Below are positions 1 to 64,000 of a stretch of DNA of 64,000 bases, in pieces. This DNA is from Planctomycetota bacterium. Lineage in GTDB: Bacteria; Planctomycetota; SZUA-567; H5-PLA8. The stretch spans positions 64,001 to 128,000 of the forward strand of contig JBBRPR010000006.1 of the NCBI GenBank assembly GCA_038227875.1, written 5' to 3'. A program made the position numbers and the translations under genes. The notes beneath the pieces were generated by a model that did no database searches, had not been told where the DNA came from, and saw only the letters and a program-made list of their open reading frames with translations. How positions within the stretch are numbered: position 1 is the stretch's first letter; the number at the start of each line of letters is the position of its first letter.

Positions 1-562
1 CCGGATCGGGCTCCGAGAAATCGCGCCACGTGCCGAAGTCCAGGATCTTCACCAGGCCACCCTTGCAGACGAAAAGATTAGCGGGCTTGATGTCGCGGTG
101 GACAAAGCCGTTGTCGTGCGCGTTCTGCAGGCCCCACGCCGTCTGGATGCAGACGTCGAGCGCCTCCTTGACCGTGAAGTGAGCGCAGCGCTGCAGCAGC
201 GCATCGAGCGGATCGCCCTCGCAATATTCCATGGCGAAGAAGAGCCGGCCAGCGTGCTCTTCGACCGCATAGATTTTCACAACGTTGGGATGATCCAGCT
301 GCGCCGCCGCGCGGACGTCGCGCTTGAAGCGCGCTGCGAAGCGTTTGTCGTGGGCGTGTTTTTCGAGCAGCACTTTCACTGCAACATCGCGGCGCTGCGC
401 ATTGTCCTGCGCGAGGTAGACGACGCCGACGCCGCCTTCGCCGAGTTTGCGGACGAGCAGGTAAGGGCCGATCTGATCGCTATCAGAAAACGCGGTCTCT
501 TCCGGCGCAACGGCCGGGAGATCCAGCGGGACAGAGGCAAAATCGGGTGAGACTTTGCTCAT
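1..562 (-). CDS. Hanks-type Ser/Thr protein kinase, N-terminal part (runs off the window start)
   Basis: Not in the ORF track. Manual translation from the ATG at 562 gives MSKVSPDF...IGPYLLVRKLGEGGVGVVYLA...VAVKVL...HPNVVKIY...FAMEY...HRDIKPANLF...VKILDFG, i.e. Gly loop, VAVK, HRD and DFG motifs. Confidence 0.95.
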   Translation of the reverse strand, partial: MSKVSPDFASVPLDLPAVAPEETAFSDSDQIGPYLLVRKLGEGGVGVVYLAQDNAQRRDVAVKVLLEKHAHDKRFAARFKRDVRAAAQLDHPNVVKIYAVEEHAGRLFFAMEYCEGDPLDALLQRCAHFTVKEALDVCIQTAWGLQNAHDNGFVHRDIKPANLFVCKGGLVKILDFGTWRDFSEPDP

Positions 563-798
563 GGTGCGCTCCAGACATTTGTAAGATTACCACATTTTAG
601 CGAAAAACAAGCACATAGTGCATTTGTTATTATTTCGATAAATGCATAGACTATAAGAGTTTGCCGGCTCCTGTTTTCCACGCCAGAAATATTAAGCAGA
701 TTCTACCGGAGCGCCACGCACGTCGCGCGAAAGGGTCTCGCGCGGCAGCGTACTCGCGTGTTGCTCACACTCCAGCACCTGCTACACTGAAGGGCGTT

Positions 799-2910
<2,112 letters not shown>

Positions 2911-3065
2911 TACTTTCCAATTTCCTCAATGGCCGAACGTCAAGGAGCAGCGGCTGTTTGCTGCTCCTTGCTGACGCGTCGCCAAAATCAAATTTGCGTA
3001 CGTCCGGGTAGAAGCAACTCACCCGCTTGCGCAAATGGAAAGTGGAAAATGTCCGTTCTCGCCGT

Positions 3066-5180
3066 CTACCGTGCATCCAACACGGTCCGTATCTTTTTCT
3101 GCAGCTGCCGGTGCGTAAACGGCTTCTGCAGAAAATTGGTCTCGGCACTGAGCACGCCGCGTTCGCCCAGCGCGCTGTTGGTGTAGCCGGACATGAAGAG
3201 GATCTTCATCTCCGGGCGCGTGGGGCCGAGCAGTTCAGCCAGACGCGCGCCGCTCATTTCGGGCATCACCACGTCGGTCAGCATCAGGTCGATCTGGCCG
3301 CCGAAGGCCTCGCATACCTCGATGGCGCGCGGAGCGTTTGCGGCTTCGAGGATCGTGTAGCCGGCGTCGCGCAACACGTCGCCGACCAGCTCGCGCACGC
3401 CTAGTTCATCTTCGACCAGCAGGATCGTCTCGGCACGCGTCGCCGTCTGCAGCGAGGAACTGGCCGCCTGGGCCGCGGGCGCATCGCTCGTAATGGGCAG
3501 GAGGAGCGTGAAGGTCGTGCCGCGGTCCGGTGCGCTGGAAACAGAGATGCTGCCGCCGCTCTGCTTGGCGATGCCGTAGACCATCGAGAGACCCAGCCCG
3601 GTGCCCTTGCCCTGCGGCTTGGTGGTGAAGAACGGCTCGAAGATATGGGATTGGATCTCGGGGCTCATCCCGCTGCCGGTATCGCTCACGGTCAATTTTA
3701 CGTGAGCGCCGGTCTGAAGTCCCACATGCCCGCGCGCGAAGTCTTCGCTGATCTCCACGTTCTCCGTGGCGATGCGCAGGTTGCCGCCCAGCGGCATCGC
3801 GTCCCGCGCGTTGACCACGAGATTGATCAGCACCTGCTCGATCTGGGCGGGATCGGCCTTGATCCGCGCCAGATTGGGGCCCGCCTCGCTCAGCAGCACG
3901 ATGTCCTCGCCGATCAGCCGCCGCAGCATCTCGTACATGCGCGCGACGACCGCGTTCAGGTCGATCACCTGGGGCTCGATCACGTGGCTGCGGCTGAAGG
4001 CCAGCAATTGCCGCGTCAGCGCCGCCGCACGCTCCGCCGTGGAATGAACCATGTCGATCTTGCCATACAGCGGCTTCGACGGATCAATCTCGCGCAGCGC
4101 CAGTTCAGTCCGGCCCAGGATCACCGTGAGCAGATTGTTGAAGTCGTGGGCGATGCCGCCGGCCAGTTTGCCAATCGCCTCCATCTTGTGCGACTGGAAC
4201 AATTGCTGCTCCAGATTCACCCGTTCGGTGATGTCCGAGAGCGCGCCGGTCATCCGCGCGGGAGCACCGTCGGGGCCGAAGTAGAAGCGGCCGCGCGCGA
4301 GAATCCAGTGCACGCCGGAGTCCGGCCAGATCACGCGGAATTCGTGGCTGAAATCCTGCTTCGCGCTGCGCGCCTTCGCCAGTGCCGCGCGGAACGCCGT
4401 CAGATCGTCGGGGTGAATTCGCTGCTCGAATTTACTGCACGCGCCATTGAGCGTCTCCGCAGGCGATCCCAGCACGGTCTCCAGGTTTCCAGTGAAGCGG
4501 ATCTCGTCGCGCGTGGCTTCCCAATTCCACACCCCGATGTTGCCGGCTTCCAGCGCCAGCTTGAGCTGCTCTTCGCTGTGGCGCAAGGCTTCGTCGGCGC
4601 GGCGGCGTTCGATCGCATAGCGCACCGCGCGGATCAGTGCGCGGCCGTCAAAGGTACCTTTAAGAAGGTAATCCTGCGCGCCCTGCTGCACCGCGCTCAT
4701 CGCCACGCGTTCGTCGTCGACGCCACTCATGATCAACGTCGGCACCGACGGCGCGGCGGCGTGCACGCGGATGAACGTGTCGAGCCCCTGGCTGTCCGGC
4801 AACGAGAGGTCCAGCAGTACTACGTGAAGTACGGAAGTCCGGAGTTTTTCCAGCGCTTCGCGCAGACTCGCTGCCACCACAACTTCAAACGCCGGACCGC
4901 CGGCCATGACGATCACTTCGCTCAGAATCCTCGCGTAGTCGCAATTGTCCTCGACCAGCAGCAGGCGGATCGGGACCCAGGCATTGCCATCCAGGACACC
5001 ACGACTGGTGAGCTGAAGGTTTGCGGAAATTTCTTCCGAACCAGCCACGTTTTCGGAATTCCTGACAGACTGTCCGGAGCTGCTATCATTCTGTCGAGCG
5101 GCTTCGCGCCCCGCCTCTGGGACACTCGAACTACGGTCCGTTTGCTTAGTCTCGCTGTGCACGTCGTTTAACTTTACCAT
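3066..5180 (-). CDS. Cytoplasmic hybrid sensor histidine kinase (REC-PAS-HisKA-HATPase-REC)
   Basis: LLLVEDN...[10 protein letters not shown] (REC); GVWNWE...IHPDD...HWILARG (PAS); [12 protein letters not shown]-box; [25 protein letters not shown]-terminal ILLVEDE...TDVVMP...KPF. Start codon uncertain. Confidence 0.93.
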
Positions 5181-5324
5181 GTTAGTGAACTCCGCGGTGC
5201 AGCTCGGAACATTCTGCCGGATTATGAAGGTTGCGTTCCGCACTCGTTGGTACACCTTTCGCTATTCATAGACCAATAAGTGTGCAGTTCAAAAAACTAA
5301 CGGATTAAGCGCCGCGGAGTTCAA

Positions 5325-5963
5325 ATGGAAACGTATTCACGACCCAGCCGAGCACGGCTATCTCACGCCACCCAGCTCACCCGTGCCACGCGGGTGACAC
5401 GAAAAACGCGGGTAGAACCCGTGATCGATGCACCCATAAAGACGCGCAGCGAATTGTCGCGCAACCGCATTCCCACGCTGGCTCCGGGTGTGAATTGCCG
5501 GGTCTTGTTCGTCGCGCAGAAGTCGCGGCACAGCCAGCTCGTCTCGATGATTCTCGCGAATGAAAATATGACGGTGCGCGCCGTCTCCGAAGTCCAACCG
5601 GATGAATTGCAACTTGCCGCCGGCGTCCCCGACTTGCTGCTGCTCGACGGCGATACGCCAGGCTGCGACAGCCGCGCCACGCTGATGCACCTTCGCTCGC
5701 ACAGCGAAACCGCCCGGGTGCCCGTGATTTTGCTGACCAGCAGCACCGGCTGCGAACAACACCGCCGTGAGCTCGCGCCTTTTGGAATTCACTGGATCCT
5801 GGAAAAGCCCATCGCCGCGCTGATCCTCCCCAAGCTGATCCGCCGTACGATCAAGATCGCCAGCCAGCATTGGCTCAGCGGCGAAGCCCGCTACCAGCGC
5901 GCCGAAGTGCTCGCCGAGTATGGTCAGATGAGCTGCGGTGCCGTGTGGAAGGCGATCAGTTGA
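5325..5963 (+). CDS. Receiver-domain protein with atypical acidic pocket
   Basis: PDLLLLD, VPVILLTS and ILEKP match the REC fold. Divergent from the hybrid kinase. Confidence 0.7.
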   Translation: METYSRPSRARLSHATQLTRATRVTRKTRVEPVIDAPIKTRSELSRNRIPTLAPGVNCRVLFVAQKSRHSQLVSMILANENMTVRAVSEVQPDELQLAAGVPDLLLLDGDTPGCDSRATLMHLRSHSETARVPVILLTSSTGCEQHRRELAPFGIHWILEKPIAALILPKLIRRTIKIASQHWLSGEARYQRAEVLAEYGQMSCGAVWKAIS

Positions 5964-6171
5964 GCGAAAGTATTGCGGATTGCGGATTGGATGAACACGA
6001 TTGCGCGCGTGGATAGTGTGGAAATCGGGAATCGGGAGTCGAAATTCGGAATTCGCGCACTCTCAAAATAATGGGGCAAGTTGGATCGAAAGTAACGCTG
6101 TGTGCGTGCAAAACACAACTGCGGGCGGTGGGACCGCCCGCGTTGCGTGCTGAAATGGGTCGGACGAAAGA

Positions 6172-6465
6172 CTACTTCTTGGCAGGGGCTTTCGCGGCGG
6201 GGGCGGCGGCTTTCGCATCGCCAGCTTTCGCGGCGGGGGCTGCGGCGCCACCGGCTGCTGCTGCGTCGCCTTCGCCTTCCTTCTTCGCGGCCTTCTTCTT
6301 GGTCGCCAGCTTGATGCTCTTGACCTTGCGCAGGCCCAGCACGCTGTTCTGGCCTTCGCGCCAGCCACCGGCTTCTTCCAGGACCTTGATGCGTTCAATG
6401 CGGGTCAAAACGTTGCGGTGCTTGGTCAGCGAACCGCCGGTGCGTAAACTCTTGTGAACTGACAT
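6172..6465 (-). CDS. PVC-superphylum small basic (signature) protein with Ala/Lys-rich tail
   Basis: MSVHKSLR...HRNVLTRIERIKVL...W...SVLGLRKVK resembles the PVC signature protein. AGGAG-like RBS upstream. Confidence 0.88.
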   Translation of the reverse strand: MSVHKSLRTGGSLTKHRNVLTRIERIKVLEEAGGWREGQNSVLGLRKVKSIKLATKKKAAKKEGEGDAAAAGGAAAPAAKAGDAKAAAPAAKAPAKK

Positions 6466-6742
6466 TTTCGTCCTGCTCCTTCACCGAATGCCAAATAAAA
6501 CGCCGCGCCGAAGTAGGCGCGGGTGAGTCTTTGTAAACGCGACGATGCGTATTTCAAGCGCTAATTATCGATTGGCAACGCGCGTTCACGCGACCGCGCT
6601 GCGCGTTCAATCCTTGTGTGCGCTCAATCCACCTCTGACCCTTGGACCCTGAACCCTGCCCCCTCGCCCCTCGCGCGTCAGCGCGCTGCGATCGGTAGAA
6701 TCTTCCATATCTCCCGCTTGTCTTCGCGAAAAATAGGGTTTA

Positions 6743-7246
6743 ATGTCTTGGTATGACCGCGCCGTGCACCAACGGAGGTGGGATGTGATGACGGCCCAGG
6801 ATCGCGCGCTCGATTTGAGCATCGACGACGATGAGCTCACGCCTGAAGAGTTGAAGCGCCGCAAACAGTCGCAGCACCTCGCGGCGGAAGCGGCGTACTT
6901 GGAACGCTACCGGCTCCGCGTCAAGCGCGCGATGATCCTCGGCGCGGTTGCGTCGGTGGTGATTTCGGCATTCGTGCCGGGGAGTTGGTTCTGGCCGATT
7001 GTAATGGGGATGATCGGCGGCGGACTCGGATTTTATGTGGCGCAGAACAACACCGGACACCTGATGGGCATCGTGATGTTCGGCGGCAGCGCAGCGGTGA
7101 TTTCGCTGACACACGTGAACATGGCCGGCATCAAGGATGTGGGAACGGGTTTCATCATCGTCAGCACGTGGCTATTTCACATGGCGCTGGGCTGGGTGGT
7201 GACTACGCTCGCGCAGGAACAGCGCTCGCGGGAAGAGTCGTTTTAA
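6743..7246 (+). CDS. Hypothetical membrane protein (about 4 TM)
   Basis: Charged N-terminus followed by Gly-rich hydrophobic segments; fills the intergenic space. Confidence 0.7.
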   Translation: MSWYDRAVHQRRWDVMTAQDRALDLSIDDDELTPEELKRRKQSQHLAAEAAYLERYRLRVKRAMILGAVASVVISAFVPGSWFWPIVMGMIGGGLGFYVAQNNTGHLMGIVMFGGSAAVISLTHVNMAGIKDVGTGFIIVSTWLFHMALGWVVTTLAQEQRSREESF

Positions 7247-7258
7247 CTGCACGAACGA

Positions 7259-7315
7259 CGGGATTCGGGATTCGTTGCGCGTCCGCATTTGGCGAATCCC
7301 GAATCCCGATTCCCG
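7259..7315. repeat. Palindromic heptamer-array element (CGGGATT/AATCCCG arms), copy 1
   Basis: cgggattcgggattcg-core-cgaatcccgaatcccgattcccg. Closely matches the reverse complement of 32967-33043. Lies between convergent genes. Confidence 0.8.
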
Positions 7316-7327
7316 CTGTTCGTGAGA

Positions 7328-8599
7328 CTACTTCTTCACCTCAGGCGCAGGCGCACTCGCCGCGGCCTTCTCCCGCTCCAACTGATCATGACAAATCGAG
7401 AGCGTGCGAATGGCAAAGCCGGTGACGAGGACGGTGTCGTTCTCCATCCATTGCGAGGAGACGGAATTGTGCCAGGAACCGTCGGCAGCCTGGAGCGAGA
7501 GCAGGCGCTTGCTGAGTTCTTCGGCCCAGTGGTGCGTCTGGCCGTCGAGCGTTTTGACGTCGGGTTCGCCGTAGATGTAAAGCGCCTTGGCCATCGTCTG
7601 GTAATAATAGTAGAGACCATCGGCGCCGAGGTTTTTGTTCTCGTCGAGTGTGTAGTTGGCGCGCACCCACTTCATCGACGATTGAACCTCGGGCGAATCC
7701 TTGCCCAGATTCAGATGCAGGAAGCTCTTCAGCGCGGCGTAGCTCATCAGGCCGTAGCTTTTCGGAACTTTCAGGCCGTCCTTGGTGGTGTCGTAGCCGG
7801 CTTTGCTTTCGCCCGGGCGGTAGAACGATCCGCCGTCGGTACCGGCGGCGGTGCCCGGTGCAACTTTATCGTTCTCTTCGGCATTCTGAAGGCGGTTGAA
7901 AAACTTCTTGGCGTTTTTCATCGCGGGGTCATCGGGCTTGACGCCCGCGGCGCGCATCGCTTCGACCCAGTTCTGTGTCACATCGCCGCTGGGTTTGCCG
8001 CCGGCGCTGTAACCTGCGCCGCCGAAATTCGCGCTGTCTTCGTCCTGGTTCTGCGTTGAGAGCAGATAGTTCTTCCCAGCTTCGATGTCTTGCTGCAGCG
8101 ACGGATCTTCCAGCGAGGCGAGGGCCATGATCGTGATGGACGTGCAGTAGGTCTGCAGCCCCAGGCGCGGCGTGCAGTATGAACCGTCGGGCTGCTTGGT
8201 GCGCTGAATCGCTTCGACGGCTTTCTTGATGAACGGCGTGTTCAGGCGCAATTTATCCGGCGAGCGGGCCAGTGAATCGACGACCAGGGCGGTGAAGGCG
8301 GGCTTCGGGTCCAGCGCGCCGCGTGAGAAGTGGCCGTCGGCTTCCTGATGGATGCGCAGGTATTCGGCACCGCGGTGGATCGAATCGAGAATCGTGTCGC
8401 CGCTGGCGACCACGGGTTTGGCGGCTTCCGTCGGCGTGGAGTGCGACGGCATTTCGTACTTGTACGCGTACAACCCGACGAGCGCGAGCAGCACGATGAT
8501 CGCCAGGACGACCTTGACGATTTTCTTGACGATCGACGTGCCGCCACTGGAACCGACAGGAGCTGGCGCTTTTTCCGACAGGGCTGGAGAATCAGACAT
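7328..8599 (-). CDS. Membrane-anchored prenyltransferase/squalene-oxidase-repeat protein
   Basis: Repeated QxxDGSW-type motifs (HQEADGHF, KQPDGSY, LQAADGSW), YYYYQTMAKAL and an N-terminal TM helix. Confidence 0.85.
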   Translation of the reverse strand: MSDSPALSEKAPAPVGSSGGTSIVKKIVKVVLAIIVLLALVGLYAYKYEMPSHSTPTEAAKPVVASGDTILDSIHRGAEYLRIHQEADGHFSRGALDPKPAFTALVVDSLARSPDKLRLNTPFIKKAVEAIQRTKQPDGSYCTPRLGLQTYCTSITIMALASLEDPSLQQDIEAGKNYLLSTQNQDEDSANFGGAGYSAGGKPSGDVTQNWVEAMRAAGVKPDDPAMKNAKKFFNRLQNAEENDKVAPGTAAGTDGGSFYRPGESKAGYDTTKDGLKVPKSYGLMSYAALKSFLHLNLGKDSPEVQSSMKWVRANYTLDENKNLGADGLYYYYQTMAKALYIYGEPDVKTLDGQTHHWAEELSKRLLSLQAADGSWHNSVSSQWMENDTVLVTGFAIRTLSICHDQLEREKAAASAPAPEVKK

Positions 8600-8780
8600 G
8601 CGGTTTTCCTATGAGAAGTAATACGCTTCTAGCTAGTAGGCAGTTTTCAGGCCAGAGATGGGAATGATGAATTATGAGGGATGAAAGTTCGGTGGTCGAG
8701 TGGGGATTTGCGGCTCTAGGCTGTTAGCTCTTGGCTCTTGGGATTGTTCGGCAGCGCGCTGAGGCATATAATTGGTTTCA

Positions 8781-10661
8781 ATGAGCACCGATGCTGAAGG
8801 TATTCCTTATCCATTGATTCGGATTGAGACGGGGCCACTCGCCGGGCGTGAGCAGGCTGCCTCTGGCGTGGTGTTGATTGGGCGCGGCGAGGAATGTTCG
8901 CTGCGGCTGATCGACGAGAAGGTTTCGCGCCGTCACGCGGATCTGACTTTTGCCGACGGCCACGCGACGCTGCGCGATCTGATGAGCGTCAACGGCACGC
9001 AGGTCAACGAACAGAAAGTCACGACTGTCGAACTGAAAGACCGCGACCGGATTCGCATTGGGTCGACGGAGATCGTGTACCTCGTCCGGCCGGAGAACGA
9101 CCGCACGACGCGTCTGGCGGAGACGCCGGCGCACGAATCGCGCTCGCAGATCGAATATGTACTGTCGGTGACGGAGAGCGATATTCTCGCGCACAGTCCC
9201 AGCTCCGACGAAATCTCTTCGGTCTACCGGCTCGCGCGGACGCTGCCGGGGATCGCCGATCCCAAGATGCTGCCCAAGCGCTGGCTGGCGGATCTCTGCA
9301 AGGAATTGAAAGCCGACAGCGGCGTGCTACTGACGCGGCGCGTTGACGGCGATCAGCTCGTGGTCGCGCCGGAGACGGCGCGCGCGCCGCGGCTGAGCCG
9401 CTCGGTGATCGCGCGCGTCCTGTCAACGGGCGAAGCGCTGCTGGTGGCGGACATGGGCGAGAGCGAGCTGGCCAAGAGCGCCAGCCTGGCGTCTTCGCGC
9501 GTGGCGACGCTGATTGCCGCGCCGGTGCCGTTAAGCGGCGAAGACCGCGCGCTGGTGTATCTCGACCGGCGCGGCGACGCGCGCCCGCCGTTTTCCGAGC
9601 GCCAACTGGCGCTGCTGGCCGAAGCGGCGCGCGCGCTGGGCACAGCGCTCGACACGGCGCAAACTCACGCCGACGAACTGGCCCGCCTGGAGCGGCTGGC
9701 GGGGCGGCTGAACGCATCGAACCAATTGATCGGACGCGCGCCAAAGTTCATCGCCTGCATCGACGTCGCGATGCGCGCGGCGCCGCACGCGACGCCGGTG
9801 CTGATTAACGGGCCGACCGGCAGCGGCAAGGAGTTGCTTGCGCGGCTGATTCACGATGAAAGTCCGCGCGCGTCCAAGCCGTTTGTCGCGGTCAACTGCG
9901 CGGCGCTGCCGGAGGGTTTGCAGGAGAGCGAACTGTTCGGCCACGAGCGCGGCGCGTTCACCGGCGCGACGGCGGCGCGCGAGGGGTATTTCAAACTGGC
10001 GCACGGCGGGACACTGTTTCTGGATGAAGTTGGCGATCTGGCGCCGTCGAGCCAGGTAAAGTTGCTGCGCGCCGTCGAGAGCGGCGAATTTTTTCCCGTC
10101 GGCAGCAGCAAGCCGGTGCGCGTCGACGCGCGCATCGTCGCGGCCACCAACCGTCCACTGGATGCCGACGCGAAGTCTGGCCGCTTCCGTGAGGACCTCT
10201 ATCACCGGCTCAACGTGATCCGCATCGAACTGCCGTCGCTGAGCGAGCGGCCGGCAGATATTCGGATGCTGGCCGAACATTTCCTGAGCCGCAAGGCACT
10301 TGAGTTGAAGCGACCCGTGCGCACACTGTCCGAGCGAGCGCTGCAATTGCTGGAGCGTTACGCATGGCCAGGGAACATCCGCGAGCTGGCCAACGTGATT
10401 GAACGCGCCGTGGTTCTGGCGCAGCGTTCGGAATTGGACGTGAACGACTTCCCCATGGAACTGGCTGGCTCGAGCGCCAAAGCCGCGGCGGTTCCGGACG
10501 CGCCCATCACGCTCGCCGAAGCGGAACGCCGCGCGGTGCTGCATGCGCTGACGCACACGCACTGGCAGAAGACGAAGGCTGCGGAGATTCTCGGAATTTC
10601 GTGGCCGACGCTGCAGAAAAAAATTACCGACTACGGCCTGGTGGATCCGGGCAAGCCGTAG
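8781..10661 (+). CDS. Sigma54-dependent activator, FHA-GAF-AAA+-HTH
   Basis: FHA IGRG...VSRRHA...SVNGT; GAF-like LSRSVIARV...LVYLD; GPTGSGKE, ESELFGHERGAFTGA, LFLDEVGD, WPGNIREL; Fis-type HTH AAEILGIS. Confidence 0.95.
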   Translation: MSTDAEGIPYPLIRIETGPLAGREQAASGVVLIGRGEECSLRLIDEKVSRRHADLTFADGHATLRDLMSVNGTQVNEQKVTTVELKDRDRIRIGSTEIVYLVRPENDRTTRLAETPAHESRSQIEYVLSVTESDILAHSPSSDEISSVYRLARTLPGIADPKMLPKRWLADLCKELKADSGVLLTRRVDGDQLVVAPETARAPRLSRSVIARVLSTGEALLVADMGESELAKSASLASSRVATLIAAPVPLSGEDRALVYLDRRGDARPPFSERQLALLAEAARALGTALDTAQTHADELARLERLAGRLNASNQLIGRAPKFIACIDVAMRAAPHATPVLINGPTGSGKELLARLIHDESPRASKPFVAVNCAALPEGLQESELFGHERGAFTGATAAREGYFKLAHGGTLFLDEVGDLAPSSQVKLLRAVESGEFFPVGSSKPVRVDARIVAATNRPLDADAKSGRFREDLYHRLNVIRIELPSLSERPADIRMLAEHFLSRKALELKRPVRTLSERALQLLERYAWPGNIRELANVIERAVVLAQRSELDVNDFPMELAGSSAKAAAVPDAPITLAEAERRAVLHALTHTHWQKTKAAEILGISWPTLQKKITDYGLVDPGKP

Positions 10662-10802
10662 CGGATAGTCGTCCGTCCAGGTTTAAGACTTTGCGTGCTC
10701 CATTGACACTCGTCCTTCGAGCGGTTATGCGCTCGTTGCTAATTAATAATTCTCTAATACTTCCACCGAATGTGTGGCACACGCCTAATGGGAGAATCAC
10801 GC

Positions 10803-11642
10803 ATGGACGACGTTCAAACGCTGAAGCTGGTTTCGCTCTTCGCCACCATGGACGATACGGAGATCAAGGGCATCCGTGAGATCATGGATGACAACCACTA
10901 TGCGCCCGGGCAGACAATCATTCACGAGAACGAACCCACCGGCGCGTTTCATGTGATCGTCGAAGGCTCGGTGGAATTCCTGCTCAGCGATGCCACCGGC
11001 CAGGAACTGCTCGTCGACTCCGCCGATAAAGGGGGATTCTTTGGCGAGTTGTCGATGCTCACCGGCGAACCGCGCCTGATGCGCGTGCGGGCCGTGGAGG
11101 CGGTGCGTACGCTCTCGTTCACGCGTGACGAATTCCACGAATTTCTGCTGAAGCATCCACACGCCGGCATCGATGTCATGACCGCGCTTTCGCATCGGTT
11201 GTACCGCACGGACAAACTGCTCCGCCGCTCAGTGGCCCGCAATCCCAACGAGGAGATCGAAGACCGGCTGACGATCGGGCAGAAGATCGCCGACGGCTTC
11301 GCCAACAAAATGGGCTCGTGGGGATTTATCATCACGCAAAGCCTCATCCTGATGGTCTGGGTCATCTGGAATGCCGTTTCAGGCGTGCCGCATTGGGATG
11401 AGTACCCGTACATTTTTCTGAATTTGGCGCTCTCGTTTCAGGCCGCGTACGCCGCGCCGATTATCATGATGTCGCAGAATCGCGCGTCGAATAAAGACCG
11501 CATCTACGCAGAGCTCGATCACCAGGTGAACATCAAAGCCGAAGTGAAGACCGGACTGATCATGGCGCGGTTGGACGATCTGGAACGGTCGATGCATTTC
11601 CTGCATCAAGAGCAGTGCGCGCTGGTGAAGGGAAAGCAGTAA
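10803..11642 (+). CDS. Cyclic-nucleotide-binding domain fused to a DUF1003-type membrane domain
   Basis: FFGELSML...PR (cNMP); GSWGFI...DEYPYIFLNLALSFQAAYAAPIIMMSQNR (DUF1003). Confidence 0.9.
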   Translation: MDDVQTLKLVSLFATMDDTEIKGIREIMDDNHYAPGQTIIHENEPTGAFHVIVEGSVEFLLSDATGQELLVDSADKGGFFGELSMLTGEPRLMRVRAVEAVRTLSFTRDEFHEFLLKHPHAGIDVMTALSHRLYRTDKLLRRSVARNPNEEIEDRLTIGQKIADGFANKMGSWGFIITQSLILMVWVIWNAVSGVPHWDEYPYIFLNLALSFQAAYAAPIIMMSQNRASNKDRIYAELDHQVNIKAEVKTGLIMARLDDLERSMHFLHQEQCALVKGKQ

Positions 11643-11664
11643 CCGCTACACGTTGCGCGGTGCG

Positions 11665-11814
11665 TTAGAAATTCTGATAGATGAACGCGCCGCCGTGGCT
11701 GCGCGAGGCGAAGGCGATGACCATCACCAGCATCGCCAGCCAGACCATCCAGCGCAGCACGCTCAGCCAGAAGGGGCGTTCGATGGTCGGCTTGATTGCT
11801 TCGGGTTCAGGCAT
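11665..11814 (-). CDS. DltX-like small membrane peptide (49 aa) ending in FIYQNF
   Basis: Manual translation: MPEPEAIKPTIERPFWLSVLRWMVWLAMLVMVIAFASRSHGGAFIYQNF*. One TM helix, GGAG upstream, directly downstream of the MBOAT gene. Confidence 0.75.
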   Translation of the reverse strand: MPEPEAIKPTIERPFWLSVLRWMVWLAMLVMVIAFASRSHGGAFIYQNF

Positions 11815-11841
11815 GGCATTCAGCTCCGGATTCAGCGCTCA

Positions 11842-13101
11842 TCATTTCGAGACCGTCAGCATTTTTGAAATCATCGCGACGGCGGCGTGCACGTCCGGCG
11901 CGCTGAACCAGATCCAGGTGAAGGCAACACCGTGAAAAGTAAGCGCGATGGCCAGCGCTGTCGCGGCGGGATTTCCACGCGACCAGGTCAGCCAACCGGG
12001 AAAGCTTCGCTTCCCCGTGTCTGAGTACAATTTATGCGCGAAGACCCAGACGCCGTGCATCAGGCCCCAGATCAGAAAATTGAGCGCGAGGCCGTGCCAT
12101 AGCCCGCACAGCGCAAAGGCGATCAATGCAGCGGCACAGCCCGCGGCGAGACTTTTACCTTTGAAGATGCCGCGTGAGAAGTTCACGCCCAGCGGCAGGA
12201 AAACATAATCGCGCAACCATTCGGAAAGGCTGATATGCCAGCGTTTCCAGAAGTCGGTGATGTTGCGCGCCAGGTATGGCAGGTTGAAATTCTCCGGGAC
12301 GCGCACGCCCAGCAGCATCGCGACGGCAATGGCGACGTCGCTGTAGCCGGAGAAATCGAGATAGATGCGCGCGGCGTAAGCGTAGAACGCCAGCCAAGTC
12401 TGGCCGGTGGACATTGCATTGAGACGCGGCAGAAATTCCGCGCCGGGCGGCAGGCAGAGTTCGATCAGCGTATCGGCGAGGACCACTTTTTTGAAGAGGC
12501 CCAGCACGCCGCGCCAGAGTGCTTCATCCACCGTGTTGAAGTTGACGGGCCGCGACGTGGCGACGTCCTGCTGAAAGCGCGCGTAACGATCGATGGGTCC
12601 GCTGACGAACGTCGGGAAGAAAAATAAGTACGTGAGCACGCGAGGCAGCGCGACGGTACCGGATTTTCCTTTCGCAGCGTCAAACCAGAGCGCCAATGCG
12701 CGCAGCACGAAATAGCTGGTGCCGATCAACGCGGCGGGAGACACATTCGTGCCGATGCGGTGGATTTTCTGCGTCGACGCGGACCAGAATTGCGCGAAGA
12801 CTTCCGACCGCGCCGCGAAGAGCGTAGCCGTCATGGCCAGGACGCTGATCCAGAGCACCGCAGCTGAAAACCTTCGCGTCTCAAATAGTCGTGCGAGGGG
12901 AAAGACGGCGGCGAGCGCGACCACAAACAGCACCGCCAGCCATAAAGGATAAAATATCACTCCCGCAGCGAGGCTGGCGATGAGCAGGACGGCCTGCCGA
13001 CGGGATTCCGAAGCGGCGAAAGAAAGTATTGCCGCGAGCGCCACCACGCAGTAAAAAATAGGACTCAGTTGCTCGTTCAACGCGGAACCCAACTCTCGCA
13101 A
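11842..13101 (-). CDS. MBOAT family O-acyltransferase (DltB/AlgI/PatA type)
   Basis: SGPIDRY, GLFKKVVLAD, IYLDFSGYSD, PENFNLPY...FWKRWHISLSEWLRDYVFLP, catalytic GLWHG. Start codon uncertain. Confidence 0.95.
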   Translation of the reverse strand: MRELGSALNEQLSPIFYCVVALAAILSFAASESRRQAVLLIASLAAGVIFYPLWLAVLFVVALAAVFPLARLFETRRFSAAVLWISVLAMTATLFAARSEVFAQFWSASTQKIHRIGTNVSPAALIGTSYFVLRALALWFDAAKGKSGTVALPRVLTYLFFFPTFVSGPIDRYARFQQDVATSRPVNFNTVDEALWRGVLGLFKKVVLADTLIELCLPPGAEFLPRLNAMSTGQTWLAFYAYAARIYLDFSGYSDVAIAVAMLLGVRVPENFNLPYLARNITDFWKRWHISLSEWLRDYVFLPLGVNFSRGIFKGKSLAAGCAAALIAFALCGLWHGLALNFLIWGLMHGVWVFAHKLYSDTGKRSFPGWLTWSRGNPAATALAIALTFHGVAFTWIWFSAPDVHAAVAMISKMLTVSK

Positions 13102-13181
13102 AATTAGTCTTGGACGGTTTGAAGACCTTAGCAGCCCGCTGAAAAAGGTCTATTCCGCAAATTTCTTCCAGGGGCTCGCAG

Positions 13182-13892
13182 ATGGGTGTCGCGCTCGATC
13201 CTGCGTACAACTGGTCCGCGTGGCCGGAGAGCGGACTGCCCTCCGAGACGCCTGCTGCGATCGTAGAAATTCCGGAAGGGGACGTCGCACCGATCCAAGT
13301 CCCCTGCGCCACATCCCATTATGCCGCATGGCAACTCACGCCCGAACGGCAGCGCCACGAATGGAAACGCGCCCGTCGCGCGATCATTTCCACGCGCATC
13401 CGCCTGCTGGTCTGCGGACACGCGGTGTACTTCGCGGGCTGTGTGGCATTGAATTTCCTGAGCAGTGCTCACGTCTGCAGCAATTTCGCGTCGGCGGGGT
13501 GTTACTCGCTGCTGATGACCAGCGTCGTGATGCTGATCTGCGAGTGGCTGCACGTCCGATTTCAGCCACGCTTGCCGCCGCGCTTCGTGGTGCGGCCGCA
13601 CGGTGTGACGGAGTACGGCGACGAAGGGCCGCTCAACCATTGGGACTGGTCGCGGGTGCGGCAGCTGCGCCTCGTCGCCGACCGCGATCACCCGCAGTTC
13701 CGCAGCCTGGTGGTGGTGACTTCCGGTTGGCGCTGGCTGGAGAAATTCCACCGCATCCGCATCCCACTGCCTGATGCGGCGGGCGAGCACGAAGCCATTG
13801 GCGCGATCGGCGTGGCGCTGGCGGAGAATGGGTTTCAGTGGCGGGCGCAGGTGAATCGGAATGAGCTGCGGATCAGAAAAAATGTCGAGTGA
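13182..13892 (+). CDS. Hypothetical membrane protein (two hydrophobic segments, possible PH-like C-terminus)
   Basis: Long ORF with ATG start, two hydrophobic helices and a WDWSRVRQL motif. Confidence 0.55.
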   Translation: MGVALDPAYNWSAWPESGLPSETPAAIVEIPEGDVAPIQVPCATSHYAAWQLTPERQRHEWKRARRAIISTRIRLLVCGHAVYFAGCVALNFLSSAHVCSNFASAGCYSLLMTSVVMLICEWLHVRFQPRLPPRFVVRPHGVTEYGDEGPLNHWDWSRVRQLRLVADRDHPQFRSLVVVTSGWRWLEKFHRIRIPLPDAAGEHEAIGAIGVALAENGFQWRAQVNRNELRIRKNVE

Positions 13893-13928
13893 CGACTGTC
13901 GAATCACTCGGGCCGGGCCGACCTGCCA

Positions 13929-14765
13929 TCACGTTTCCGATTTGGATTTCCGCCACGTCTTCAACATAATACGGTCCACGACCGTTGGCGCGAGCCATTC
14001 GGCGAAGATGCCGGCTTTGCCGGCGGCGGTCAGGTAGCGGTTGCGCTTGGGGCGACGGACGGAATGTAACAGCACAGCGGCGACTTCCTCGGAGGTCATC
14101 CCGCCGCTCTGCGAAATGAATTGCGAGGGACGCTTGCCGTGCGCGGCGCCGACGAATTCCGTCTGCGTCACGCCGGGATTGACGACCGAGACGGAAATGC
14201 GTTCGTCGCGCAATTCCACGCGCAGCGATTCGCTTAAACCTTCCAGCGCAAATTTGCTCGCGCAGTACGCGCCCATTGCCGGCACGGCGCGACGGCCGAC
14301 GAACGAGCTGACCATGATCACAGCCGCGCCCCAGCGCTTGCGGGAATTGGATTCCGAGGCGATGCGCAGCAGCGGCAGCGCGGCTTGCGTGCAACGGATC
14401 ACGCCGAAGTAATTGGTCTCCATCACGGAACGAAAAGTATCGAGCGGCATGCGTTCGACGCTGCCATAGGCGCCAAAGCCAGCGTTGTTGACGAGCACAT
14501 CGAGTCGGCCGAACTTATCGCGCACGCGGCCAAATGCAGCGGCGACTGACGCGTCGAACGTGACGTCACAGACAATCGGTTCCATGCGCGCCTGCGGAAA
14601 CCGCGCGCGTGCTTCGTTGGCGATCGCATCCAGTTTCTCCAGGCGGCGTGCGCAGAGCACCACGTCGTATCCGGCTGCGGCGAAGGTGTACACGGCAGCC
14701 GCGCCGATGCCCGATGACGCGCCAGTGATCAGCACGACGGGTCGGTTCTCAACAGATGCAGGCAC
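13929..14765 (-). CDS. Short-chain dehydrogenase/reductase
   Basis: TGASSGIG, NNAG, YCASK. Confidence 0.95.
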   Translation of the reverse strand: MPASVENRPVVLITGASSGIGAAAVYTFAAAGYDVVLCARRLEKLDAIANEARARFPQARMEPIVCDVTFDASVAAAFGRVRDKFGRLDVLVNNAGFGAYGSVERMPLDTFRSVMETNYFGVIRCTQAALPLLRIASESNSRKRWGAAVIMVSSFVGRRAVPAMGAYCASKFALEGLSESLRVELRDERISVSVVNPGVTQTEFVGAAHGKRPSQFISQSGGMTSEEVAAVLLHSVRRPKRNRYLTAAGKAGIFAEWLAPTVVDRIMLKTWRKSKSET

Positions 14766-14794
14766 GGCGGCTCCTTCTTGCGATCACCTTAAGT

Positions 14795-16267
14795 TCAGAT
14801 GGAGACATCGTCGTTGGTTGGCACGCCTTGGGAGGTCTCCTTGGCCATTCCTCCCGCAGGTGCGCTCGGCGGAAATTCGACGCGCGGCATCATCGACGTT
14901 TTTCCCGCCAGCGGCGGTGCGACGGTGACTCGGTTGCGGCCGTCGTTTTTCGAATGGAAGAGCGCGGAGTCGGCGGCAGCGACGATCGATTCCGGTGTGA
15001 CCAGATGTCCCGCCGAGCAGGCTCCGCCCGCGGAGAGCGTGATACGCATGCCTTCCGGCAGACCAGGCATGCCCTTGAAGCGGTAGTCGCCGACGGATTC
15101 GCGCAGCTTTTCGGCCACGGATTTGACTTCGGCAAGCCCGGATTCGGGCAAAATCACAGCGAATTCCTCGCCGCCGATGCGCGCAGCGAGATCGGTTTCA
15201 CGCACGTTGGCTTCGATCGTTTTGGCGACGAACTTCAGCACTTCATCGCCCGCCGGATGGCCGAAGCTGTCGTTTACGGATTTGAAATGGTCCAGGTCCA
15301 GAATGATCACGCCGAACGGATGGCCGTAGCGCCGCGAACGCGCGGCTTCGGCGCTGAGCCGTTCGTCGAAGGCGCGGCGGTTGGGCAGCCCGGTCAGCGG
15401 GTCGCGGCGCGCGAGCGCTTCGATCTCCTTGAAGGCGCGATTCAGCCGGTCGATTGTGGCGTTGAACATGCGTACGACCTGGCCGACTTCGTCCTTCGAG
15501 TGCACGGGCACGCGGTATTCCAGATCTCCGGCGGCCACGGCCATGAATCCCAGGCGCAGCTGGCGCAGCGGATTCAGGATATAGGTGAGGAGAATGACCA
15601 GCCCCATCACCATCGCGAAGCCAACGATGAGCGTGACGTAGACCATCTGCGCGATGACGCGCGGCCGGTCTTCCTTGATCATGCGATCGAAATTCACGCC
15701 GATGCGCAGATGCTTGCAGGTGTGCAGTTCTTCATCGGTGGCCTTGTTGGGCGATGCCAGCAGCGCGACAAAAACGTCCACGCCGGGGCTGCCTTCGTCC
15801 CACGGCACGTCGACGGCGGTGCGATCTTCGGCGTTCAAAAGCGAGAGCCAGTTGGGCCGCAGTTGCCGGGGCGGATGGTCGCCCAGGGACATGTCGCTGC
15901 TCACGTCAACGGTGCCGTCCCGATTGACGATCTGGACGTAGCTGATTTCGCCACCGGCGGTGATCACGTCGAAATAGTTCTGCAGACTCTTGATTTCGCC
16001 CTTGGCCAGCGCCAGCGGGACGAGCGGGGCGACGGCCGAGGCGACGCCGTGTCCGCGGTCGATGGCATTACGGCGGATTTCACGCAGGGTTTCGCGGAGC
16101 TGTTCGGCGGTGATCCCCGCCATGGCAACGAGCACCAGCATGCCGAGGATTAGTCCGTGTTTGACGCCCAGGCGGTGAAAGAACGGAACTGCCCGCGTGT
16201 ATTCAAGGGGCAGTACCTTCTGATTCACCGATGCTGTTCCCGGTGCTGGCGGCGGTTGCTGATCCAA
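14795..16267 (-). CDS. Membrane diguanylate cyclase (sensor-HAMP-GGDEF)
   Basis: Two TM helices, HAMP (DEVGQVVRMFN), DPLTGLPNRR, DLDHFKSVND, RETD I-site and GGEEF. Confidence 0.95.
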   Translation of the reverse strand: MDQQPPPAPGTASVNQKVLPLEYTRAVPFFHRLGVKHGLILGMLVLVAMAGITAEQLRETLREIRRNAIDRGHGVASAVAPLVPLALAKGEIKSLQNYFDVITAGGEISYVQIVNRDGTVDVSSDMSLGDHPPRQLRPNWLSLLNAEDRTAVDVPWDEGSPGVDVFVALLASPNKATDEELHTCKHLRIGVNFDRMIKEDRPRVIAQMVYVTLIVGFAMVMGLVILLTYILNPLRQLRLGFMAVAAGDLEYRVPVHSKDEVGQVVRMFNATIDRLNRAFKEIEALARRDPLTGLPNRRAFDERLSAEAARSRRYGHPFGVIILDLDHFKSVNDSFGHPAGDEVLKFVAKTIEANVRETDLAARIGGEEFAVILPESGLAEVKSVAEKLRESVGDYRFKGMPGLPEGMRITLSAGGACSAGHLVTPESIVAAADSALFHSKNDGRNRVTVAPPLAGKTSMMPRVEFPPSAPAGGMAKETSQGVPTNDDVSI

Positions 16268-16355
16268 GCAATGTTCCCCGACTTCTCTTCCTTTACGACG
16301 TTTAAAGCCGTGACATCAGGCGCTAAATTTTGAATTTTACCGTATTTTTAATGCC

Positions 16356-18803
16356 TCACTTGATCCCCGGCCTCAGCCATTCCTTGCGGTTGAGCTTTAC
16401 AGCGAACTCCGATTTATGCGCCGGAAGCTGAATAGTCAGCTTCCCGTCTTTGGCCGCTACGTCAGCTTCGGAGAACTTCGCGCCATCCACGGTGTCCCAG
16501 AATTCAACGTGGTAGTCGCCATCCACGACGCCGGTGAGTTCCAGCGGCAAGGCGGCGGCAGTGAGCGGCGCTTCGCCGCGCGAATCGGGGGACTTGGTCC
16601 AATCGGGGCGGTGAACAAGCAGCCGCGCGCCCTGCGCGTCCATCACGCCGGTGACGGCCAGGCCGTCGGGAAACGCCTTCTGCACCCATTCGCCGTAGCG
16701 TTCGCGCCGGTCTTCTCCCACGAGAAAATGGGAGGCCGCGGTGAACACGGGATAGAGGTGGCGCGTTTCGATATACGTGTCCCACCACCACGGCAGCGCG
16801 GTGCCGCAACTTCCGGAGCACGCCGTCAGCCACAGTCCGGCGCGGAGGCGTGCGCCGTCCTTATCGGGCAGATCATCGGTGGCGCGCCAGCCGCCGCCGA
16901 ATTCCGAGAGCAGCACAGGCTTTTTGATCACACTGAACGGAGCGAACGATTTGTAGACGACGCTGGCGACATCGGGACCGTAGGAATGGATCGAGACGAA
17001 ATCGATGTGGCTGTCCTGCCACAGATCCGGCCGGAATCCGGCCCAGTTGACCGAGTTGGTGATGAGATGGTGGTGCGTATCGACGGCGGCGAGGTACGAC
17101 GACATTTCGCGCGACCAGTTGACGACGTCTTCTTCGGAATCATACGCGGCGATGTTGATCTCGTTGATCAATTCCCAGGAGAGAATCGCCGGCGACGCGC
17201 CCCAACGCGCGCTGGCGTAGGCCAGCAGCCTCTTGAATTGGTTCTTTGCGGCGCGGTCGGCGAAGAAATCCTGCGGACGCGCGCACGGACCGCCATTGGC
17301 GAGGTTGTAGGCGGAATCGCCCCAGAAATCCTTGGTCATGCCGTGAAAGGTGAAGCAGAAAATGATGCGCACGCCGGTGGCTTCGGCTTTTTCGATCAGC
17401 GCGTCGAGCCGGCGAGCTTCCTCAAGATCATAAGAACCGGCGTCGGATTTCAGCTCAAGATTCAAGCCCCAGGGGCAGAGCCAGATGCGACAGGTGTTCC
17501 CGCCATACGCCTTGATTTTGTCGAGGTACGGCGCCCAGTCCTGAGTCCAGCAGACGTTCTGCCCGAAAATGTAGAAGGGGGCGTTGTCGCTGAGTTCCAA
17601 CTGCTTGGGATCGCGCAACGAGACGCGGACGTTGCCGCCCTTGCGCCCCGGCTGGGTGACGGCCTCCGGCGCGACGATCATCGACTGCTCGACGCTGCGG
17701 ATTTCTCCGGAGGAATTCCGCACGTAGAACGTAGCGGTGTAGCGGCCGATTTCCTGCGGCGTGAAGCGGAGCATCCAGACGGGGATGATCGTTTTTTCGT
17801 CTGGCGGCGTTTTCGATTTCGGATCGGCGGTTTCTTCCTTGAACGGACCCCACGGCGGTACCGGCGCGCGGCCGGCAGCGAGCTTCGCGCTTTCGCGACG
17901 CGACAGGGCGCCGGCGAAAAACCCGCGGACGTCCAGCGCCTTGCCCGACGGCGTGGTGACGCTCATGCCACAGGCGATGTCGGTGCGATCAAAGATATCC
18001 TTGTAGCTGGCGTGAAAGAGCAGCGGAATCTGGACGCCTTCGTAGAGCGACGCGGTCGGCGGAAGAACGGGAGCGACGTCGAATTCCGGCCTCCATTCAC
18101 GGTAGACCTTCGCGGCGCTGCCGGGCCGGCCGATGGTCTCGCCCTCAATGCGCAGATTGTCGAGGACGAAGCTGCCTTCCTTTTCATCGGCGGTGAAGAT
18201 CAGCAGCATCAGCCTTGCGACAGACTTCAGATTCACGGGCAGGCCGTCGTATTGCCATTTCGATTTTTCGTTTTTCCACGTCGCGCTGTCGAGCGGAAAG
18301 CGGACGTCGCGGTTGAGTCCTTCCTTGAGCGTGATCGGCGACGATTCCTGGAAGATGCCGCCGGGTTCGCTGCGCAGGGCCAGCGCGATCTGCAGTTTCG
18401 GCGCGGGTGACGTGACGTCGAGCAACAGCGCGGACGCCTGCGAGAGATCCAATTCCAGATCGCGGCGCAGATGGATCTTGCCCTTCTTGCCTTTGCCACG
18501 GAGCGTGACTTTCAGCGCGCGTTTGCCTTGCGTGGCGCCGTCTTCGACGTACTGCCCGATCGCTTCGTCGTCGGCCGAGTCGAAGGCCCAGATGGATGTG
18601 TCCGGTCCCTCAAAGCCATCGAACAGATCAGCGCCGACGACGGGCAGTTCGCTTTTGGGCAATACCTTTTCCGGCGGCTTGTTGTCCGGGAGCGGTGGCG
18701 GCTTGTCGTCGAGCGCAAATGCCGACCCCACGCAACTGAACGCCAACGTCGCAAGCATCAAGATATATAAGGAGGAAGTGCGTCGATGATTTTCCACACA
18801 CAC
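16356..18803 (-). CDS. Secreted GH5-like (clan GH-A) glycoside hydrolase with CBM-like and DUF5060-like domains
   Basis: Signal peptide; WMLRFTP (DUF5060-like); WELINE acid/base; IHSY; LLSEFG nucleophile; PWWWD. Confidence 0.75.
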   Translation of the reverse strand: MCVENHRRTSSLYILMLATLAFSCVGSAFALDDKPPPLPDNKPPEKVLPKSELPVVGADLFDGFEGPDTSIWAFDSADDEAIGQYVEDGATQGKRALKVTLRGKGKKGKIHLRRDLELDLSQASALLLDVTSPAPKLQIALALRSEPGGIFQESSPITLKEGLNRDVRFPLDSATWKNEKSKWQYDGLPVNLKSVARLMLLIFTADEKEGSFVLDNLRIEGETIGRPGSAAKVYREWRPEFDVAPVLPPTASLYEGVQIPLLFHASYKDIFDRTDIACGMSVTTPSGKALDVRGFFAGALSRRESAKLAAGRAPVPPWGPFKEETADPKSKTPPDEKTIIPVWMLRFTPQEIGRYTATFYVRNSSGEIRSVEQSMIVAPEAVTQPGRKGGNVRVSLRDPKQLELSDNAPFYIFGQNVCWTQDWAPYLDKIKAYGGNTCRIWLCPWGLNLELKSDAGSYDLEEARRLDALIEKAEATGVRIIFCFTFHGMTKDFWGDSAYNLANGGPCARPQDFFADRAAKNQFKRLLAYASARWGASPAILSWELINEINIAAYDSEEDVVNWSREMSSYLAAVDTHHHLITNSVNWAGFRPDLWQDSHIDFVSIHSYGPDVASVVYKSFAPFSVIKKPVLLSEFGGGWRATDDLPDKDGARLRAGLWLTACSGSCGTALPWWWDTYIETRHLYPVFTAASHFLVGEDRRERYGEWVQKAFPDGLAVTGVMDAQGARLLVHRPDWTKSPDSRGEAPLTAAALPLELTGVVDGDYHVEFWDTVDGAKFSEADVAAKDGKLTIQLPAHKSEFAVKLNRKEWLRPGIK

Positions 18804-18983
18804 ATACTAAGGAACTTCACTGGGAAGCTCAAGCGCGTGTCTGGACAGGCGCCCGGGCGCAAATTTGCGCCAACCCCATCGGTAGAAACACTCTTTTAGA
18901 CCACCCCAATAGGTAGGTTTGAAAGCAAAAGCGACTGTGGCCAACTGGCCACAGTCGTACTTTGAGCACCAATTGCGTCCATT

Positions 18984-19796
18984 TTATCCTGGCTGCAGTT
19001 CCGCGCGGCGGCGGCCTTTGCCTCGACTATTGGGGGCTTCAAGCAAGCGGCGCTGGCGTTCGGTCAGCTCCTCCAGATTCTGCGTGGATTCGTCGAGGTA
19101 ACTCTCACCGAATGCGCTGCAGAAGTTGTGGTATTTGAAGAAGACCGTGCGGCGCTCGTGGTTGCCCTTCCACGGCAGTGTGCCGTGCGAGAGCGCTTCA
19201 GTGAAGAACACCGCGGTGCCCGCCTTGCCGGTGACGGCTTTGGCGACGGGACTGCCTTTGCGCAGGTCCTGCCAGTCGTAAGGCAGTCGGAAGTTGGCCT
19301 TGTGGCTTCCGGGAACGACACCGAGTCCGCCGTCGCCTTCGTCAACATCCGTCAAGTTGTACGCGACCACGACCAGGCCGTTGTAGAGCTGGCCTTCGCT
19401 GACGCGATAAAACTGGCCGGGATCGTAAGGCGTGCCGCCGCCGTGAAGCGTAAACGCGCCGGCGTCTTTGGCATTGGGACGGATCACGGTGATGTAGGTG
19501 TGATCGAGACGGTAGAACGGTCCGCGGTCGGGCTTGGCCCACGGCATCGGACCAAACAGCGCATCGAGGTACGGCAGCACGGGCGCGTTGTCGATCAGTT
19601 TCAACATCGGCCCGCGCCAACTGAGCAGATCGCCGAAGCCAAAATTCAAGCCACGCGGATCGCTGTGCGATTCGATGCGCTGGTCGATCATCTCGTTGAT
19701 CGCCGCAATCTGACCGGGTGTCAGCGCGTTGGGCACCGTGAGGTAGCCGTTGAGGTCGAAGAAGTAGCGTTCGTTGTCGGTCATGCGTTTCTCCAT
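18984..19796 (-). CDS. Phytanoyl-CoA dioxygenase (PhyH)-like Fe(II)/2OG enzyme
   Basis: FDLNGYLTVPNAL, GGLGVVPGSH, KAGTAVFF, LSHGTLPW...ERR. Confidence 0.88.
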   Translation of the reverse strand: MEKRMTDNERYFFDLNGYLTVPNALTPGQIAAINEMIDQRIESHSDPRGLNFGFGDLLSWRGPMLKLIDNAPVLPYLDALFGPMPWAKPDRGPFYRLDHTYITVIRPNAKDAGAFTLHGGGTPYDPGQFYRVSEGQLYNGLVVVAYNLTDVDEGDGGLGVVPGSHKANFRLPYDWQDLRKGSPVAKAVTGKAGTAVFFTEALSHGTLPWKGNHERRTVFFKYHNFCSAFGESYLDESTQNLEELTERQRRLLEAPNSRGKGRRRAELQPG

Positions 19797-19913
19797 GAAC
19801 TATTTGACACTGCAATTCCGGCTCGTGTAGGCAGTATGCTTCATGGCTGCGCGGAATGAAATGGACCGAATGCTCAATAACATGTACGATTTGAGACGCA
19901 TTCAGGAGGCTGT

Positions 19914-20816
19914 ATGGCCGCTCGATTTTCGTTTCAGAACGCGCTGTTTGACCGCAACGCGTCGCGTTATCTGCGCATCGACGACACGCTGCGCACGCTG
20001 GTGATTGGCGGTAAATGCCACGGGCGACGGCCGGACCAGCACCGCAACAAGGCCTACAATTATCTGGCGATCAACTTTGTGCTCCGCGGTCGCGGAGTTT
20101 ACACGACGGCAGATGGGCGGGAATTCGAGTTGGCGCCCGGAACACTTTTTCACCGGCTGTCCGGAGTGAAGCACAGCACGTGGTTTGATCCGGATAGCGA
20201 CTACGCGGAACTCTTCATCGTCTACGATACCAAAACCGGCGACCAGTTGATGAAACTCGGCGTGATCTCCGAAGAACCCGTCGAGAACGTCGGCGTTGAT
20301 CCGGTGGTGATGGAGGAATTCAAAGAGCTGTTCAAGCGCGCGCGGTTGCCGGAGAGCCATTTTCCCACGCGCAACGCATTGATCGAGTCGATCGCGTTCA
20401 TCAACCGGCTCTACGATCGTGCACGGAGCAATCGCATCGTCGATTTCTGGACGAAAACCATCGAGGACGCGTGCGCGCTGCTCGAACACAATCTCGACGA
20501 GTCGATGCGCGGGCAGAAGGTCGCGGAGGAACTGGGCGTCAGCTATGCGGCCCTGCGCAAGCACTTCAAGCAGGCGACGGGCTACGCGCCGACGGATTAC
20601 CGCATCCGCCGCAGGCTGGAAGCGACACAGCACGCCTTGATGAACATGTCGGTGAAAGCGACGGCGCGCGAGTACGGCTACTGCGATTCGTTCGCGTTCT
20701 CGCGGCAATTCAAAGACTACGTCGGCATCTCGCCACGGGAATTTCAGCGGCGCATGCAGCAGTCGCTGATCTTGACGCCGCTCACACCGCTGACCAAATC
20801 ACGGCGGAGCGGATGA
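19914..20816 (+). CDS. AraC family transcriptional regulator
   Basis: Cupin-like N-terminus and C-terminal double HTH (LGVSYAALRKHFK...GYCDSFAFSRQFK..VGISPREF). GGAGG RBS. Confidence 0.93.
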   Translation: MAARFSFQNALFDRNASRYLRIDDTLRTLVIGGKCHGRRPDQHRNKAYNYLAINFVLRGRGVYTTADGREFELAPGTLFHRLSGVKHSTWFDPDSDYAELFIVYDTKTGDQLMKLGVISEEPVENVGVDPVVMEEFKELFKRARLPESHFPTRNALIESIAFINRLYDRARSNRIVDFWTKTIEDACALLEHNLDESMRGQKVAEELGVSYAALRKHFKQATGYAPTDYRIRRRLEATQHALMNMSVKATAREYGYCDSFAFSRQFKDYVGISPREFQRRMQQSLILTPLTPLTKSRRSG

Positions 20817-20890
20817 TGTAATCCCGCTGCGCAGGATCAGGGGCTTTGATACACTTCCCCTTTCGCCCCGATCGTACTAAAAGGAAGACC

Positions 20891-22408
20891 ATGCTTCAGC
20901 TTGATGGAAATTCACTGCGTTGGCAGGACGTCGTCGCCGTGGCGCGCGGCTCGGAAACCGCGGCGCTGCACGCCGACGCTCGCACGCGCATGCTGGCTTC
21001 GCGCAAGATCGTTGAAGACCACGTCGCCGCCGGGGACGTGGTCTACGGAGTGACCACGGGGTTTGGCAAATTCGCGCAGATTGCCATTCCGCCTGAACAC
21101 CGTGCAGAATTGCAACGCAATCTCGTCCGCAGCCACGCGGCCGGCGTCGGCGATCCGCTTCCGACGGATGTCGTGCGCGGAATGTTGCTGCTCCGCGCCA
21201 ATGCTCTGGCCAAGGGAGCCAGCGGGGTGCGGCCGATTCTCGTCGATACGCTGCTGGAACTGCTGAACAAACGCGTCCATCCGATCATTCCGCAAGTCGG
21301 CTCGCTGGGCGCGTCCGGAGATCTCGCGCCGCTGGCGCATCTGGCGCTGGTGTTGATCGGCGAAGGCGAAGCCGAGTTTATGGGCCGACGGATTACCGGC
21401 AAAGACGCGTTGCGCGAAGCCGGCATCCGTCCGCTGGCGCTCGAAGCCAAAGAAGGCCTGGCGCTGCTGAACGGCACGCAGGCCATGACGTCCATGGCCG
21501 TGCTGCTGCGCGAAGACGGCGGGCGGCTCTGTGCGCTGGCTGATGTCTGCGGCGCGCTATCGATCGACGCGACGCTCTCCAGCCGCGCGCCGTGCGAGGA
21601 GGCGCTACATCTCTTGCGTCCCTACCCTGGCGCGCTGGCGACAGCGAAGAACATCCGCACGCTGCTGGAAAACTCAGCGATTCTCGCCTCGCACGCGCAC
21701 TGCAAGCGCGTGCAGGATCCATACTCGTTGCGCTGCATTCCGCAGGTTCACGGCGCGGCACGCGATGCGCTGACGCATGCCGAGGAGATGCTCGCGATCG
21801 AAATCAACGCCGCGACCGACAACCCGCTGGTTCTCAGCGACGGCCGGGTGCTCAGCGGCGGCAATTTTCACGGCCAGCCGATTGCCATCCGCCTCGATTA
21901 CATGGCGCTGGCGCTCCACGAGCTGGGTTCGATCTCGGAACGGCGCGTCGACTGGATCATGAATCCCAATCTCACCGACCTGCCGGCGTTTCTCGCGCCG
22001 GTGGAAGGTCTGCATTCCGGCTACATGATCGCGCAGTACACGTCCGCCGCGCTGGTCACCGAGAACAAGACGCTCTGTGGGCCGGCGTCGGCGAGTTCCA
22101 TTCCGGTCAGCGGCAACCAGGAAGATCACAACTCGATGGGCATGACCTCGGCGTTGCACGCGCGGAGCATCCTGGAAAATGTGCGAACGATTCTCGCCAT
22201 CGAAATTCTTTGCGCGGCGCAGGCGATTCATTTGAGAAAAGCGGCGACCGGGCGTGGCTTGCAGCCGTTGATCGACGTGCTTCGCAGAGACGTGCCGCCG
22301 CTCACAGAAGACCGCGTCGTCTCGACGGACATCGAGAATGTACGGAAGCTGATCGTCTCCGGCGCGCTGCTCAACGCCGCTGAAGGCGCGGTCGGAACGT
22401 TGGACTAA
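20891..22408 (+). CDS. hutH: Histidine ammonia-lyase
   Basis: YGVTTGFG, RSHAAG (the SH pair typical of HAL), MIO-forming GASGDLAPL, QDPYSLRC, SGGNFHG, NQEDHNSMG. Confidence 0.95.
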   Translation: MLQLDGNSLRWQDVVAVARGSETAALHADARTRMLASRKIVEDHVAAGDVVYGVTTGFGKFAQIAIPPEHRAELQRNLVRSHAAGVGDPLPTDVVRGMLLLRANALAKGASGVRPILVDTLLELLNKRVHPIIPQVGSLGASGDLAPLAHLALVLIGEGEAEFMGRRITGKDALREAGIRPLALEAKEGLALLNGTQAMTSMAVLLREDGGRLCALADVCGALSIDATLSSRAPCEEALHLLRPYPGALATAKNIRTLLENSAILASHAHCKRVQDPYSLRCIPQVHGAARDALTHAEEMLAIEINAATDNPLVLSDGRVLSGGNFHGQPIAIRLDYMALALHELGSISERRVDWIMNPNLTDLPAFLAPVEGLHSGYMIAQYTSAALVTENKTLCGPASASSIPVSGNQEDHNSMGMTSALHARSILENVRTILAIEILCAAQAIHLRKAATGRGLQPLIDVLRRDVPPLTEDRVVSTDIENVRKLIVSGALLNAAEGAVGTLD

Positions 22409-22998
22409 ACATTTTTCCGTTTGTCGGTGTAGTGCCGCTGAATCGCGAAGACCGTGAATCCCGCCATGTCGTGTACGCCATGCACGATCAACGAAACCAG
22501 CAGCGAGCCGGACCAGAGAAATACGCCGCCCAGAAGCGCACCCTCCCAGATCGCCCAGATTGTGTAAATGCGCAGGCGCGGCCGAGCAGGAATCATGTGA
22601 ACCAGGCCGAAAATTACCGCGGTGATCGCCAGCGCCGCAGGGGCGCCAATAACCGCAAGCGTTGCTTGAATGAAGACGCCGCGAAAAAGCAGCTCTTCGG
22701 AACTGGCCATCACGCCACCGGCGAGAATTTCAAGCGCGCCTTGCGGGCGGAAGTACTCCGCCAGCTCTTCGTGACGATCCAGATATTTTCTCCGCAGGAT
22801 CAGCAGCAGCGAAATATGCAGGAGGCCGTCGCTGGCTCCGATCGTGGCAATGCCAATGGCGATGTTCCGGAGCGTGTTCGGCTCAAACTCGAGATCCCAT
22901 TCCAAACCGAGGGCTCGCTTCAACGCCAGCGATGCGGCCACGAACAGTGCCGTGACGAGCAGCGTGAGCATCAGGTGATTCTTGATTTTGAACAGCAT
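22405..22998 (-). CDS. CPBP/Abi-family intramembrane metalloprotease
   Basis: EELLFRG, FGLVH, HGVHD. Confidence 0.9.
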   Translation of the reverse strand: MLFKIKNHLMLTLLVTALFVAASLALKRALGLEWDLEFEPNTLRNIAIGIATIGASDGLLHISLLLILRRKYLDRHEELAEYFRPQGALEILAGGVMASSEELLFRGVFIQATLAVIGAPAALAITAVIFGLVHMIPARPRLRIYTIWAIWEGALLGGVFLWSGSLLVSLIVHGVHDMAGFTVFAIQRHYTDKRKNV

Positions 22999-23004
22999 CG
23001 CGGG

Positions 23005-24306
23005 CTACTCCCAGGCCATCATGACCAGGGTCGCGCCGATCAGTGGAATATTTTTGGTCAATGGACCGAAGGGATGAAACCACAGCTCCGGCATGCGCAG
23101 CGTCAGGATTCCCATGAAGCCGAACATCAGGAGCAGTTGAATCGCGCCCATCAGCCAGATGCGGATGCCGAACACGGTCAGCAAGCCGATGATGATTTCA
23201 AAGATGCTCGTACCGTACATCAGCGCTGAGGCCAGCGTGCCAGTGATGCCAATCTGATCCAGCAGTTGCAAGCCCTGCGCTGGCGAGATGAACGCCGAGA
23301 CCACGCCCGTCGCGATCCAAATGAACGCAATCGTCAGACGCAACGGCAGCCGCCACGGATTCATCCGCGCGTTCCAGACATCCTGCTGCGAAAGCGGTCG
23401 GCGCGCGATGCCTTCTTCGAACGCGAGCGGCTGAAAACCGAAGCGCTCCACAAACAGGCGCTCCTGTTCGCCGGAGCAGAAATTACCGCGCTGCAGCATA
23501 GCCAACTCTTCGCCCGTGATCGGGCCGTGCCCGCCGCAAAGGTCCGTGAATCCCGCCACCATTTTCATCACCGCCAGCGGCACGTGGATCTTCGTCGCGC
23601 TTGCCTTGCCCAGTCGTCGCGCCAGCACGTCCAGCATCTCATCGAATGAGAGCGCGTGAGCTCCACCAATATCTTGAACGATGTTTTTGAGCGCCGGGTT
23701 CTCGAGTGCCGCGACCACTGCGCGCACGACATCCGCGACGTGAACCGGTTGCACGCGGTACTTTCCGTCGCCCGGCACCGCCGTCACCGGCTGCGCGGCG
23801 AGGGAGAGAAAAAACGCCATCGATTCATCCTGCGGACCGTAGACGAACGACGGACGCAAAACGGCGAACGTCGTCACCGTGTTTGCCGCGCATTTTTCAA
23901 CGAGAAACTGATCCGCGGCGCGTTTGGTGCGATGGTATTGGCTGGCGGCCTGTTCATCGGCGCCGAGCGCGCTGACCTGGACGATCTTCTTCATGCCGCC
24001 AGTTAACGCCGCCGTGAAGAGTGCGATAGGCGAGAGCTGGTGGACCTGCTCAAAACTGGCAGATGCTGTTTCACGAATGATTCCGACCGCGTTCACCACC
24101 GCGTCGTGACCGGCGATAGTCGACAGCCACGTCTCCGGGCGCGTGAATTCGCCTTCCACCACGCTGCAACCCGGCAGCGCCATCGCGCGAATGTGTGCCG
24201 CGGAACGGCCACGCAGTAAACACGTCACCTGATGACCGCGCTCGACCAGCGCGTTCAACACGTGCCCGCCGATGAAACCAGAAGCGCCGGTCAGGAAAAT
24301 TTTCAT
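23005..24306 (-). CDS. NAD-dependent epimerase/atypical SDR fused to a DoxX-like membrane domain
   Basis: TGASGFIG, VSALGA, YHRTK, QPVHV; C-terminal WFHPFGPLTKN with 4 TM helices. Confidence 0.9.
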   Translation of the reverse strand: MKIFLTGASGFIGGHVLNALVERGHQVTCLLRGRSAAHIRAMALPGCSVVEGEFTRPETWLSTIAGHDAVVNAVGIIRETASASFEQVHQLSPIALFTAALTGGMKKIVQVSALGADEQAASQYHRTKRAADQFLVEKCAANTVTTFAVLRPSFVYGPQDESMAFFLSLAAQPVTAVPGDGKYRVQPVHVADVVRAVVAALENPALKNIVQDIGGAHALSFDEMLDVLARRLGKASATKIHVPLAVMKMVAGFTDLCGGHGPITGEELAMLQRGNFCSGEQERLFVERFGFQPLAFEEGIARRPLSQQDVWNARMNPWRLPLRLTIAFIWIATGVVSAFISPAQGLQLLDQIGITGTLASALMYGTSIFEIIIGLLTVFGIRIWLMGAIQLLLMFGFMGILTLRMPELWFHPFGPLTKNIPLIGATLVMMAWE

Positions 24307-24335
24307 AAATGCCTTGGCTGAAACCCGTGCGCGCT

Positions 24336-25889
24336 TCAGTTCGCGCCGTCGGAGCCGGAGACCGCCCCGTCGTCAGCCTTGCCCGGTTCCTCCGGTTTCG
24401 GCTTTGGTGCGTCCGTGGGCAACTCGACGTGCTCCGGCGAATCTTTCGGATCGTCGACAGGCTGAGCCGCAGGCGCCTCTTCCGTCTTGGGCTCCTCGTG
24501 TTCAGGATGCGTCGTCGGAGCGGCCTCAGGCTCAGCAGGCTCAGCAGGCTCATCCGCCTTGGGAGCGACCTCCACAGAGCCCGATTCCTGAACCGTGTCC
24601 CCCGCCCCCTCAACACGCGTCGTGCTCGTTGGCGCGGCAGGCTCATCCACCTTCGAAGCACTCTCTCCGGAAACTGAACCCTCGCCGCTTGCGGCGCTCT
24701 CGGCGCTGTCCGGGCTGACGGCGGTCGGCGGCAACGTGGGCACCGGCTGTGCTTCGAGCGGAAGGTTGTCGTCGCGGACCTTACCGTCGCGGCTCTGTTC
24801 GAAACGTTCGCTGATCGCATCGGCGGCGGCGAGAATCGCGTCGATGCGGCGCCCGATTTCGTGCTCTTCGGCGTCGATTTCTTCCAGATCTTCCGGCTTG
24901 AGCACGCCCTCGAAGCGCGGCTTGGCCTGGCGGCGCGTGAACATCGGCTTGCCGCCTTCGGCCAGCATTTTTGCGTCCTGCTCGGCCTTCGATTTCAGCG
25001 CGTCCTGCTCAGCGGCCTCGGCTGCGGCAGCCTGTTCGCGCGATGCGGCTTCCGCTTCGCCTTCGTTGGCGGAATTCACATCGATTACGCCGAATTCCGA
25101 CGCCTGGCTCAGCCGCACCGCGCGGCGGCGCGTCAGTTCCAGCAGTGCAACAAACGTTGCGGCGATGTCGGCGCGGTCGAGCGGGTCGGCGATCAACTCG
25201 ATAAAGCGAGCGAAGGGGCGCGACTTGAGCATCGTTTCGATGCGCGAGATCTTCGCCTCGATCGATTCGCCGGAGTATTCGATGCGCCGTGGCGTCTGCG
25301 CCAGTACGGCTTTCATCGTCCGTTCGTACGCGGAGAAGAGACCGAAGAGATCCAGCTCCAGCAGCGCTTCCTTGGCCGTGGCGCGGTCTTCGTCGGGATT
25401 TTCCGTGTCCGGCTCGTCGGGAATATCGCCGAAGAAACCGCGCGGCCGGTGCTGCTGCCATTCTTCCTGCAGCGTTTCGAGCGTTCGGGCCTGATCTTTG
25501 AGCTGCCGGTATTGCAGGAGTTGGCGGACGAGTTCCGAGCGCGGGTCTTCGATGATCTCTTCGGCTTCGCCGGCCGTTTCCTGCACCGGCAGCAGCTCGC
25601 GGCTCTTGATTTCCATCAAGGTCGCGGCCATCACCAGGAATTCGCCGGCCAGCTGCAAATCCCACTGCGGCGCGCCGTCAAGGAAGCGCAGGTACTGTTC
25701 CAGGATCAGCGCGATGGGGATTTCGGTGATCTCAACTTCGTTTTCTTTGATCAGATAGAGCAGCAGATCCAGCGGACCCTGGAAGGCATCCAGCGTCGCG
25801 GAAAAATCGATGCGGTTACCCACGGGCGTTCTTGGCGCCGGTGGCCCAAGAGCCTCGGAAGCAGACGGAGCATCGGTTGAATCGGACAT
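24336..25889 (-). CDS. scpA: Segregation/condensation protein A (kleisin) with a long acidic C-terminal extension
   Basis: FQGPLDLLLYLIK, AGEFLVMAATLMEIKSRELLP, DPRSELVRQLLQY, TFVALLEL...QASEFG. Confidence 0.92.
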   Translation of the reverse strand: MSDSTDAPSASEALGPPAPRTPVGNRIDFSATLDAFQGPLDLLLYLIKENEVEITEIPIALILEQYLRFLDGAPQWDLQLAGEFLVMAATLMEIKSRELLPVQETAGEAEEIIEDPRSELVRQLLQYRQLKDQARTLETLQEEWQQHRPRGFFGDIPDEPDTENPDEDRATAKEALLELDLFGLFSAYERTMKAVLAQTPRRIEYSGESIEAKISRIETMLKSRPFARFIELIADPLDRADIAATFVALLELTRRRAVRLSQASEFGVIDVNSANEGEAEAASREQAAAAEAAEQDALKSKAEQDAKMLAEGGKPMFTRRQAKPRFEGVLKPEDLEEIDAEEHEIGRRIDAILAAADAISERFEQSRDGKVRDDNLPLEAQPVPTLPPTAVSPDSAESAASGEGSVSGESASKVDEPAAPTSTTRVEGAGDTVQESGSVEVAPKADEPAEPAEPEAAPTTHPEHEEPKTEEAPAAQPVDDPKDSPEHVELPTDAPKPKPEEPGKADDGAVSGSDGAN

Positions 25890-25892
25890 GCG

Positions 25893-26042
25893 CTAAAGAG
25901 TACAAACGCGCGAAGGAGAATCCAGTGTAACTGTATCGCGGCTTCCAGCCGGCGAAGTCCGGGCTGGCGGTGCGCGCTCTTTCTTCAATTCGTCGAGCGG
26001 CGTGAACACCTCCCGGAAATAGGGGCGTTTGATCTCGCTCAT
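25893..26042 (-). CDS. Small hypothetical protein (49 aa) upstream of scpA
   Basis: ATG-started ORF whose stop lies 3 nt before the scpA start. No recognisable motif. Confidence 0.3.
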   Translation of the reverse strand: MSEIKRPYFREVFTPLDELKKERAPPARTSPAGSRDTVTLDSPSRVCTL

Positions 26043-26342
26043 AAGCAGCGTTCGTTCCGCAAAGTTCGATGCACGGACTAAGGACAACCTCGAAGTCCCA
26101 TCCGTAGTGTTCGCCTAATTTCAAGCCCGAGCGCGATTTAGAGGATTATCATATTTTGATCGATTTGATCGAATTTTATTGATTGCTACGTTGTTTAGAG
26201 GTACAGTTCGTTCGATTTGAACGCTTATCTAAAATGAGAAGCTTCACTCGAAGCAGGACTGACAGCCACCGGTGTGTGCCGCGGCTGAAGTAGAACGAAC
26301 TCTCCATTGGGAGTGGAGAGTTCCACATTTCATGGAGGAAAG

Positions 26343-26822
26343 ATGAACAAGTACATCGTTGCAGGCGTAATGTGTGCGTTGATGTTCGTGACCGGAATTT
26401 CGCGGGCTGAGGACGCGAAGGATATTGTCGACACGGCCGTGGCCGCCGGCTCGTTCAAGACGCTCGTCGCCGCCGTCAAGGCCGCGGGATTAGTCGATAC
26501 TTTAAAGGGGAAAGGTCAGCTGACCGTTTTCGCGCCGACCGACGAAGCGTTCGCGAAACTTCCCGCCGGAACCGTGGACGATCTGTTGAAGCCGGAGAAC
26601 AAGGAAAAGCTGGTGAAGATACTGACCTATCACGTGGTCGAAGGCAAAGTGTTCGCCGCTGATGTGGCGAAGCTGAAGGAAGCCAAGACGGTGAACGGCA
26701 AGGCCGTGGCGGTGAAAGCCGAAAACGGCGCCGTGACGATCGACGCTGCGAAAGTGACCAAGGCGGACATTTCATGCAGCAACGGCGTCATTCACGTCAT
26801 CGACACCGTGCTGATGCCGTAA
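26343..26822 (+). CDS. Secreted fasciclin (FAS1) domain protein
   Basis: Signal peptide, [36 protein letters not shown]. Confidence 0.95.
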
Positions 26823-26844
26823 GCACTGCAGTTGAGCGGAAAAG

Positions 26845-26875
26845 AACTCCCCGCGCAAAACGCGGGGAGTTTTTA
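26845..26875. terminator. Rho-independent terminator, probably bidirectional
   Basis: aactccccgcg-caaaa-cgcggggagtt followed by a T-run, between convergent genes. Confidence 0.85.
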
Positions 26876-26878
26876 TTT

Positions 26879-29023
26879 CTACTGCTTTATTCGAAACAGC
26901 CCCACGTTCCCTGCCCAGAGTTCCGACGTCTCCGGATTGAAGCGCAGAACCAGCGGTTTGCGGTAGGGGATGTCGCCGGTGATCTCCGTCCACGTCGCGC
27001 CACCGTCGATCGTCTTGAAAATTCCGCCCGTTCCGCCACCCCACGACACGCGCGAGATCCAGATGGTCTTCTCGTCCTTCGGATGCAGTTCCAGACCGAC
27101 AATGGTGTTGCCGTCTTTGAAGTCCGAAATTTTCTTCCACGTCGCGCCGTGGTCGGTGCTGTGCCAGAGGTTGTTGCCGGAGCAGTAGACTTCTCCCGTG
27201 GCGGAAACGATGAGATTGAACACCCACGGTTCGTCTTTCATGATCAGCGTCCACGATTCGCCGCCGTCTTCGCTGCGATAGAGGCCGCCATTGGGACCGC
27301 ACGCGCCCCAGAAGATGCGCTGCGGTTCGGTCGGATCGACCATCAAGCCGTAGAACATGCGCCGGCTGCCCGGCTGGTGGGCGAGCTGCTTCCACGTCAT
27401 CCCGCCGTCGATGGACTTGAAGACGCCGCCGCCGGTCAGGTTATGTTCCGGATCGGGATCGCCGTCGATGCCCAGGTACAGCACGAGCGGATTTTTCGGA
27501 TCGGCGGACAGGGCGCGAGCGAAGCCATCGCCCCACATCGTATTTTTCTTGGGGCGGTCCTTGGGCAGACCGTCGAGAGAGGTCTTGAAGGTCTTGCCGC
27601 CGTCGTTGCTGATCGCGAGCTTGTTCAGCGGCGCGTCCCACGCGGAGACAGTGGCGACGATATGCGTGACGCCATCGGCCTTCCATGGAATCACGCGCCA
27701 GTGGTGGCCGCTGGTGCCGGCGATGTACTTCAGCGGGAACAACTGCTTCCATGTCGCGCCGTTGTCGGCGCTGCTGAGCAGACCTTCATCCATCACGGTC
27801 ACGTAGGTGGTGCCGTCCAGAAAGCGAATGTCGGTAATGCAGGAAATGTCGGCGCCGCGATCGCGTTCTTCCCACGTCTGCCCGCCGTCGGCGCTGTACG
27901 CCAGCCGCCAGTTTCCGGCCGCGTACAGTTCCTGCCCGTTGTTGGGATTGATGGCGATATTCGTCATGGCGCTCAGGTTCGTGAATCCGCCGCCGCCTTC
28001 CTGCGGCAGCGTGGGATTGCCTTCGGGGTCCAGCTTCAGTTTATTGATATTCGCCCACGTCTTGCCGCCGTCGGTCGAGCGGAACACGTTGCCGCCCCAG
28101 CCGGTTGTCGCCAGCGCGCAGACCAAATCAGGATTCTTGGGGTCGACGACGATTTCCATCGGCGAACTTTTCGCATCGAGGCCCGTTCCCGCAACGGCCC
28201 AGGTCTGGCCGTGATCCGCGGACTTCCAGACGCCGTCCTTGCCGCAGGCCGCATAGATGATTGCATCGTCACTCGGTGCGAACGTAGCGTGTTTCACATT
28301 CTTCGGCACGCCGGCCGCGGGCGTCCACGTTTCGCCGCCGTCGGCGCTTATCAGCAGGCTCGCGTTGTTCGTGGCGGCCAGCAGCGCCTTGCTATTCTTT
28401 GGTGAGATCGCGACAGAGTAAACAATGCTGCCTTTGTCTTTCAGCTCGTACAGTTTCTTCCACGTCGCGCCGCTATCGGTGCTCTTGTAGATCAGTCCGT
28501 GCGGCGTTCCGGCCAGCAGTTCGCTGGTCTGTGGATCGACGGCCAGCGCGCGGACGCTCTTGCCGCGATCGGCGAAGACCGCCTGCGCTTTCAGGCCGGT
28601 GCTGGGAAGAAATACCCAGTGATCGCCGCAGTCGGTGCTCTTGCAGATTCCGGCGGTTGTGACGGTGTAAACGGTATCCGGATTCTTGGCGTCCGTGGCA
28701 ATGGAATAGACCGCGTACTCGTTGATTCCGTTGTTGATCAGGCGAAAGTGTTTGCCGTGGTCGTCGGATCGGCACATGCCGTCGACGTCACCGCCGAGAT
28801 AGATCACGCCATCCTTGGTGGGATGAAACGCGCACGCCCAGAAGTAGCCGCCACCACCCCACCCCGCCGCTTGCCAGGACGGTGCGGCAGCCGCAGCAGC
28901 AGGAGTCGGAGCAGTAGTGGCAACGGGCGCATCTTCGGCACGGATTGACCCGCACGCGGCCACGAGAACGAACAGAACTGGAACAGCAGTGCGGAGGGTC
29001 TGTTTTTTCAAGAGCTTATCCAC
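26879..29023 (-). CDS. Secreted BNR/Asp-box beta-propeller protein (GH74/VPS10-like)
   Basis: Many SxDxGxTW repeats, GGGG...GGDVDG N-terminal motif, signal peptide. Confidence 0.85.
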   Translation of the reverse strand: MDKLLKKQTLRTAVPVLFVLVAACGSIRAEDAPVATTAPTPAAAAAAPSWQAAGWGGGGYFWACAFHPTKDGVIYLGGDVDGMCRSDDHGKHFRLINNGINEYAVYSIATDAKNPDTVYTVTTAGICKSTDCGDHWVFLPSTGLKAQAVFADRGKSVRALAVDPQTSELLAGTPHGLIYKSTDSGATWKKLYELKDKGSIVYSVAISPKNSKALLAATNNASLLISADGGETWTPAAGVPKNVKHATFAPSDDAIIYAACGKDGVWKSADHGQTWAVAGTGLDAKSSPMEIVVDPKNPDLVCALATTGWGGNVFRSTDGGKTWANINKLKLDPEGNPTLPQEGGGGFTNLSAMTNIAINPNNGQELYAAGNWRLAYSADGGQTWEERDRGADISCITDIRFLDGTTYVTVMDEGLLSSADNGATWKQLFPLKYIAGTSGHHWRVIPWKADGVTHIVATVSAWDAPLNKLAISNDGGKTFKTSLDGLPKDRPKKNTMWGDGFARALSADPKNPLVLYLGIDGDPDPEHNLTGGGVFKSIDGGMTWKQLAHQPGSRRMFYGLMVDPTEPQRIFWGACGPNGGLYRSEDGGESWTLIMKDEPWVFNLIVSATGEVYCSGNNLWHSTDHGATWKKISDFKDGNTIVGLELHPKDEKTIWISRVSWGGGTGGIFKTIDGGATWTEITGDIPYRKPLVLRFNPETSELWAGNVGLFRIKQ

Positions 29024-29184
29024 CTGAAGAGTTGTCGTATCATCGAAAACAAAACGCAGTCCTTTCTAGATACACCCTTTAAAGGCTACCTGCGAATGGA
29101 ACCCTGACGATGAAGCTGAAAACTTTACAAGTTGACCACCGGTGGGACAGCTCGGTTTGGACTAGCAACTGCGCGTCTCAAAAC

Positions 29185-29219
29185 GAAAACACGGATGCGC
29201 TTTAAGCATCCGTGTTTTC
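29185..29219. terminator. Probable terminator hairpin downstream of the 900-aa glycoside hydrolase gene
   Basis: gaaaacacggatgc-gctttaa-gcatccgtgttttc, a 14-bp stem. Confidence 0.7.
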
Positions 29220-29242
29220 AAATTCCGTGCGGTTGCCCGAGT

Positions 29243-31945
29243 TTACTGCACAACCACGTACAGGGCATCGGCGGGGAATTTGAATGTGACGCCCTCCCCA
29301 GCCTTCTCCAGCGGGACTTCCTTCCCCTTCATGCCGTTGATATCGAGCACGTACGCGGTCTTCGCGCCGGAATTCTGAATCGTCACTGTGACGTCGCCGT
29401 TCACGATTTGCCACGGCGCGTGGCCGAAGTTCACGACCTGTTCGCCGGTCTTCTTGTCCACGGGCGCGGGCTTGGTCTGCCAGCCGGTCGGGCGTTCGGT
29501 GGTGCCGACCTGGACCAGGATTTTTCCGGACGTCTTCAGCTCTTTACCGTCCATCGAGACCACCAGCACCGTCGCGTACGGATTGCCGCAGTGCAGCGAA
29601 ACGTCGGCGAGTTTCACGTCGCTGCCGTTTTTGAAGAAGCCGGTCGCGCCTTGCACTTTCGGCGCGTTGAGCGTGCAGATGCCCTTGCCGTAATCGAGAA
29701 TCAATTCGCCGGTGATCGACTTCACGGTCTTCACGGTCTCGTCGATGTACGGCTTCAGGTCTGCGACCTTGCTCTTGGATGGATCGCCGGCGTACTTCGC
29801 GATCACCGGGCCGACGAGGTAGGCCAGCGGGTTAATGCCGTCCTTGATGTTCGATTCCTTCGAGTGATTATCTTTGTCGCGGTTGGGATCGAAGCCGGAA
29901 TCTTCAGCCGTCAGCGGCACCTTGCGGTCCCACATATCCTGCAGCGCGCGCTGTTCGAACACGACCGGCTCGCCCTGCTTCACGTAACCATTGCGATAAA
30001 ATAATGCGGCCGCCGGCCACTGCCCCATCAGCATCGGCGTCGCGCAGATCCATTTTCCTTCCGACGGCATGAAGCCATTGGCTGAACCGGGATGGCGCCA
30101 GTCCTCTTCACCGGTCGCGAACCAATAGTAGGCATCGACGCCGTTGAGCGACTGGTACGCGGCGATCATGAAGGGGCCTTCCGACTGATAACTTTCTGGC
30201 GGCACCCAGGAACTCTCGGAGACGATCATCGGGTAACCGTCCACCTGCTTGAGCGAAACGGGAAGTTCGCGGGGGCTCAGCAGCGTGCTTTCGTCGGTGA
30301 ATTTGTCGCCGTTGACGATCGCCCAGCCGGCGTTCGGGCCTTCGTGAGCTCCGCCGAAATAGCGATTCACGCCCATCACCTGGTTGGGCGTGTACGAATA
30401 GCGTTCGGAGTCGAGCATCAACACGTTGTCGGCGGTGCGCCAGTTGCCCGCATTGACCAGTGCTTTGCAGCCCAGTTCCGTGTGGATAAAGGTGTCGATC
30501 ATCGTGTTGAAGTTGAACATCGTCTCGGTGACGAACTGCATTTGGTCAGCGCACCGTTTCAGCTGCCCTTCCCCGCCGCGGCGTTGTGTCAGTTCCCAGA
30601 CGATGTACAGGCCCGCCTCACTGGCGGTGAAATTATCGCCTTCGACCGCAGTACCGCCCCATGCTTCCTTGGCTTTGTCCAGCGTGCCATATTTCTTCGC
30701 CGCGAACGCGCCAAACTGCTTGCGCAGTTCTTCGCCCGCGGTGCCCTTGATGCCCTGCGACGTCCAGAAGAGCAGCGAATCTTCGTTCTGAATCTGGATG
30801 ATCGCCAGCGCCGGATCCTGGGCCAGCGGGATGCCCGTGTACGGATTCTTCTCCGTGAGCACCTGCTTCATCCAGCTCTTGTACGCCTCCTGCAATTTCG
30901 GATCGAAAAACAGCAGGCCGCAGTTGCTCTTGTTGCCGGTGTTCAGCGTGCCCATCGCGGGGGTCACGTGCGAGGAATTGGCCCAGTACGGCGAGAAAGT
31001 CGTGTAGATGCCCTGCTTCTTCATCGCCGCGACGCACTTCCACAGGCGGTCGCGTTCGCCCTTGTCGATCGACATCAGGTCCCCGCCGTTGGGCGTGATG
31101 TTGCCGTGGAATCGGACCATGTTGCAGCCGCGCTTGGCGATGAACTTCGCGTGACGGTCGAGATCCGCGCCGGCCTTGCCATAGGTCCCGGTGTTGAGCG
31201 CCCAGAAACGCGCGGGCTTGCCGTTGCCGAGCACAAAATCGTTGCCGTCCTTGCTGCGCGTCACGTAACCGGATTCGCCGGCCACTTTTTCGTTCAGATA
31301 ACGCAGGTCCAGCAGCGCATCCGGGCTGAAATCGTCGCGTTCGGGATTGAACGGCCAGCAGTTGGCGGACGCCACCGGCGGCGGTGCCTTTTCGCCGGGC
31401 TTCTTGACGCCTTCGGGTGTGAACGGAACTGCGGTGAAGACGAAACAATCGAGCATGCCGTGATTGTCTTTGTCGCTGTGCATCTTGAAGACCAGGCGAT
31501 GCGTGCCGCCAGTCAGATTCACCGTGCCGACTTTCGCCCACGCGATGAAACGCAAGTCGGGCTTGTCGTCTTCGGCGATGTTGATGTTGCCCGTCTGATC
31601 GGCGCTCATGTCGATCAACTTCCAGTCAGCTTCGTCGAGCTTGTAGGAGAGTTTGGTGCCGAGCGGATTGGCGCGGACCCAGAACGTGTATTGCTTGTCG
31701 GCGGGAACGGAGAGTTCGTAGTTGGCTTCGCCGGGCTTGTCGCCCCAGTTGGAAATAAAATCAGAGCCGGAAAGCTCGCCCTTCTTCACTTTGTCGAACC
31801 ACCAGGGGTGGCGCGTCATCGTGTTGGCCTTGGCGGCCTCGCCTTCGATCCAGATGTAGTCAGCTGCTCCAGCATTTCCAAACCGCGCCGCAATGGCCAC
31901 CAGCAGCAGCACCCCCGCTGCAATCCGTCGTGAACAATGAACCAT
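29243..31945 (-). CDS. Secreted clan GH-A-like glycoside hydrolase with an N-terminal CBM-like module
   Basis: Signal peptide, WIEGE module, GCNMVRFH, NPYTG.PLAQDPALAIIQIQNED (acid/base), IVSES (nucleophile). Confidence 0.72.
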   Translation of the reverse strand: MVHCSRRIAAGVLLLVAIAARFGNAGAADYIWIEGEAAKANTMTRHPWWFDKVKKGELSGSDFISNWGDKPGEANYELSVPADKQYTFWVRANPLGTKLSYKLDEADWKLIDMSADQTGNINIAEDDKPDLRFIAWAKVGTVNLTGGTHRLVFKMHSDKDNHGMLDCFVFTAVPFTPEGVKKPGEKAPPPVASANCWPFNPERDDFSPDALLDLRYLNEKVAGESGYVTRSKDGNDFVLGNGKPARFWALNTGTYGKAGADLDRHAKFIAKRGCNMVRFHGNITPNGGDLMSIDKGERDRLWKCVAAMKKQGIYTTFSPYWANSSHVTPAMGTLNTGNKSNCGLLFFDPKLQEAYKSWMKQVLTEKNPYTGIPLAQDPALAIIQIQNEDSLLFWTSQGIKGTAGEELRKQFGAFAAKKYGTLDKAKEAWGGTAVEGDNFTASEAGLYIVWELTQRRGGEGQLKRCADQMQFVTETMFNFNTMIDTFIHTELGCKALVNAGNWRTADNVLMLDSERYSYTPNQVMGVNRYFGGAHEGPNAGWAIVNGDKFTDESTLLSPRELPVSLKQVDGYPMIVSESSWVPPESYQSEGPFMIAAYQSLNGVDAYYWFATGEEDWRHPGSANGFMPSEGKWICATPMLMGQWPAAALFYRNGYVKQGEPVVFEQRALQDMWDRKVPLTAEDSGFDPNRDKDNHSKESNIKDGINPLAYLVGPVIAKYAGDPSKSKVADLKPYIDETVKTVKSITGELILDYGKGICTLNAPKVQGATGFFKNGSDVKLADVSLHCGNPYATVLVVSMDGKELKTSGKILVQVGTTERPTGWQTKPAPVDKKTGEQVVNFGHAPWQIVNGDVTVTIQNSGAKTAYVLDINGMKGKEVPLEKAGEGVTFKFPADALYVVVQ

Positions 31946-31986
31946 CGAATTTCCTCCGCGCGCGCGTTGCTGAAAAGGGACCGCAA

Positions 31987-32946
31987 TTACCGTTGGATGA
32001 AAGCGTTCAGCGCGCGGTCGATTTTCGCGGCCGCCGCGTCGGACAACTGTACACCAGACGCGGTGACGTTGTCATTCAATTGTTCCGGACGGCTGCAGCC
32101 GACAATCGCCGCTGCGACGTTCTTATTTCTCAGCACCCAGGCCAGCGCCAGTTGGACCATCGTCAATCCGCATTCGGCCGCGATGGGCTGCAACTCCTGC
32201 ACCGCCGCCAGCAGCTTCGGGTTGGTCAGGTCGATGCCCTGGTTGGTCAGGTACGCGTTGACGTCCTTGTTGGCCGCGCGCGAATCAGCCGGCGGCGGCG
32301 TGCCTGGCTTGTACTTTCCCGTCAGCACGCCCTGTGCAAGCGGCGACCAGACGATCTGGCTGATCCCATGTTCCACGCAAAACGGAATCACTTCCGCTTC
32401 AGGCTTGCGCCAGAGCATCGAATACTGCGGCTGACTGGAGACAAACTTGGCCGTGCCGGGAACTTTCAGCGCCTTGCTTGCCTGCGTCGCCGTCCATTCG
32501 CTGAATCCGACGTAGCGCGCCTTCCCGGATTTCACCGCGTCGGTCAGCGCCGTCATCGTCTCTTCGATCGGCGTCTCGTTGTCATAACGGTGGCATTGAT
32601 AGAGATCGACGTAGTCGGTCTTCAATCTCTTCAACGATGCGTCGAGCTGCTTCTTGATCTGCACCGCCGAGCACCCGCGGTCGGTTTCCGTCATCGCAAA
32701 ATAGAGCTTGGTGGCCAGCACGTACGACGAACGCTTGTACGGCGAAAGCACTTCGCCGAGCATCGATTCCGCCGCGCCTTTGCCGTAGATATTCGCCGTG
32801 TCGAAAAAGTTGATGCCGAGATCGAACGCCCGCTTAAAAATCGCGTCCGACTTCGCCCGCTCCACTTCAACGCCAAACGTGAGCCACGATCCCAATGCGA
32901 TTTCCGAGACATTCAGATCACTGTTGCCTAGACGGCGGTAGTGCAT
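31987..32946 (-). CDS. Aldo/keto reductase (Kv-beta-like)
   Basis: LGSWLTFG, FDTANIYG, LATK, DYVDLYQCH, WSPLAQGVLTGKY. Confidence 0.95.
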   Translation of the reverse strand: MHYRRLGNSDLNVSEIALGSWLTFGVEVERAKSDAIFKRAFDLGINFFDTANIYGKGAAESMLGEVLSPYKRSSYVLATKLYFAMTETDRGCSAVQIKKQLDASLKRLKTDYVDLYQCHRYDNETPIEETMTALTDAVKSGKARYVGFSEWTATQASKALKVPGTAKFVSSQPQYSMLWRKPEAEVIPFCVEHGISQIVWSPLAQGVLTGKYKPGTPPPADSRAANKDVNAYLTNQGIDLTNPKLLAAVQELQPIAAECGLTMVQLALAWVLRNKNVAAAIVGCSRPEQLNDNVTASGVQLSDAAAAKIDRALNAFIQR

Positions 32947-32966
32947 TTACATCCTCTCCTAAAAAA

Positions 32967-33043
32967 CGGGAGTCGGGATTCGGCATTCGATAACGCGGAT
33001 GCGCGACGAATCCCGAATCCCGATTCCCGATTCCCGATTCTCG
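32967..33043. repeat. Palindromic heptamer-array element, copy 2
   Basis: cgggagtcgggattcggcattcg-core-cgaatcccgaatcccgattcccgattcccg; inverted homologue of 7259-7315. Confidence 0.8.
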
Positions 33044-33044
33044 T

Positions 33045-33881
33045 TCATCCCCCCAACAACGCCTTCTGCCGCGGCGTCGCTTGCGCCACGACTTCCGGGT
33101 TGTACAGCGACGGGTACTTCATCGGCGGATAACCGGTCGCGAGCGTGCCGTAACCGTAAAAGATCTGCATCAGGTAGCGCCGGCGGTTGCTGCTGTTCAT
33201 CCCCGCGCCATGCCAGATTTCCGTGCGGAAGATCATCACGTCGCCGGCCTTGACCATCACGTACTGCGGCGCGATGCCATTCCACGTGGTCTCGTCGTTC
33301 GGCGGGCGGCCGGCGATGTGGCTCTTGGGGATCACCGTGGTGGGGCCGAGTTCCTCGACCATGTCGTCGAGATAATAATGCGCCGTCGACGAGAAAATCG
33401 GAATGCGGACGCGCGGGTCTTCAAGCATTTCCTGCGGCAGGCTCAGCGGAAGGTAATCGAGATGGATGCCCATCTCGCGGCCCTTGCCGGTGATCCACAG
33501 CGTGCCGCCGGTGGCTTTGCAGCCGGGACCGTGGATCGCGAGTTCCACATCGGCCACGCCAGGCCGGTCGACGTACTTCAGCCAGAACGGATCTTTTTCG
33601 AAAGGGATGGAGAGGTGTTTGTTGAAGCACCAATTCTTCATGTCGTACTGCGCGTCGTCGCCGCCGCTGCTGTCCATTTTCTGGCGGAGTTCGGCGACTT
33701 CAGCTTTGCTCAACACGCCCGGAACGATGCAGTAGCCCAGTGAATACATCTGCTCGATGGCCGTTTCGAGGTCAAAGTTTTCAGGATACGGAAGTGGTTC
33801 GACTTTGCCTTTGTAGACTGTTTTACCGTAGCCTTTTTCAACATGATGACCGTTGGGAGTACGCAGGGTTTGCTGAGTCAT
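33045..33881 (-). CDS. Phytanoyl-CoA dioxygenase (PhyH)-like Fe(II)/2OG enzyme
   Basis: GYCIVPGVL, HLD facial motif, GPTTVIPKSH, KAGDVMIF...WHGAG...RR. Start at 33881 because longer versions overlap the AraC gene. Confidence 0.88.
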   Translation of the reverse strand: MTQQTLRTPNGHHVEKGYGKTVYKGKVEPLPYPENFDLETAIEQMYSLGYCIVPGVLSKAEVAELRQKMDSSGGDDAQYDMKNWCFNKHLSIPFEKDPFWLKYVDRPGVADVELAIHGPGCKATGGTLWITGKGREMGIHLDYLPLSLPQEMLEDPRVRIPIFSSTAHYYLDDMVEELGPTTVIPKSHIAGRPPNDETTWNGIAPQYVMVKAGDVMIFRTEIWHGAGMNSSNRRRYLMQIFYGYGTLATGYPPMKYPSLYNPEVVAQATPRQKALLGG

Positions 33882-34041
33882 GAGAGGGTCTCCGCGGTGC
33901 GTGCTCATTTGCTTTATGGCTGCGGTTATGGGAACATTATCCCCCGTCCATAAGATGTGCGGAATAGCGCTTATGGCCAAACTCATGCGTTTTTTGCGTT
34001 GAGTACCGCGCCCCATTAAGTAACTCGGTACTGAGGAAAGC

Positions 34042-34905
34042 ATGGCTAACGGCTTCACCATCCCCGAGCGCGTGATCAAGGACGCGTGCACGCGCGTGCT
34101 GCGCGTCGACACCGTCTGGCGCTACATTATCGCCGGCGGAAAAAACCACGGCACCAAGCCCGACAAGCACGTCAACACCACCATGCCGTCGCTGGGCATC
34201 AACGTGGTGTTGCGAGGACGCGGCAAGTACATCGACGCCGCCGGCCGCGAGTACGATCTTTATCCCGGCATTCTCTTTCATCGCTTCCCGAACAAAATTC
34301 ACACCACGTGGTTCGATCCCGCCAGCGAGTACACGGAATTCTTCGTCTGCATCGACTCCAACACCGCCGCGCAGCTCGGGCAACTCGGGCTGGTCTCCAC
34401 CACCGCGCCGCTGGTCGATCTGGGCGTGAGCGAAGTGATCACCGACGAATACCTGCGCCTGCTCGACCGCATGAAACTGACCGAAAGCGAGCTGCCCACG
34501 TCAGTGATGCTGATGGACCTGCTGAATTTCGTCAACGGACTCTACGAACGCGCGCGCCGCAACCGGGCGCTGGGCTACTGGGACAAGATCATCGCTGACG
34601 CGCGCTTGCTGCTGGAACGCGACCTGGGTTCGCGCGTGAGCATGGAAGCCGTGGCCGACAAGCTCGGCGTGTCGTACACGGCCTTCCGCAAGAAGTTCCG
34701 CGAAACCGTCGGCATCTCACCGGGCGACTACCGCATTCACTGCCGCTTGGAATCCGCGCAGACCCTGCTGATGAACCGCTCGATCAAGCAAGTCGCAACG
34801 ACGCTGGGCTATTGCGATCAGTTCACGTTTTCGAATCAGTTCAAGAGCTACGTCGGCGTTTCGCCGAGGGCGTATCAGCAGCGGCTGAAAGTGACGGGAC
34901 GGTAA
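34042..34905 (+). CDS. AraC family transcriptional regulator (paralogue of 19914-20816)
   Basis: INVVLRGRGKY, HTTWFDP, LGVSYTAFRKKF, GYCDQFTFSNQFK..VGVSPRAY. Confidence 0.93.
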   Translation: MANGFTIPERVIKDACTRVLRVDTVWRYIIAGGKNHGTKPDKHVNTTMPSLGINVVLRGRGKYIDAAGREYDLYPGILFHRFPNKIHTTWFDPASEYTEFFVCIDSNTAAQLGQLGLVSTTAPLVDLGVSEVITDEYLRLLDRMKLTESELPTSVMLMDLLNFVNGLYERARRNRALGYWDKIIADARLLLERDLGSRVSMEAVADKLGVSYTAFRKKFRETVGISPGDYRIHCRLESAQTLLMNRSIKQVATTLGYCDQFTFSNQFKSYVGVSPRAYQQRLKVTGR

Positions 34906-34947
34906 GATATTATTATATCATAGGAGCAATTGCTCCTATGCTGATCT

Positions 34948-35310
34948 TTATCCGCGTACAATCGTCACTCCGCCCATGAATTGCATTTCATGCAGAGTCA
35001 GCATCATTATCGCCAAGGCATGAACTTCTAGAATACCAGATGGCCCCGTACCGATTACCGGCATCGCCACCGACCAGAAACTTTCGCGCTCGACAACCGC
35101 AATAATGCTTCGAATGGATTCTTCGATACGCGCGGCGCTACACGTCCCATCTGTATTGAGATCCGCGACGCCAATCTTTCCGCCAAGATTGCCCGCCGCT
35201 TTGGATAAAAGCAGCGTCTGACCTGACTGCACAGATCCGTCGTTAATCCTGATCACGAACGCATCAGCAGACTGGTCCTGAATCGTTCCCGCGACGACTT
35301 CAACCCCCAT
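34948..35310 (-). CDS. Short, degenerate macro-domain-like protein
   Basis: VEVVAGTIQDQSADAFV and SVAMPVIGTG..G resemble the two ends of a macro domain; the centre is shortened. Confidence 0.45.
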   Translation of the reverse strand: MGVEVVAGTIQDQSADAFVIRINDGSVQSGQTLLLSKAAGNLGGKIGVADLNTDGTCSAARIEESIRSIIAVVERESFWSVAMPVIGTGPSGILEVHALAIMMLTLHEMQFMGGVTIVRG

Positions 35311-35383
35311 CGCGGTCGCCTCCAGCCGGATCAGTGTCGCTCTCGCACCCCCAAGAGCCAAGAACTAACAGCCACGAGCCACG

Positions 35384-36103
35384 TCACGCCACCGTTCCCA
35401 GCTTGATCTTCAAATCCTTCCGCTCGACGATCTTCGCCACCGTGCCTTCGGAGATCCAGATCACGCGGTCGGACGCGGCCAGCATCTTGTGATCGTGCGT
35501 CGCGGTGATCACCGTCACGCCGTTTTCGCGCGAAAGCTTCGAGAGGATCGCGATGATGTCTTCGCCGGTCTTCAAATCCAGGTTGCCCGTCGGTTCGTCG
35601 GCCAGAATGATGCTCGGATCGTTGGCCAGAGCGCGGGCGATGGCCACGCGCTGCTGCTGTCCGCCGGAGAGTTCTCCGGGTTTGTGCGATGAACGTTCGC
35701 CCAATCCCACGGACGCTAGCAGTTTCTGCGCTTTGATTTCGGCCTGATCCTTGGGCACGCCGCTGAACATGATCGGCATCGAGACATTCTGCAATGCGGT
35801 GAGCGCCGGCATCAGGTTGAAGCTCTGGAAGACGTACCCGATCCACGCACAGCGCACGAACGCGCGCTTGCGGGAGGAGAGTTCGGGAATGTTGATGTTA
35901 TCGATTTCGACGCGTCCTTCCGACGGCGTGTCGAGCCCGCCGATCATGTTGAAGAGCGTCGACTTTCCCGAACCGGACGGCCCCATGATCGAAACGTACT
36001 CGCCGCGAAAGATCTCCAGGTCCACGCCCTTCAGCGCGTACACGGTTTCGCCGCGCATCTTGTAGGACTTCTTCAATCCGACGCAGCGAATCAATGTTTC
36101 CAT
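35384..36103 (-). CDS. ABC ATPase, LolD/MacB type
   Basis: [46 protein letters not shown]. Confidence 0.96.
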
Positions 36104-36169
36104 AACAACTACTCCGACCCGACTGTTGACTTTTAACCACGCCGCCAATTGGCGGCATGGTACCTCCGT

Positions 36170-38245
36170 TCAAAACGCGGTCTGCAACACCGCCTTGCTC
36201 AAGAACACCAATCCGACGGAGAAAATCGAAACTAACCCAGCCCCGCAAAAATATCCCGCGCACAGCACCGGCGCGATCTGGAACCATTTCGCGCCGAATC
36301 GCTTCTGGAAATAATACCGCCCCAGCAGCGCGCCGAAAATCTGCGGGATGATGTTGTGCGGCAGCGACTGATTCAAGCCCTGCACCACGCCGTACATCAG
36401 GAAAATCGGCGCGCCGAAATAGTTCAGCACCGAGTACACACCCACGGAAGCGACCGCGCCGATGGCGATCAGCGGCGGCTTCAGCGCTTCGTCGAACTGC
36501 GAGAACTCGCCCATCGTCGACGAGTAGACCACGCACTGATTTTTCGCCTGCAGTTCCCACATCTTCGACGCAAACGGATATGCCGCCGACGGGACGGGCG
36601 CCAGCGACCAGATCAGATTTGCGAAGAGGATCGAACTGACAATTACGATTGGGAACGTGATCACGTCGGCCTTCCAGATCGATTTGAACTTCGAACCGAC
36701 CAGTTCCGACTGCCGGTAGAAGACCGTCTGCAATCCGTAATTGCCCAATGGCAGTGGTACGAACCAGATGTTCAATCCGCGATAGCCGCTGAGAATGAAT
36801 CCAGCCTCGCGGATGTACGGAATATCGACGGCCTGGCCGACCATGCCTTCCAAACGCGCGGTGACGTAGCTGATCAGCGGCGTGTAGAGAAATCCGTAGA
36901 ACAACAGCACCACCATCACGCCCGTGTGCCACTTGATCAGCCAGCCGGAGACGCCGATGTAGATCAACGTCGTCACAATGTAGACGGCGATTACGATCCA
37001 GGCGGGGATGTGGCCGCGTTCGTTATAATAATCCTGATCCTTCTGCGGATCGCGCGCGCTCGCCGACTTGACTTGCGCTTTTCGGAAACTGCGCCAGATC
37101 GCGTAAAATCCGATCAACGCCAGGCCGATGGCGATGCCCGCTCCGAAAGAAAGGTAAAAGTCGATATTATTTTTAAACGAGGTGGCGATGGTATCGTCGC
37201 CGGCCTGCCACGAATGCAGCGTGCCGTTGTGCTGGAGAATTGGATTGAGAACAAACGTCATCACCATCCCAACGGCGGCGCCGACGACCGCAAAAAATGG
37301 CACCACCATGCCCACGATCACGTTGGCCAGATCGAATGATAATCCGGTCGCCACGGCGGGAAGGAACGTCTGCGTCTTGGTCGTCCAATCGACAAACGGA
37401 ATGGGAAATACCGCCAGGCTATCGTTCAGAAACGCCTGGCTGACGGCCGGGAGCGCAATGTAGATCAGCGCAAAGGCCATCCCCAGCGCGCCGCCGATGC
37501 TGAACGTCCGCCAGCGCCAGCGCGACGTGGTTTCCGTCGCCTCGTCGGCATCCTCCGCCAGCGCCACCACGCCCTGAGCGCCGATCGGCGCCATGGGAAA
37601 CGGCAGCTGTTCGATGTCGCTGGCGACGCGGAAAAGTCCGTAGCAGAGAATCGTGTTGTTCAAACGGCCGATCACGTTCTGAAAGATGATCATGCCGATC
37701 ACCGGCATCCATTCCCACATGAAAAACGAACGATGGCGCAGCACCGCCGGATCGTGCGGCGCGACCCAGGACGGAATCAAATCCGTGTACCCCAGGTTAT
37801 TCACCGCTTCGCTCTGCACGAAAAACTGATTCCAGATCAAGCCACCAAACGGCGTCGCGAGCAATCCGCCGGCGATGTAGAAGAAGACGAAAATCTCCGC
37901 CTTGCCCAGCGCCTTGTGCGCGCGCTTGGCAATTTCGATGAAGAGAATCACCGTCACCCACTGCGCCGCCGGGCCGATGCCGCTGCCGGCCAGCAGATTC
38001 ATGTACATCGCGCCCGGCACCATCAGCAGCGCCACGAACGCCGACCCGGCCAGCGAAATCCACGAGAACCCATCGACGAACGTCGACGGCGGCGTCATCA
38101 ACGAGCGGTAGCGTTCCAGTTCCGGATCGAGATTCGACGATGCCTTCGGCGCTTCGACGACCACCGCCGCGACGGTATCGTTCGGCGAGGCCGGTGGCGC
38201 GTCCGGCTTCTCGAAGTCGGGTCCTGGGGGAGGAGTGTCAGACAC
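36170..38245 (-). CDS. OPT-like polytopic membrane protein (putative peptide transporter)
   Basis: More than 14 hydrophobic segments and a DIEQLPFPMA motif; start overlaps the upstream stop. Confidence 0.7.
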   Translation of the reverse strand: MSDTPPPGPDFEKPDAPPASPNDTVAAVVVEAPKASSNLDPELERYRSLMTPPSTFVDGFSWISLAGSAFVALLMVPGAMYMNLLAGSGIGPAAQWVTVILFIEIAKRAHKALGKAEIFVFFYIAGGLLATPFGGLIWNQFFVQSEAVNNLGYTDLIPSWVAPHDPAVLRHRSFFMWEWMPVIGMIIFQNVIGRLNNTILCYGLFRVASDIEQLPFPMAPIGAQGVVALAEDADEATETTSRWRWRTFSIGGALGMAFALIYIALPAVSQAFLNDSLAVFPIPFVDWTTKTQTFLPAVATGLSFDLANVIVGMVVPFFAVVGAAVGMVMTFVLNPILQHNGTLHSWQAGDDTIATSFKNNIDFYLSFGAGIAIGLALIGFYAIWRSFRKAQVKSASARDPQKDQDYYNERGHIPAWIVIAVYIVTTLIYIGVSGWLIKWHTGVMVVLLFYGFLYTPLISYVTARLEGMVGQAVDIPYIREAGFILSGYRGLNIWFVPLPLGNYGLQTVFYRQSELVGSKFKSIWKADVITFPIVIVSSILFANLIWSLAPVPSAAYPFASKMWELQAKNQCVVYSSTMGEFSQFDEALKPPLIAIGAVASVGVYSVLNYFGAPIFLMYGVVQGLNQSLPHNIIPQIFGALLGRYYFQKRFGAKWFQIAPVLCAGYFCGAGLVSIFSVGLVFLSKAVLQTAF

Positions 38246-41200
38246 GTTGCGCGTCTCCTGCCGTCACCGGCGCTTTTCGCGTGCTGATTTGCGATTTGAT
38301 GGCCTCGTCGGTCTTCGCGCGGTAATTTTCCATCGCGTCATGATTCAGCGCGCGCCAGATCAGGAACTGCTTACGCAGATCGTTGATGAAAATGCGATTG
38401 AAGCGCTCCCAGTTCGCCGGACGGCCGGACAGGCGGTGGAATTCGATATTCACTTCCTGAATGCCCGGAATCGACGAGGGCACCGTGGAGAGCTTGAACG
38501 TCTGGCTCACGCCCAGGTCGAACGGCGCCAGCCACACTTTCGCGTGCAGGCCCAGCGTGCGCGAATCGCCAATCTTCAGGATCTCCGCATCCTGCGCCGA
38601 GAAGTGGCCGAGCGAAATGTCGTTGTGGCTGTCGAGATGTTCCTTCAGGAAGCTCACGATGCCCTTCATGTCGTAGCTCGACACCGTGAACGGGAAGACG
38701 ATGCTGTGAATATCCCCCTGCGGCTTGGGCAATTTCCACGAGCGGTTGACGCCGGGGTTCGCTGAACGCGAGGCCTTGATCGCTGGATAGATCGTCGAGA
38801 GCAGCACGGTGGCCATCACAATCAGAATCGTGATGATTGCCGTCGATGAGGAGTAATTCACGTTCGGCACCCGCACGATGCCATAGTGCGTGCTCAAGAA
38901 TGTCAGCACCGTCACCAAGGATTGCCCGAGCAGGTAACCTCCCAGCCCGCCCAGCACCGCGTAGATGAAGACTTCAGCGAAGAACAACGTTGCGACATGC
39001 GGCGGCGCCAGGCCCAGCGCGCTGAACGTAAAGATTTCCTTCTCACGTTCGACCACCGAACCCAGCATCGTGCTGAAGACAATGAGCCCGCCCAGCAGCA
39101 GCGGCACAATCAAATCGCCGATGCCCGTGAAACTCACGCGGTCGGTGAACTGGAAGCGGTGGACGCCGTCCGGCAATCCCGCGTAGACGTAATTGTCACT
39201 CAGCCGCGCGACTTTGCGTGCGATCGCTTCGGCGGCTTCGGGCTTTTTGGGCATGACGATGATCGCGCGCGGCCACGCTTTCATTTTTTCCATGTTCTTG
39301 TCGGAGACAAACGCGACCTGCGCAGGACTGATCGACGTCAGCGAACCCGGATCGATGTTCTGCAGGATGGCGCGCAGCACGTCTTCGCTCATGTTCTGAT
39401 CGTTGCTCTGCGACATCTCCATCGCCGCCTGAAAATCCAGCGGCAGGTATGGTGATCCGTCGAGTTGCCGGATTTTCTCGACCTTCAGATTGTCGAACGT
39501 GCCCGCAACTGTGTAGGGATAGCCCCAGAGCGTCACTGAATCGCCACGCTTGAGTTTCAGTTTCTCCAGCATGTCTTCGCTCAGGAAAATGCCATCGCCT
39601 TCGAGCATCTTCTTGGTATCGCCTTCCAGCGCGTCGAAGATCTCCGGCGTCACACGGTGATCGAACTCCGAGACGGCCATGACGCCATTAAGCATCATCG
39701 GCGAACGGCTGGTGCGCGTCATCACCGGCGCCTGCATGGGCTGAAACGGCCCGCCGGACATCGAGACGCGCGCGTAAACGTCGGCCTCTTCGGATAGCAA
39801 CGACTTCAGCGCGCTGACCTGATCTCGGTCGATCGGCGACCACGTGACGTTGTGGATCAGCATGTAGTTCTTGTTGTTCTGCTGACCCAGGTACGAATGG
39901 ATTACGTCCGACGTCGAACTGAAACTGGCGAAGCAGAGAATCGTGAACGTCAGCAGCACTACCGTGACGGCCGTCAGCGTCGTGCGCAGCGGCCGGCGGC
40001 GCATCGTCGAGATGCCCATCTGCACCGCCGCCAGCATCGTGCTCATGCGGCTGACTTCCGACGTGTGCACCGATCCCGCGAGTCCCTGCATCGTGCGGAT
40101 TTCGCTCTGGAACTTCTGCATCACGATCATGATCACAAAACCGCTCATCACGATGATCGTAAACGCCAGGAAAATGATCATCGGCGTCGCCGCGAGCTGG
40201 AAGGCGGGATGCACGGCGTAGAGCGCCAGGAACGTGATCAGAAAGAAGCCCGCAAAGCCGGCGATCTGGCGGTAGATGTTCGGCGAGCCGATCAGCAGGC
40301 GTTCCAGGCTGAAGGCGAAGGGGATCGTCAGAATCAGCAGGAAGATCACGGCGTGGATCACGTCGTCCATCGTCGCGATGATGGGATTGTAGATGCGATT
40401 GCCCGCAATCGCCGACGCTTCGGCGTGCGCGTATGCGCTGCCCCATTTGCCTGCGGCAGCCGCGTCCTTGGATTCGGCCAGTTGGTCTTCGCCAAAGCCG
40501 TGCATGCGTTCGATGGAATTGTCGTACAGCCCCGCGCGCCGCAGCCGCTTCAGGCGGCTTTCGTTCAGATTCCACAAATCGCCGGACGCCGTGAGCGCCG
40601 TCGATAGCAGCAGCGGCCGCACCAGACTACCGTACGCGGGATCGGCGTCGGGATCCTCCGGCGTCCACGAAACGCCCGTGCCCATCGGGTTGTCCGGCGA
40701 GCCTTTGATCAGCGGCAGCAGCGTCTTGCCGAACAGTTTGACGCTCTTGCCAAACGGCACGTAAAACGCCATCGTCGTGTCCACGGCGCGGATGTAATAA
40801 TGGGGGAAATCCGCATCGGTCTCCGCGTTCAGCAGCTTCCAGTCGCTCTCCTTGATGACGTTGCCCGTCAGCGTATCGCGGCAGAGCGTCAGCGCGGCGC
40901 CCTGGGCATGGAAGAGCTTCAGTTTGACCGGCGCATTGGCGAAATTGGCGAAGCAGACGCGGTTACCGCCCTCGTTGTGATTGACGATGTATGTGACGCG
41001 CCCCCGCGCATCGAATTTCGCCGCGTCGAAGGCCCATTCGTTGGGCACCACCGACGGCATGTCGAAGAAACCCAGTGAATCGGTGAACATGTACAGCGTC
41101 CGGTCGAAGCCGGGGATGTAATTGTATTCCGAAAAGTTCATCGCGCTCTTGCGCGCCGGCAGCGCCGCGACAATCACGCCCGCCGCCGGTTCGTCGGTGA

Positions 41201-43187
41201 TCGACGCGCCTTCCGTGCACATCACCACGTTGTTGCCGCTCAGCACGGAATCCTTGAGCGTGAACAGGTACTGCTTCGCGTTGATTGTCGCGCTGTTGCG
41301 CAATCCGAATTCTGGATCGCTGGCCAGCACGCGCAGCAGCGCCGCACCTTCACCGGCTTGCGCGCGCAGCACATCGATTTTCAAATTCGCGATCGTGTCG
41401 CTGGGGAGGCCTTCACGGCTGTAACCGTCGCCCATCGTCATCAGCGTGAAGCCAAAGTAGCCGTAGGCTTCCGCCACTTCACCGGCGTGCGTGAACGTCG
41501 TCGGCACCCAGAGGCGCGTGCTGTACAAACCGGAAACCGTGTGATCGAAGAACGTGTCGTGGGGCCAATCCGCGTTGGCGCGCAGTTTGGAAATGGCGTT
41601 GCGGATCGCGCCGAAGGCTTTGGCGTACGTGCCCGACGTCGATCCGTAATTGGCGGTGTCCAACGGGCAGTCACCGCCGACAATCAAACCCCAGTACGGC
41701 ATCGCGTCGCTGAAATCGAAGTTGAAATGCGCGACGATGCGCACGTACACCGGATCGGTCTTTCCCGGCACGGGCGGCTTCACCAGCAGATTGCCGAGCG
41801 CAATGTACTCGTCGTTGCGCGTTTCCTGCAGATCCAGCTCCGCGCGGCGGCGCGCCAGGCGTTCTTCCGTCAGCTGCCGCGTGGCCTTGTATGCGGTCAT
41901 GTCTTCGGCCGCCACGATCCGGGATTTCAGCGCGTAGCGAAGTTTATTCCAGGCGGACTTCTCATTGCGAAATTTATCCACACGCTCGGAGAGCGCCTTG
42001 AAAGGCTTGTTCTCCAGCTGATTCTTGGCGATCAATTTATTGAGCCGCCCCGTGGGTTCCACCAGGCGATCGGCCTGCCAGCTGGCGGTCAGATCCAACT
42101 CCCGGATCGCAGCGTCGTTCATGAACGCCAGCGGAAACGTCGCGGCATCGGCGGGCGGTTCCTGCCGGATCATGCCGAGCTTTTCGTCGAGCAGCGTTTT
42201 CTCGTCGGCGTACATCTTGCGACGTACAGTTTGAAGCGGCGCATCGTTGGCGCTTTCAATTCGCACCTTTTGAATCGCATAGTAGAGCCAGCGCGATCCG
42301 AGATGGTACTGACATTCGTCATCCAGAAATGCAAACAAGACCGTGCGCGTGGGTTTGGCGGCCTTAAAGATCCGCGCCGTTTCCAGCAGCGCCGCGCAGT
42401 TGGCCGCCGCGCGTGCTCCCTGGGCCAGCGCCGCCACGCTGCCGAGCGTGTCGAAATGGCAGGACAACACCAGCGCCTCTTCTTCCGCGCCGGCCGGCGT
42501 GGAGCCCGGAAGAACGGCGATCACGTTTGCCCCTTCGCCTTTCGTCCAGCGCGCCGACGACAGGATGGTGGCGCTCACGGTTCCGCGCGTCAGCAGTCCG
42601 GCCTTTTGCGCCACCTCGCGGCGTATAAAAAAGCGCGGCAGATCGGCGGTGATGTTCACCTGCTTGTCGCAGGCTTCCATGGCGAACGTGTGTTCGTCTT
42701 CAACATAAACCACGGCCGCCGCGCCCAGCGCGAACGCCTGCGAACCGCCCTCCAGCTGCGAGAAGTCGAGCAGCACGATCGCGCCGCGCGGATCCACGCC
42801 ATCGAATTCCGTCGCCGTGCCCGAGCCCGCGTAGATCACTTTTCCCGTCAGTCCAGCCGCGCTGGTGACCGCAGGCTGGAGCAGATTGGGATGCATCGGA
42901 AACAATTCGTAGTCAGCGCCGCCAACGGACAGCTTGCACTCCACCGATTCGCACTGCGGCACCGTGAAGTGCTGCAACTGGACGTCGTAACCCATCGACT
43001 TCAGTTCGTTCTGAATGTACTCGCGTGCCGCCGCGCCTTCCGTCGTGCCCGAAAGACGGTGTAGCGCCTTGCAGAGCGCCGCGACGTGGCGCTCGAAGCG
43101 TTCCTTGTCGAACACCTCGTCCTGCCCGGCAAACGCCAGTGCGGACGCGAACAGTGCGGTAAGCAGAACTGCACGGCGCAGCATCAT
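38238..43187 (-). CDS. Secreted PA/M28-peptidase-like domain fused to an FtsX/MacB-type permease (1649 aa)
   Basis: Signal peptide MMLRRAVLL; HRLSGT, PA insert, NVIAVLPG, VLSCHFDT; TM block; RRPLRTTLT; VVEREKEIFTFSALG..P; TIYPAIKASR. ATGA overlap with the upstream ATPase stop. Confidence 0.8.
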   Translation of the reverse strand: MMLRRAVLLTALFASALAFAGQDEVFDKERFERHVAALCKALHRLSGTTEGAAAREYIQNELKSMGYDVQLQHFTVPQCESVECKLSVGGADYELFPMHPNLLQPAVTSAAGLTGKVIYAGSGTATEFDGVDPRGAIVLLDFSQLEGGSQAFALGAAAVVYVEDEHTFAMEACDKQVNITADLPRFFIRREVAQKAGLLTRGTVSATILSSARWTKGEGANVIAVLPGSTPAGAEEEALVLSCHFDTLGSVAALAQGARAAANCAALLETARIFKAAKPTRTVLFAFLDDECQYHLGSRWLYYAIQKVRIESANDAPLQTVRRKMYADEKTLLDEKLGMIRQEPPADAATFPLAFMNDAAIRELDLTASWQADRLVEPTGRLNKLIAKNQLENKPFKALSERVDKFRNEKSAWNKLRYALKSRIVAAEDMTAYKATRQLTEERLARRRAELDLQETRNDEYIALGNLLVKPPVPGKTDPVYVRIVAHFNFDFSDAMPYWGLIVGGDCPLDTANYGSTSGTYAKAFGAIRNAISKLRANADWPHDTFFDHTVSGLYSTRLWVPTTFTHAGEVAEAYGYFGFTLMTMGDGYSREGLPSDTIANLKIDVLRAQAGEGAALLRVLASDPEFGLRNSATINAKQYLFTLKDSVLSGNNVVMCTEGASITDEPAAGVIVAALPARKSAMNFSEYNYIPGFDRTLYMFTDSLGFFDMPSVVPNEWAFDAAKFDARGRVTYIVNHNEGGNRVCFANFANAPVKLKLFHAQGAALTLCRDTLTGNVIKESDWKLLNAETDADFPHYYIRAVDTTMAFYVPFGKSVKLFGKTLLPLIKGSPDNPMGTGVSWTPEDPDADPAYGSLVRPLLLSTALTASGDLWNLNESRLKRLRRAGLYDNSIERMHGFGEDQLAESKDAAAAGKWGSAYAHAEASAIAGNRIYNPIIATMDDVIHAVIFLLILTIPFAFSLERLLIGSPNIYRQIAGFAGFFLITFLALYAVHPAFQLAATPMIIFLAFTIIVMSGFVIMIVMQKFQSEIRTMQGLAGSVHTSEVSRMSTMLAAVQMGISTMRRRPLRTTLTAVTVVLLTFTILCFASFSSTSDVIHSYLGQQNNKNYMLIHNVTWSPIDRDQVSALKSLLSEEADVYARVSMSGGPFQPMQAPVMTRTSRSPMMLNGVMAVSEFDHRVTPEIFDALEGDTKKMLEGDGIFLSEDMLEKLKLKRGDSVTLWGYPYTVAGTFDNLKVEKIRQLDGSPYLPLDFQAAMEMSQSNDQNMSEDVLRAILQNIDPGSLTSISPAQVAFVSDKNMEKMKAWPRAIIVMPKKPEAAEAIARKVARLSDNYVYAGLPDGVHRFQFTDRVSFTGIGDLIVPLLLGGLIVFSTMLGSVVEREKEIFTFSALGLAPPHVATLFFAEVFIYAVLGGLGGYLLGQSLVTVLTFLSTHYGIVRVPNVNYSSSTAIITILIVMATVLLSTIYPAIKASRSANPGVNRSWKLPKPQGDIHSIVFPFTVSSYDMKGIVSFLKEHLDSHNDISLGHFSAQDAEILKIGDSRTLGLHAKVWLAPFDLGVSQTFKLSTVPSSIPGIQEVNIEFHRLSGRPANWERFNRIFINDLRKQFLIWRALNHDAMENYRAKTDEAIKSQISTRKAPVTAGDAQRV

Positions 43188-43999
43188 CCCCCCACCCCGC
43201 TCAGGTCGCCCAGTTCGCTCAGGCCGCCGACTTCCGCTTCGTGAATTTCGATCTCCGAACGCATCGCCGAGCGTTCGATCTTGCCGTCGCGGATCCAGAC
43301 CATGCGGTCGCACGCGGAGAGAAACTTGTGGTCGTGCGTGACGCAGATCACGCTCACGCGCTGTTCGTCGCGCAGCTTGCGCAGGATGCCCAGGATTTCC
43401 TTGCCCGTTTTCAGGTCGAGATTCGCTGTGGGCTCGTCGCACAGCAGCAGCGACGGCTGGTTGGCCATCGAGCGCGCGATTGCCACGCGCTGCTGCTGGC
43501 CGCCCGACATTTCCAGCGGCCGATGCGCCCAGCGCTCTTTCAAGCCGACCAGGTCGAGCAGCTTCATCCCGCGTTCGCGCCGCGCATCGGCGTCCAGTCC
43601 GGCGAAGGCCATCGGCGTGGTCACGTTTTCCAGCGCCGTCATCTGGCCGATCAGGTTGTACGTCTGAAAGATGTAGCCGATTTTGCGGCAGCGCAGGTAC
43701 GCCAGTTCGTGCGCGTCCAGCTGCGCCACGTCGACTTCGTCGATGAACACACGCCCGGACGTCGGCGAATCCAACCCGCCGATGATGTTAAAGAACGTCG
43801 ACTTTCCGGAGCCCGAGGGCCCCATGATGCAAATGAAGTCGCCACGGTGAATCACATAGTCAATACCCTGCAGCGCGTGCGTTTCGGTGTTGCCACGATA
43901 ATAGGTCTTGCGCAATTCGACCGTGCGCACGATCACCGGACGCTCGTTGGGATCGTCTTCGAGCTCCGCGTCTGCAGTTGTCGTCACGGCTGGATTCAT
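43184..43999 (-). CDS. ABC ATPase, LolD/MacB type
   Basis: [42 protein letters not shown]. Confidence 0.96.
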   Translation of the reverse strand: MNPAVTTTADAELEDDPNERPVIVRTVELRKTYYRGNTETHALQGIDYVIHRGDFICIMGPSGSGKSTFFNIIGGLDSPTSGRVFIDEVDVAQLDAHELAYLRCRKIGYIFQTYNLIGQMTALENVTTPMAFAGLDADARRERGMKLLDLVGLKERWAHRPLEMSGGQQQRVAIARSMANQPSLLLCDEPTANLDLKTGKEILGILRKLRDEQRVSVICVTHDHKFLSACDRMVWIRDGKIERSAMRSEIEIHEAEVGGLSELGDLSGVGG

Positions 44000-44026
44000 C
44001 GCACTCGTTTCCCGATTACCACTTCG

Positions 44027-46150
44027 CTACTCGACCCGCATCGCTTCCATCGGCGCCATGCGCGAGGCCACCCACGCCGGATACACGGCCGCGAGCATCG
44101 CCAGCAGCATTCCCGCCGCCGTCGACACGCCTGAATTCTTCAACACATCCACAAACGGAAAGTAACTCGAGGTATAAAACCCGTATGCCGCGCCGCAGCG
44201 CATCACGGCCAGGATCAATCCCAGGATCACGCCGAAGACCGCGCCGATCAGCCCCTGCAATCCCGATTCGATCAGGAAGATGGTCATGATGAACTCGTCG
44301 AGCGCGCCCAGGCACTTCATCGTCGCGATTTCGCGGAACCGTTCCGTTACGGCCATCAGCATCGCATTGGCGATACCCACGACGCAGACCAGAAACGAAA
44401 CGGCGATCAGCCAGAATGTTCGTTCACTGATGCCTTCCGTCTTTGTGCCGCGCGATTCCAACTGCGCTTGCATTTCGCGCACGCTCGTGCGCGCCTCTTC
44501 CATTTTTCCGACTTCCATGATCTCGTCTTCGGTCACCGGCAGCGGCGCCTTCACGCGGCTGGCGATGTGGCGCGCGTTGCTCTCGACGTAGCCGATCACC
44601 TGCGGGCTCTTCTCATCGGCGCTGCAGTAGAGCATGATCGCCGCCGGACTGTAGTCGGTGCTGATCCCCAGTTCGTCCCAGTGGGCCTTGTACTCTGGAT
44701 CTTTCAAGTAGGCGGCCAGTGCTTCGAATTTCGGATTGCCGGCGGCCGCCGGTTCCAGTGGGACTTTCTGCAGGCCGCGCTTCTGCACCCAGCGCAGATA
44801 ACTTTCCGCCAGCGATTTCACATCGTCTTCACTGCACGGCAGCGGGTTGGGAAGCGAAGCGGCCGTATCCAGCAGCCAGCGCCGCACCGCGCGGTTGTCG
44901 TTGAAGTACCAGAGCAGATTTTCGTTGCTGAACTCCTCGGGCAGGCCCAGCGTCTTCCATTTCTCCGTGAACACGGGATTGTCGATGTAGTTGATGAACT
45001 TTTTCTGTCGTTCCGATTTGTAAACTTCGCCGTCGGAAAGATGCGCGATCGAGCGCCCCGCATTCTGCACCAGCACGCGGTACGCGTTGGAAAAGGTCAG
45101 CAGTTCGTCGCGCGTCACGGGCAGCGGCGTGGTCGTGCGGGTCGCAACGACCTCCGCGTGGTCACGCACCCACTTCCGCACTTTTTCTTCCGTGATGTAG
45201 TGCTTGAGCAGTTCTTCGGGTTTGTAATCGCCGGGAATTTTCAGATCCGACCAATGGCTGCGAAATTCCGCGTCCGGCACGTAATCGCGGAACAACCGCA
45301 ACGCCGCGAGCTTGTGGCGGTCGGCGCAGACAGCCGTCAGTTCATCGGCCGTCACTTCAAATCCCGCCGACGTCAGCGCCGTCAGCAACTCCGCGCGCCT
45401 GGCCTGCGCGGCGGCCGGATCCTTCAGATTCGCCGCGGCATCCAAAGCCTTTTCCACGGGCATTCCGAGCCTGGCATCCACGGTATCCAGCGCCGCGATA
45501 ATGCTTTTTTCCAGCGCGGCCAACTGCGCGCGGTAGGCCGGCCAGTCGTTCTCAAATTTCCAGAGCGCCGGCAGTTCATGAGGAATGGTAACCGCCGCCA
45601 TTTCCGGCGATTTCAAATCCTGCGCAAACTCCCGCTGCGGAGTGGGATCGACGAGGTACTCGAAAATCGCGTCGCCATCGTTGCGCTTCACCAGCCGCCG
45701 CTTGCGCCCGAAGTCCAGCGCATCGAAAAATGCCGTGAATTCAATCTCGAGTTTCGCCGACTGGATCAGCTGCTCGAATTCCGCGGCGGAACCCGACCAG
45801 CGCGACAGTTCCTTCCAGCGCGGCTGCTCCGGCTTGAGCTTCGCCAATTCCTTGACCAGCGTCGAGCGCGGCGTGTTCCGCGCCAGGCGCTGCGCGAAAA
45901 TGTCCGCGACATAGAGGCGTTCGAATTCGCGCTGCACACCGCGCGCCACGGAATTCGAGATGATAGTCTCGGTCAGGATGTTCATCAAGAACGCCACGGC
46001 CAGCACGATCACCGAGAGCGTCACCGCCGAACGGAAGAAGCGGTGGCGGATGCTGCTGACGCAGAATTCGAAGCTGCGCCGAAACGACAGCTTCTCCTGG
46101 TCGCGCACGGCCTTCTTCACCGCGATTCCTTTTTCGGCCACCTGTTCCAC
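44027..46150 (-). CDS. FtsX/MacB-type ABC permease with a large extracytoplasmic domain
   Basis: RFFRSAVTLSVIVLAVAFL (TM1); GIANAMLMAVTERFREIATMKCLGA; YPAWVASRMAPMEAMR. The GTG start shares a base with the upstream TAG. Confidence 0.9.
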   Translation of the reverse strand: MEQVAEKGIAVKKAVRDQEKLSFRRSFEFCVSSIRHRFFRSAVTLSVIVLAVAFLMNILTETIISNSVARGVQREFERLYVADIFAQRLARNTPRSTLVKELAKLKPEQPRWKELSRWSGSAAEFEQLIQSAKLEIEFTAFFDALDFGRKRRLVKRNDGDAIFEYLVDPTPQREFAQDLKSPEMAAVTIPHELPALWKFENDWPAYRAQLAALEKSIIAALDTVDARLGMPVEKALDAAANLKDPAAAQARRAELLTALTSAGFEVTADELTAVCADRHKLAALRLFRDYVPDAEFRSHWSDLKIPGDYKPEELLKHYITEEKVRKWVRDHAEVVATRTTTPLPVTRDELLTFSNAYRVLVQNAGRSIAHLSDGEVYKSERQKKFINYIDNPVFTEKWKTLGLPEEFSNENLLWYFNDNRAVRRWLLDTAASLPNPLPCSEDDVKSLAESYLRWVQKRGLQKVPLEPAAAGNPKFEALAAYLKDPEYKAHWDELGISTDYSPAAIMLYCSADEKSPQVIGYVESNARHIASRVKAPLPVTEDEIMEVGKMEEARTSVREMQAQLESRGTKTEGISERTFWLIAVSFLVCVVGIANAMLMAVTERFREIATMKCLGALDEFIMTIFLIESGLQGLIGAVFGVILGLILAVMRCGAAYGFYTSSYFPFVDVLKNSGVSTAAGMLLAMLAAVYPAWVASRMAPMEAMRVE

Positions 46151-46500
46151 TATTTCTTCCCCGGCAACACGGCGATGATTCCACGTTCGCTCAGCATCCG
46201 CATGAATTGCAACACCGCCGCACGCGATTCTTGAAAGCTGAGCTTGTGCTTTTCCATCATCTGCCGCACCACGTCTTCGACGCGGTGCCGCCCGTCGCAT
46301 TGCGACAACACCCACGCGCCCATTGCATCCAACTGCACGCGCCGCGCGCTGGAAAGCGGAAATACCCACGTCAGCGGCGCGCGCGCCCACCAGCGCTTCT
46401 TCATGGGAATCGTCACCAGCACGCCGCGCGAATTCTCTTCCAGCATCGCGGCGCGATTCTGGTGCGGAATCGCCTTCAGCATCTCGTCTTTGGCGCTCAT
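46150..46500 (-). CDS. PqqD/RRE-like protein (116 aa)
   Basis: VQLDAMGAWVLSQCDGRHRVEDVV...VLQFMRMLSERGII matches the PqqD winged-helix pattern. Confidence 0.78.
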   Translation of the reverse strand: MSAKDEMLKAIPHQNRAAMLEENSRGVLVTIPMKKRWWARAPLTWVFPLSSARRVQLDAMGAWVLSQCDGRHRVEDVVRQMMEKHKLSFQESRAAVLQFMRMLSERGIIAVLPGKK

Positions 46501-47381
46501 CGCGAATCCTTCCCGCAACACGAGACCACGTCTTCCAGTTGCGGCGCGCCGTCCACTGCGCCTTCCCACTCCGCCGCGTACAACCGCTCTTCGCTGTCGC
46601 AAACCCACACCGCCGCGCGGCTGGATCGCTTCACCCGTGTGAGCAACTGCAGCGGCGTCGGCCGCCCGGGCTTCAACCGCACGCTGACGCCCGTATGCCG
46701 GCCGATCTTCGTGCCGTCGCTGCCGAGCACCCGTTTGGGTTCATCCAGCGTGCTGGCAAACCAGTCTTTCAAACTCCGCCCCTTTAATTGCGCCTCCGGC
46801 AGTGCGAAGCGTTCGATGCGCACGCGCTGCTGCTTGCGCCCGCGCGTCGCGAACGACAGTGCCGCGCGGCCGGGAAACACATCGCACGATTGTACGTCGT
46901 ATTCACTGGGCAGCCGCACCGCGCAGCCAAACGCCCGCCAGCGCCACGCCGTGCCGGGTTTCTGGCAGTGGAAGCTTTCCAGGATTCGCCGCTGCAGCGC
47001 CAGGTCGCACTTCCGGTCGGTGGTGAACTGCGCCTGCAAAAGGTGGCCGGAGTCCGCAAAATAACCCACTGCGACAGTCAGGTCCTCTTCCGCGCCGCGC
47101 CATTCAATGCCCGACCAGCCCGCCGCACTTTTCAGCGTCTGCCATTTGCGCTGAAGCAGCGCGCCTTTCGGATCGCTCTTGCCCAGCTGCGCCGCGGCTT
47201 CCTCAAGAATCATCGTCGCGTTCACCGTCTTCGCCTCGACCCTGCCCCACAGCAGGCTCAAACGCCGCCCGCGCGGATCGGCCAGCGCGCATTCGCCGCG
47301 CTGGCGCTTCTTGCTGAAGCGCACGCACTCCCAGTCGTCGGGATGCTCAAACTGTATTCCCTGCCAGGCAAACGTCTGCAT
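46497..47381 (-). CDS. Hypothetical soluble protein
   Basis: Coupled (ATGA) to the PqqD-like gene; FAWQGIQFEHPDDW and WRAFGCAVRLPSEY motifs. Confidence 0.75.
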   Translation of the reverse strand: MQTFAWQGIQFEHPDDWECVRFSKKRQRGECALADPRGRRLSLLWGRVEAKTVNATMILEEAAAQLGKSDPKGALLQRKWQTLKSAAGWSGIEWRGAEEDLTVAVGYFADSGHLLQAQFTTDRKCDLALQRRILESFHCQKPGTAWRWRAFGCAVRLPSEYDVQSCDVFPGRAALSFATRGRKQQRVRIERFALPEAQLKGRSLKDWFASTLDEPKRVLGSDGTKIGRHTGVSVRLKPGRPTPLQLLTRVKRSSRAAVWVCDSEERLYAAEWEGAVDGAPQLEDVVSCCGKDSR

Positions 47382-47394
47382 CGTGGACGAGCCT

Positions 47395-49695
47395 CTAGAA
47401 GGGGAAAATGCCATAGTAGCGGGGCTCCTGCCCCGTCCAGAAATACCACATCGGTCCGACCGCGATCCAGAACATCCCGCCGCACAAATCGCCGATGATC
47501 AGCCCGATGAACAGCGGCTTGAGATTCTGATACGTCCGCCCGCCCCCGATCCTCACCACCAGCATCTTGATCAGCCAGCCGAGCATGAATGACCAGAGAA
47601 AATTATTCGTCGCCCAGACGTTCCAGAACAAAAACGCGACCGGGTGCAGCGGCCACCACGTGTAGCGCAAGCGCAGCATCGACGTCAACGCCACCAGGCC
47701 AATGCCGATGATGAAGAATGTGACCAGGCTTGGGTTGGTGTCGCGCACGTCGCTCGACAATCGCCCCAGCCCCTCGACCGTCTTGGAGACCTCCAGATTT
47801 CCGGTGCGCTTGAGCTTCTGAATTTCACGCGAGACGTCTGACGCAAAACTCGTCGGCACCCAGCGGCCCATGTGCCCGTCGTTGGCCGCGCCGCGGCTGT
47901 AAATCACCCACAGCATCGCAATCCCCGCCACGAACAGCGCCGGCACCAGCATCGTCATCATCGCGCGGCTCAGCGGCGCGGGCGCCACCTGGTTACGCCC
48001 TCCCAGGCGCAGGCAGTTGATCACGTACGGCGCAAGGCACTCGCGATTGTCCTGCATCGTCGCCACGGTCACCAATTGCAGCAGGTACAGGCTGGCCGGG
48101 CCAATCGCCGCCGGACCCAGCGCCGCGACGATCAGGGCGCGTGCGAAAAATGGCGTACCCATGAAGGGAATGCCCGTCTCCGCCGACGCGCGCGCCAGCA
48201 CCAGGAACATTACGCCGATAATGAAGACCATCGCCGTCGCCAGCAGCCAGTCCAGCCCGAGATTGATCAGGAGCAGGATGAACAGGATGGTCGCCGCGAT
48301 AAACCAGCGGCACGCCGCGACGGCTGTGTCGTTGGGATCGGCGTCCGAACGCCAGAAAAGCGCGCGCTTCAAAATTGCCAGATAATAGTAGCGCCCCGTG
48401 TAGCAGATCACCGCCGCCATCGCGACGTATGAACCGAAGAGCGTGAAGTTCAGCTCGTCGCCGTTGATCGGCCGGCCGAACTGGTACATCGTCGCCGTCA
48501 GCACCGCCAGCAGCGGCAGCGACATCCCCAGGCTGAACGAAATCTCTTCGGGGAGAAAATACGCGAAAGCCACGATCGTCAGGTAGACCACGCCCGCGTA
48601 CATCATGTACGTGTTGCCTGCGGCGTGGTGGAAGTACTGAAACTTGCTCCACCAGATCCCGCTCAAGTTCCAACTCATCGGAATCTTGATCATGCGTTCG
48701 TCGTACACATGCCAGCCGTTGATTAAATGCAACATCAGCGTGCAGCCGAATGCGATCCAGAAAAGCCGGTTGTAGAACACATCGCTGAACGTCCGGCCGC
48801 GCTCATTTTTCATCAGCGAGTACGCGAACTCGGCAATCGGATACGACAACTGCTCGTTCTCCGACCACTGCCGGTGAACAATGCGGCACATGCTGATGAT
48901 AAAGATCATCATCACGATCAGAATTGGAAACCAGACCTTGGCCGGTCCCAGCCACGCCCACAGCGGCAGATCGGCCAGATGGTTGAGCACTCCATGCACG
49001 CCCTGCTTGAGCCACTCGGCAAACGGCGTATCGCGCAGCGGCGGCAGATCCTTGCCCTTGGTGAGTCCTTGCGCGTAGCCGTCGTAAACGCGGCCGTCGT
49101 CGTCGCGTTTGGGAAAGACATTCGGATTGATTTCCGAGACGTAGCGGTCCGGCTCGGCTTTCTGCCAATCGGCGACCGCCTTGCCATAATGTTGGGGCAT
49201 CACCAGCATCTGCGGCAAGTTGCGCATCAACCCCGAGGTCGGCAGCGAACCGGCGACCAGCGTCATCGACAGAATCACGACCAGCTCGCCGCGCGTGAAC
49301 ACCCGCAGCGGATTGACGCGCAACAGCGCCGAACACGCCGCGACCAGCGCGCAGATGGGAATGAAAATTTTGAGCGGTAAGGCGCTCTGCACCAGCCACG
49401 AAAATCCGCTGACCAGCGCGAGCGACGCTACCATCACCACGGGAATGAACCCGCTGCGCTGCGCGAATTTGCTCAAGAGTGGATTCACCACGACGAGCAT
49501 CACAAAGAACGCCGTGTAGACCGTCAACGGCAGATGGTTGCCGACGAAGAGATTCTGCTTGATGCCGTAATCGTTGTAGTAGGAAAATCCCGCGATGAAC
49601 AACCCCGCGCCCAACCCCAGCAGCATCGACCGCAGGGTGAACGAACGCGTATCTTCAGGGGTCTTAGTGGGGGGACCTGCCAGCACTCGAAGCAC
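47395..49695 (-). CDS. OPT-like polytopic membrane protein (DUF6785/DUF6784-like)
   Basis: Many TM helices; RQWSENEQLSYPI, AETG, WWPLHP, PLFIGLIIGD motifs. DUF label is from recall. Confidence 0.75.
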   Translation of the reverse strand: MLRVLAGPPTKTPEDTRSFTLRSMLLGLGAGLFIAGFSYYNDYGIKQNLFVGNHLPLTVYTAFFVMLVVVNPLLSKFAQRSGFIPVVMVASLALVSGFSWLVQSALPLKIFIPICALVAACSALLRVNPLRVFTRGELVVILSMTLVAGSLPTSGLMRNLPQMLVMPQHYGKAVADWQKAEPDRYVSEINPNVFPKRDDDGRVYDGYAQGLTKGKDLPPLRDTPFAEWLKQGVHGVLNHLADLPLWAWLGPAKVWFPILIVMMIFIISMCRIVHRQWSENEQLSYPIAEFAYSLMKNERGRTFSDVFYNRLFWIAFGCTLMLHLINGWHVYDERMIKIPMSWNLSGIWWSKFQYFHHAAGNTYMMYAGVVYLTIVAFAYFLPEEISFSLGMSLPLLAVLTATMYQFGRPINGDELNFTLFGSYVAMAAVICYTGRYYYLAILKRALFWRSDADPNDTAVAACRWFIAATILFILLLINLGLDWLLATAMVFIIGVMFLVLARASAETGIPFMGTPFFARALIVAALGPAAIGPASLYLLQLVTVATMQDNRECLAPYVINCLRLGGRNQVAPAPLSRAMMTMLVPALFVAGIAMLWVIYSRGAANDGHMGRWVPTSFASDVSREIQKLKRTGNLEVSKTVEGLGRLSSDVRDTNPSLVTFFIIGIGLVALTSMLRLRYTWWPLHPVAFLFWNVWATNNFLWSFMLGWLIKMLVVRIGGGRTYQNLKPLFIGLIIGDLCGGMFWIAVGPMWYFWTGQEPRYYGIFPF

Positions 49696-50038
49696 CTGTT
49701 ATGCGGCTATTTGAAAACGGTTCGCCACCGCGGAGTGGAGACGCTCTCACGCCCACCGCGACCACACATCGTTCACTGAGCCCCGCGCTACACAAGATGG
49801 AGGAAATTTATCCCGCCATCTTACGTACTTAAGGCAGATGTACCTATGTCCGTTTGTCTCTTCCGGGCTCCTAGAACAGTAGTAGCGGCACGTGTATATA
49901 CAAGTCGAACCACGTGCAAGTTGGGAGATTCCTTTTTATTATCAGTTAATTCTCATTAGCGGAACAGCTGATTCATTGTCAATTCACTTCGCTACATCAC
50001 CGTGTAACGTTGTCGCTTTACATCATGATTTTCCCAAT

Positions 50039-50869
50039 TCAGTATCGAGGAGCCGTCTTGCGGTACGTCGCCGGCGGCGTCCCCATCCGCGCTTTGAACA
50101 TCCGCGAAAAATGAAAGCGGTCCAGAAAGCCATGCCGATCCGCGATCTGCTCGATGCTGTCGGTCGAGAAAATCAGTTGCTGCGCCGCCTTGCTCACCCG
50201 CCGCTCCAGGATGAATTGCGCCGGCGTCTGCCCGATCTGCTGCCGAAAGAGCCGGATCAAGTGATCGCGGCTGACGTGACAGACGCGCCCCAACACCGTG
50301 TTGTCGATCGGCTCGGCCAGATGCGCTTCGATGTACTCCAGTGCCGCGGTCATCGTCTGCCTCCCGATCAAATGTTGAGCACAGCGCTCGCGCGCGTCTG
50401 AAGACAATTCGCGCAACACGCCGGCCAAAGCCACATAAATCATTGCCTTCGTGCGCAGCAGCACATCCAGCGTCACCGGTTCATCGGCGATCATGCGCGG
50501 CATCCACGCGGCCACGAGTTCATCCAACTGAGGATCGCGCCTGAGCTGGTACATCTGATTGAAGACCGCGCGAATCACCGTGGCCGGGAGGCTCATCAAC
50601 TCAAAATGAGCGTAGCAATGATCGATCGTCGGCACGCCGCGTCCTTCAAACTGCACCCACGCCGGGATGATGTAGACCCGGCCGGGCAGCATGTTCAGTT
50701 TCACCTCGCGCGTCCAGATCTGCGCGCCGCCACGGGAATTCACATACAGCCGCCAGAAGTTGTTGTTGAACGGGCCTTTCCAGCCCGGACCCAGTCGGAT
50801 GCAATGGGTCGTGAACAGCCGGATATGCAGACTTTCGAGCACCGTCACTTCCGAAAATGCTTGTGGCAT
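50039..50869 (-). CDS. AraC family transcriptional regulator
   Basis: SRDHLIRLFRQQIGQTP; SIEQIADRHGFLDRFHFSRMFK..GTPP. GGAGG RBS. Confidence 0.93.
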   Translation of the reverse strand: MPQAFSEVTVLESLHIRLFTTHCIRLGPGWKGPFNNNFWRLYVNSRGGAQIWTREVKLNMLPGRVYIIPAWVQFEGRGVPTIDHCYAHFELMSLPATVIRAVFNQMYQLRRDPQLDELVAAWMPRMIADEPVTLDVLLRTKAMIYVALAGVLRELSSDARERCAQHLIGRQTMTAALEYIEAHLAEPIDNTVLGRVCHVSRDHLIRLFRQQIGQTPAQFILERRVSKAAQQLIFSTDSIEQIADRHGFLDRFHFSRMFKARMGTPPATYRKTAPRY

Positions 50870-51012
50870 GCAGTCTACCCCCTCCTAATCATGTCGTAAA
50901 AGTACATAGTTTCGCCATTCTTAGCCATAGACGATCTGTGCACAGATGTTGTATTGGTACATACGTCGAACAAACGTTGCGTTTACCTCTCGCCCACTTC
51001 AAGGAGTCACCC

Positions 51013-52053
51013 ATGGCCGCATCGAAAGTCCGCCTCGCTGTCGTCGGCGCTGGAGGTCAGTGCACCCACGCGCTGATGCCCGGCATCCCCTACATTCCCG
51101 AACTGGATCTCGTCGCCGTCTGCGATCTCAAGCGCGACCTGGCCGAACGCAACGCGCGGAATTTCGGCGCCAAGGGCGTCTACACCGATGTCCACGCCAT
51201 GATCCGCCAGGAAAAGCCCGACGCCGTGATCGTCGTCGGCCCGCCGCAAATCCACGAAGACATCGGCCTGCAGGTGCTCGAATCCGGCTGCCATCTGTTC
51301 ATCGAAAAACCCGCCGCCCCGACGATCGCCGGAGCCAAGCGGCTGGCCGATTGCGCGCGCAGTTACAAGAAGATTGGGCAGGTCGGCCACATGATGCGCC
51401 ACGCCGATCCGGTCAAAGTCGCATGGGACATTTCGCACGCGCCGGACTTCGGCAACATTCTCTCTGTCGAAAGCAAGTACGTCACCTGGCCCACCGGCGC
51501 CGCCGGGAAGAACTCCGGCTGGGGCGATGCCGATGAAGACTGGCAGTACATGCTCGTCCAGGGCGGCCATCCCATCGACCTGCTGCGCCATTTTGTCGGA
51601 CAGGTCACACGCGTCGCCGCCTTCCGTTCACACGGCAAGGGCAACACCAAGTGCTACCAGGTTTCGATCGAAGGCGCCGACGGCCGCGTGGGCTTCCTCA
51701 ATCTGCAGGACAGTTTCAACGGCTGGTACACCGGATTGGAAATCGTCGGCGAAAATCAGGGCATCGTCCGCGTCGATGACCTCGGCACCGTCACCTACCG
51801 CAAAGGCGAGAAGCGCACCGAAAGCGAAAACGGAACGTGGGGCAACACCGCCTACACCTGGGAACCGCACCACACGCTCACCGCGTGGAAGCGCTCCGGC
51901 TATGGCAACCAGTTCCGCCACTTCGCCGACTGCATCCTGAACAACAAGGAACCCTACCCCAGCCTCCACGACGGCTACATGAACCTTGTCGTCGGCCAGG
52001 CGATCCTCGACGCCTGCAAGAGCCGCAAAGTCGTCGAAGTTCCGCAGTCGTAA
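51013..52053 (+). CDS. Gfo/Idh/MocA family oxidoreductase
   Basis: AVVGAG, VAVCD, HLFIEKP, GGHPID. AAGGAG RBS. Confidence 0.93.
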   Translation: MAASKVRLAVVGAGGQCTHALMPGIPYIPELDLVAVCDLKRDLAERNARNFGAKGVYTDVHAMIRQEKPDAVIVVGPPQIHEDIGLQVLESGCHLFIEKPAAPTIAGAKRLADCARSYKKIGQVGHMMRHADPVKVAWDISHAPDFGNILSVESKYVTWPTGAAGKNSGWGDADEDWQYMLVQGGHPIDLLRHFVGQVTRVAAFRSHGKGNTKCYQVSIEGADGRVGFLNLQDSFNGWYTGLEIVGENQGIVRVDDLGTVTYRKGEKRTESENGTWGNTAYTWEPHHTLTAWKRSGYGNQFRHFADCILNNKEPYPSLHDGYMNLVVGQAILDACKSRKVVEVPQS

Positions 52054-52089
52054 GAACAATTCTTAACAACAAGCGAGCGCCCGGGCTCT

Positions 52090-52269
52090 TTGTAGTCCGG
52101 GCGTCTCGCCCGGTCTAACCTCGGAAGAAACACCCAGAATAGATTTGTTCGATTGACGTGCTCTACCGCGAAGCAAAACTCGTTGCTTCGCGGTAGAGCA
52201 CATCCAATCGGATGAATCGCCCGTCTAGAATTGGCAGTACCCAGACCGGGCGGGACGCCCGGACTACAA
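52090..52269. repeat. Inverted GTAG-type REP pair enclosing a 19-bp-arm hairpin (REPIN/BIME-like)
   Basis: ttgtagtccgggcgtctcgcccggtct (52090-52116) and its inverted copy (52243-52269, one mismatch); inner arms 52158-52176 and 52183-52201. Confidence 0.85.
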
Positions 52270-52270
52270 C

Positions 52271-55200
52271 CTACTTCAACACACCCTTCAAATAAGCCGC
52301 CACATTCTCCGCAACGCCAGCCTGATCCACCCGAACCGCCGCCGGCGCTCCCGCCAGGTAGTACGCATTAAACAGCCGCGGAAATCCCGCCGCCGCTTCC
52401 TCGGCCTTATCCAAGCGCTGATTCCACGCGTTGACGCTTCCCGCCAGCAGCAACGGGCGCGGCGCCGCGGCCGCGCAGATGTCCGCCACGTCGCAGACTT
52501 TCAGAATTCCCGGCACGAACATCCCCCACGGATGCATGAAATAAAGCTGCGGACAGATCATCGCGTATGATCCCAACCCGCCGTGGACCGCGCAACACGA
52601 CAGCTTCTCATCGAGCGCGAAGGCCAGCAGCGCCACTGCCGGGCCCAGCGACTGCGCCTGCTCCAGCGCTTCCAGCCCTGCGTCGGTCGCCAGCCGCGGC
52701 TGGCGGATCTGCGTGGGGTTGACTCCGGACTCCGAATCCCCCGCGATGCCCACCCGCGCCGCGTCGACGTCCTCCCGACCGCGCAACCAGGTCGCGCAAC
52801 TCAGCGCGTCGCGCACGCGCATGCCGATCAACGGATGCGCAACGCGGAACGAGTACCCGTTGAGCTCCGACTCGCCGCCCAGAAAGGTTTCGTCGTCGTC
52901 GACGCGCGTCTCGCCCGTGGCGCGAAGATCCGGTAGCAGCACACTCACGCCAGACTCCAGCAATCCGCGCAGCACCGGCCAGCGCGTGGACAGCGCGCTA
53001 CGCTTGCCGCGTTGATCCAGCCAGATCACCGCCGGCGATTTTCCCGCGCGCCCCGACTTCACCCAGACCGCCGGCACGAGCACGCCGGGTTCGGTTTCCA
53101 GCATCCACTTCTCGACCGCGAATCCGCCGAAGTTCTCTGACCCGCGCAGCGTCGCCTTCGGCGCCGCCACCGGCCCCGGCTCCAGCGCCAGCAGTTCGCG
53201 CAGCCGCTGAGTGATCTCTGCCGAGCGTGCCGTTGCACTCGCTGCGTCTGCCACGCCGTTGCTGTACGAAAGCGGCAGCGCGATCGCGCGCGTGTTCAAC
53301 GAATGAACCGTCTCGGCCCCGGCCAGTTCGCGGCTGTAAAACACGTTGCCCGCTTTGCTGGCGAAAAACGTGTCCTGTGGAACTTTGCTCTTCTTCTTCG
53401 AGTAGGGCGGCGTCTCCGGATTCGGCGGCAGCGTCCGTGCCAGCCAAGACTTGAACGGATTGAAGTGCGACGGCCCATAGCCGTGCGGACCGCTCGTCGG
53501 TACATACTCCAGTTTCGCGCCCGCGCCCTTGAGATTGTAAATCCGGCGCGCGATTTCGTAGCTGGCCAGATTCTGCTGCCTGGCTTCGTCGCCGCTGACT
53601 TCGCAGATCACAATCGCCGGCCGCGGTGCCATCAGCGAGAGAAACCCTTCGGCGTCCAGCGCCCATGGATAGCTGCCGAAGAGCACCTGCTCCGCGTCGT
53701 AATTGCCGCCGCCACCACGCGAATTCCCCAGCGCCGAAACCGGTGCCGACGCGGCCACGCGGTCGTCCAGCGCCGCCACGTAACCGGTCAGCGTGCCGCC
53801 GCCCGACGCGCCGGTCAACGCCACGCGCGCCATGTCGACCTCGCTTCGCGTCTCCAGAAAATCCAGACCGCGCATCACGTCATAGACCATGTACCCCGCC
53901 AGATTGGTCCCGGTGAGCACGCAGCCCGCGCCTTCTTCGTAATGGTTGCTGGTCGGCGTGCGCGAGCCGAACCCATTGTTAACGTCGATGCGTTCGCCCT
54001 GCCCCAGCAGATCCAGCGCCAGCACGGCGTAGCCGCTGCGCGCCAGTTCTTCGGATTGCGCCAGGCTGGAGAATCGTCCGCGCGTCGAATGTCCCGTCAG
54101 GAACACAATCGTCGGGGCCTTCTGCCCTTTCTGGCTCAGCGGCAGAAACAAATTCGCGCTGACGAAAAAGCGCGGCCGGCTTTCGTACAGCACCCGCTCG
54201 CAGCGGATCTCGTCGTCCTCAAACACCAGCGAGACACGCGGGTTGAGCGGGAATTTTTTCTCCGGCGCCGCGCCGATCGATTTCCAGAAATTCGCGCGTA
54301 CCTGCTTTTTGACGACTTCCCACGCGTCCCAATCCTTGACCGCCTCCCACTGCTTGTCGCGCTGCGCGAACGCCTCGCGGACATAACGCCGCTGATGCTC
54401 GTTGACCATGTCCGTGAGCTTCAGCTCGGTCCGCTCCTTTTCAGACACGAGGTCCCAGTTGAAAACCGCCTCCGGTGGCAGCGCCTTGGGCGTGGTCGCC
54501 AGACGCCATGCCGATCCCTCCGCCGACCAGTGGTTGAGTTCCTCGCGCTCGCCCAGTTCAGGGAGCAACGTCGCCGACTCCAGCCAGACGCTGCCGAACC
54601 GCGCCGGATCGTGCAGAGTCCACGCGCCCGGCCGCGACCAGACGCTCGTCTCCTCCACCGCGCCGTTCCGTCCAGGCCGGTTGCGTACGATGTTCATCCC
54701 CCACAGCGCCGGAATCCGTCCATCGACGAAAGCGAACGCTGCGAAGGGCACGACGACGTCGACCGTCCAGCCGTCCTTTGATTTGCTTACATGCGTCTCC
54801 GTACCCGGCAGCGGTTCGGGCTTCTTGCCCTTGTTGATCTGCGCCGCTCCGGCCGCATTGACGATGATCTGCCGGTAGTCGCTGCCTTCCCGCCGCCCCG
54901 GCGCGAGAAAGATTTCGACGCTGTCGTCGTCCCAGATGTTCTTCGCGTCCTTGGGCTCCGCGGCCTTGATCGAACTCATGTCGCGTTCCGAACACGCCAC
55001 GTGAATATGCAGCGCGTCCTTATCGCGATGAACCTGCGCCACGGCAGCCTGCGTCGCTCCCGCCGCCCGGTCGTACAGCGGCAGGAGCGCCAACGTCGCC
55101 GCGCGATCGCCGCTTAACGACGCGTCCTGCAGCAACGGCACGAGGGCCGCCGGCGCCTGGTATTTTCCGCTCAGAATATCCAGCGCCGCCGCGGAACTTC

Positions 55201-56050
55201 CCGCGAGTTTCAGCAGATCCTGTCCTGCCGGAATGAATGTCTCGAGCGCCGGAAGCGCCAGCTTTTTCTCGACCGCTTCGAAATACAGCGTCCCCAGTTT
55301 GTCCGGCACAAACGTGCGCAACTCTCCGGTCGAACGCCACGCCGTCTCTTCCGCGTTCGCCCCGTCCCGTCCCTTGCGCGAGCGCGAAAAATTCCCGCTC
55401 CACGCCAGCGGCAGTTCGCCCTCCGCCTGCAATGCGCGCAGCGGCACGCACAGTTCCACGCGCCAGCCGGATTGAAGAATCCGCGCGCGCGTACGAATCG
55501 TCGGCCGCGCTTTCTCGCTGACACCAAAAACGCTCACCGCGCCCGCCGGGTTGGCAATGAGATGAAACGGCTCTGGCCCCTTCTCCGCACCGTCCACCCT
55601 TGACCGGAGAAAAATTTCGATGCAGTCGTCGCGCCACAGATCCTGCGAATCTTCGCCGATCGACGCATACACCAGATGCTGAGCATCGCCGTCCGCGCAG
55701 TCGAACCAGAAGTACAGCGCGCCGCCGCGCGTCAGCACTTTCGCCGCCGTCGCCGCCTGCCGCGCATCGCCGCTGCCATCGAGAAACACAAACTCCTGCG
55801 CCGCCACGCCGCGCCAGACCGATTCGGAAATCCACTCGCCCGGCGCCGCTGCCGCGTCAACGTCCGGCACAAACCAGAGCGTGTTTCCCTGCGCCGCCGT
55901 GGCATCGCGCTCCGGAATTTTCAGCCCCGCCGCCCACGCCTGAAACGACTGCGACGTCGCGCTCAGCGCCGCCGCCCCTTCCTGCGTCGCCGCCGCGAAC
56001 ATCACGCCCATGAGCGAGACCACAGAAATCCATGCAAAGCCACGCGGCAT
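52271..56050 (-). CDS. Secreted multidomain protein: two CBM9-like modules plus two alpha/beta-hydrolase (acetylxylan-esterase-like) domains
   Basis: WRDDCIEIF and WDDDSVEIF modules; GHS...GQGER...TGASGGG...GPHGY; second hydrolase-like domain PDLRATGE...GMRVRD. Confidence 0.78.
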   Translation of the reverse strand: MPRGFAWISVVSLMGVMFAAATQEGAAALSATSQSFQAWAAGLKIPERDATAAQGNTLWFVPDVDAAAAPGEWISESVWRGVAAQEFVFLDGSGDARQAATAAKVLTRGGALYFWFDCADGDAQHLVYASIGEDSQDLWRDDCIEIFLRSRVDGAEKGPEPFHLIANPAGAVSVFGVSEKARPTIRTRARILQSGWRVELCVPLRALQAEGELPLAWSGNFSRSRKGRDGANAEETAWRSTGELRTFVPDKLGTLYFEAVEKKLALPALETFIPAGQDLLKLAGSSAAALDILSGKYQAPAALVPLLQDASLSGDRAATLALLPLYDRAAGATQAAVAQVHRDKDALHIHVACSERDMSSIKAAEPKDAKNIWDDDSVEIFLAPGRREGSDYRQIIVNAAGAAQINKGKKPEPLPGTETHVSKSKDGWTVDVVVPFAAFAFVDGRIPALWGMNIVRNRPGRNGAVEETSVWSRPGAWTLHDPARFGSVWLESATLLPELGEREELNHWSAEGSAWRLATTPKALPPEAVFNWDLVSEKERTELKLTDMVNEHQRRYVREAFAQRDKQWEAVKDWDAWEVVKKQVRANFWKSIGAAPEKKFPLNPRVSLVFEDDEIRCERVLYESRPRFFVSANLFLPLSQKGQKAPTIVFLTGHSTRGRFSSLAQSEELARSGYAVLALDLLGQGERIDVNNGFGSRTPTSNHYEEGAGCVLTGTNLAGYMVYDVMRGLDFLETRSEVDMARVALTGASGGGTLTGYVAALDDRVAASAPVSALGNSRGGGGNYDAEQVLFGSYPWALDAEGFLSLMAPRPAIVICEVSGDEARQQNLASYEIARRIYNLKGAGAKLEYVPTSGPHGYGPSHFNPFKSWLARTLPPNPETPPYSKKKSKVPQDTFFASKAGNVFYSRELAGAETVHSLNTRAIALPLSYSNGVADAASATARSAEITQRLRELLALEPGPVAAPKATLRGSENFGGFAVEKWMLETEPGVLVPAVWVKSGRAGKSPAVIWLDQRGKRSALSTRWPVLRGLLESGVSVLLPDLRATGETRVDDDETFLGGESELNGYSFRVAHPLIGMRVRDALSCATWLRGREDVDAARVGIAGDSESGVNPTQIRQPRLATDAGLEALEQAQSLGPAVALLAFALDEKLSCCAVHGGLGSYAMICPQLYFMHPWGMFVPGILKVCDVADICAAAAPRPLLLAGSVNAWNQRLDKAEEAAAGFPRLFNAYYLAGAPAAVRVDQAGVAENVAAYLKGVLK

Positions 56051-56132
56051 CACCGTTGTCCTCAATTGAAAACGCCATCAATCCCACCTTATATAGGTAG
56101 GACCCCGGTCAGAGTTATACTATATACAACGA

Positions 56133-57548
56133 TCAGGCGCGGATATTGTCAGACTTTTTAATTCCGGCTGTCATTTCGAGCGCCAAAACCACATTGGCCA
56201 CCACCAGCAGCGGCGCCAGAGGATAAACCATCCGCACCACCGTCGTCGCAAATCCGTAGACGCCAACATACCCCCCACAATACACCACCGCGATGACCAC
56301 GCCGGCGCGAAGCGCATCCGGCCACGCGCGCCAGGCGTCGCCGCTCGTCATCCGCTCTCTCCGCAATCGCCGAAAGTAAATCCACGTCGCCACCAGCGGA
56401 AAGAGATACAGCGCGAGATTGAACGCCTTCAGCAGCACGCTCATCGCGGATGAGTACAGCATCGCCGACAGCACCGGCACCTCGAGCGTCGCGAATCCCG
56501 TCACGCCGTGATGAAACACAAAGCGGCTCAGCTCAAACGGCGCGAAACCAAACTGCCGCACGGGCTCTTCCCGAATCGCCGCGAGGCCGCGCCGAAAGAG
56601 TTCCTCTTCCGGCACACCCGCGTCGATCTGTGCCTGTCCCAGCGCGTTCTCCGCCTGAAACGTATAGGCCGCCGGGTCGCGCTGATACATCCGCCGAAAC
56701 ACGGATTCCGAAAGCGCACACGTCACGTACGGCACACTGTCCGTCGCGAAATCAAAGCGCCGCGCGAATTCCGTCCGACCAAACAAGACCATCCCGCCGC
56801 GTTCGTAAATTTTAAGCGGCGTCGCGATGTTGTGCTGCTGAATCGCAAACCAGCCGCGCTGCGCCAACGCGCCGCCGCTGCCCAGCGCCAGCGCCACAAC
56901 CAGCGCCGCCTTGAGCGGCCAACGCCGCCCGTTGCGCAGCACCGCGCAGATGATCACCGTCGCGACGAGCAGCAGCGCCAGCACTTCGTGAATGATGACG
57001 AACGACCCCTTCGTCAATCCCAGCGCCGCGGAGAGCCCAAACACCGGCGCCGCCCACAGCATCGCCCGTCCGCTCTGCCCATTCCGCGCCGCGCGCCACG
57101 CCTGTCCCAAGGCGCAGTGCAGCAACAGCACCAGCGTGGCGAGAACACCTTCGGCGTAAACCGCGCCATTCATCAGCACGAAAAATGTCGGCACCGCCGT
57201 GATCGCCAGCGCACACAACCAGCGCCGCGCGCGCGAGTCAATCCGCGCCGCGCAGAATGTCGAGAGATACACGTACAGCGCGGCGCAGAACGCCACGTTC
57301 TGCAGCGGCGGAAGACAACGCTCCACCGGCAGACGCAGCGTCATCAACAGCGCCAAAAGCGCCGGAAAAATCGGTTCGCGAAAATACGGATGATCCGTCC
57401 CGTGCGCAACGAACCCCACCGCCGCATCGAGATAAAACGTCGCGTCATGCCCCGGGTTGACATCCGGTCGGATACAAAACGAGAGCGCCAGCATCAGCGC
57501 CCCCACACCCAGCGCGAGCCACACGTCAAGCCGCTTGGAAGAATTCAC
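56133..57548 (-). CDS. Polytopic membrane protein, GT-C glycosyltransferase-like
   Basis: GHDATFY after TM1, FREPIFP, YAE, TK, RMVYP. Confidence 0.55.
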   Translation of the reverse strand: MNSSKRLDVWLALGVGALMLALSFCIRPDVNPGHDATFYLDAAVGFVAHGTDHPYFREPIFPALLALLMTLRLPVERCLPPLQNVAFCAALYVYLSTFCAARIDSRARRWLCALAITAVPTFFVLMNGAVYAEGVLATLVLLLHCALGQAWRAARNGQSGRAMLWAAPVFGLSAALGLTKGSFVIIHEVLALLLVATVIICAVLRNGRRWPLKAALVVALALGSGGALAQRGWFAIQQHNIATPLKIYERGGMVLFGRTEFARRFDFATDSVPYVTCALSESVFRRMYQRDPAAYTFQAENALGQAQIDAGVPEEELFRRGLAAIREEPVRQFGFAPFELSRFVFHHGVTGFATLEVPVLSAMLYSSAMSVLLKAFNLALYLFPLVATWIYFRRLRRERMTSGDAWRAWPDALRAGVVIAVVYCGGYVGVYGFATTVVRMVYPLAPLLVVANVVLALEMTAGIKKSDNIRA

Positions 57549-57657
57549 ACGCGAAGCTTAGTAGAATCCCAAACCTCGATCAAAGCAGCTTCTACATTCG
57601 CAGTTCGCAGTTCGCAGTTTCGCTTTTCGACATCGACATTCGACATTCGACACTCCG

Positions 57658-58134
57658 TCACTTCGCAGGCGGTCGAATCGTCAACACCGCACACGGGCTG
57701 GTCCGCACGATCCGTTCGGCCGTCGAGCCCATCATCGCGTGTGTGAAGCCGGTGTAGCCGTGTGTCGAAATCACGATCATCGGATTCTTCTGATCTCCGG
57801 CGTAATGAGTGAGTTCCTTGACCGGATTTCCCTTCAGCATTTTCGTCGTCACTTCGATGCCCGGATATTCCTGCGCCAACTTCTGTCCGGCATTGATCAG
57901 CAGTTGATCGTTCTCGATGACTTTCGTATCGAGCCACCCCGCCGGCGACGCCGAGAGCACCGCGAACGCATCCACCGCTGTCGCTGAAAAATAAAGCGAT
58001 GCTTCAAACACATGCACCAGATGAATCTTCGCGCCAAACACCCGCGCCATATCCGTCGCGTACGGATAAACCGCCCGCGAGTTCTCTGAAAAATCCGTCG
58101 GCACAATCACCGTTTCAATCGTCAGCGTGCTCAT
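57658..58134 (-). CDS. Universal stress protein
   Basis: VPTDFSENS, HLVHV, IVISTHGYTG...GSTAERIVRTSPCAVLTI. Confidence 0.95.
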   Translation of the reverse strand: MSTLTIETVIVPTDFSENSRAVYPYATDMARVFGAKIHLVHVFEASLYFSATAVDAFAVLSASPAGWLDTKVIENDQLLINAGQKLAQEYPGIEVTTKMLKGNPVKELTHYAGDQKNPMIVISTHGYTGFTHAMMGSTAERIVRTSPCAVLTIRPPAK

Positions 58135-58183
58135 ATATGTGTCCTCGAAAATGGCCTTACCCAGAATCTCTCAAAATGCCTAG

Positions 58184-58199
58184 TGCACATCACGTGCCA
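58184..58199 (-). promoter_or_regulatory. Putative sigma54 -24/-12 promoter of the USP gene
   Basis: Minus strand reads TGGCACGTGATGTGCA against consensus TGGCACG-N4-TTGCW (one mismatch, correct GG-GC spacing), about 50 nt upstream of the ATG. Confidence 0.7.
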
Positions 58200-58347
58200 C
58201 ACGCGCACCCAAGGCACAGATCCCCTGCCCAACCCAGAACTGCAAACACCCACCCCAGTTTTGGGAATCCGCAGACTCAAGCCGTTCATTGGAAAATCGA
58301 AAAGGACCGGTGGAACATGAAAAATATCCGTTCAACGCACTCCCGCC

Positions 58348-59889
58348 TCACGGCGGTCCATCCGGCCCCGTCAGCGCATACACCGCCGCGTTTTCATCCG
58401 CATAGACCGGCACCCACGTCCGTTTTCCGGGCGGCTGAGTCGTGTGGGCTTTGCTCCAGTTCTGCATCACCATGAACCGCGCGTTGAACGCCTTCGCCAG
58501 CGTCTCGCCGTGCACCGCCATCTCGCCGGTCTTCATCTTCTCCAGCGCCAGCGCCAGTTGCGGGCTGAAGCGATAGGTGTACGTCGGATCCAAACCCCAG
58601 ACGTAATGTTCGCGGTAGCCAAAATAATACAGCTCCGGAAAGTCCGTCCACCACAGGTCCACCACCGTCTCGCCGGGTTCGGTGTGTTCGGAAAGCCACT
58701 TGCACGCCTCGCGAAAGCGCGGCGGCGTCGCCAGTTTCTCGTTGAGGATCCACTCGTACATGGACTGTATGTGCGCCGCCGCCAGCACCAGCGCCAGCGC
58801 CGTCACGATCCCCGCAAATTTCAGCCGCTGCTCGCTGATGAACTTCGCCACGTCGACGCCCGCCAGCAGATCGCGCACCGCCAGCCCCGCCGCCAGAGCC
58901 AACAGCGGCACGGAGTACTCGAAAAATCGCGCGAACATCATCGCCGCCGCGTGCCAGATCAGCGCCGCCAACAGCGTGCCCAGCAGTTCCGGCGACGCCT
59001 TCCTGGCGAAACGCCAGCCGCTCACGAGCAGCCCCGCGAGCACTAAATGGTAGAGCGGAAAGCGCTGCATGATTTCACGGCCGTTGAGCGGATACATCTC
59101 GTCGCCCTGGCGCAGCCCGCTGGCGTTGTCGGTGGCGAAGAGCACATCGCGGAGGACCACCCAGAGATTCAAAATCGTGTTGGGAAAATACGGATGCGCA
59201 ATCAACCCCAACACCACGCCCGCCAGCGCCGCGCAGGGCAGCCGCCAGTCCAATTTCTCTCCCGCCAGCCACTTCCCCGCCGCCAGCGCCACCGCCAGGA
59301 TCACCAGCACAAACGGAAACGCATACGCCCACGCGTAAACAAACCCGAGGATCGCGACCGCCTTCCAGCGCCCGCGGTAGAGCAGATGCATGCCGATCAG
59401 CGCGAGAATGATGCTCAACACATGCGAACGGATCATCCCCAGCCGGAACGGCAACTCCCCGCCCAGGCACAGCAGCAGCATCGCAAACAACTCCGGCGCC
59501 GGCACGCTTTGCCCACGCAGCACCAGGTAAAGCGCAATGAACACCGCCGCCGCGATCAGCACCGAAAAAAAGCGCACGCCCTTCAGCGGATCGTCGACGT
59601 TGATCGCAAACGGCACCATGATGACATGGAACAGAAATTCCTTATCGCAGAACTGCTCTTTCCACGTGCTCGCCTGAGTCCACGGAAACTGCCGCGAAAG
59701 CCCCCGCGCGGGCAGCATCTGCGCATACCGCGTATGAAAATACCCATCGTGTTCCGCCAGCCCTTCCGTCCCAAACCGGAACGAAGCGAACAGGTACACG
59801 ACATAAACCAAACAAAGAAAAGGCGAAGCACGACGAAGAACAGGCAGCCAGCTAGGCGCGGCAGGCGCGGCAGGTGAGTGATCCATCAA
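58348..59889 (-). CDS. Polytopic membrane protein, GT-C/ArnT-like
   Basis: EHDGYFH after TM1, FLFH, IRSH, HPYFP, RFFEY; soluble C-terminal domain (GLDPTY). Confidence 0.6.
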   Translation of the reverse strand: MMDHSPAAPAAPSWLPVLRRASPFLCLVYVVYLFASFRFGTEGLAEHDGYFHTRYAQMLPARGLSRQFPWTQASTWKEQFCDKEFLFHVIMVPFAINVDDPLKGVRFFSVLIAAAVFIALYLVLRGQSVPAPELFAMLLLCLGGELPFRLGMIRSHVLSIILALIGMHLLYRGRWKAVAILGFVYAWAYAFPFVLVILAVALAAGKWLAGEKLDWRLPCAALAGVVLGLIAHPYFPNTILNLWVVLRDVLFATDNASGLRQGDEMYPLNGREIMQRFPLYHLVLAGLLVSGWRFARKASPELLGTLLAALIWHAAAMMFARFFEYSVPLLALAAGLAVRDLLAGVDVAKFISEQRLKFAGIVTALALVLAAAHIQSMYEWILNEKLATPPRFREACKWLSEHTEPGETVVDLWWTDFPELYYFGYREHYVWGLDPTYTYRFSPQLALALEKMKTGEMAVHGETLAKAFNARFMVMQNWSKAHTTQPPGKRTWVPVYADENAAVYALTGPDGPP

Positions 59890-60141
59890 TCCGTAAAACC
59901 CACAAGTTTCCCGTTTCTAGAAGCGTGGAGGTATGATATGCAAACGACGTCCGCTGAACAGGAGGTATTCGTTGGCGGCGCGATTTCAACGCATAGTGCT
60001 GTTCCGGCCATAGACGGCGTTCGGCAAACGGGCGGGGCCTTCGAGACGAGAAATGCGAATAAGCCGCCTGCATAGATTTGGCGCAGCCCAGCCTGGAGTT
60101 CGACACTGGGCAATTTGAAGCCCGAGCCATGGGGATATTCC

Positions 60142-60717
60142 GTGGATAGCATCGCACAATTCGATCGACTCGGTGGAATTCGCGGCATCGGGGGTGGCAA
60201 TATCCATCCGATGACAGAGGCCGAAATCTCCTCCATTGAGGCAGAATTAGCCTGTCGGTTCCCTGAGGATTATCGCATCTTTCTAATATATGGAGCGGTC
60301 GCATTTAATGGCACTTCCCCTGAAAACCCATTTATCGTGGTTCGCTCTTTGGAGCGACTGCCACCACATATATCTTCCGATGGTCAACATGCTCTATTTG
60401 ACGCTTTCTATGGTGGGGGAAAGGACTCGCATGATCCGTACAGTCTGAGCGTTCGGATTCGATTTTTCAAAGGACGGATGCCGACTACCCTGATCCCAAT
60501 TGGTGATGACAGCGGAGCTGGGCAATTCTGTATCGGTGTTTCAGGAGCCGAGTTTGGAAAGGTGTATTATTGGGACCAGCGGAATGAGCCGCAAGACGAA
60601 GAGGACTATTTCAACGACTACGGTAAGCCCAGGCCTCCGGCGGAAATGTATCAAAACGTCTATAAGGTAGCTGATTCTTTCCAAGGTTTCTTAGAGCAGC
60701 TAAACAAGCGTAAATAG
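60142..60717 (+). CDS. SMI1/KNR4 (SUKH) family immunity protein
   Basis: TEAEISSIEAELACRFPEDYRIFL, LIPIGDDSGAGQFCI, GKVYYWD, VADSFQGFL. Lower GC. Start uncertain. Confidence 0.88.
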   Translation: MDSIAQFDRLGGIRGIGGGNIHPMTEAEISSIEAELACRFPEDYRIFLIYGAVAFNGTSPENPFIVVRSLERLPPHISSDGQHALFDAFYGGGKDSHDPYSLSVRIRFFKGRMPTTLIPIGDDSGAGQFCIGVSGAEFGKVYYWDQRNEPQDEEDYFNDYGKPRPPAEMYQNVYKVADSFQGFLEQLNKRK

Positions 60718-60900
60718 GTACACTGACAACCTGACGTGTCACTCGGATCAGGCGAGTGGCATCGGTCCAACACCTCCGCTCTCGTCTTGCTCCGTGGAGT
60801 TGAGTGCCATGCGTCTGAGGCCCTTTTCAGACGCGTGCGTTGCCCGTCGCCTTTCAAGCCACCACGAATTACGCCGTACCGCGCATCTCCAGCTCTTCAT

Positions 60901-60982
60901 CACACCAAAGGTGTGAAATGTGAAAGCCCGGGGCAACGCCCCAGGAACAGAACGCCCATTACCGTACAAGGGCTGAAAGCCC
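60901..60982. repeat. Three-hairpin REP-like unit
   Basis: cacacc-aaa-ggtgtg, ggggc-aac-gcccc and gggct-gaa-agccc, between convergent genes. Confidence 0.55.
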
Positions 60983-61000
60983 GAACTATCAAACGGACCT

Positions 61001-61693
61001 TCATCGCACAGGTCGGGTGTGATCACGCGCGCATCCCGCCTCATCCAAGCTCTGCGTAAGACTCAAGAAAATAGAGCGCATCGTTTTTGCGACTATTGCG
61101 CAATCAGGCTTTTGATCTGCAATTGGATAGCAAAAAAATACGTTATTACGAATAAATGAGGTGCGCGAAGGACCTTGTGAGGTGTGCAGCCTGGTACAGA
61201 ACGACTCACCGTTTGCTCCCTCTATAAAATGAATCAAAAAAGTGATATACGTGTGGACTCTAGTCTCCATGTCCTCCGGCCACATCGCACTCTCTGCCTC
61301 GCAGGATTGCAATTTTTCGAAAATACCGAGAAGATATTTTTTATTACGAATTTTGGCGTCCGCAGTAAATTTGCGCAGCAGAACTTTCCAACATTTTCTT
61401 GAACCGCGAATCACTGCTTTTCGCGCCTTGTCCACAAAAACAATTGGAACTTCTTTCCACATTGGCAGGATCTTATTCGGATACGTTCCGCAAACGGTAA
61501 AGGGTTGAATGTCGGGTATACACTTACTTCGCCAAACCCTTTCCAAGCAATTGGGAGCCGGGTTGAATGTAGATTCCCACATGCCCATCATGGTATATAG
61601 ATATAACTCTAGGTGACGCGGATCGCCGTATAAGTGAGATTTTTCAAATGCGTATCCAATCCTGTATTCAAGCCATTTGCGAATTCTACTCAT
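61001..61693 (-). CDS. Hypothetical protein (low GC)
   Basis: Long AT-rich ORF with GGGGAG RBS before MSRIRK. Confidence 0.6.
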   Translation of the reverse strand: MSRIRKWLEYRIGYAFEKSHLYGDPRHLELYLYTMMGMWESTFNPAPNCLERVWRSKCIPDIQPFTVCGTYPNKILPMWKEVPIVFVDKARKAVIRGSRKCWKVLLRKFTADAKIRNKKYLLGIFEKLQSCEAESAMWPEDMETRVHTYITFLIHFIEGANGESFCTRLHTSQGPSRTSFIRNNVFFCYPIADQKPDCAIVAKTMRSIFLSLTQSLDEAGCARDHTRPVR

Positions 61694-61787
61694 TTCGCTC
61701 CCCCCAATCAATTGCTACGGGATCTGCTCAGAAAGCATTGACCATGGCGGCAACGGTTCCTTTCGGCATTCCATGACCGTCTTCCAT

Positions 61788-62414
61788 TCAACCAAATGGG
61801 CAATCGTCCCAGCTATGAACAATGGTTTTGTCCCTGCGCAAGAACGATGACCGTAGTAGCCCTTTGCTTTTCAACTCCTCGAATACTTCATGATACCGTT
61901 TCTCGAACGCGTTCCATTCTGAAAACTCTTCTTGATTCCAGTTCCATGGATAGTTGTTCTGCCATGAAAGTTTCCCTGCGCCTCCAAACCAATTAGCAAT
62001 CAGCGGCCTCTTCCATTTTTCCTTATGAACGGAGTTCAGAACCTGTTTTATTTCATCAGACGCGGGAGTTTCATCAGGGACAAACGATATCAAGTGTTGG
62101 CTGTCAATGGGCGAGTCGAGATGGATTCGTCCGCATTCAGAACATTGATACATGCTTCTTTGGGCTTTCCCAATTACGAAAGAGATCATGTCTCTTGGGA
62201 GTAGCGGTCGGATTTCTCCGAAATGCAATTTGATCCATTCCGAAACGACGATACGGAATTCCTCACCCTCTTTAGCTGCGATCAGGCGATCTACATAATG
62301 TTGAATTTCATTAACAACATCGTAGTAATCCATATCGGGTATAAAGTGGGCCTTGCCCGGAATAAAATCCGTAGTGTCCGAGATGGAATTTTCGCATTTG
62401 CATCCGAAATGCAT
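61788..62414 (-). CDS. Hypothetical protein with CxC and CxxC..H motifs (low GC)
   Basis: MHFGCKC...ISDTTD...YQCSECGRIH. AAAGGA RBS. Confidence 0.75.
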   Translation of the reverse strand: MHFGCKCENSISDTTDFIPGKAHFIPDMDYYDVVNEIQHYVDRLIAAKEGEEFRIVVSEWIKLHFGEIRPLLPRDMISFVIGKAQRSMYQCSECGRIHLDSPIDSQHLISFVPDETPASDEIKQVLNSVHKEKWKRPLIANWFGGAGKLSWQNNYPWNWNQEEFSEWNAFEKRYHEVFEELKSKGLLRSSFLRRDKTIVHSWDDCPFG

Positions 62415-62549
62415 CAGTTCAATCCTTTCAATTCGTCAGTTTGGTTGGAAGTGAAGCTCTTGAGCTTCCCATAAAATAGACGGGTAAAACCCGCCGTATT
62501 CGCAATGGCAATGGGATGACCAGCGCGAGATCCCGATTGACTTCAACCA

Positions 62550-63401
62550 TCAAGAGGAATCAATCGGAGACTTTTTGGCGAGGAAGTGCTTGAATCGTTC
62601 TGCGATCTCCTCGGCAAGATACCACGCCATCCAGTGCTCTCCGCCAGGTACGATCTGCAGACTTGAGCCCGGAACGAGACGATGCAACTTCTCTGCGTGC
62701 GACACAGGGAAGTGCTTGTCGTTCGCGCCCCACAAGACCAGAAGCGGAGTGGTAATTTCCGCATACATCTCCGGCAGTTTGGGCAGCGTGCCCTGGTATC
62801 CGGCGCACATGCGAATGATGAATTTCCGGACGGGCGCGGCGTTGAAGCTTGCCCACATATCCGCGCGAAGGTCGGCGGGCAGCTGTATCCCGACGGGGAC
62901 AAACGTTCGCTCCGCACGCCGAAAGATGGTGCCAGGAAAATGCCGCAAGGCGAAACGATTGAACCCGAACTTTCGCAGCAGCGCAATTTCCCAGGACGTC
63001 TGTTCGTTCCACATCACCAGTGAATTCATCACTACCGTTCGCAACACACGCGCGGGATTCCGCGCCGCAAAGGCCAGAGCGGGCTGGCCGCCCATGTCCA
63101 TTCCCGCAATATGAGCGCGTTCAAGTTTCCAGGCATCCATAAGCGCAAGCAATCTGTCAGCCATGTGCATGGGTGTCGTACCTCCGGGCCATTCGTCGCT
63201 GTAGCCCATTCCCGGCCAGTCGAAGGCGATGACGCGAAAGTTCTTCGCCAGCCGCATGGCCAGTTCGCACCAGATCTGCAGGTTGTCCGGATAGCCGTGC
63301 AGTAAAATCAGCGGCTCGCCAGCACCAAGCCTGGCCACCCGCACGCGTCGTCCGCCGCCTAATTCTTCCAGGGACGTCTCAAGCACGCGCGAAATCCTCA
63401 T
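62550..63401 (-). CDS. Alpha/beta hydrolase, epoxide-hydrolase/dehalogenase type
   Basis: LLHGYP, DWPGMGYS, GMDMGG (Asp nucleophile), WGAND, GGEHW. Confidence 0.9.
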   Translation of the reverse strand: MRISRVLETSLEELGGGRRVRVARLGAGEPLILLHGYPDNLQIWCELAMRLAKNFRVIAFDWPGMGYSDEWPGGTTPMHMADRLLALMDAWKLERAHIAGMDMGGQPALAFAARNPARVLRTVVMNSLVMWNEQTSWEIALLRKFGFNRFALRHFPGTIFRRAERTFVPVGIQLPADLRADMWASFNAAPVRKFIIRMCAGYQGTLPKLPEMYAEITTPLLVLWGANDKHFPVSHAEKLHRLVPGSSLQIVPGGEHWMAWYLAEEIAERFKHFLAKKSPIDSS

Positions 63402-64000
63402 GAACCTGCGCCGCACAGAGCGCGCCCGACATCGCGCAGAAGCTCACCCATTGACCGGGGTGAGTCGAACTGCCGGCCAGATACAAACCCCGAAGGTGCG
63501 GACTGCGATGCGCGAACCTGCCCGCGCGCATGAAACTTGCAGTCATCACGGGATTCATGCTGTTGCGATACAGGTTGAACTCCGCGCCCCACTGCGCGGG
63601 AATGCGCGAGCCCAGCAGACGGTACTCAAGCCCATCATTGCGCCACCACTCTTCAGCGACGATACGCGCCAGAAATTCGCGCTGCCCATTTTCCCCGAGT
63701 GCTTCGGCTTCCGCGTGGCGCATGGGCGCCAACAATCGCGCCGGATGCCAGCCGTCTTGTTCCAGCTCCGGTGCCATTACAGATGGTAGAATCAGCAGGC
63801 GGCAGAGCTCCCCGTCGCCGGGAAGAGTAAAGCGCAAATACGGTTTCTGAATTGTTCCGCGTATCGCCAGATACGCGCACACGCCGGGCGACTGAAGGGG
63901 TAGTGCTTTGAGCCTTTCGAGACTTCTCGGCGGCAGATCCTTGACCAGGTCGAGGTAGGTTCCAATTCCGCTGTGATTGGAGATGATGGCGTCGGCTGTC
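63379..64000 (-). CDS. Phytoene-desaturase (CrtI)-like FAD oxidoreductase, C-terminal part (runs off the window end)
   Basis: ADAIISN near the window end and C-terminal GLYLAGSSTHPG...SG. Confidence 0.8.
   Translation of the reverse strand, partial: TADAIISNHSGIGTYLDLVKDLPPRSLERLKALPLQSPGVCAYLAIRGTIQKPYLRFTLPGDGELCRLLILPSVMAPELEQDGWHPARLLAPMRHAEAEALGENGQREFLARIVAEEWWRNDGLEYRLLGSRIPAQWGAEFNLYRNSMNPVMTASFMRAGRFAHRSPHLRGLYLAGSSTHPGQWVSFCAMSGALCAAQVHEDFARA

What the first reader, a model, noticed from the sequence alone, without database searches (positions are those of the whole stretch)
35384..49695. Eight-gene envelope system: two OPT-like transporters, PqqD/RRE, two FtsX permeases (one fused to an M28 domain) and two ATPases
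Seen: eight minus-strand genes with overlapping or near-abutting stops and starts (ATGA at 46497-46500 and 43184-43187, TAGTG at 46150, 8-nt overlap at 38238-38245). Known: FtsX/MacB permeases with LolD-type ATPases form type VII mechanotransducing ABC systems, OPT proteins are secondary peptide/chelate importers, and PqqD folds bind peptides. I know of no characterised pathway that combines all three. Inference: a heteromeric complex in which ATP-driven type VII permeases capture or remodel an extracytoplasmic peptide or glycopeptide and pass it to an OPT-like heterodimer, with a cytoplasmic RRE adaptor. This is the strongest candidate for an undescribed system.
Basis: partly seen in the sequence, partly recalled or inferred. 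Interest (0 to 1): 0.85.

Follow-up and report, generated by a model that had tools for sequence, protein, structure and literature searches.

The report
Conserved ABC plus OPT-like membrane cassette
Eight tightly packed genes encode two ATP-driven MacB-type membrane motors, two transporter-like membrane proteins and two small cytoplasmic binding proteins; this set recurs in hundreds of bacterial species, and none of my literature searches found a paper on it.

Summary
Eight minus-strand genes (35384-49695) overlap or nearly abut exactly as described.

The parts are:
- g1: DUF6785+DUF6784 membrane protein.
- g2: family-less cytoplasmic protein, modelled as a tandem PsbP/Mog1-like fold.
- g3: PqqD-like.
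- g4: MacB-type FtsX permease.
- g5 and g8: LolD/MacB-type ATPases.
- g6: 1649-aa duplicated FtsX permease. Its ~920-aa outer domain has a PA/M28-aminopeptidase fold, but the family lacks most canonical metal ligands.
- g7: distant OPT relative.

The set is a real module. All eight parts recur, reordered, on another contig of the same genome. The core order g4-ATPase-g6-g7-ATPase holds in 46 of 48 loci with room, across Planctomycetota, Verrucomicrobiota, Kiritimatiellia, Lentisphaerae, Fibrobacterota, Omnitrophota and Sumerlaeia. No other neighbour and no precursor peptide gene is conserved. Distribution is patchy (30 of 201 and 27 of 201 genomes in two phyla) and often multi-copy.

Gene order argues for two sub-assemblies (g1-g4-g5 and g6-g7-g8), not an OPT-OPT heterodimer. 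Substrate and direction are unknown; I lean towards ATP-assisted uptake. Seven literature searches found no description. This scan has noted the same cassette on other DNA four times.

The parts
47395..49695 (-). g1: polytopic membrane protein, DUF6785 + DUF6784 (766 aa from the longest start); candidate carrier partnered with g4/g5
   Evidence: Pfam PF20581 E 2.5e-63 and PF20580 E 1.4e-23. About 12 hydrophobic spans. 22 of 22 locus homologues carry both domains and 0 of 22 hit OPT. Weak profile link to the g7 family: probability 52%, E 1.4e-4.
46497..47414 (-). g2: 305-aa cytoplasmic protein of no described family, modelled as two PsbP/Mog1/DUF1795-like domains
   Evidence: No Pfam, NCBIfam or PADLOC hit. 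No family at E below 0.01 in any of 25 homologues. AF2 model pLDDT 87.9. Foldseek top hits are TplEi/Tli4 and PsbP. VIA-align Z 12.4-12.0 for each half against BT_1490, TplEi, Mog1 and PsbP, and Z 10.2 against SciW. No hydrophobic span.
46150..46500 (-). g3: 116-aa PqqD-like (RRE-type) peptide-binding protein
   Evidence: PF05402 E 9.8e-10, 39.1 bits against cut-off 23.4. No NCBIfam PqqD subfamily reaches its cut-off. The family alignment shows a conserved LD..G....CDG..tVE....LsFhE core.
44027..46150 (-). g4: MacB-type half-permease (707 aa from the GTG at 46150): TM1, ~520-aa outer domain with three ~95-aa repeats, FtsX 3-TM bundle
   Evidence: FtsX PF02687 E 1.7e-15. Hydropathy: TM at 42-60, then 581-695. 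Repeats ending in PLPV/C seen by eye. Family median length is 494 aa, so this copy is long.
43184..43999 (-). g5: LolD/MacB-type ABC ATPase (271 aa), the type that follows g4
   Evidence: ABC_tran E 4.9e-32. LolD TIGR02211 E 4e-66, below its cut-off. Walker [10 protein letters not shown], signature LSGGQQQR and Walker B LLCDEPT are readable in the translation. The ATPase after g4 is g5-type in 59 of 59 cases.
38238..43187 (-). g6: 1649-aa duplicated MacB-type permease: TM1, giant outer domain, 3 TM, loop, TM, second outer domain, FtsX 3-TM bundle, conserved cytoplasmic tail domain
   Evidence: Pfam M28, FtsX, weak PA and weak MacB_PCD. Hydropathy. PADLOC PDLC01991 'CARF_m8--CARF_LolE_TM' E 2.9e-59 over residues 876-1519. 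1190 representatives at E<=1e-30 for the C-terminal half.
40368..43127 (-). g6 outer domain 1 (residues ~21-940): PA + M28-aminopeptidase-like head with a helical insertion (318-466), a beta-rich domain (638-840) and stalk helices (863-936)
   Evidence: AF2 model of residues 1-937: pLDDT 86.9, pTM 0.90. Foldseek hits: 2ek8 E 7.7e-19, BSAP 6hc6, PaAP, transferrin receptor, GCPII. Canonical ligand columns are not conserved.
38241..38765 (-). g6 cytoplasmic C-terminal domain (~175 aa), highly conserved, with no known family
   Evidence: Alignment of 42 members: mean column identity 55%, 21 invariant columns. No PDB sequence match (best E 0.6). No Pfam family at E below 0.01.
36170..38245 (-). g7: 691-aa polytopic membrane protein, distant OPT-family relative, always directly after g6
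   Evidence: No Pfam hit itself, but 17 of 19 homologues hit PF03169, best E 1.4e-11. The nearest Atlas clusters carry OPT on 15-33% of members. About 55% identity across phyla. g6-g7-ATPase order in 54 of 56 loci.
35384..36103 (-). g8: LolD/MacB-type ABC ATPase (239 aa from the ATG at 36103), the type that follows g7
   Evidence: ABC_tran E 8.4e-35. LolD E 5.1e-69, below its cut-off. Walker [10 protein letters not shown], signature LSGGQQQR and Walker B ILADEPT are readable. The ATPase after g7 is g8-type in 67 of 68 cases.

Best explanation
The eight genes encode one self-contained inner-membrane machine built from two units.

Unit A is g4 (a MacB-type half-permease, presumably a homodimer), the g5 ATPase, and the DUF6785/DUF6784 carrier-like protein g1.

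Unit B is g6 (a single-chain, duplicated MacB-type permease), the g8 ATPase, and the OPT-related carrier-like protein g7.

Two cytoplasmic binding proteins, g2 (tandem PsbP/Mog1-like) and g3 (PqqD-like), belong to the set.

Inferred mechanism. MacB-type permeases have no substrate channel. They turn ATP hydrolysis into movement of their outer domains. I propose that the g6 head, an aminopeptidase/transferrin-receptor-like domain with a degenerate metal site, captures an extracytoplasmic peptide-like ligand. It acts as a receptor rather than an enzyme. ATP-driven motion then hands the ligand to the adjacent OPT-fold carrier, which takes it across the membrane. The PqqD-like and PsbP-like proteins receive it in the cytoplasm.

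Shown: the gene set, its conservation, the domain identities, the two ATPase lineages, and the strict g6-g7 pairing.

Inferred: physical assembly, a peptide-like substrate, and inward direction.
For: - All eight parts recur, reordered, on C12 of the same genome. g6-g7 and g1-g4-ATPase stay adjacent there.
- Core order g4-A-g6-g7-A in 46 of 48 loci, and g6-g7-A in 54 of 56.
- In 29 loci with wide flanks: g4, ATPase, g6 and g7 in 29 of 29; two ATPases in 28; PqqD in 25; g2 in 21; g1 in 19. The g1 count is a lower bound because the 10-kb flank cuts it off.
- In five further genomes, all 9 g7 loci have a g6-type gene directly upstream.
- Two ATPase lineages stay fixed to their positions: 59 of 59 and 67 of 68.
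- No other conserved neighbour (best extra family in 8 of 80 loci). No conserved small ORF (best in 3 of 80).
- OPT link for g7. By established knowledge, not a call, OPT carriers are importers.
- DUF6785 proteins also occur without any FtsX gene nearby, which fits autonomous carriers. One directly follows a GH39/CBM9 enzyme (L087, L088, L091).
- The receptor-like head has the aminopeptidase/TfR/GCPII fold, 5 of 40 homologues hit the nicastrin model, and the canonical ligands are lost.
- Patchy, multi-copy distribution of the kind uptake systems often show: 30 of 201 and 27 of 201 genomes, with up to 4-5 matches (some fragments) per genome.
Against: - No characterised MacB-type system imports anything (recalled knowledge).
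- PqqD-like and Eag/PsbP-like proteins are better known for holding peptides or proteins before modification or export, which would suit an exporter.
- No contact between any two parts was shown. The one complex job (g2+g3) gave no verdict.
- g1's kinship to OPT is weak (0 of 22).
- A variant locus in one Omnitrophota genome (L089: g1-g6-g7-g2-g3) has no ATPase or g4 within 17 kb. The motor is therefore not always encoded in cis.
- The head keeps a set of invariant polar residues (D246, N263, R281, H487, D494, D516). A non-canonical active site is not excluded.
- Neighbours give no substrate clue: 7 glycoside-hydrolase or CBM proteins and 3 peptidases among the 114 neighbours scanned.
Confidence: 0.38

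Rival explanations
1. Export or secretion machine. A cytoplasmic peptide or protein is held by the PqqD-like and PsbP-like proteins. It crosses the inner membrane through the OPT-fold proteins. The two MacB-type motors then push it on from the periplasmic face, as MacAB or PvdRT do for periplasmic cargo.
For: - All characterised type VII ABC systems work outward or do periplasmic mechanical work (recalled).
- g3 is a PqqD/RRE-type peptide binder.
- g2 has the fold of Eag/SciW secretion chaperones and T6SS immunity proteins.
- Both g2 and g3 lack signal peptides and membrane spans.
Against: - No conserved precursor gene in or within 1.5 kb of the cluster.
- No modifying enzyme, membrane-fusion protein or outer-membrane factor among conserved neighbours.
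- Known OPT members import (recalled).
- g2 and g3 are missing from some loci: found in 21 and 25 of 29.
Confidence: 0.25
2. Envelope-maintenance or sensing device. As with FtsEX-EnvC, LolCDE or BceAB-BceS, the motors do mechanical work on an envelope component (lipoprotein, lipid-linked peptide, wall fragment). The OPT-fold proteins serve as recyclers or as flux sensors.
For: - Best NCBIfam models are LolD, LolC/E, FtsX and MacB.
- The pseudo-enzyme head is fused to the permease, as if a FtsEX-type partner had been built in.
- The g6 cytoplasmic tail domain is very highly conserved.
- A PADLOC model named for a CARF sensor domain matches g6.
Against: - Found in only 13-15% of sampled genomes of two phyla, and often multi-copy. 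That does not fit a housekeeping envelope function.
- No NCBIfam cut-off is reached.
- No kinase, hydrolase or carrier protein is conserved nearby.
Confidence: 0.17
3. Anti-phage or conflict system. The patchy, multi-copy, horizontally mobile-looking membrane cassette acts as a defence effector. The g6 cytoplasmic domain senses a nucleotide signal.
For: - g6 residues 876-1519 match PADLOC PDLC01991 'CARF_m8--CARF_LolE_TM' at E 2.9e-59, and PDLC01990 at E 2.6e-24.
- Patchy distribution.
Against: - The match covers the membrane part of the model (positions 8-596 of 810), not its C-terminal remainder. I only guess that the named CARF domain lies in that remainder.
- The g6 tail has no Pfam or PDB sequence match.
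- No CRISPR or cyclase genes are conserved nearby.
- The other five proteins sent to PADLOC gave no hit beyond the generic FtsX region.
- The paper that defined CARF_m8 (PMC7498327) is not held and was not read.
Confidence: 0.05
4. Two or three independent transporters that merely sit together, with no joint function.
For: - No physical interaction was demonstrated.
- DUF6785 genes also occur alone.
- g1, g2 and g3 change position between loci.
Against: - Co-occurrence survives reordering within one genome and across at least seven named phylum-level groups.
- Stop/start overlaps.
- Fixed ATPase lineages.
- Strict g6-g7 adjacency.
Confidence: 0.08

Closest known systems
Type VII (MacB-type) ABC systems: MacB, LolCDE, FtsEX, BceAB, YbbP/ADOP duplicated permeases
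   Same: FtsX 3-TM bundle preceded by TM1 and a large outer domain (g4; twice in g6). Separate LolD/FtsE-like ATPases with intact Walker A, signature and Walker B motifs.
   Different: - No curated NCBIfam cut-off is reached.
- No MacA/TolC, LolA or EnvC-type partner is conserved.
- The outer domain of g6 is a ~920-aa aminopeptidase-like head.
- Each motor is encoded with a ~700-aa polytopic carrier-like protein. I know of no such pairing in any characterised member, and none of my searches found one.
OPT / Yellow-Stripe-like transporters (Pfam PF03169, TC 2.A.67)
   Same: 17 of 19 g7 homologues hit PF03169. g7 has about 13 hydrophobic spans and g1 about 12. g1 and g7 share an E(K/Q)LP(F/Y)P motif at the end of their only aligned stretch.
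   Different: - g7 itself is below Pfam detection.
- g1 is DUF6785/DUF6784 with no OPT hit.
- Known OPT carriers work alone on proton-motive force (recalled). Here they are locked in an operon with ABC motors.
PA-domain M28 aminopeptidases (BSAP, PaAP) and their inactive relatives (transferrin receptor, nicastrin); GCPII is an active relative
   Same: Fold match at E 7.7e-19 to 1e-12. Pfam M28 hit on 29 of 40 homologues and nicastrin hit on 5 of 40.
   Different: - Only the first ~78 of 193 M28 profile positions match, because a ~150-aa helical insertion splits the domain.
- First His ligand kept in 7 of 65 members; the bridging Asp and Glu-Glu are replaced.
- The domain is fused to an ABC permease.
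PqqD / RiPP recognition elements
   Same: PF05402 above its cut-off, with the conserved PqqD core motif.
   Different: No radical-SAM or other maturase and no precursor gene nearby. No NCBIfam PqqD subfamily cut-off is reached.
PsbP/Mog1/DUF1795 fold proteins (PsbP, Mog1, TplEi/Tli4, SciW/Eag chaperones, DcrB)
   Same: Each half of g2 superposes at Z 10-12.4.
   Different: No sequence family. Tandem form in the cytoplasm, encoded in an ABC operon. Conserved W..C and C-terminal CC residues of unknown role.

Membership tests
Type VII ABC (MacB/LolCDE/FtsEX) | FtsX-type C-terminal transmembrane bundle | tested here: met
   PF02687 above its cut-off in g4 (57.5 bits) and g6 (41.3 bits).
Type VII ABC (MacB/LolCDE/FtsEX) | TM1 followed by a large extracytoplasmic domain before the bundle | tested here: met
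   Hydropathy: g4 TM 42-60, then 581-695. g6 TM 1-19, then 943-1022, and TM 1071-1089, then 1360-1472. This is a prediction only.
Type VII ABC (MacB/LolCDE/FtsEX) | LolD/FtsE/MacB-type nucleotide-binding subunit with intact motifs | tested here: met
   ABC_tran E 4.9e-32 and 8.4e-35. Best NCBIfam model is LolD, but below its cut-off. Motifs are readable.
Type VII ABC (MacB/LolCDE/FtsEX) | MacB-type periplasmic core domain (Sabre/Porter) | tested here: inconclusive
   PF12704 on g6 residues 1072-1327: E 0.0011, 19.7 bits, below the cut-off of 27. None on g4.
Tripartite MacAB-TolC-type pump / Lol pathway | Conserved adaptor, outer-membrane factor or carrier partner gene | tested here: not met
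   No further family is conserved around 80 loci; the best is in 8 loci, a Gfo/Idh/MocA oxidoreductase. One LolA-domain neighbour among the 114 scanned.
OPT family (PF03169) - g7 | Match to the family profile | tested here: inconclusive
   g7 itself has no hit at E<=0.01. 17 of 19 homologues hit, best E 1.4e-11. No PDB sequence match for the profile.
OPT family (PF03169) - g1 | Match to the family profile or to g7 | tested here: inconclusive
   0 of 22 homologues hit PF03169 at E<=0.05. hhalign against the g7 family: probability 52%, E 1.4e-4 over 105 columns. One Atlas cluster carries both OPT and DUF6785.
OPT family | OPT/Yellow-Stripe fold and peptide or chelate transport | not tested
Earlier scan notes claim the fold, but I did not check them. 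Transport cannot be tested with these tools.
PqqD / RRE | PqqD domain profile | tested here: met
   PF05402, 39.1 bits against a cut-off of 23.4.
RiPP biosynthetic cluster | Precursor peptide gene and maturase beside the RRE | tested here: not met
   No conserved small ORF (best in 3 of 80 loci). No conserved enzyme neighbour.
Peptidase M28 | M28 fold | tested here: met
   Foldseek: 2ek8 E 7.7e-19, 6hc6, 8acg, TfR, GCPII. Model pLDDT 86.9.
Peptidase M28 | Co-catalytic metal ligands (His-x-Asp, bridging Asp, Glu-Glu) | tested here: not met
   In 65 aligned members: His at the H-x-D position in 7; Asp 246 in 63; Asp in at most 7 of 65 at the G-A-x-D position (commonest residue Gly); Glu-Glu replaced by G/N plus Q/E. 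I mapped the columns to the canonical motif by eye from memory.
CARF_m8 (PADLOC PDLC01991) | CARF sensor domain | tested here: inconclusive
   The model matches g6 876-1519 (profile positions 8-596 of 810), i.e. the membrane part. The g6 tail has no Pfam or PDB sequence hit. The defining paper is not held.
PsbP/Mog1/DUF1795 fold | Alpha-beta sandwich fold | tested here: met
   Z 12.4-12.0 for residues 9-153 and 152-300 of the g2 model. Foldseek E 1.4e-5 to 1e-3.

The most novel reading that the evidence does not exclude
A new class of hybrid transporter. Secondary-carrier-fold (OPT-like) proteins would be obligate subunits of MacB-type mechanotransducing ABC motors, so that ATP hydrolysis in the cytoplasm drives a receptor-like pseudo-peptidase head to load or unload the carrier. 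That would be the first MacB-type system acting in uptake. It could be a major route for peptides or other oligomers in PVC-group, Fibrobacterota and Omnitrophota bacteria.
Probability: 0.3. Interest if true: 0.88.

Novelty: new variant of a known kind. Interest (0 to 1): 0.72.

Why it matters
MacB-type ABC systems are thought to work only outward or to do mechanical work in the periplasm, and OPT carriers are thought to work alone. This cassette locks the two together. It also includes a 1650-residue permease with a receptor-like pseudo-peptidase head and two cytoplasmic binding proteins. It occurs in at least 591 species-level genomes and in about one in seven sampled Planctomycetota and Verrucomicrobiota.

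If the parts assemble, this is an unrecognised transporter architecture. These bacteria are environmentally abundant, and their uptake and envelope biology is poorly understood. The cassette also gives first functional contexts to DUF6785, DUF6784, the g2 family and the conserved g6 tail domain.

Tried and rejected
- **Complex prediction g2+g3:** no verdict (score 0.02). It counts neither way.
- **RNA evidence for co-transcription:** no RNA holder listed.
- **Fused forms of g7 among longer proteins:** none found, which is weak evidence.
- **Direct BLASTP g1 vs g7:** nothing significant.
- **g7 and its profile against PDB sequences:** nothing.
- **g6 tail against PDB and Pfam:** nothing.
- **g6 PA/M28 region against PDB sequences:** only weak hits to the transferrin-receptor apical domain (E 0.33).
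- **Rfam over the whole window:** no match.
- **Promoter and terminator scan:** no more sites than in shuffles.
- **Search for other outer domains on relatives of the g6 C-terminal half:** the listed hits (120 and 150) are mostly proteins of about 1500-2100 aa. Pfam domains, given only, are FtsX with or without M28 or nicastrin, and no other outer domain was found. The shorter hits in these lists are probably fragments.
- **Substrate clue from neighbours:** I scanned 114 of the 130 chosen neighbours and skipped the other 16. The result is heterogeneous housekeeping and metabolic genes. Seven carry a glycoside-hydrolase or CBM domain and three are peptidases. I judged this no better than background but ran no control.
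- **Literature.** All seven searches came back empty or irrelevant:
  - 'DUF6785/DUF6784': 0 papers.
  - 'FtsX / OPT family / PqqD': 1 irrelevant paper.
  - 'CARF / LolE': 9 papers hold both terms; the 8 listed are irrelevant.
  - 'CARF domain superfamily / minor CARF': 70 papers hold a term; the 8 I saw listed are on CRISPR-Cas signalling.
  - 'COG1297/COG0577/COG1136': 11 papers hold at least two terms; none of the 10 listed has COG1297.
  - 'PF20581/PF20580/M28 family peptidase/FtsX-like permease': 0.
  - 'OPT family/MacB/Planctomycetes': 0.
- **Makarova et al. 2020 (PMC7498327):** this paper defined CARF_m8. It is not held, so I saw only its reference entry. It may discuss g6-like proteins.
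- **Archaea:** not examined, because no archaeal genome handle was available. The only lead is one Atlas row, an archaeal DUF6784/DUF6785 cluster at score 0.86.

Full report
**1. Observation**

The region 35384-49695 holds eight co-directional minus-strand ORFs.
- ATGA at 46497-46500.
- ATGA at 43184-43187.
- TAG/GTG sharing one base at 46150.
- An 8-nt overlap (GTGTCTGA) at 38238-38245.

Three junctions were not listed: a 20-nt overlap of g1 and g2 (47395-47414), a 27-nt gap g4-g5, and a 21-66-nt gap g7-g8. Homologue alignments begin near the short starts, which supports GTG 46150 for g4 and ATG 36103 for g8.

**2. What the parts are**

Pfam and NCBIfam give the following:
- **g1:** DUF6785 + DUF6784.
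- **g2:** nothing.
- **g3:** PqqD, above its cut-off.
- **g4:** FtsX.
- **g5 and g8:** ABC ATPases. Their best models are LolD, MacB, DevA and FtsE, but none reaches its curated cut-off.
- **g6:** Peptidase_M28 (only profile positions 1-77 of 193) plus FtsX. PA and MacB_PCD are sub-threshold.
- **g7:** nothing.

g7 nevertheless belongs to a very conserved family. 1750 proteins scored E<=0.001 among 8000 candidates, with about 55% identity across phyla. 17 of 19 aligned members hit OPT PF03169. The nearest Atlas clusters carry OPT on 15-33% of their members.

g1 is tied to OPT only weakly. The evidence is a 52%-probability profile match to the g7 family, ending at a shared E(K/Q)LP(F/Y)P motif. 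None of 22 g1 homologues hits PF03169, while all 22 carry DUF6785 + DUF6784.

Hydropathy gives these topologies:
- g4 has the classic MacB layout: TM1, a ~520-aa outer domain, then three TM.
- g6 has that layout twice in one chain: TM1, a ~920-aa outer domain, three TM, a loop, a TM, a ~270-aa second outer domain, three TM, and a ~175-aa cytoplasmic tail.
- g2 and g3 have no hydrophobic span.

**3. Structures**

*g2.* The AF2 model (25-row alignment, pLDDT 87.9) is a tandem of two PsbP/Mog1-like alpha-beta sandwiches.
- Foldseek's best hits are the two-domain T6SS immunity proteins TplEi/Tli4, followed by PsbP.
- VIA-align gives Z 12.4-12.0 for each half against BT_1490, TplEi, Mog1 and PsbP, and Z 10.2 against the Eag-type chaperone SciW.
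- No Pfam family matches any of 25 homologues at E below 0.01.

*g6 outer domain.* The model of residues 1-937 (43-row alignment, pLDDT 86.9, pTM 0.90) matches PA-domain M28 aminopeptidases: 2ek8 at E 7.7e-19, BSAP and PaAP. It also matches transferrin receptor and GCPII. Three further features follow:
- A helical insertion (318-466) splits the M28 domain.
- A beta-rich domain spans 638-840.
- Stalk helices (863-936) lead into the membrane.

*Metal site.* I examined the ligand columns in 65 aligned family members.
- The His of H-x-D is kept in 7.
- At most 7 have Asp at the G-A-x-D position; the commonest residue there is Gly.
- The Glu-Glu pair is replaced by G/N plus Q/E.
- D246 (63 of 65) and N263 (65 of 65) are conserved.
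- H487, D494 and D516 are near-invariant.

I placed the canonical ligands by eye from memory. The head is therefore most likely a receptor-type pseudo-peptidase, though a non-canonical site is not excluded. 29 of 40 homologous heads hit M28 and 5 of 40 hit the nicastrin model.

*g6 tail.* The cytoplasmic tail is strikingly conserved: 55% mean column identity and 21 invariant columns in 42 sequences. It matches nothing in PDB sequences or Pfam.

**4. Is it a module?**

Yes. Four lines of evidence agree.

*Within the genome.* All eight parts recur on contig C12 at about 149.3-162.8 kb. The order there is ATPase-PqqD-g6-g7-g1-g4-ATPase-g2. The gene order is shuffled, but g6-g7 and g1-g4-ATPase stay together.

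The 80 best loci were kept. They come from Planctomycetota, Verrucomicrobiota, Kiritimatiellia, Lentisphaerae/Victivallales, Fibrobacterota, Omnitrophota and Sumerlaeia. I ran tblastn with both paralogue sets against them:

| Pattern | Count |
|---|---|
| g4-A-g6-g7-A, loci with room | 46 of 48 |
| g6-g7-A, loci with room | 54 of 56 |
| g4, ATPase, g6, g7 (wide-flank loci) | 29 of 29 |
| Two ATPases (wide-flank loci) | 28 of 29 |
| PqqD (wide-flank loci) | 25 of 29 |
| g2 (wide-flank loci) | 21 of 29 |
| g1 (wide-flank loci; lower bound, 10-kb flank cuts it off) | 19 of 29 |

g1, g2 and g3 sit either upstream of g4 or downstream of the last ATPase, and g2 always comes directly before g3.

*ATPase lineages.* The ATPase after g4 is g5-type in 59 of 59 cases. 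The ATPase after g7 is g8-type in 67 of 68. These are two old lineages fixed to their positions.

*Five further genomes.* All have DUF6785. All 9 of their g7 loci have a g6-type gene directly upstream.

Nothing else is conserved. The best extra family is a Gfo/Idh/MocA oxidoreductase in 8 of 80 loci. The best small-ORF family is in 3 of 80 and looks like shadow frames. Immediate neighbours (114 of 130 chosen were scanned) are heterogeneous.

**5. Distribution**

| Group sampled | Genomes with a g7 match at E<=1e-20 |
|---|---|
| Window's own phylum | 30 of 201 (17 of 128 high-quality) |
| Phylum of Verrucomicrobia bacterium LW23 | 27 of 201 |

- Its closest named homologues are from Planctomycetota.
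- Single genomes have up to 4-5 matches, some of them fragments of one gene. Identity to the window's g7 ranges from about 55% down to about 27%, so there may be old subtypes. The window's genome holds two (100% and 45%).
- The g6 C-terminal half has 2949 representatives at E<=0.001 and 1190 at E<=1e-30 in the 50%-identity library.

The cassette is thus widespread but accessory.

**6. Variants**

In one Omnitrophota genome (G204), DUF6785 has 10 matches. Their contexts differ:
- Some lie in cassettes.
- One locus (L089) reads g1-g6-g7-g2-g3 with no ATPase or g4 within 17 kb.
- Others have no FtsX gene nearby (L087, L088).
- One follows a GH39/CBM9 protein with an 18-nt overlap (L091).

DUF6785 proteins can therefore probably work alone, and the motor is not always encoded in cis.

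**7. How it most likely works**

*Shown:* two ATPase-plus-MacB-type-permease pairs, each conserved next to one ~700-aa carrier-like protein, together with two cytoplasmic binding-fold proteins.

*Inferred:*
- Two assemblies exist, g1-g4-g5 and g6-g7-g8.
- MacB-type permeases have no channel. They convert ATP hydrolysis into outer-domain movement (established knowledge of the family).
- The g6 head acts as a ligand receptor.
- The OPT-fold proteins provide the path across the membrane.

*Direction is open.* I lean towards uptake (0.38) for these reasons:
- Known OPT members import.
- DUF6785 occurs alone, like an autonomous carrier.
- The head resembles receptor-type M28 relatives.
- The distribution is patchy and multi-copy, like that of nutrient systems.

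Export (0.25) is favoured by the outward bias of all known MacB-type systems and by the chaperone-like nature of PqqD and Eag/PsbP folds. It lacks any conserved cargo gene, adaptor or outer-membrane partner. Envelope maintenance or sensing (0.17), defence (0.05) and mere co-location (0.08) are the remaining rivals.

**8. Comparison with the known**

The cassette works like a type VII ABC system and meets its core features. It fails the partner feature of tripartite pumps and of the Lol pathway, and it reaches no curated subfamily cut-off.
- g7 is a distant OPT-family relative. g1's membership is unresolved.
- g3 is a PqqD-domain protein outside any RiPP context.
- The g6 head has the M28 fold without the M28 metal set.

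**9. Novelty**

The seven literature searches listed under Tried and rejected found no description. The paper behind the PADLOC model name (CARF_m8; PMC7498327) could not be read and may mention g6-like proteins.

Earlier notes of this scan describe the same cassette in four other genomes, with readings that agree with mine.
- The fold of g2.
- The full eight-gene definition.
- The in-genome duplicate.
- The fixed ATPase lineages.
- The absence of cargo genes.
- The phylum frequencies.
- The ATPase-less variant.

**10. Verdict**

This is a real, conserved gene cassette that none of my literature searches found described. I class it as a new variant of a known kind (type VII ABC) with an unprecedented obligate pairing to OPT-like proteins. 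Mechanism and substrate remain open.

Noticed in passing
own genome, contig C12 about 149100-163000 (outside the window): A second complete copy of the cassette in a different gene order: ATPase-PqqD-g6-g7-g1-g4-ATPase-g2. Its g7 is 44-45% identical to the window's. Its g4 open frame (stop to stop) is only 276 aa, and its g1 open frame is about 1000 aa, with a long stretch without hydrophobic spans.
   Followed up: partly
window 50039-50869 (-) and 34042-34905 (+): AraC-family regulators flank the cassette on both sides. The upstream one is co-directional with it and ends about 340 nt before g1. No AraC-type regulator appeared among the neighbours scanned in other loci.
   Followed up: partly
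window 52271-56065 (-), 50857-52053 (+), 16356-18803 (-): Carbohydrate-active genes lie nearby: a 1264-aa CBM9 + acetyl-xylan-esterase-like protein, a Gfo/Idh/MocA oxidoreductase, and a GH5 cellulase-like protein. A link to the cassette was not supported by the neighbour survey.
   Followed up: partly
window 60001-62000: GC content falls to 0.49 against about 0.60 elsewhere. At 56-60 kb the AT skew is strongly positive (0.19-0.21). The two large ORFs there (56133-57548 and 58348-59889, both minus) have no Pfam family.
   Followed up: no
window 44027-46150 (g4), residues about 285-620: Three ~95-aa repeats, each ending in PLP(V/C)(T/S).(D/E)E, make this g4 about 200 aa longer than the family median of 494 aa.
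   Followed up: partly
window 36170-38245 (g7), residues 40-60: The cytoplasmic segment before the first membrane span (D.ELE..R.LM..P..F.DGF) is invariant or nearly so across 19 sequences from several phyla. It is a candidate docking peptide for g3, g2 or the g6 tail.
   Followed up: no
L091 (G204:C99) 2-5202: In an Omnitrophota genome, a DUF6785/DUF6784-type gene directly follows, with an 18-nt overlap, a 1161-aa GH39 + CBM9 protein. No FtsX or ABC gene is nearby.
   Followed up: partly
window 29243-31945 (-), 31930-32931 (+), 14756-16153 (+): Large ORFs (900, 333 and 465 aa) with no Pfam family at E<=1e-5.
   Followed up: no
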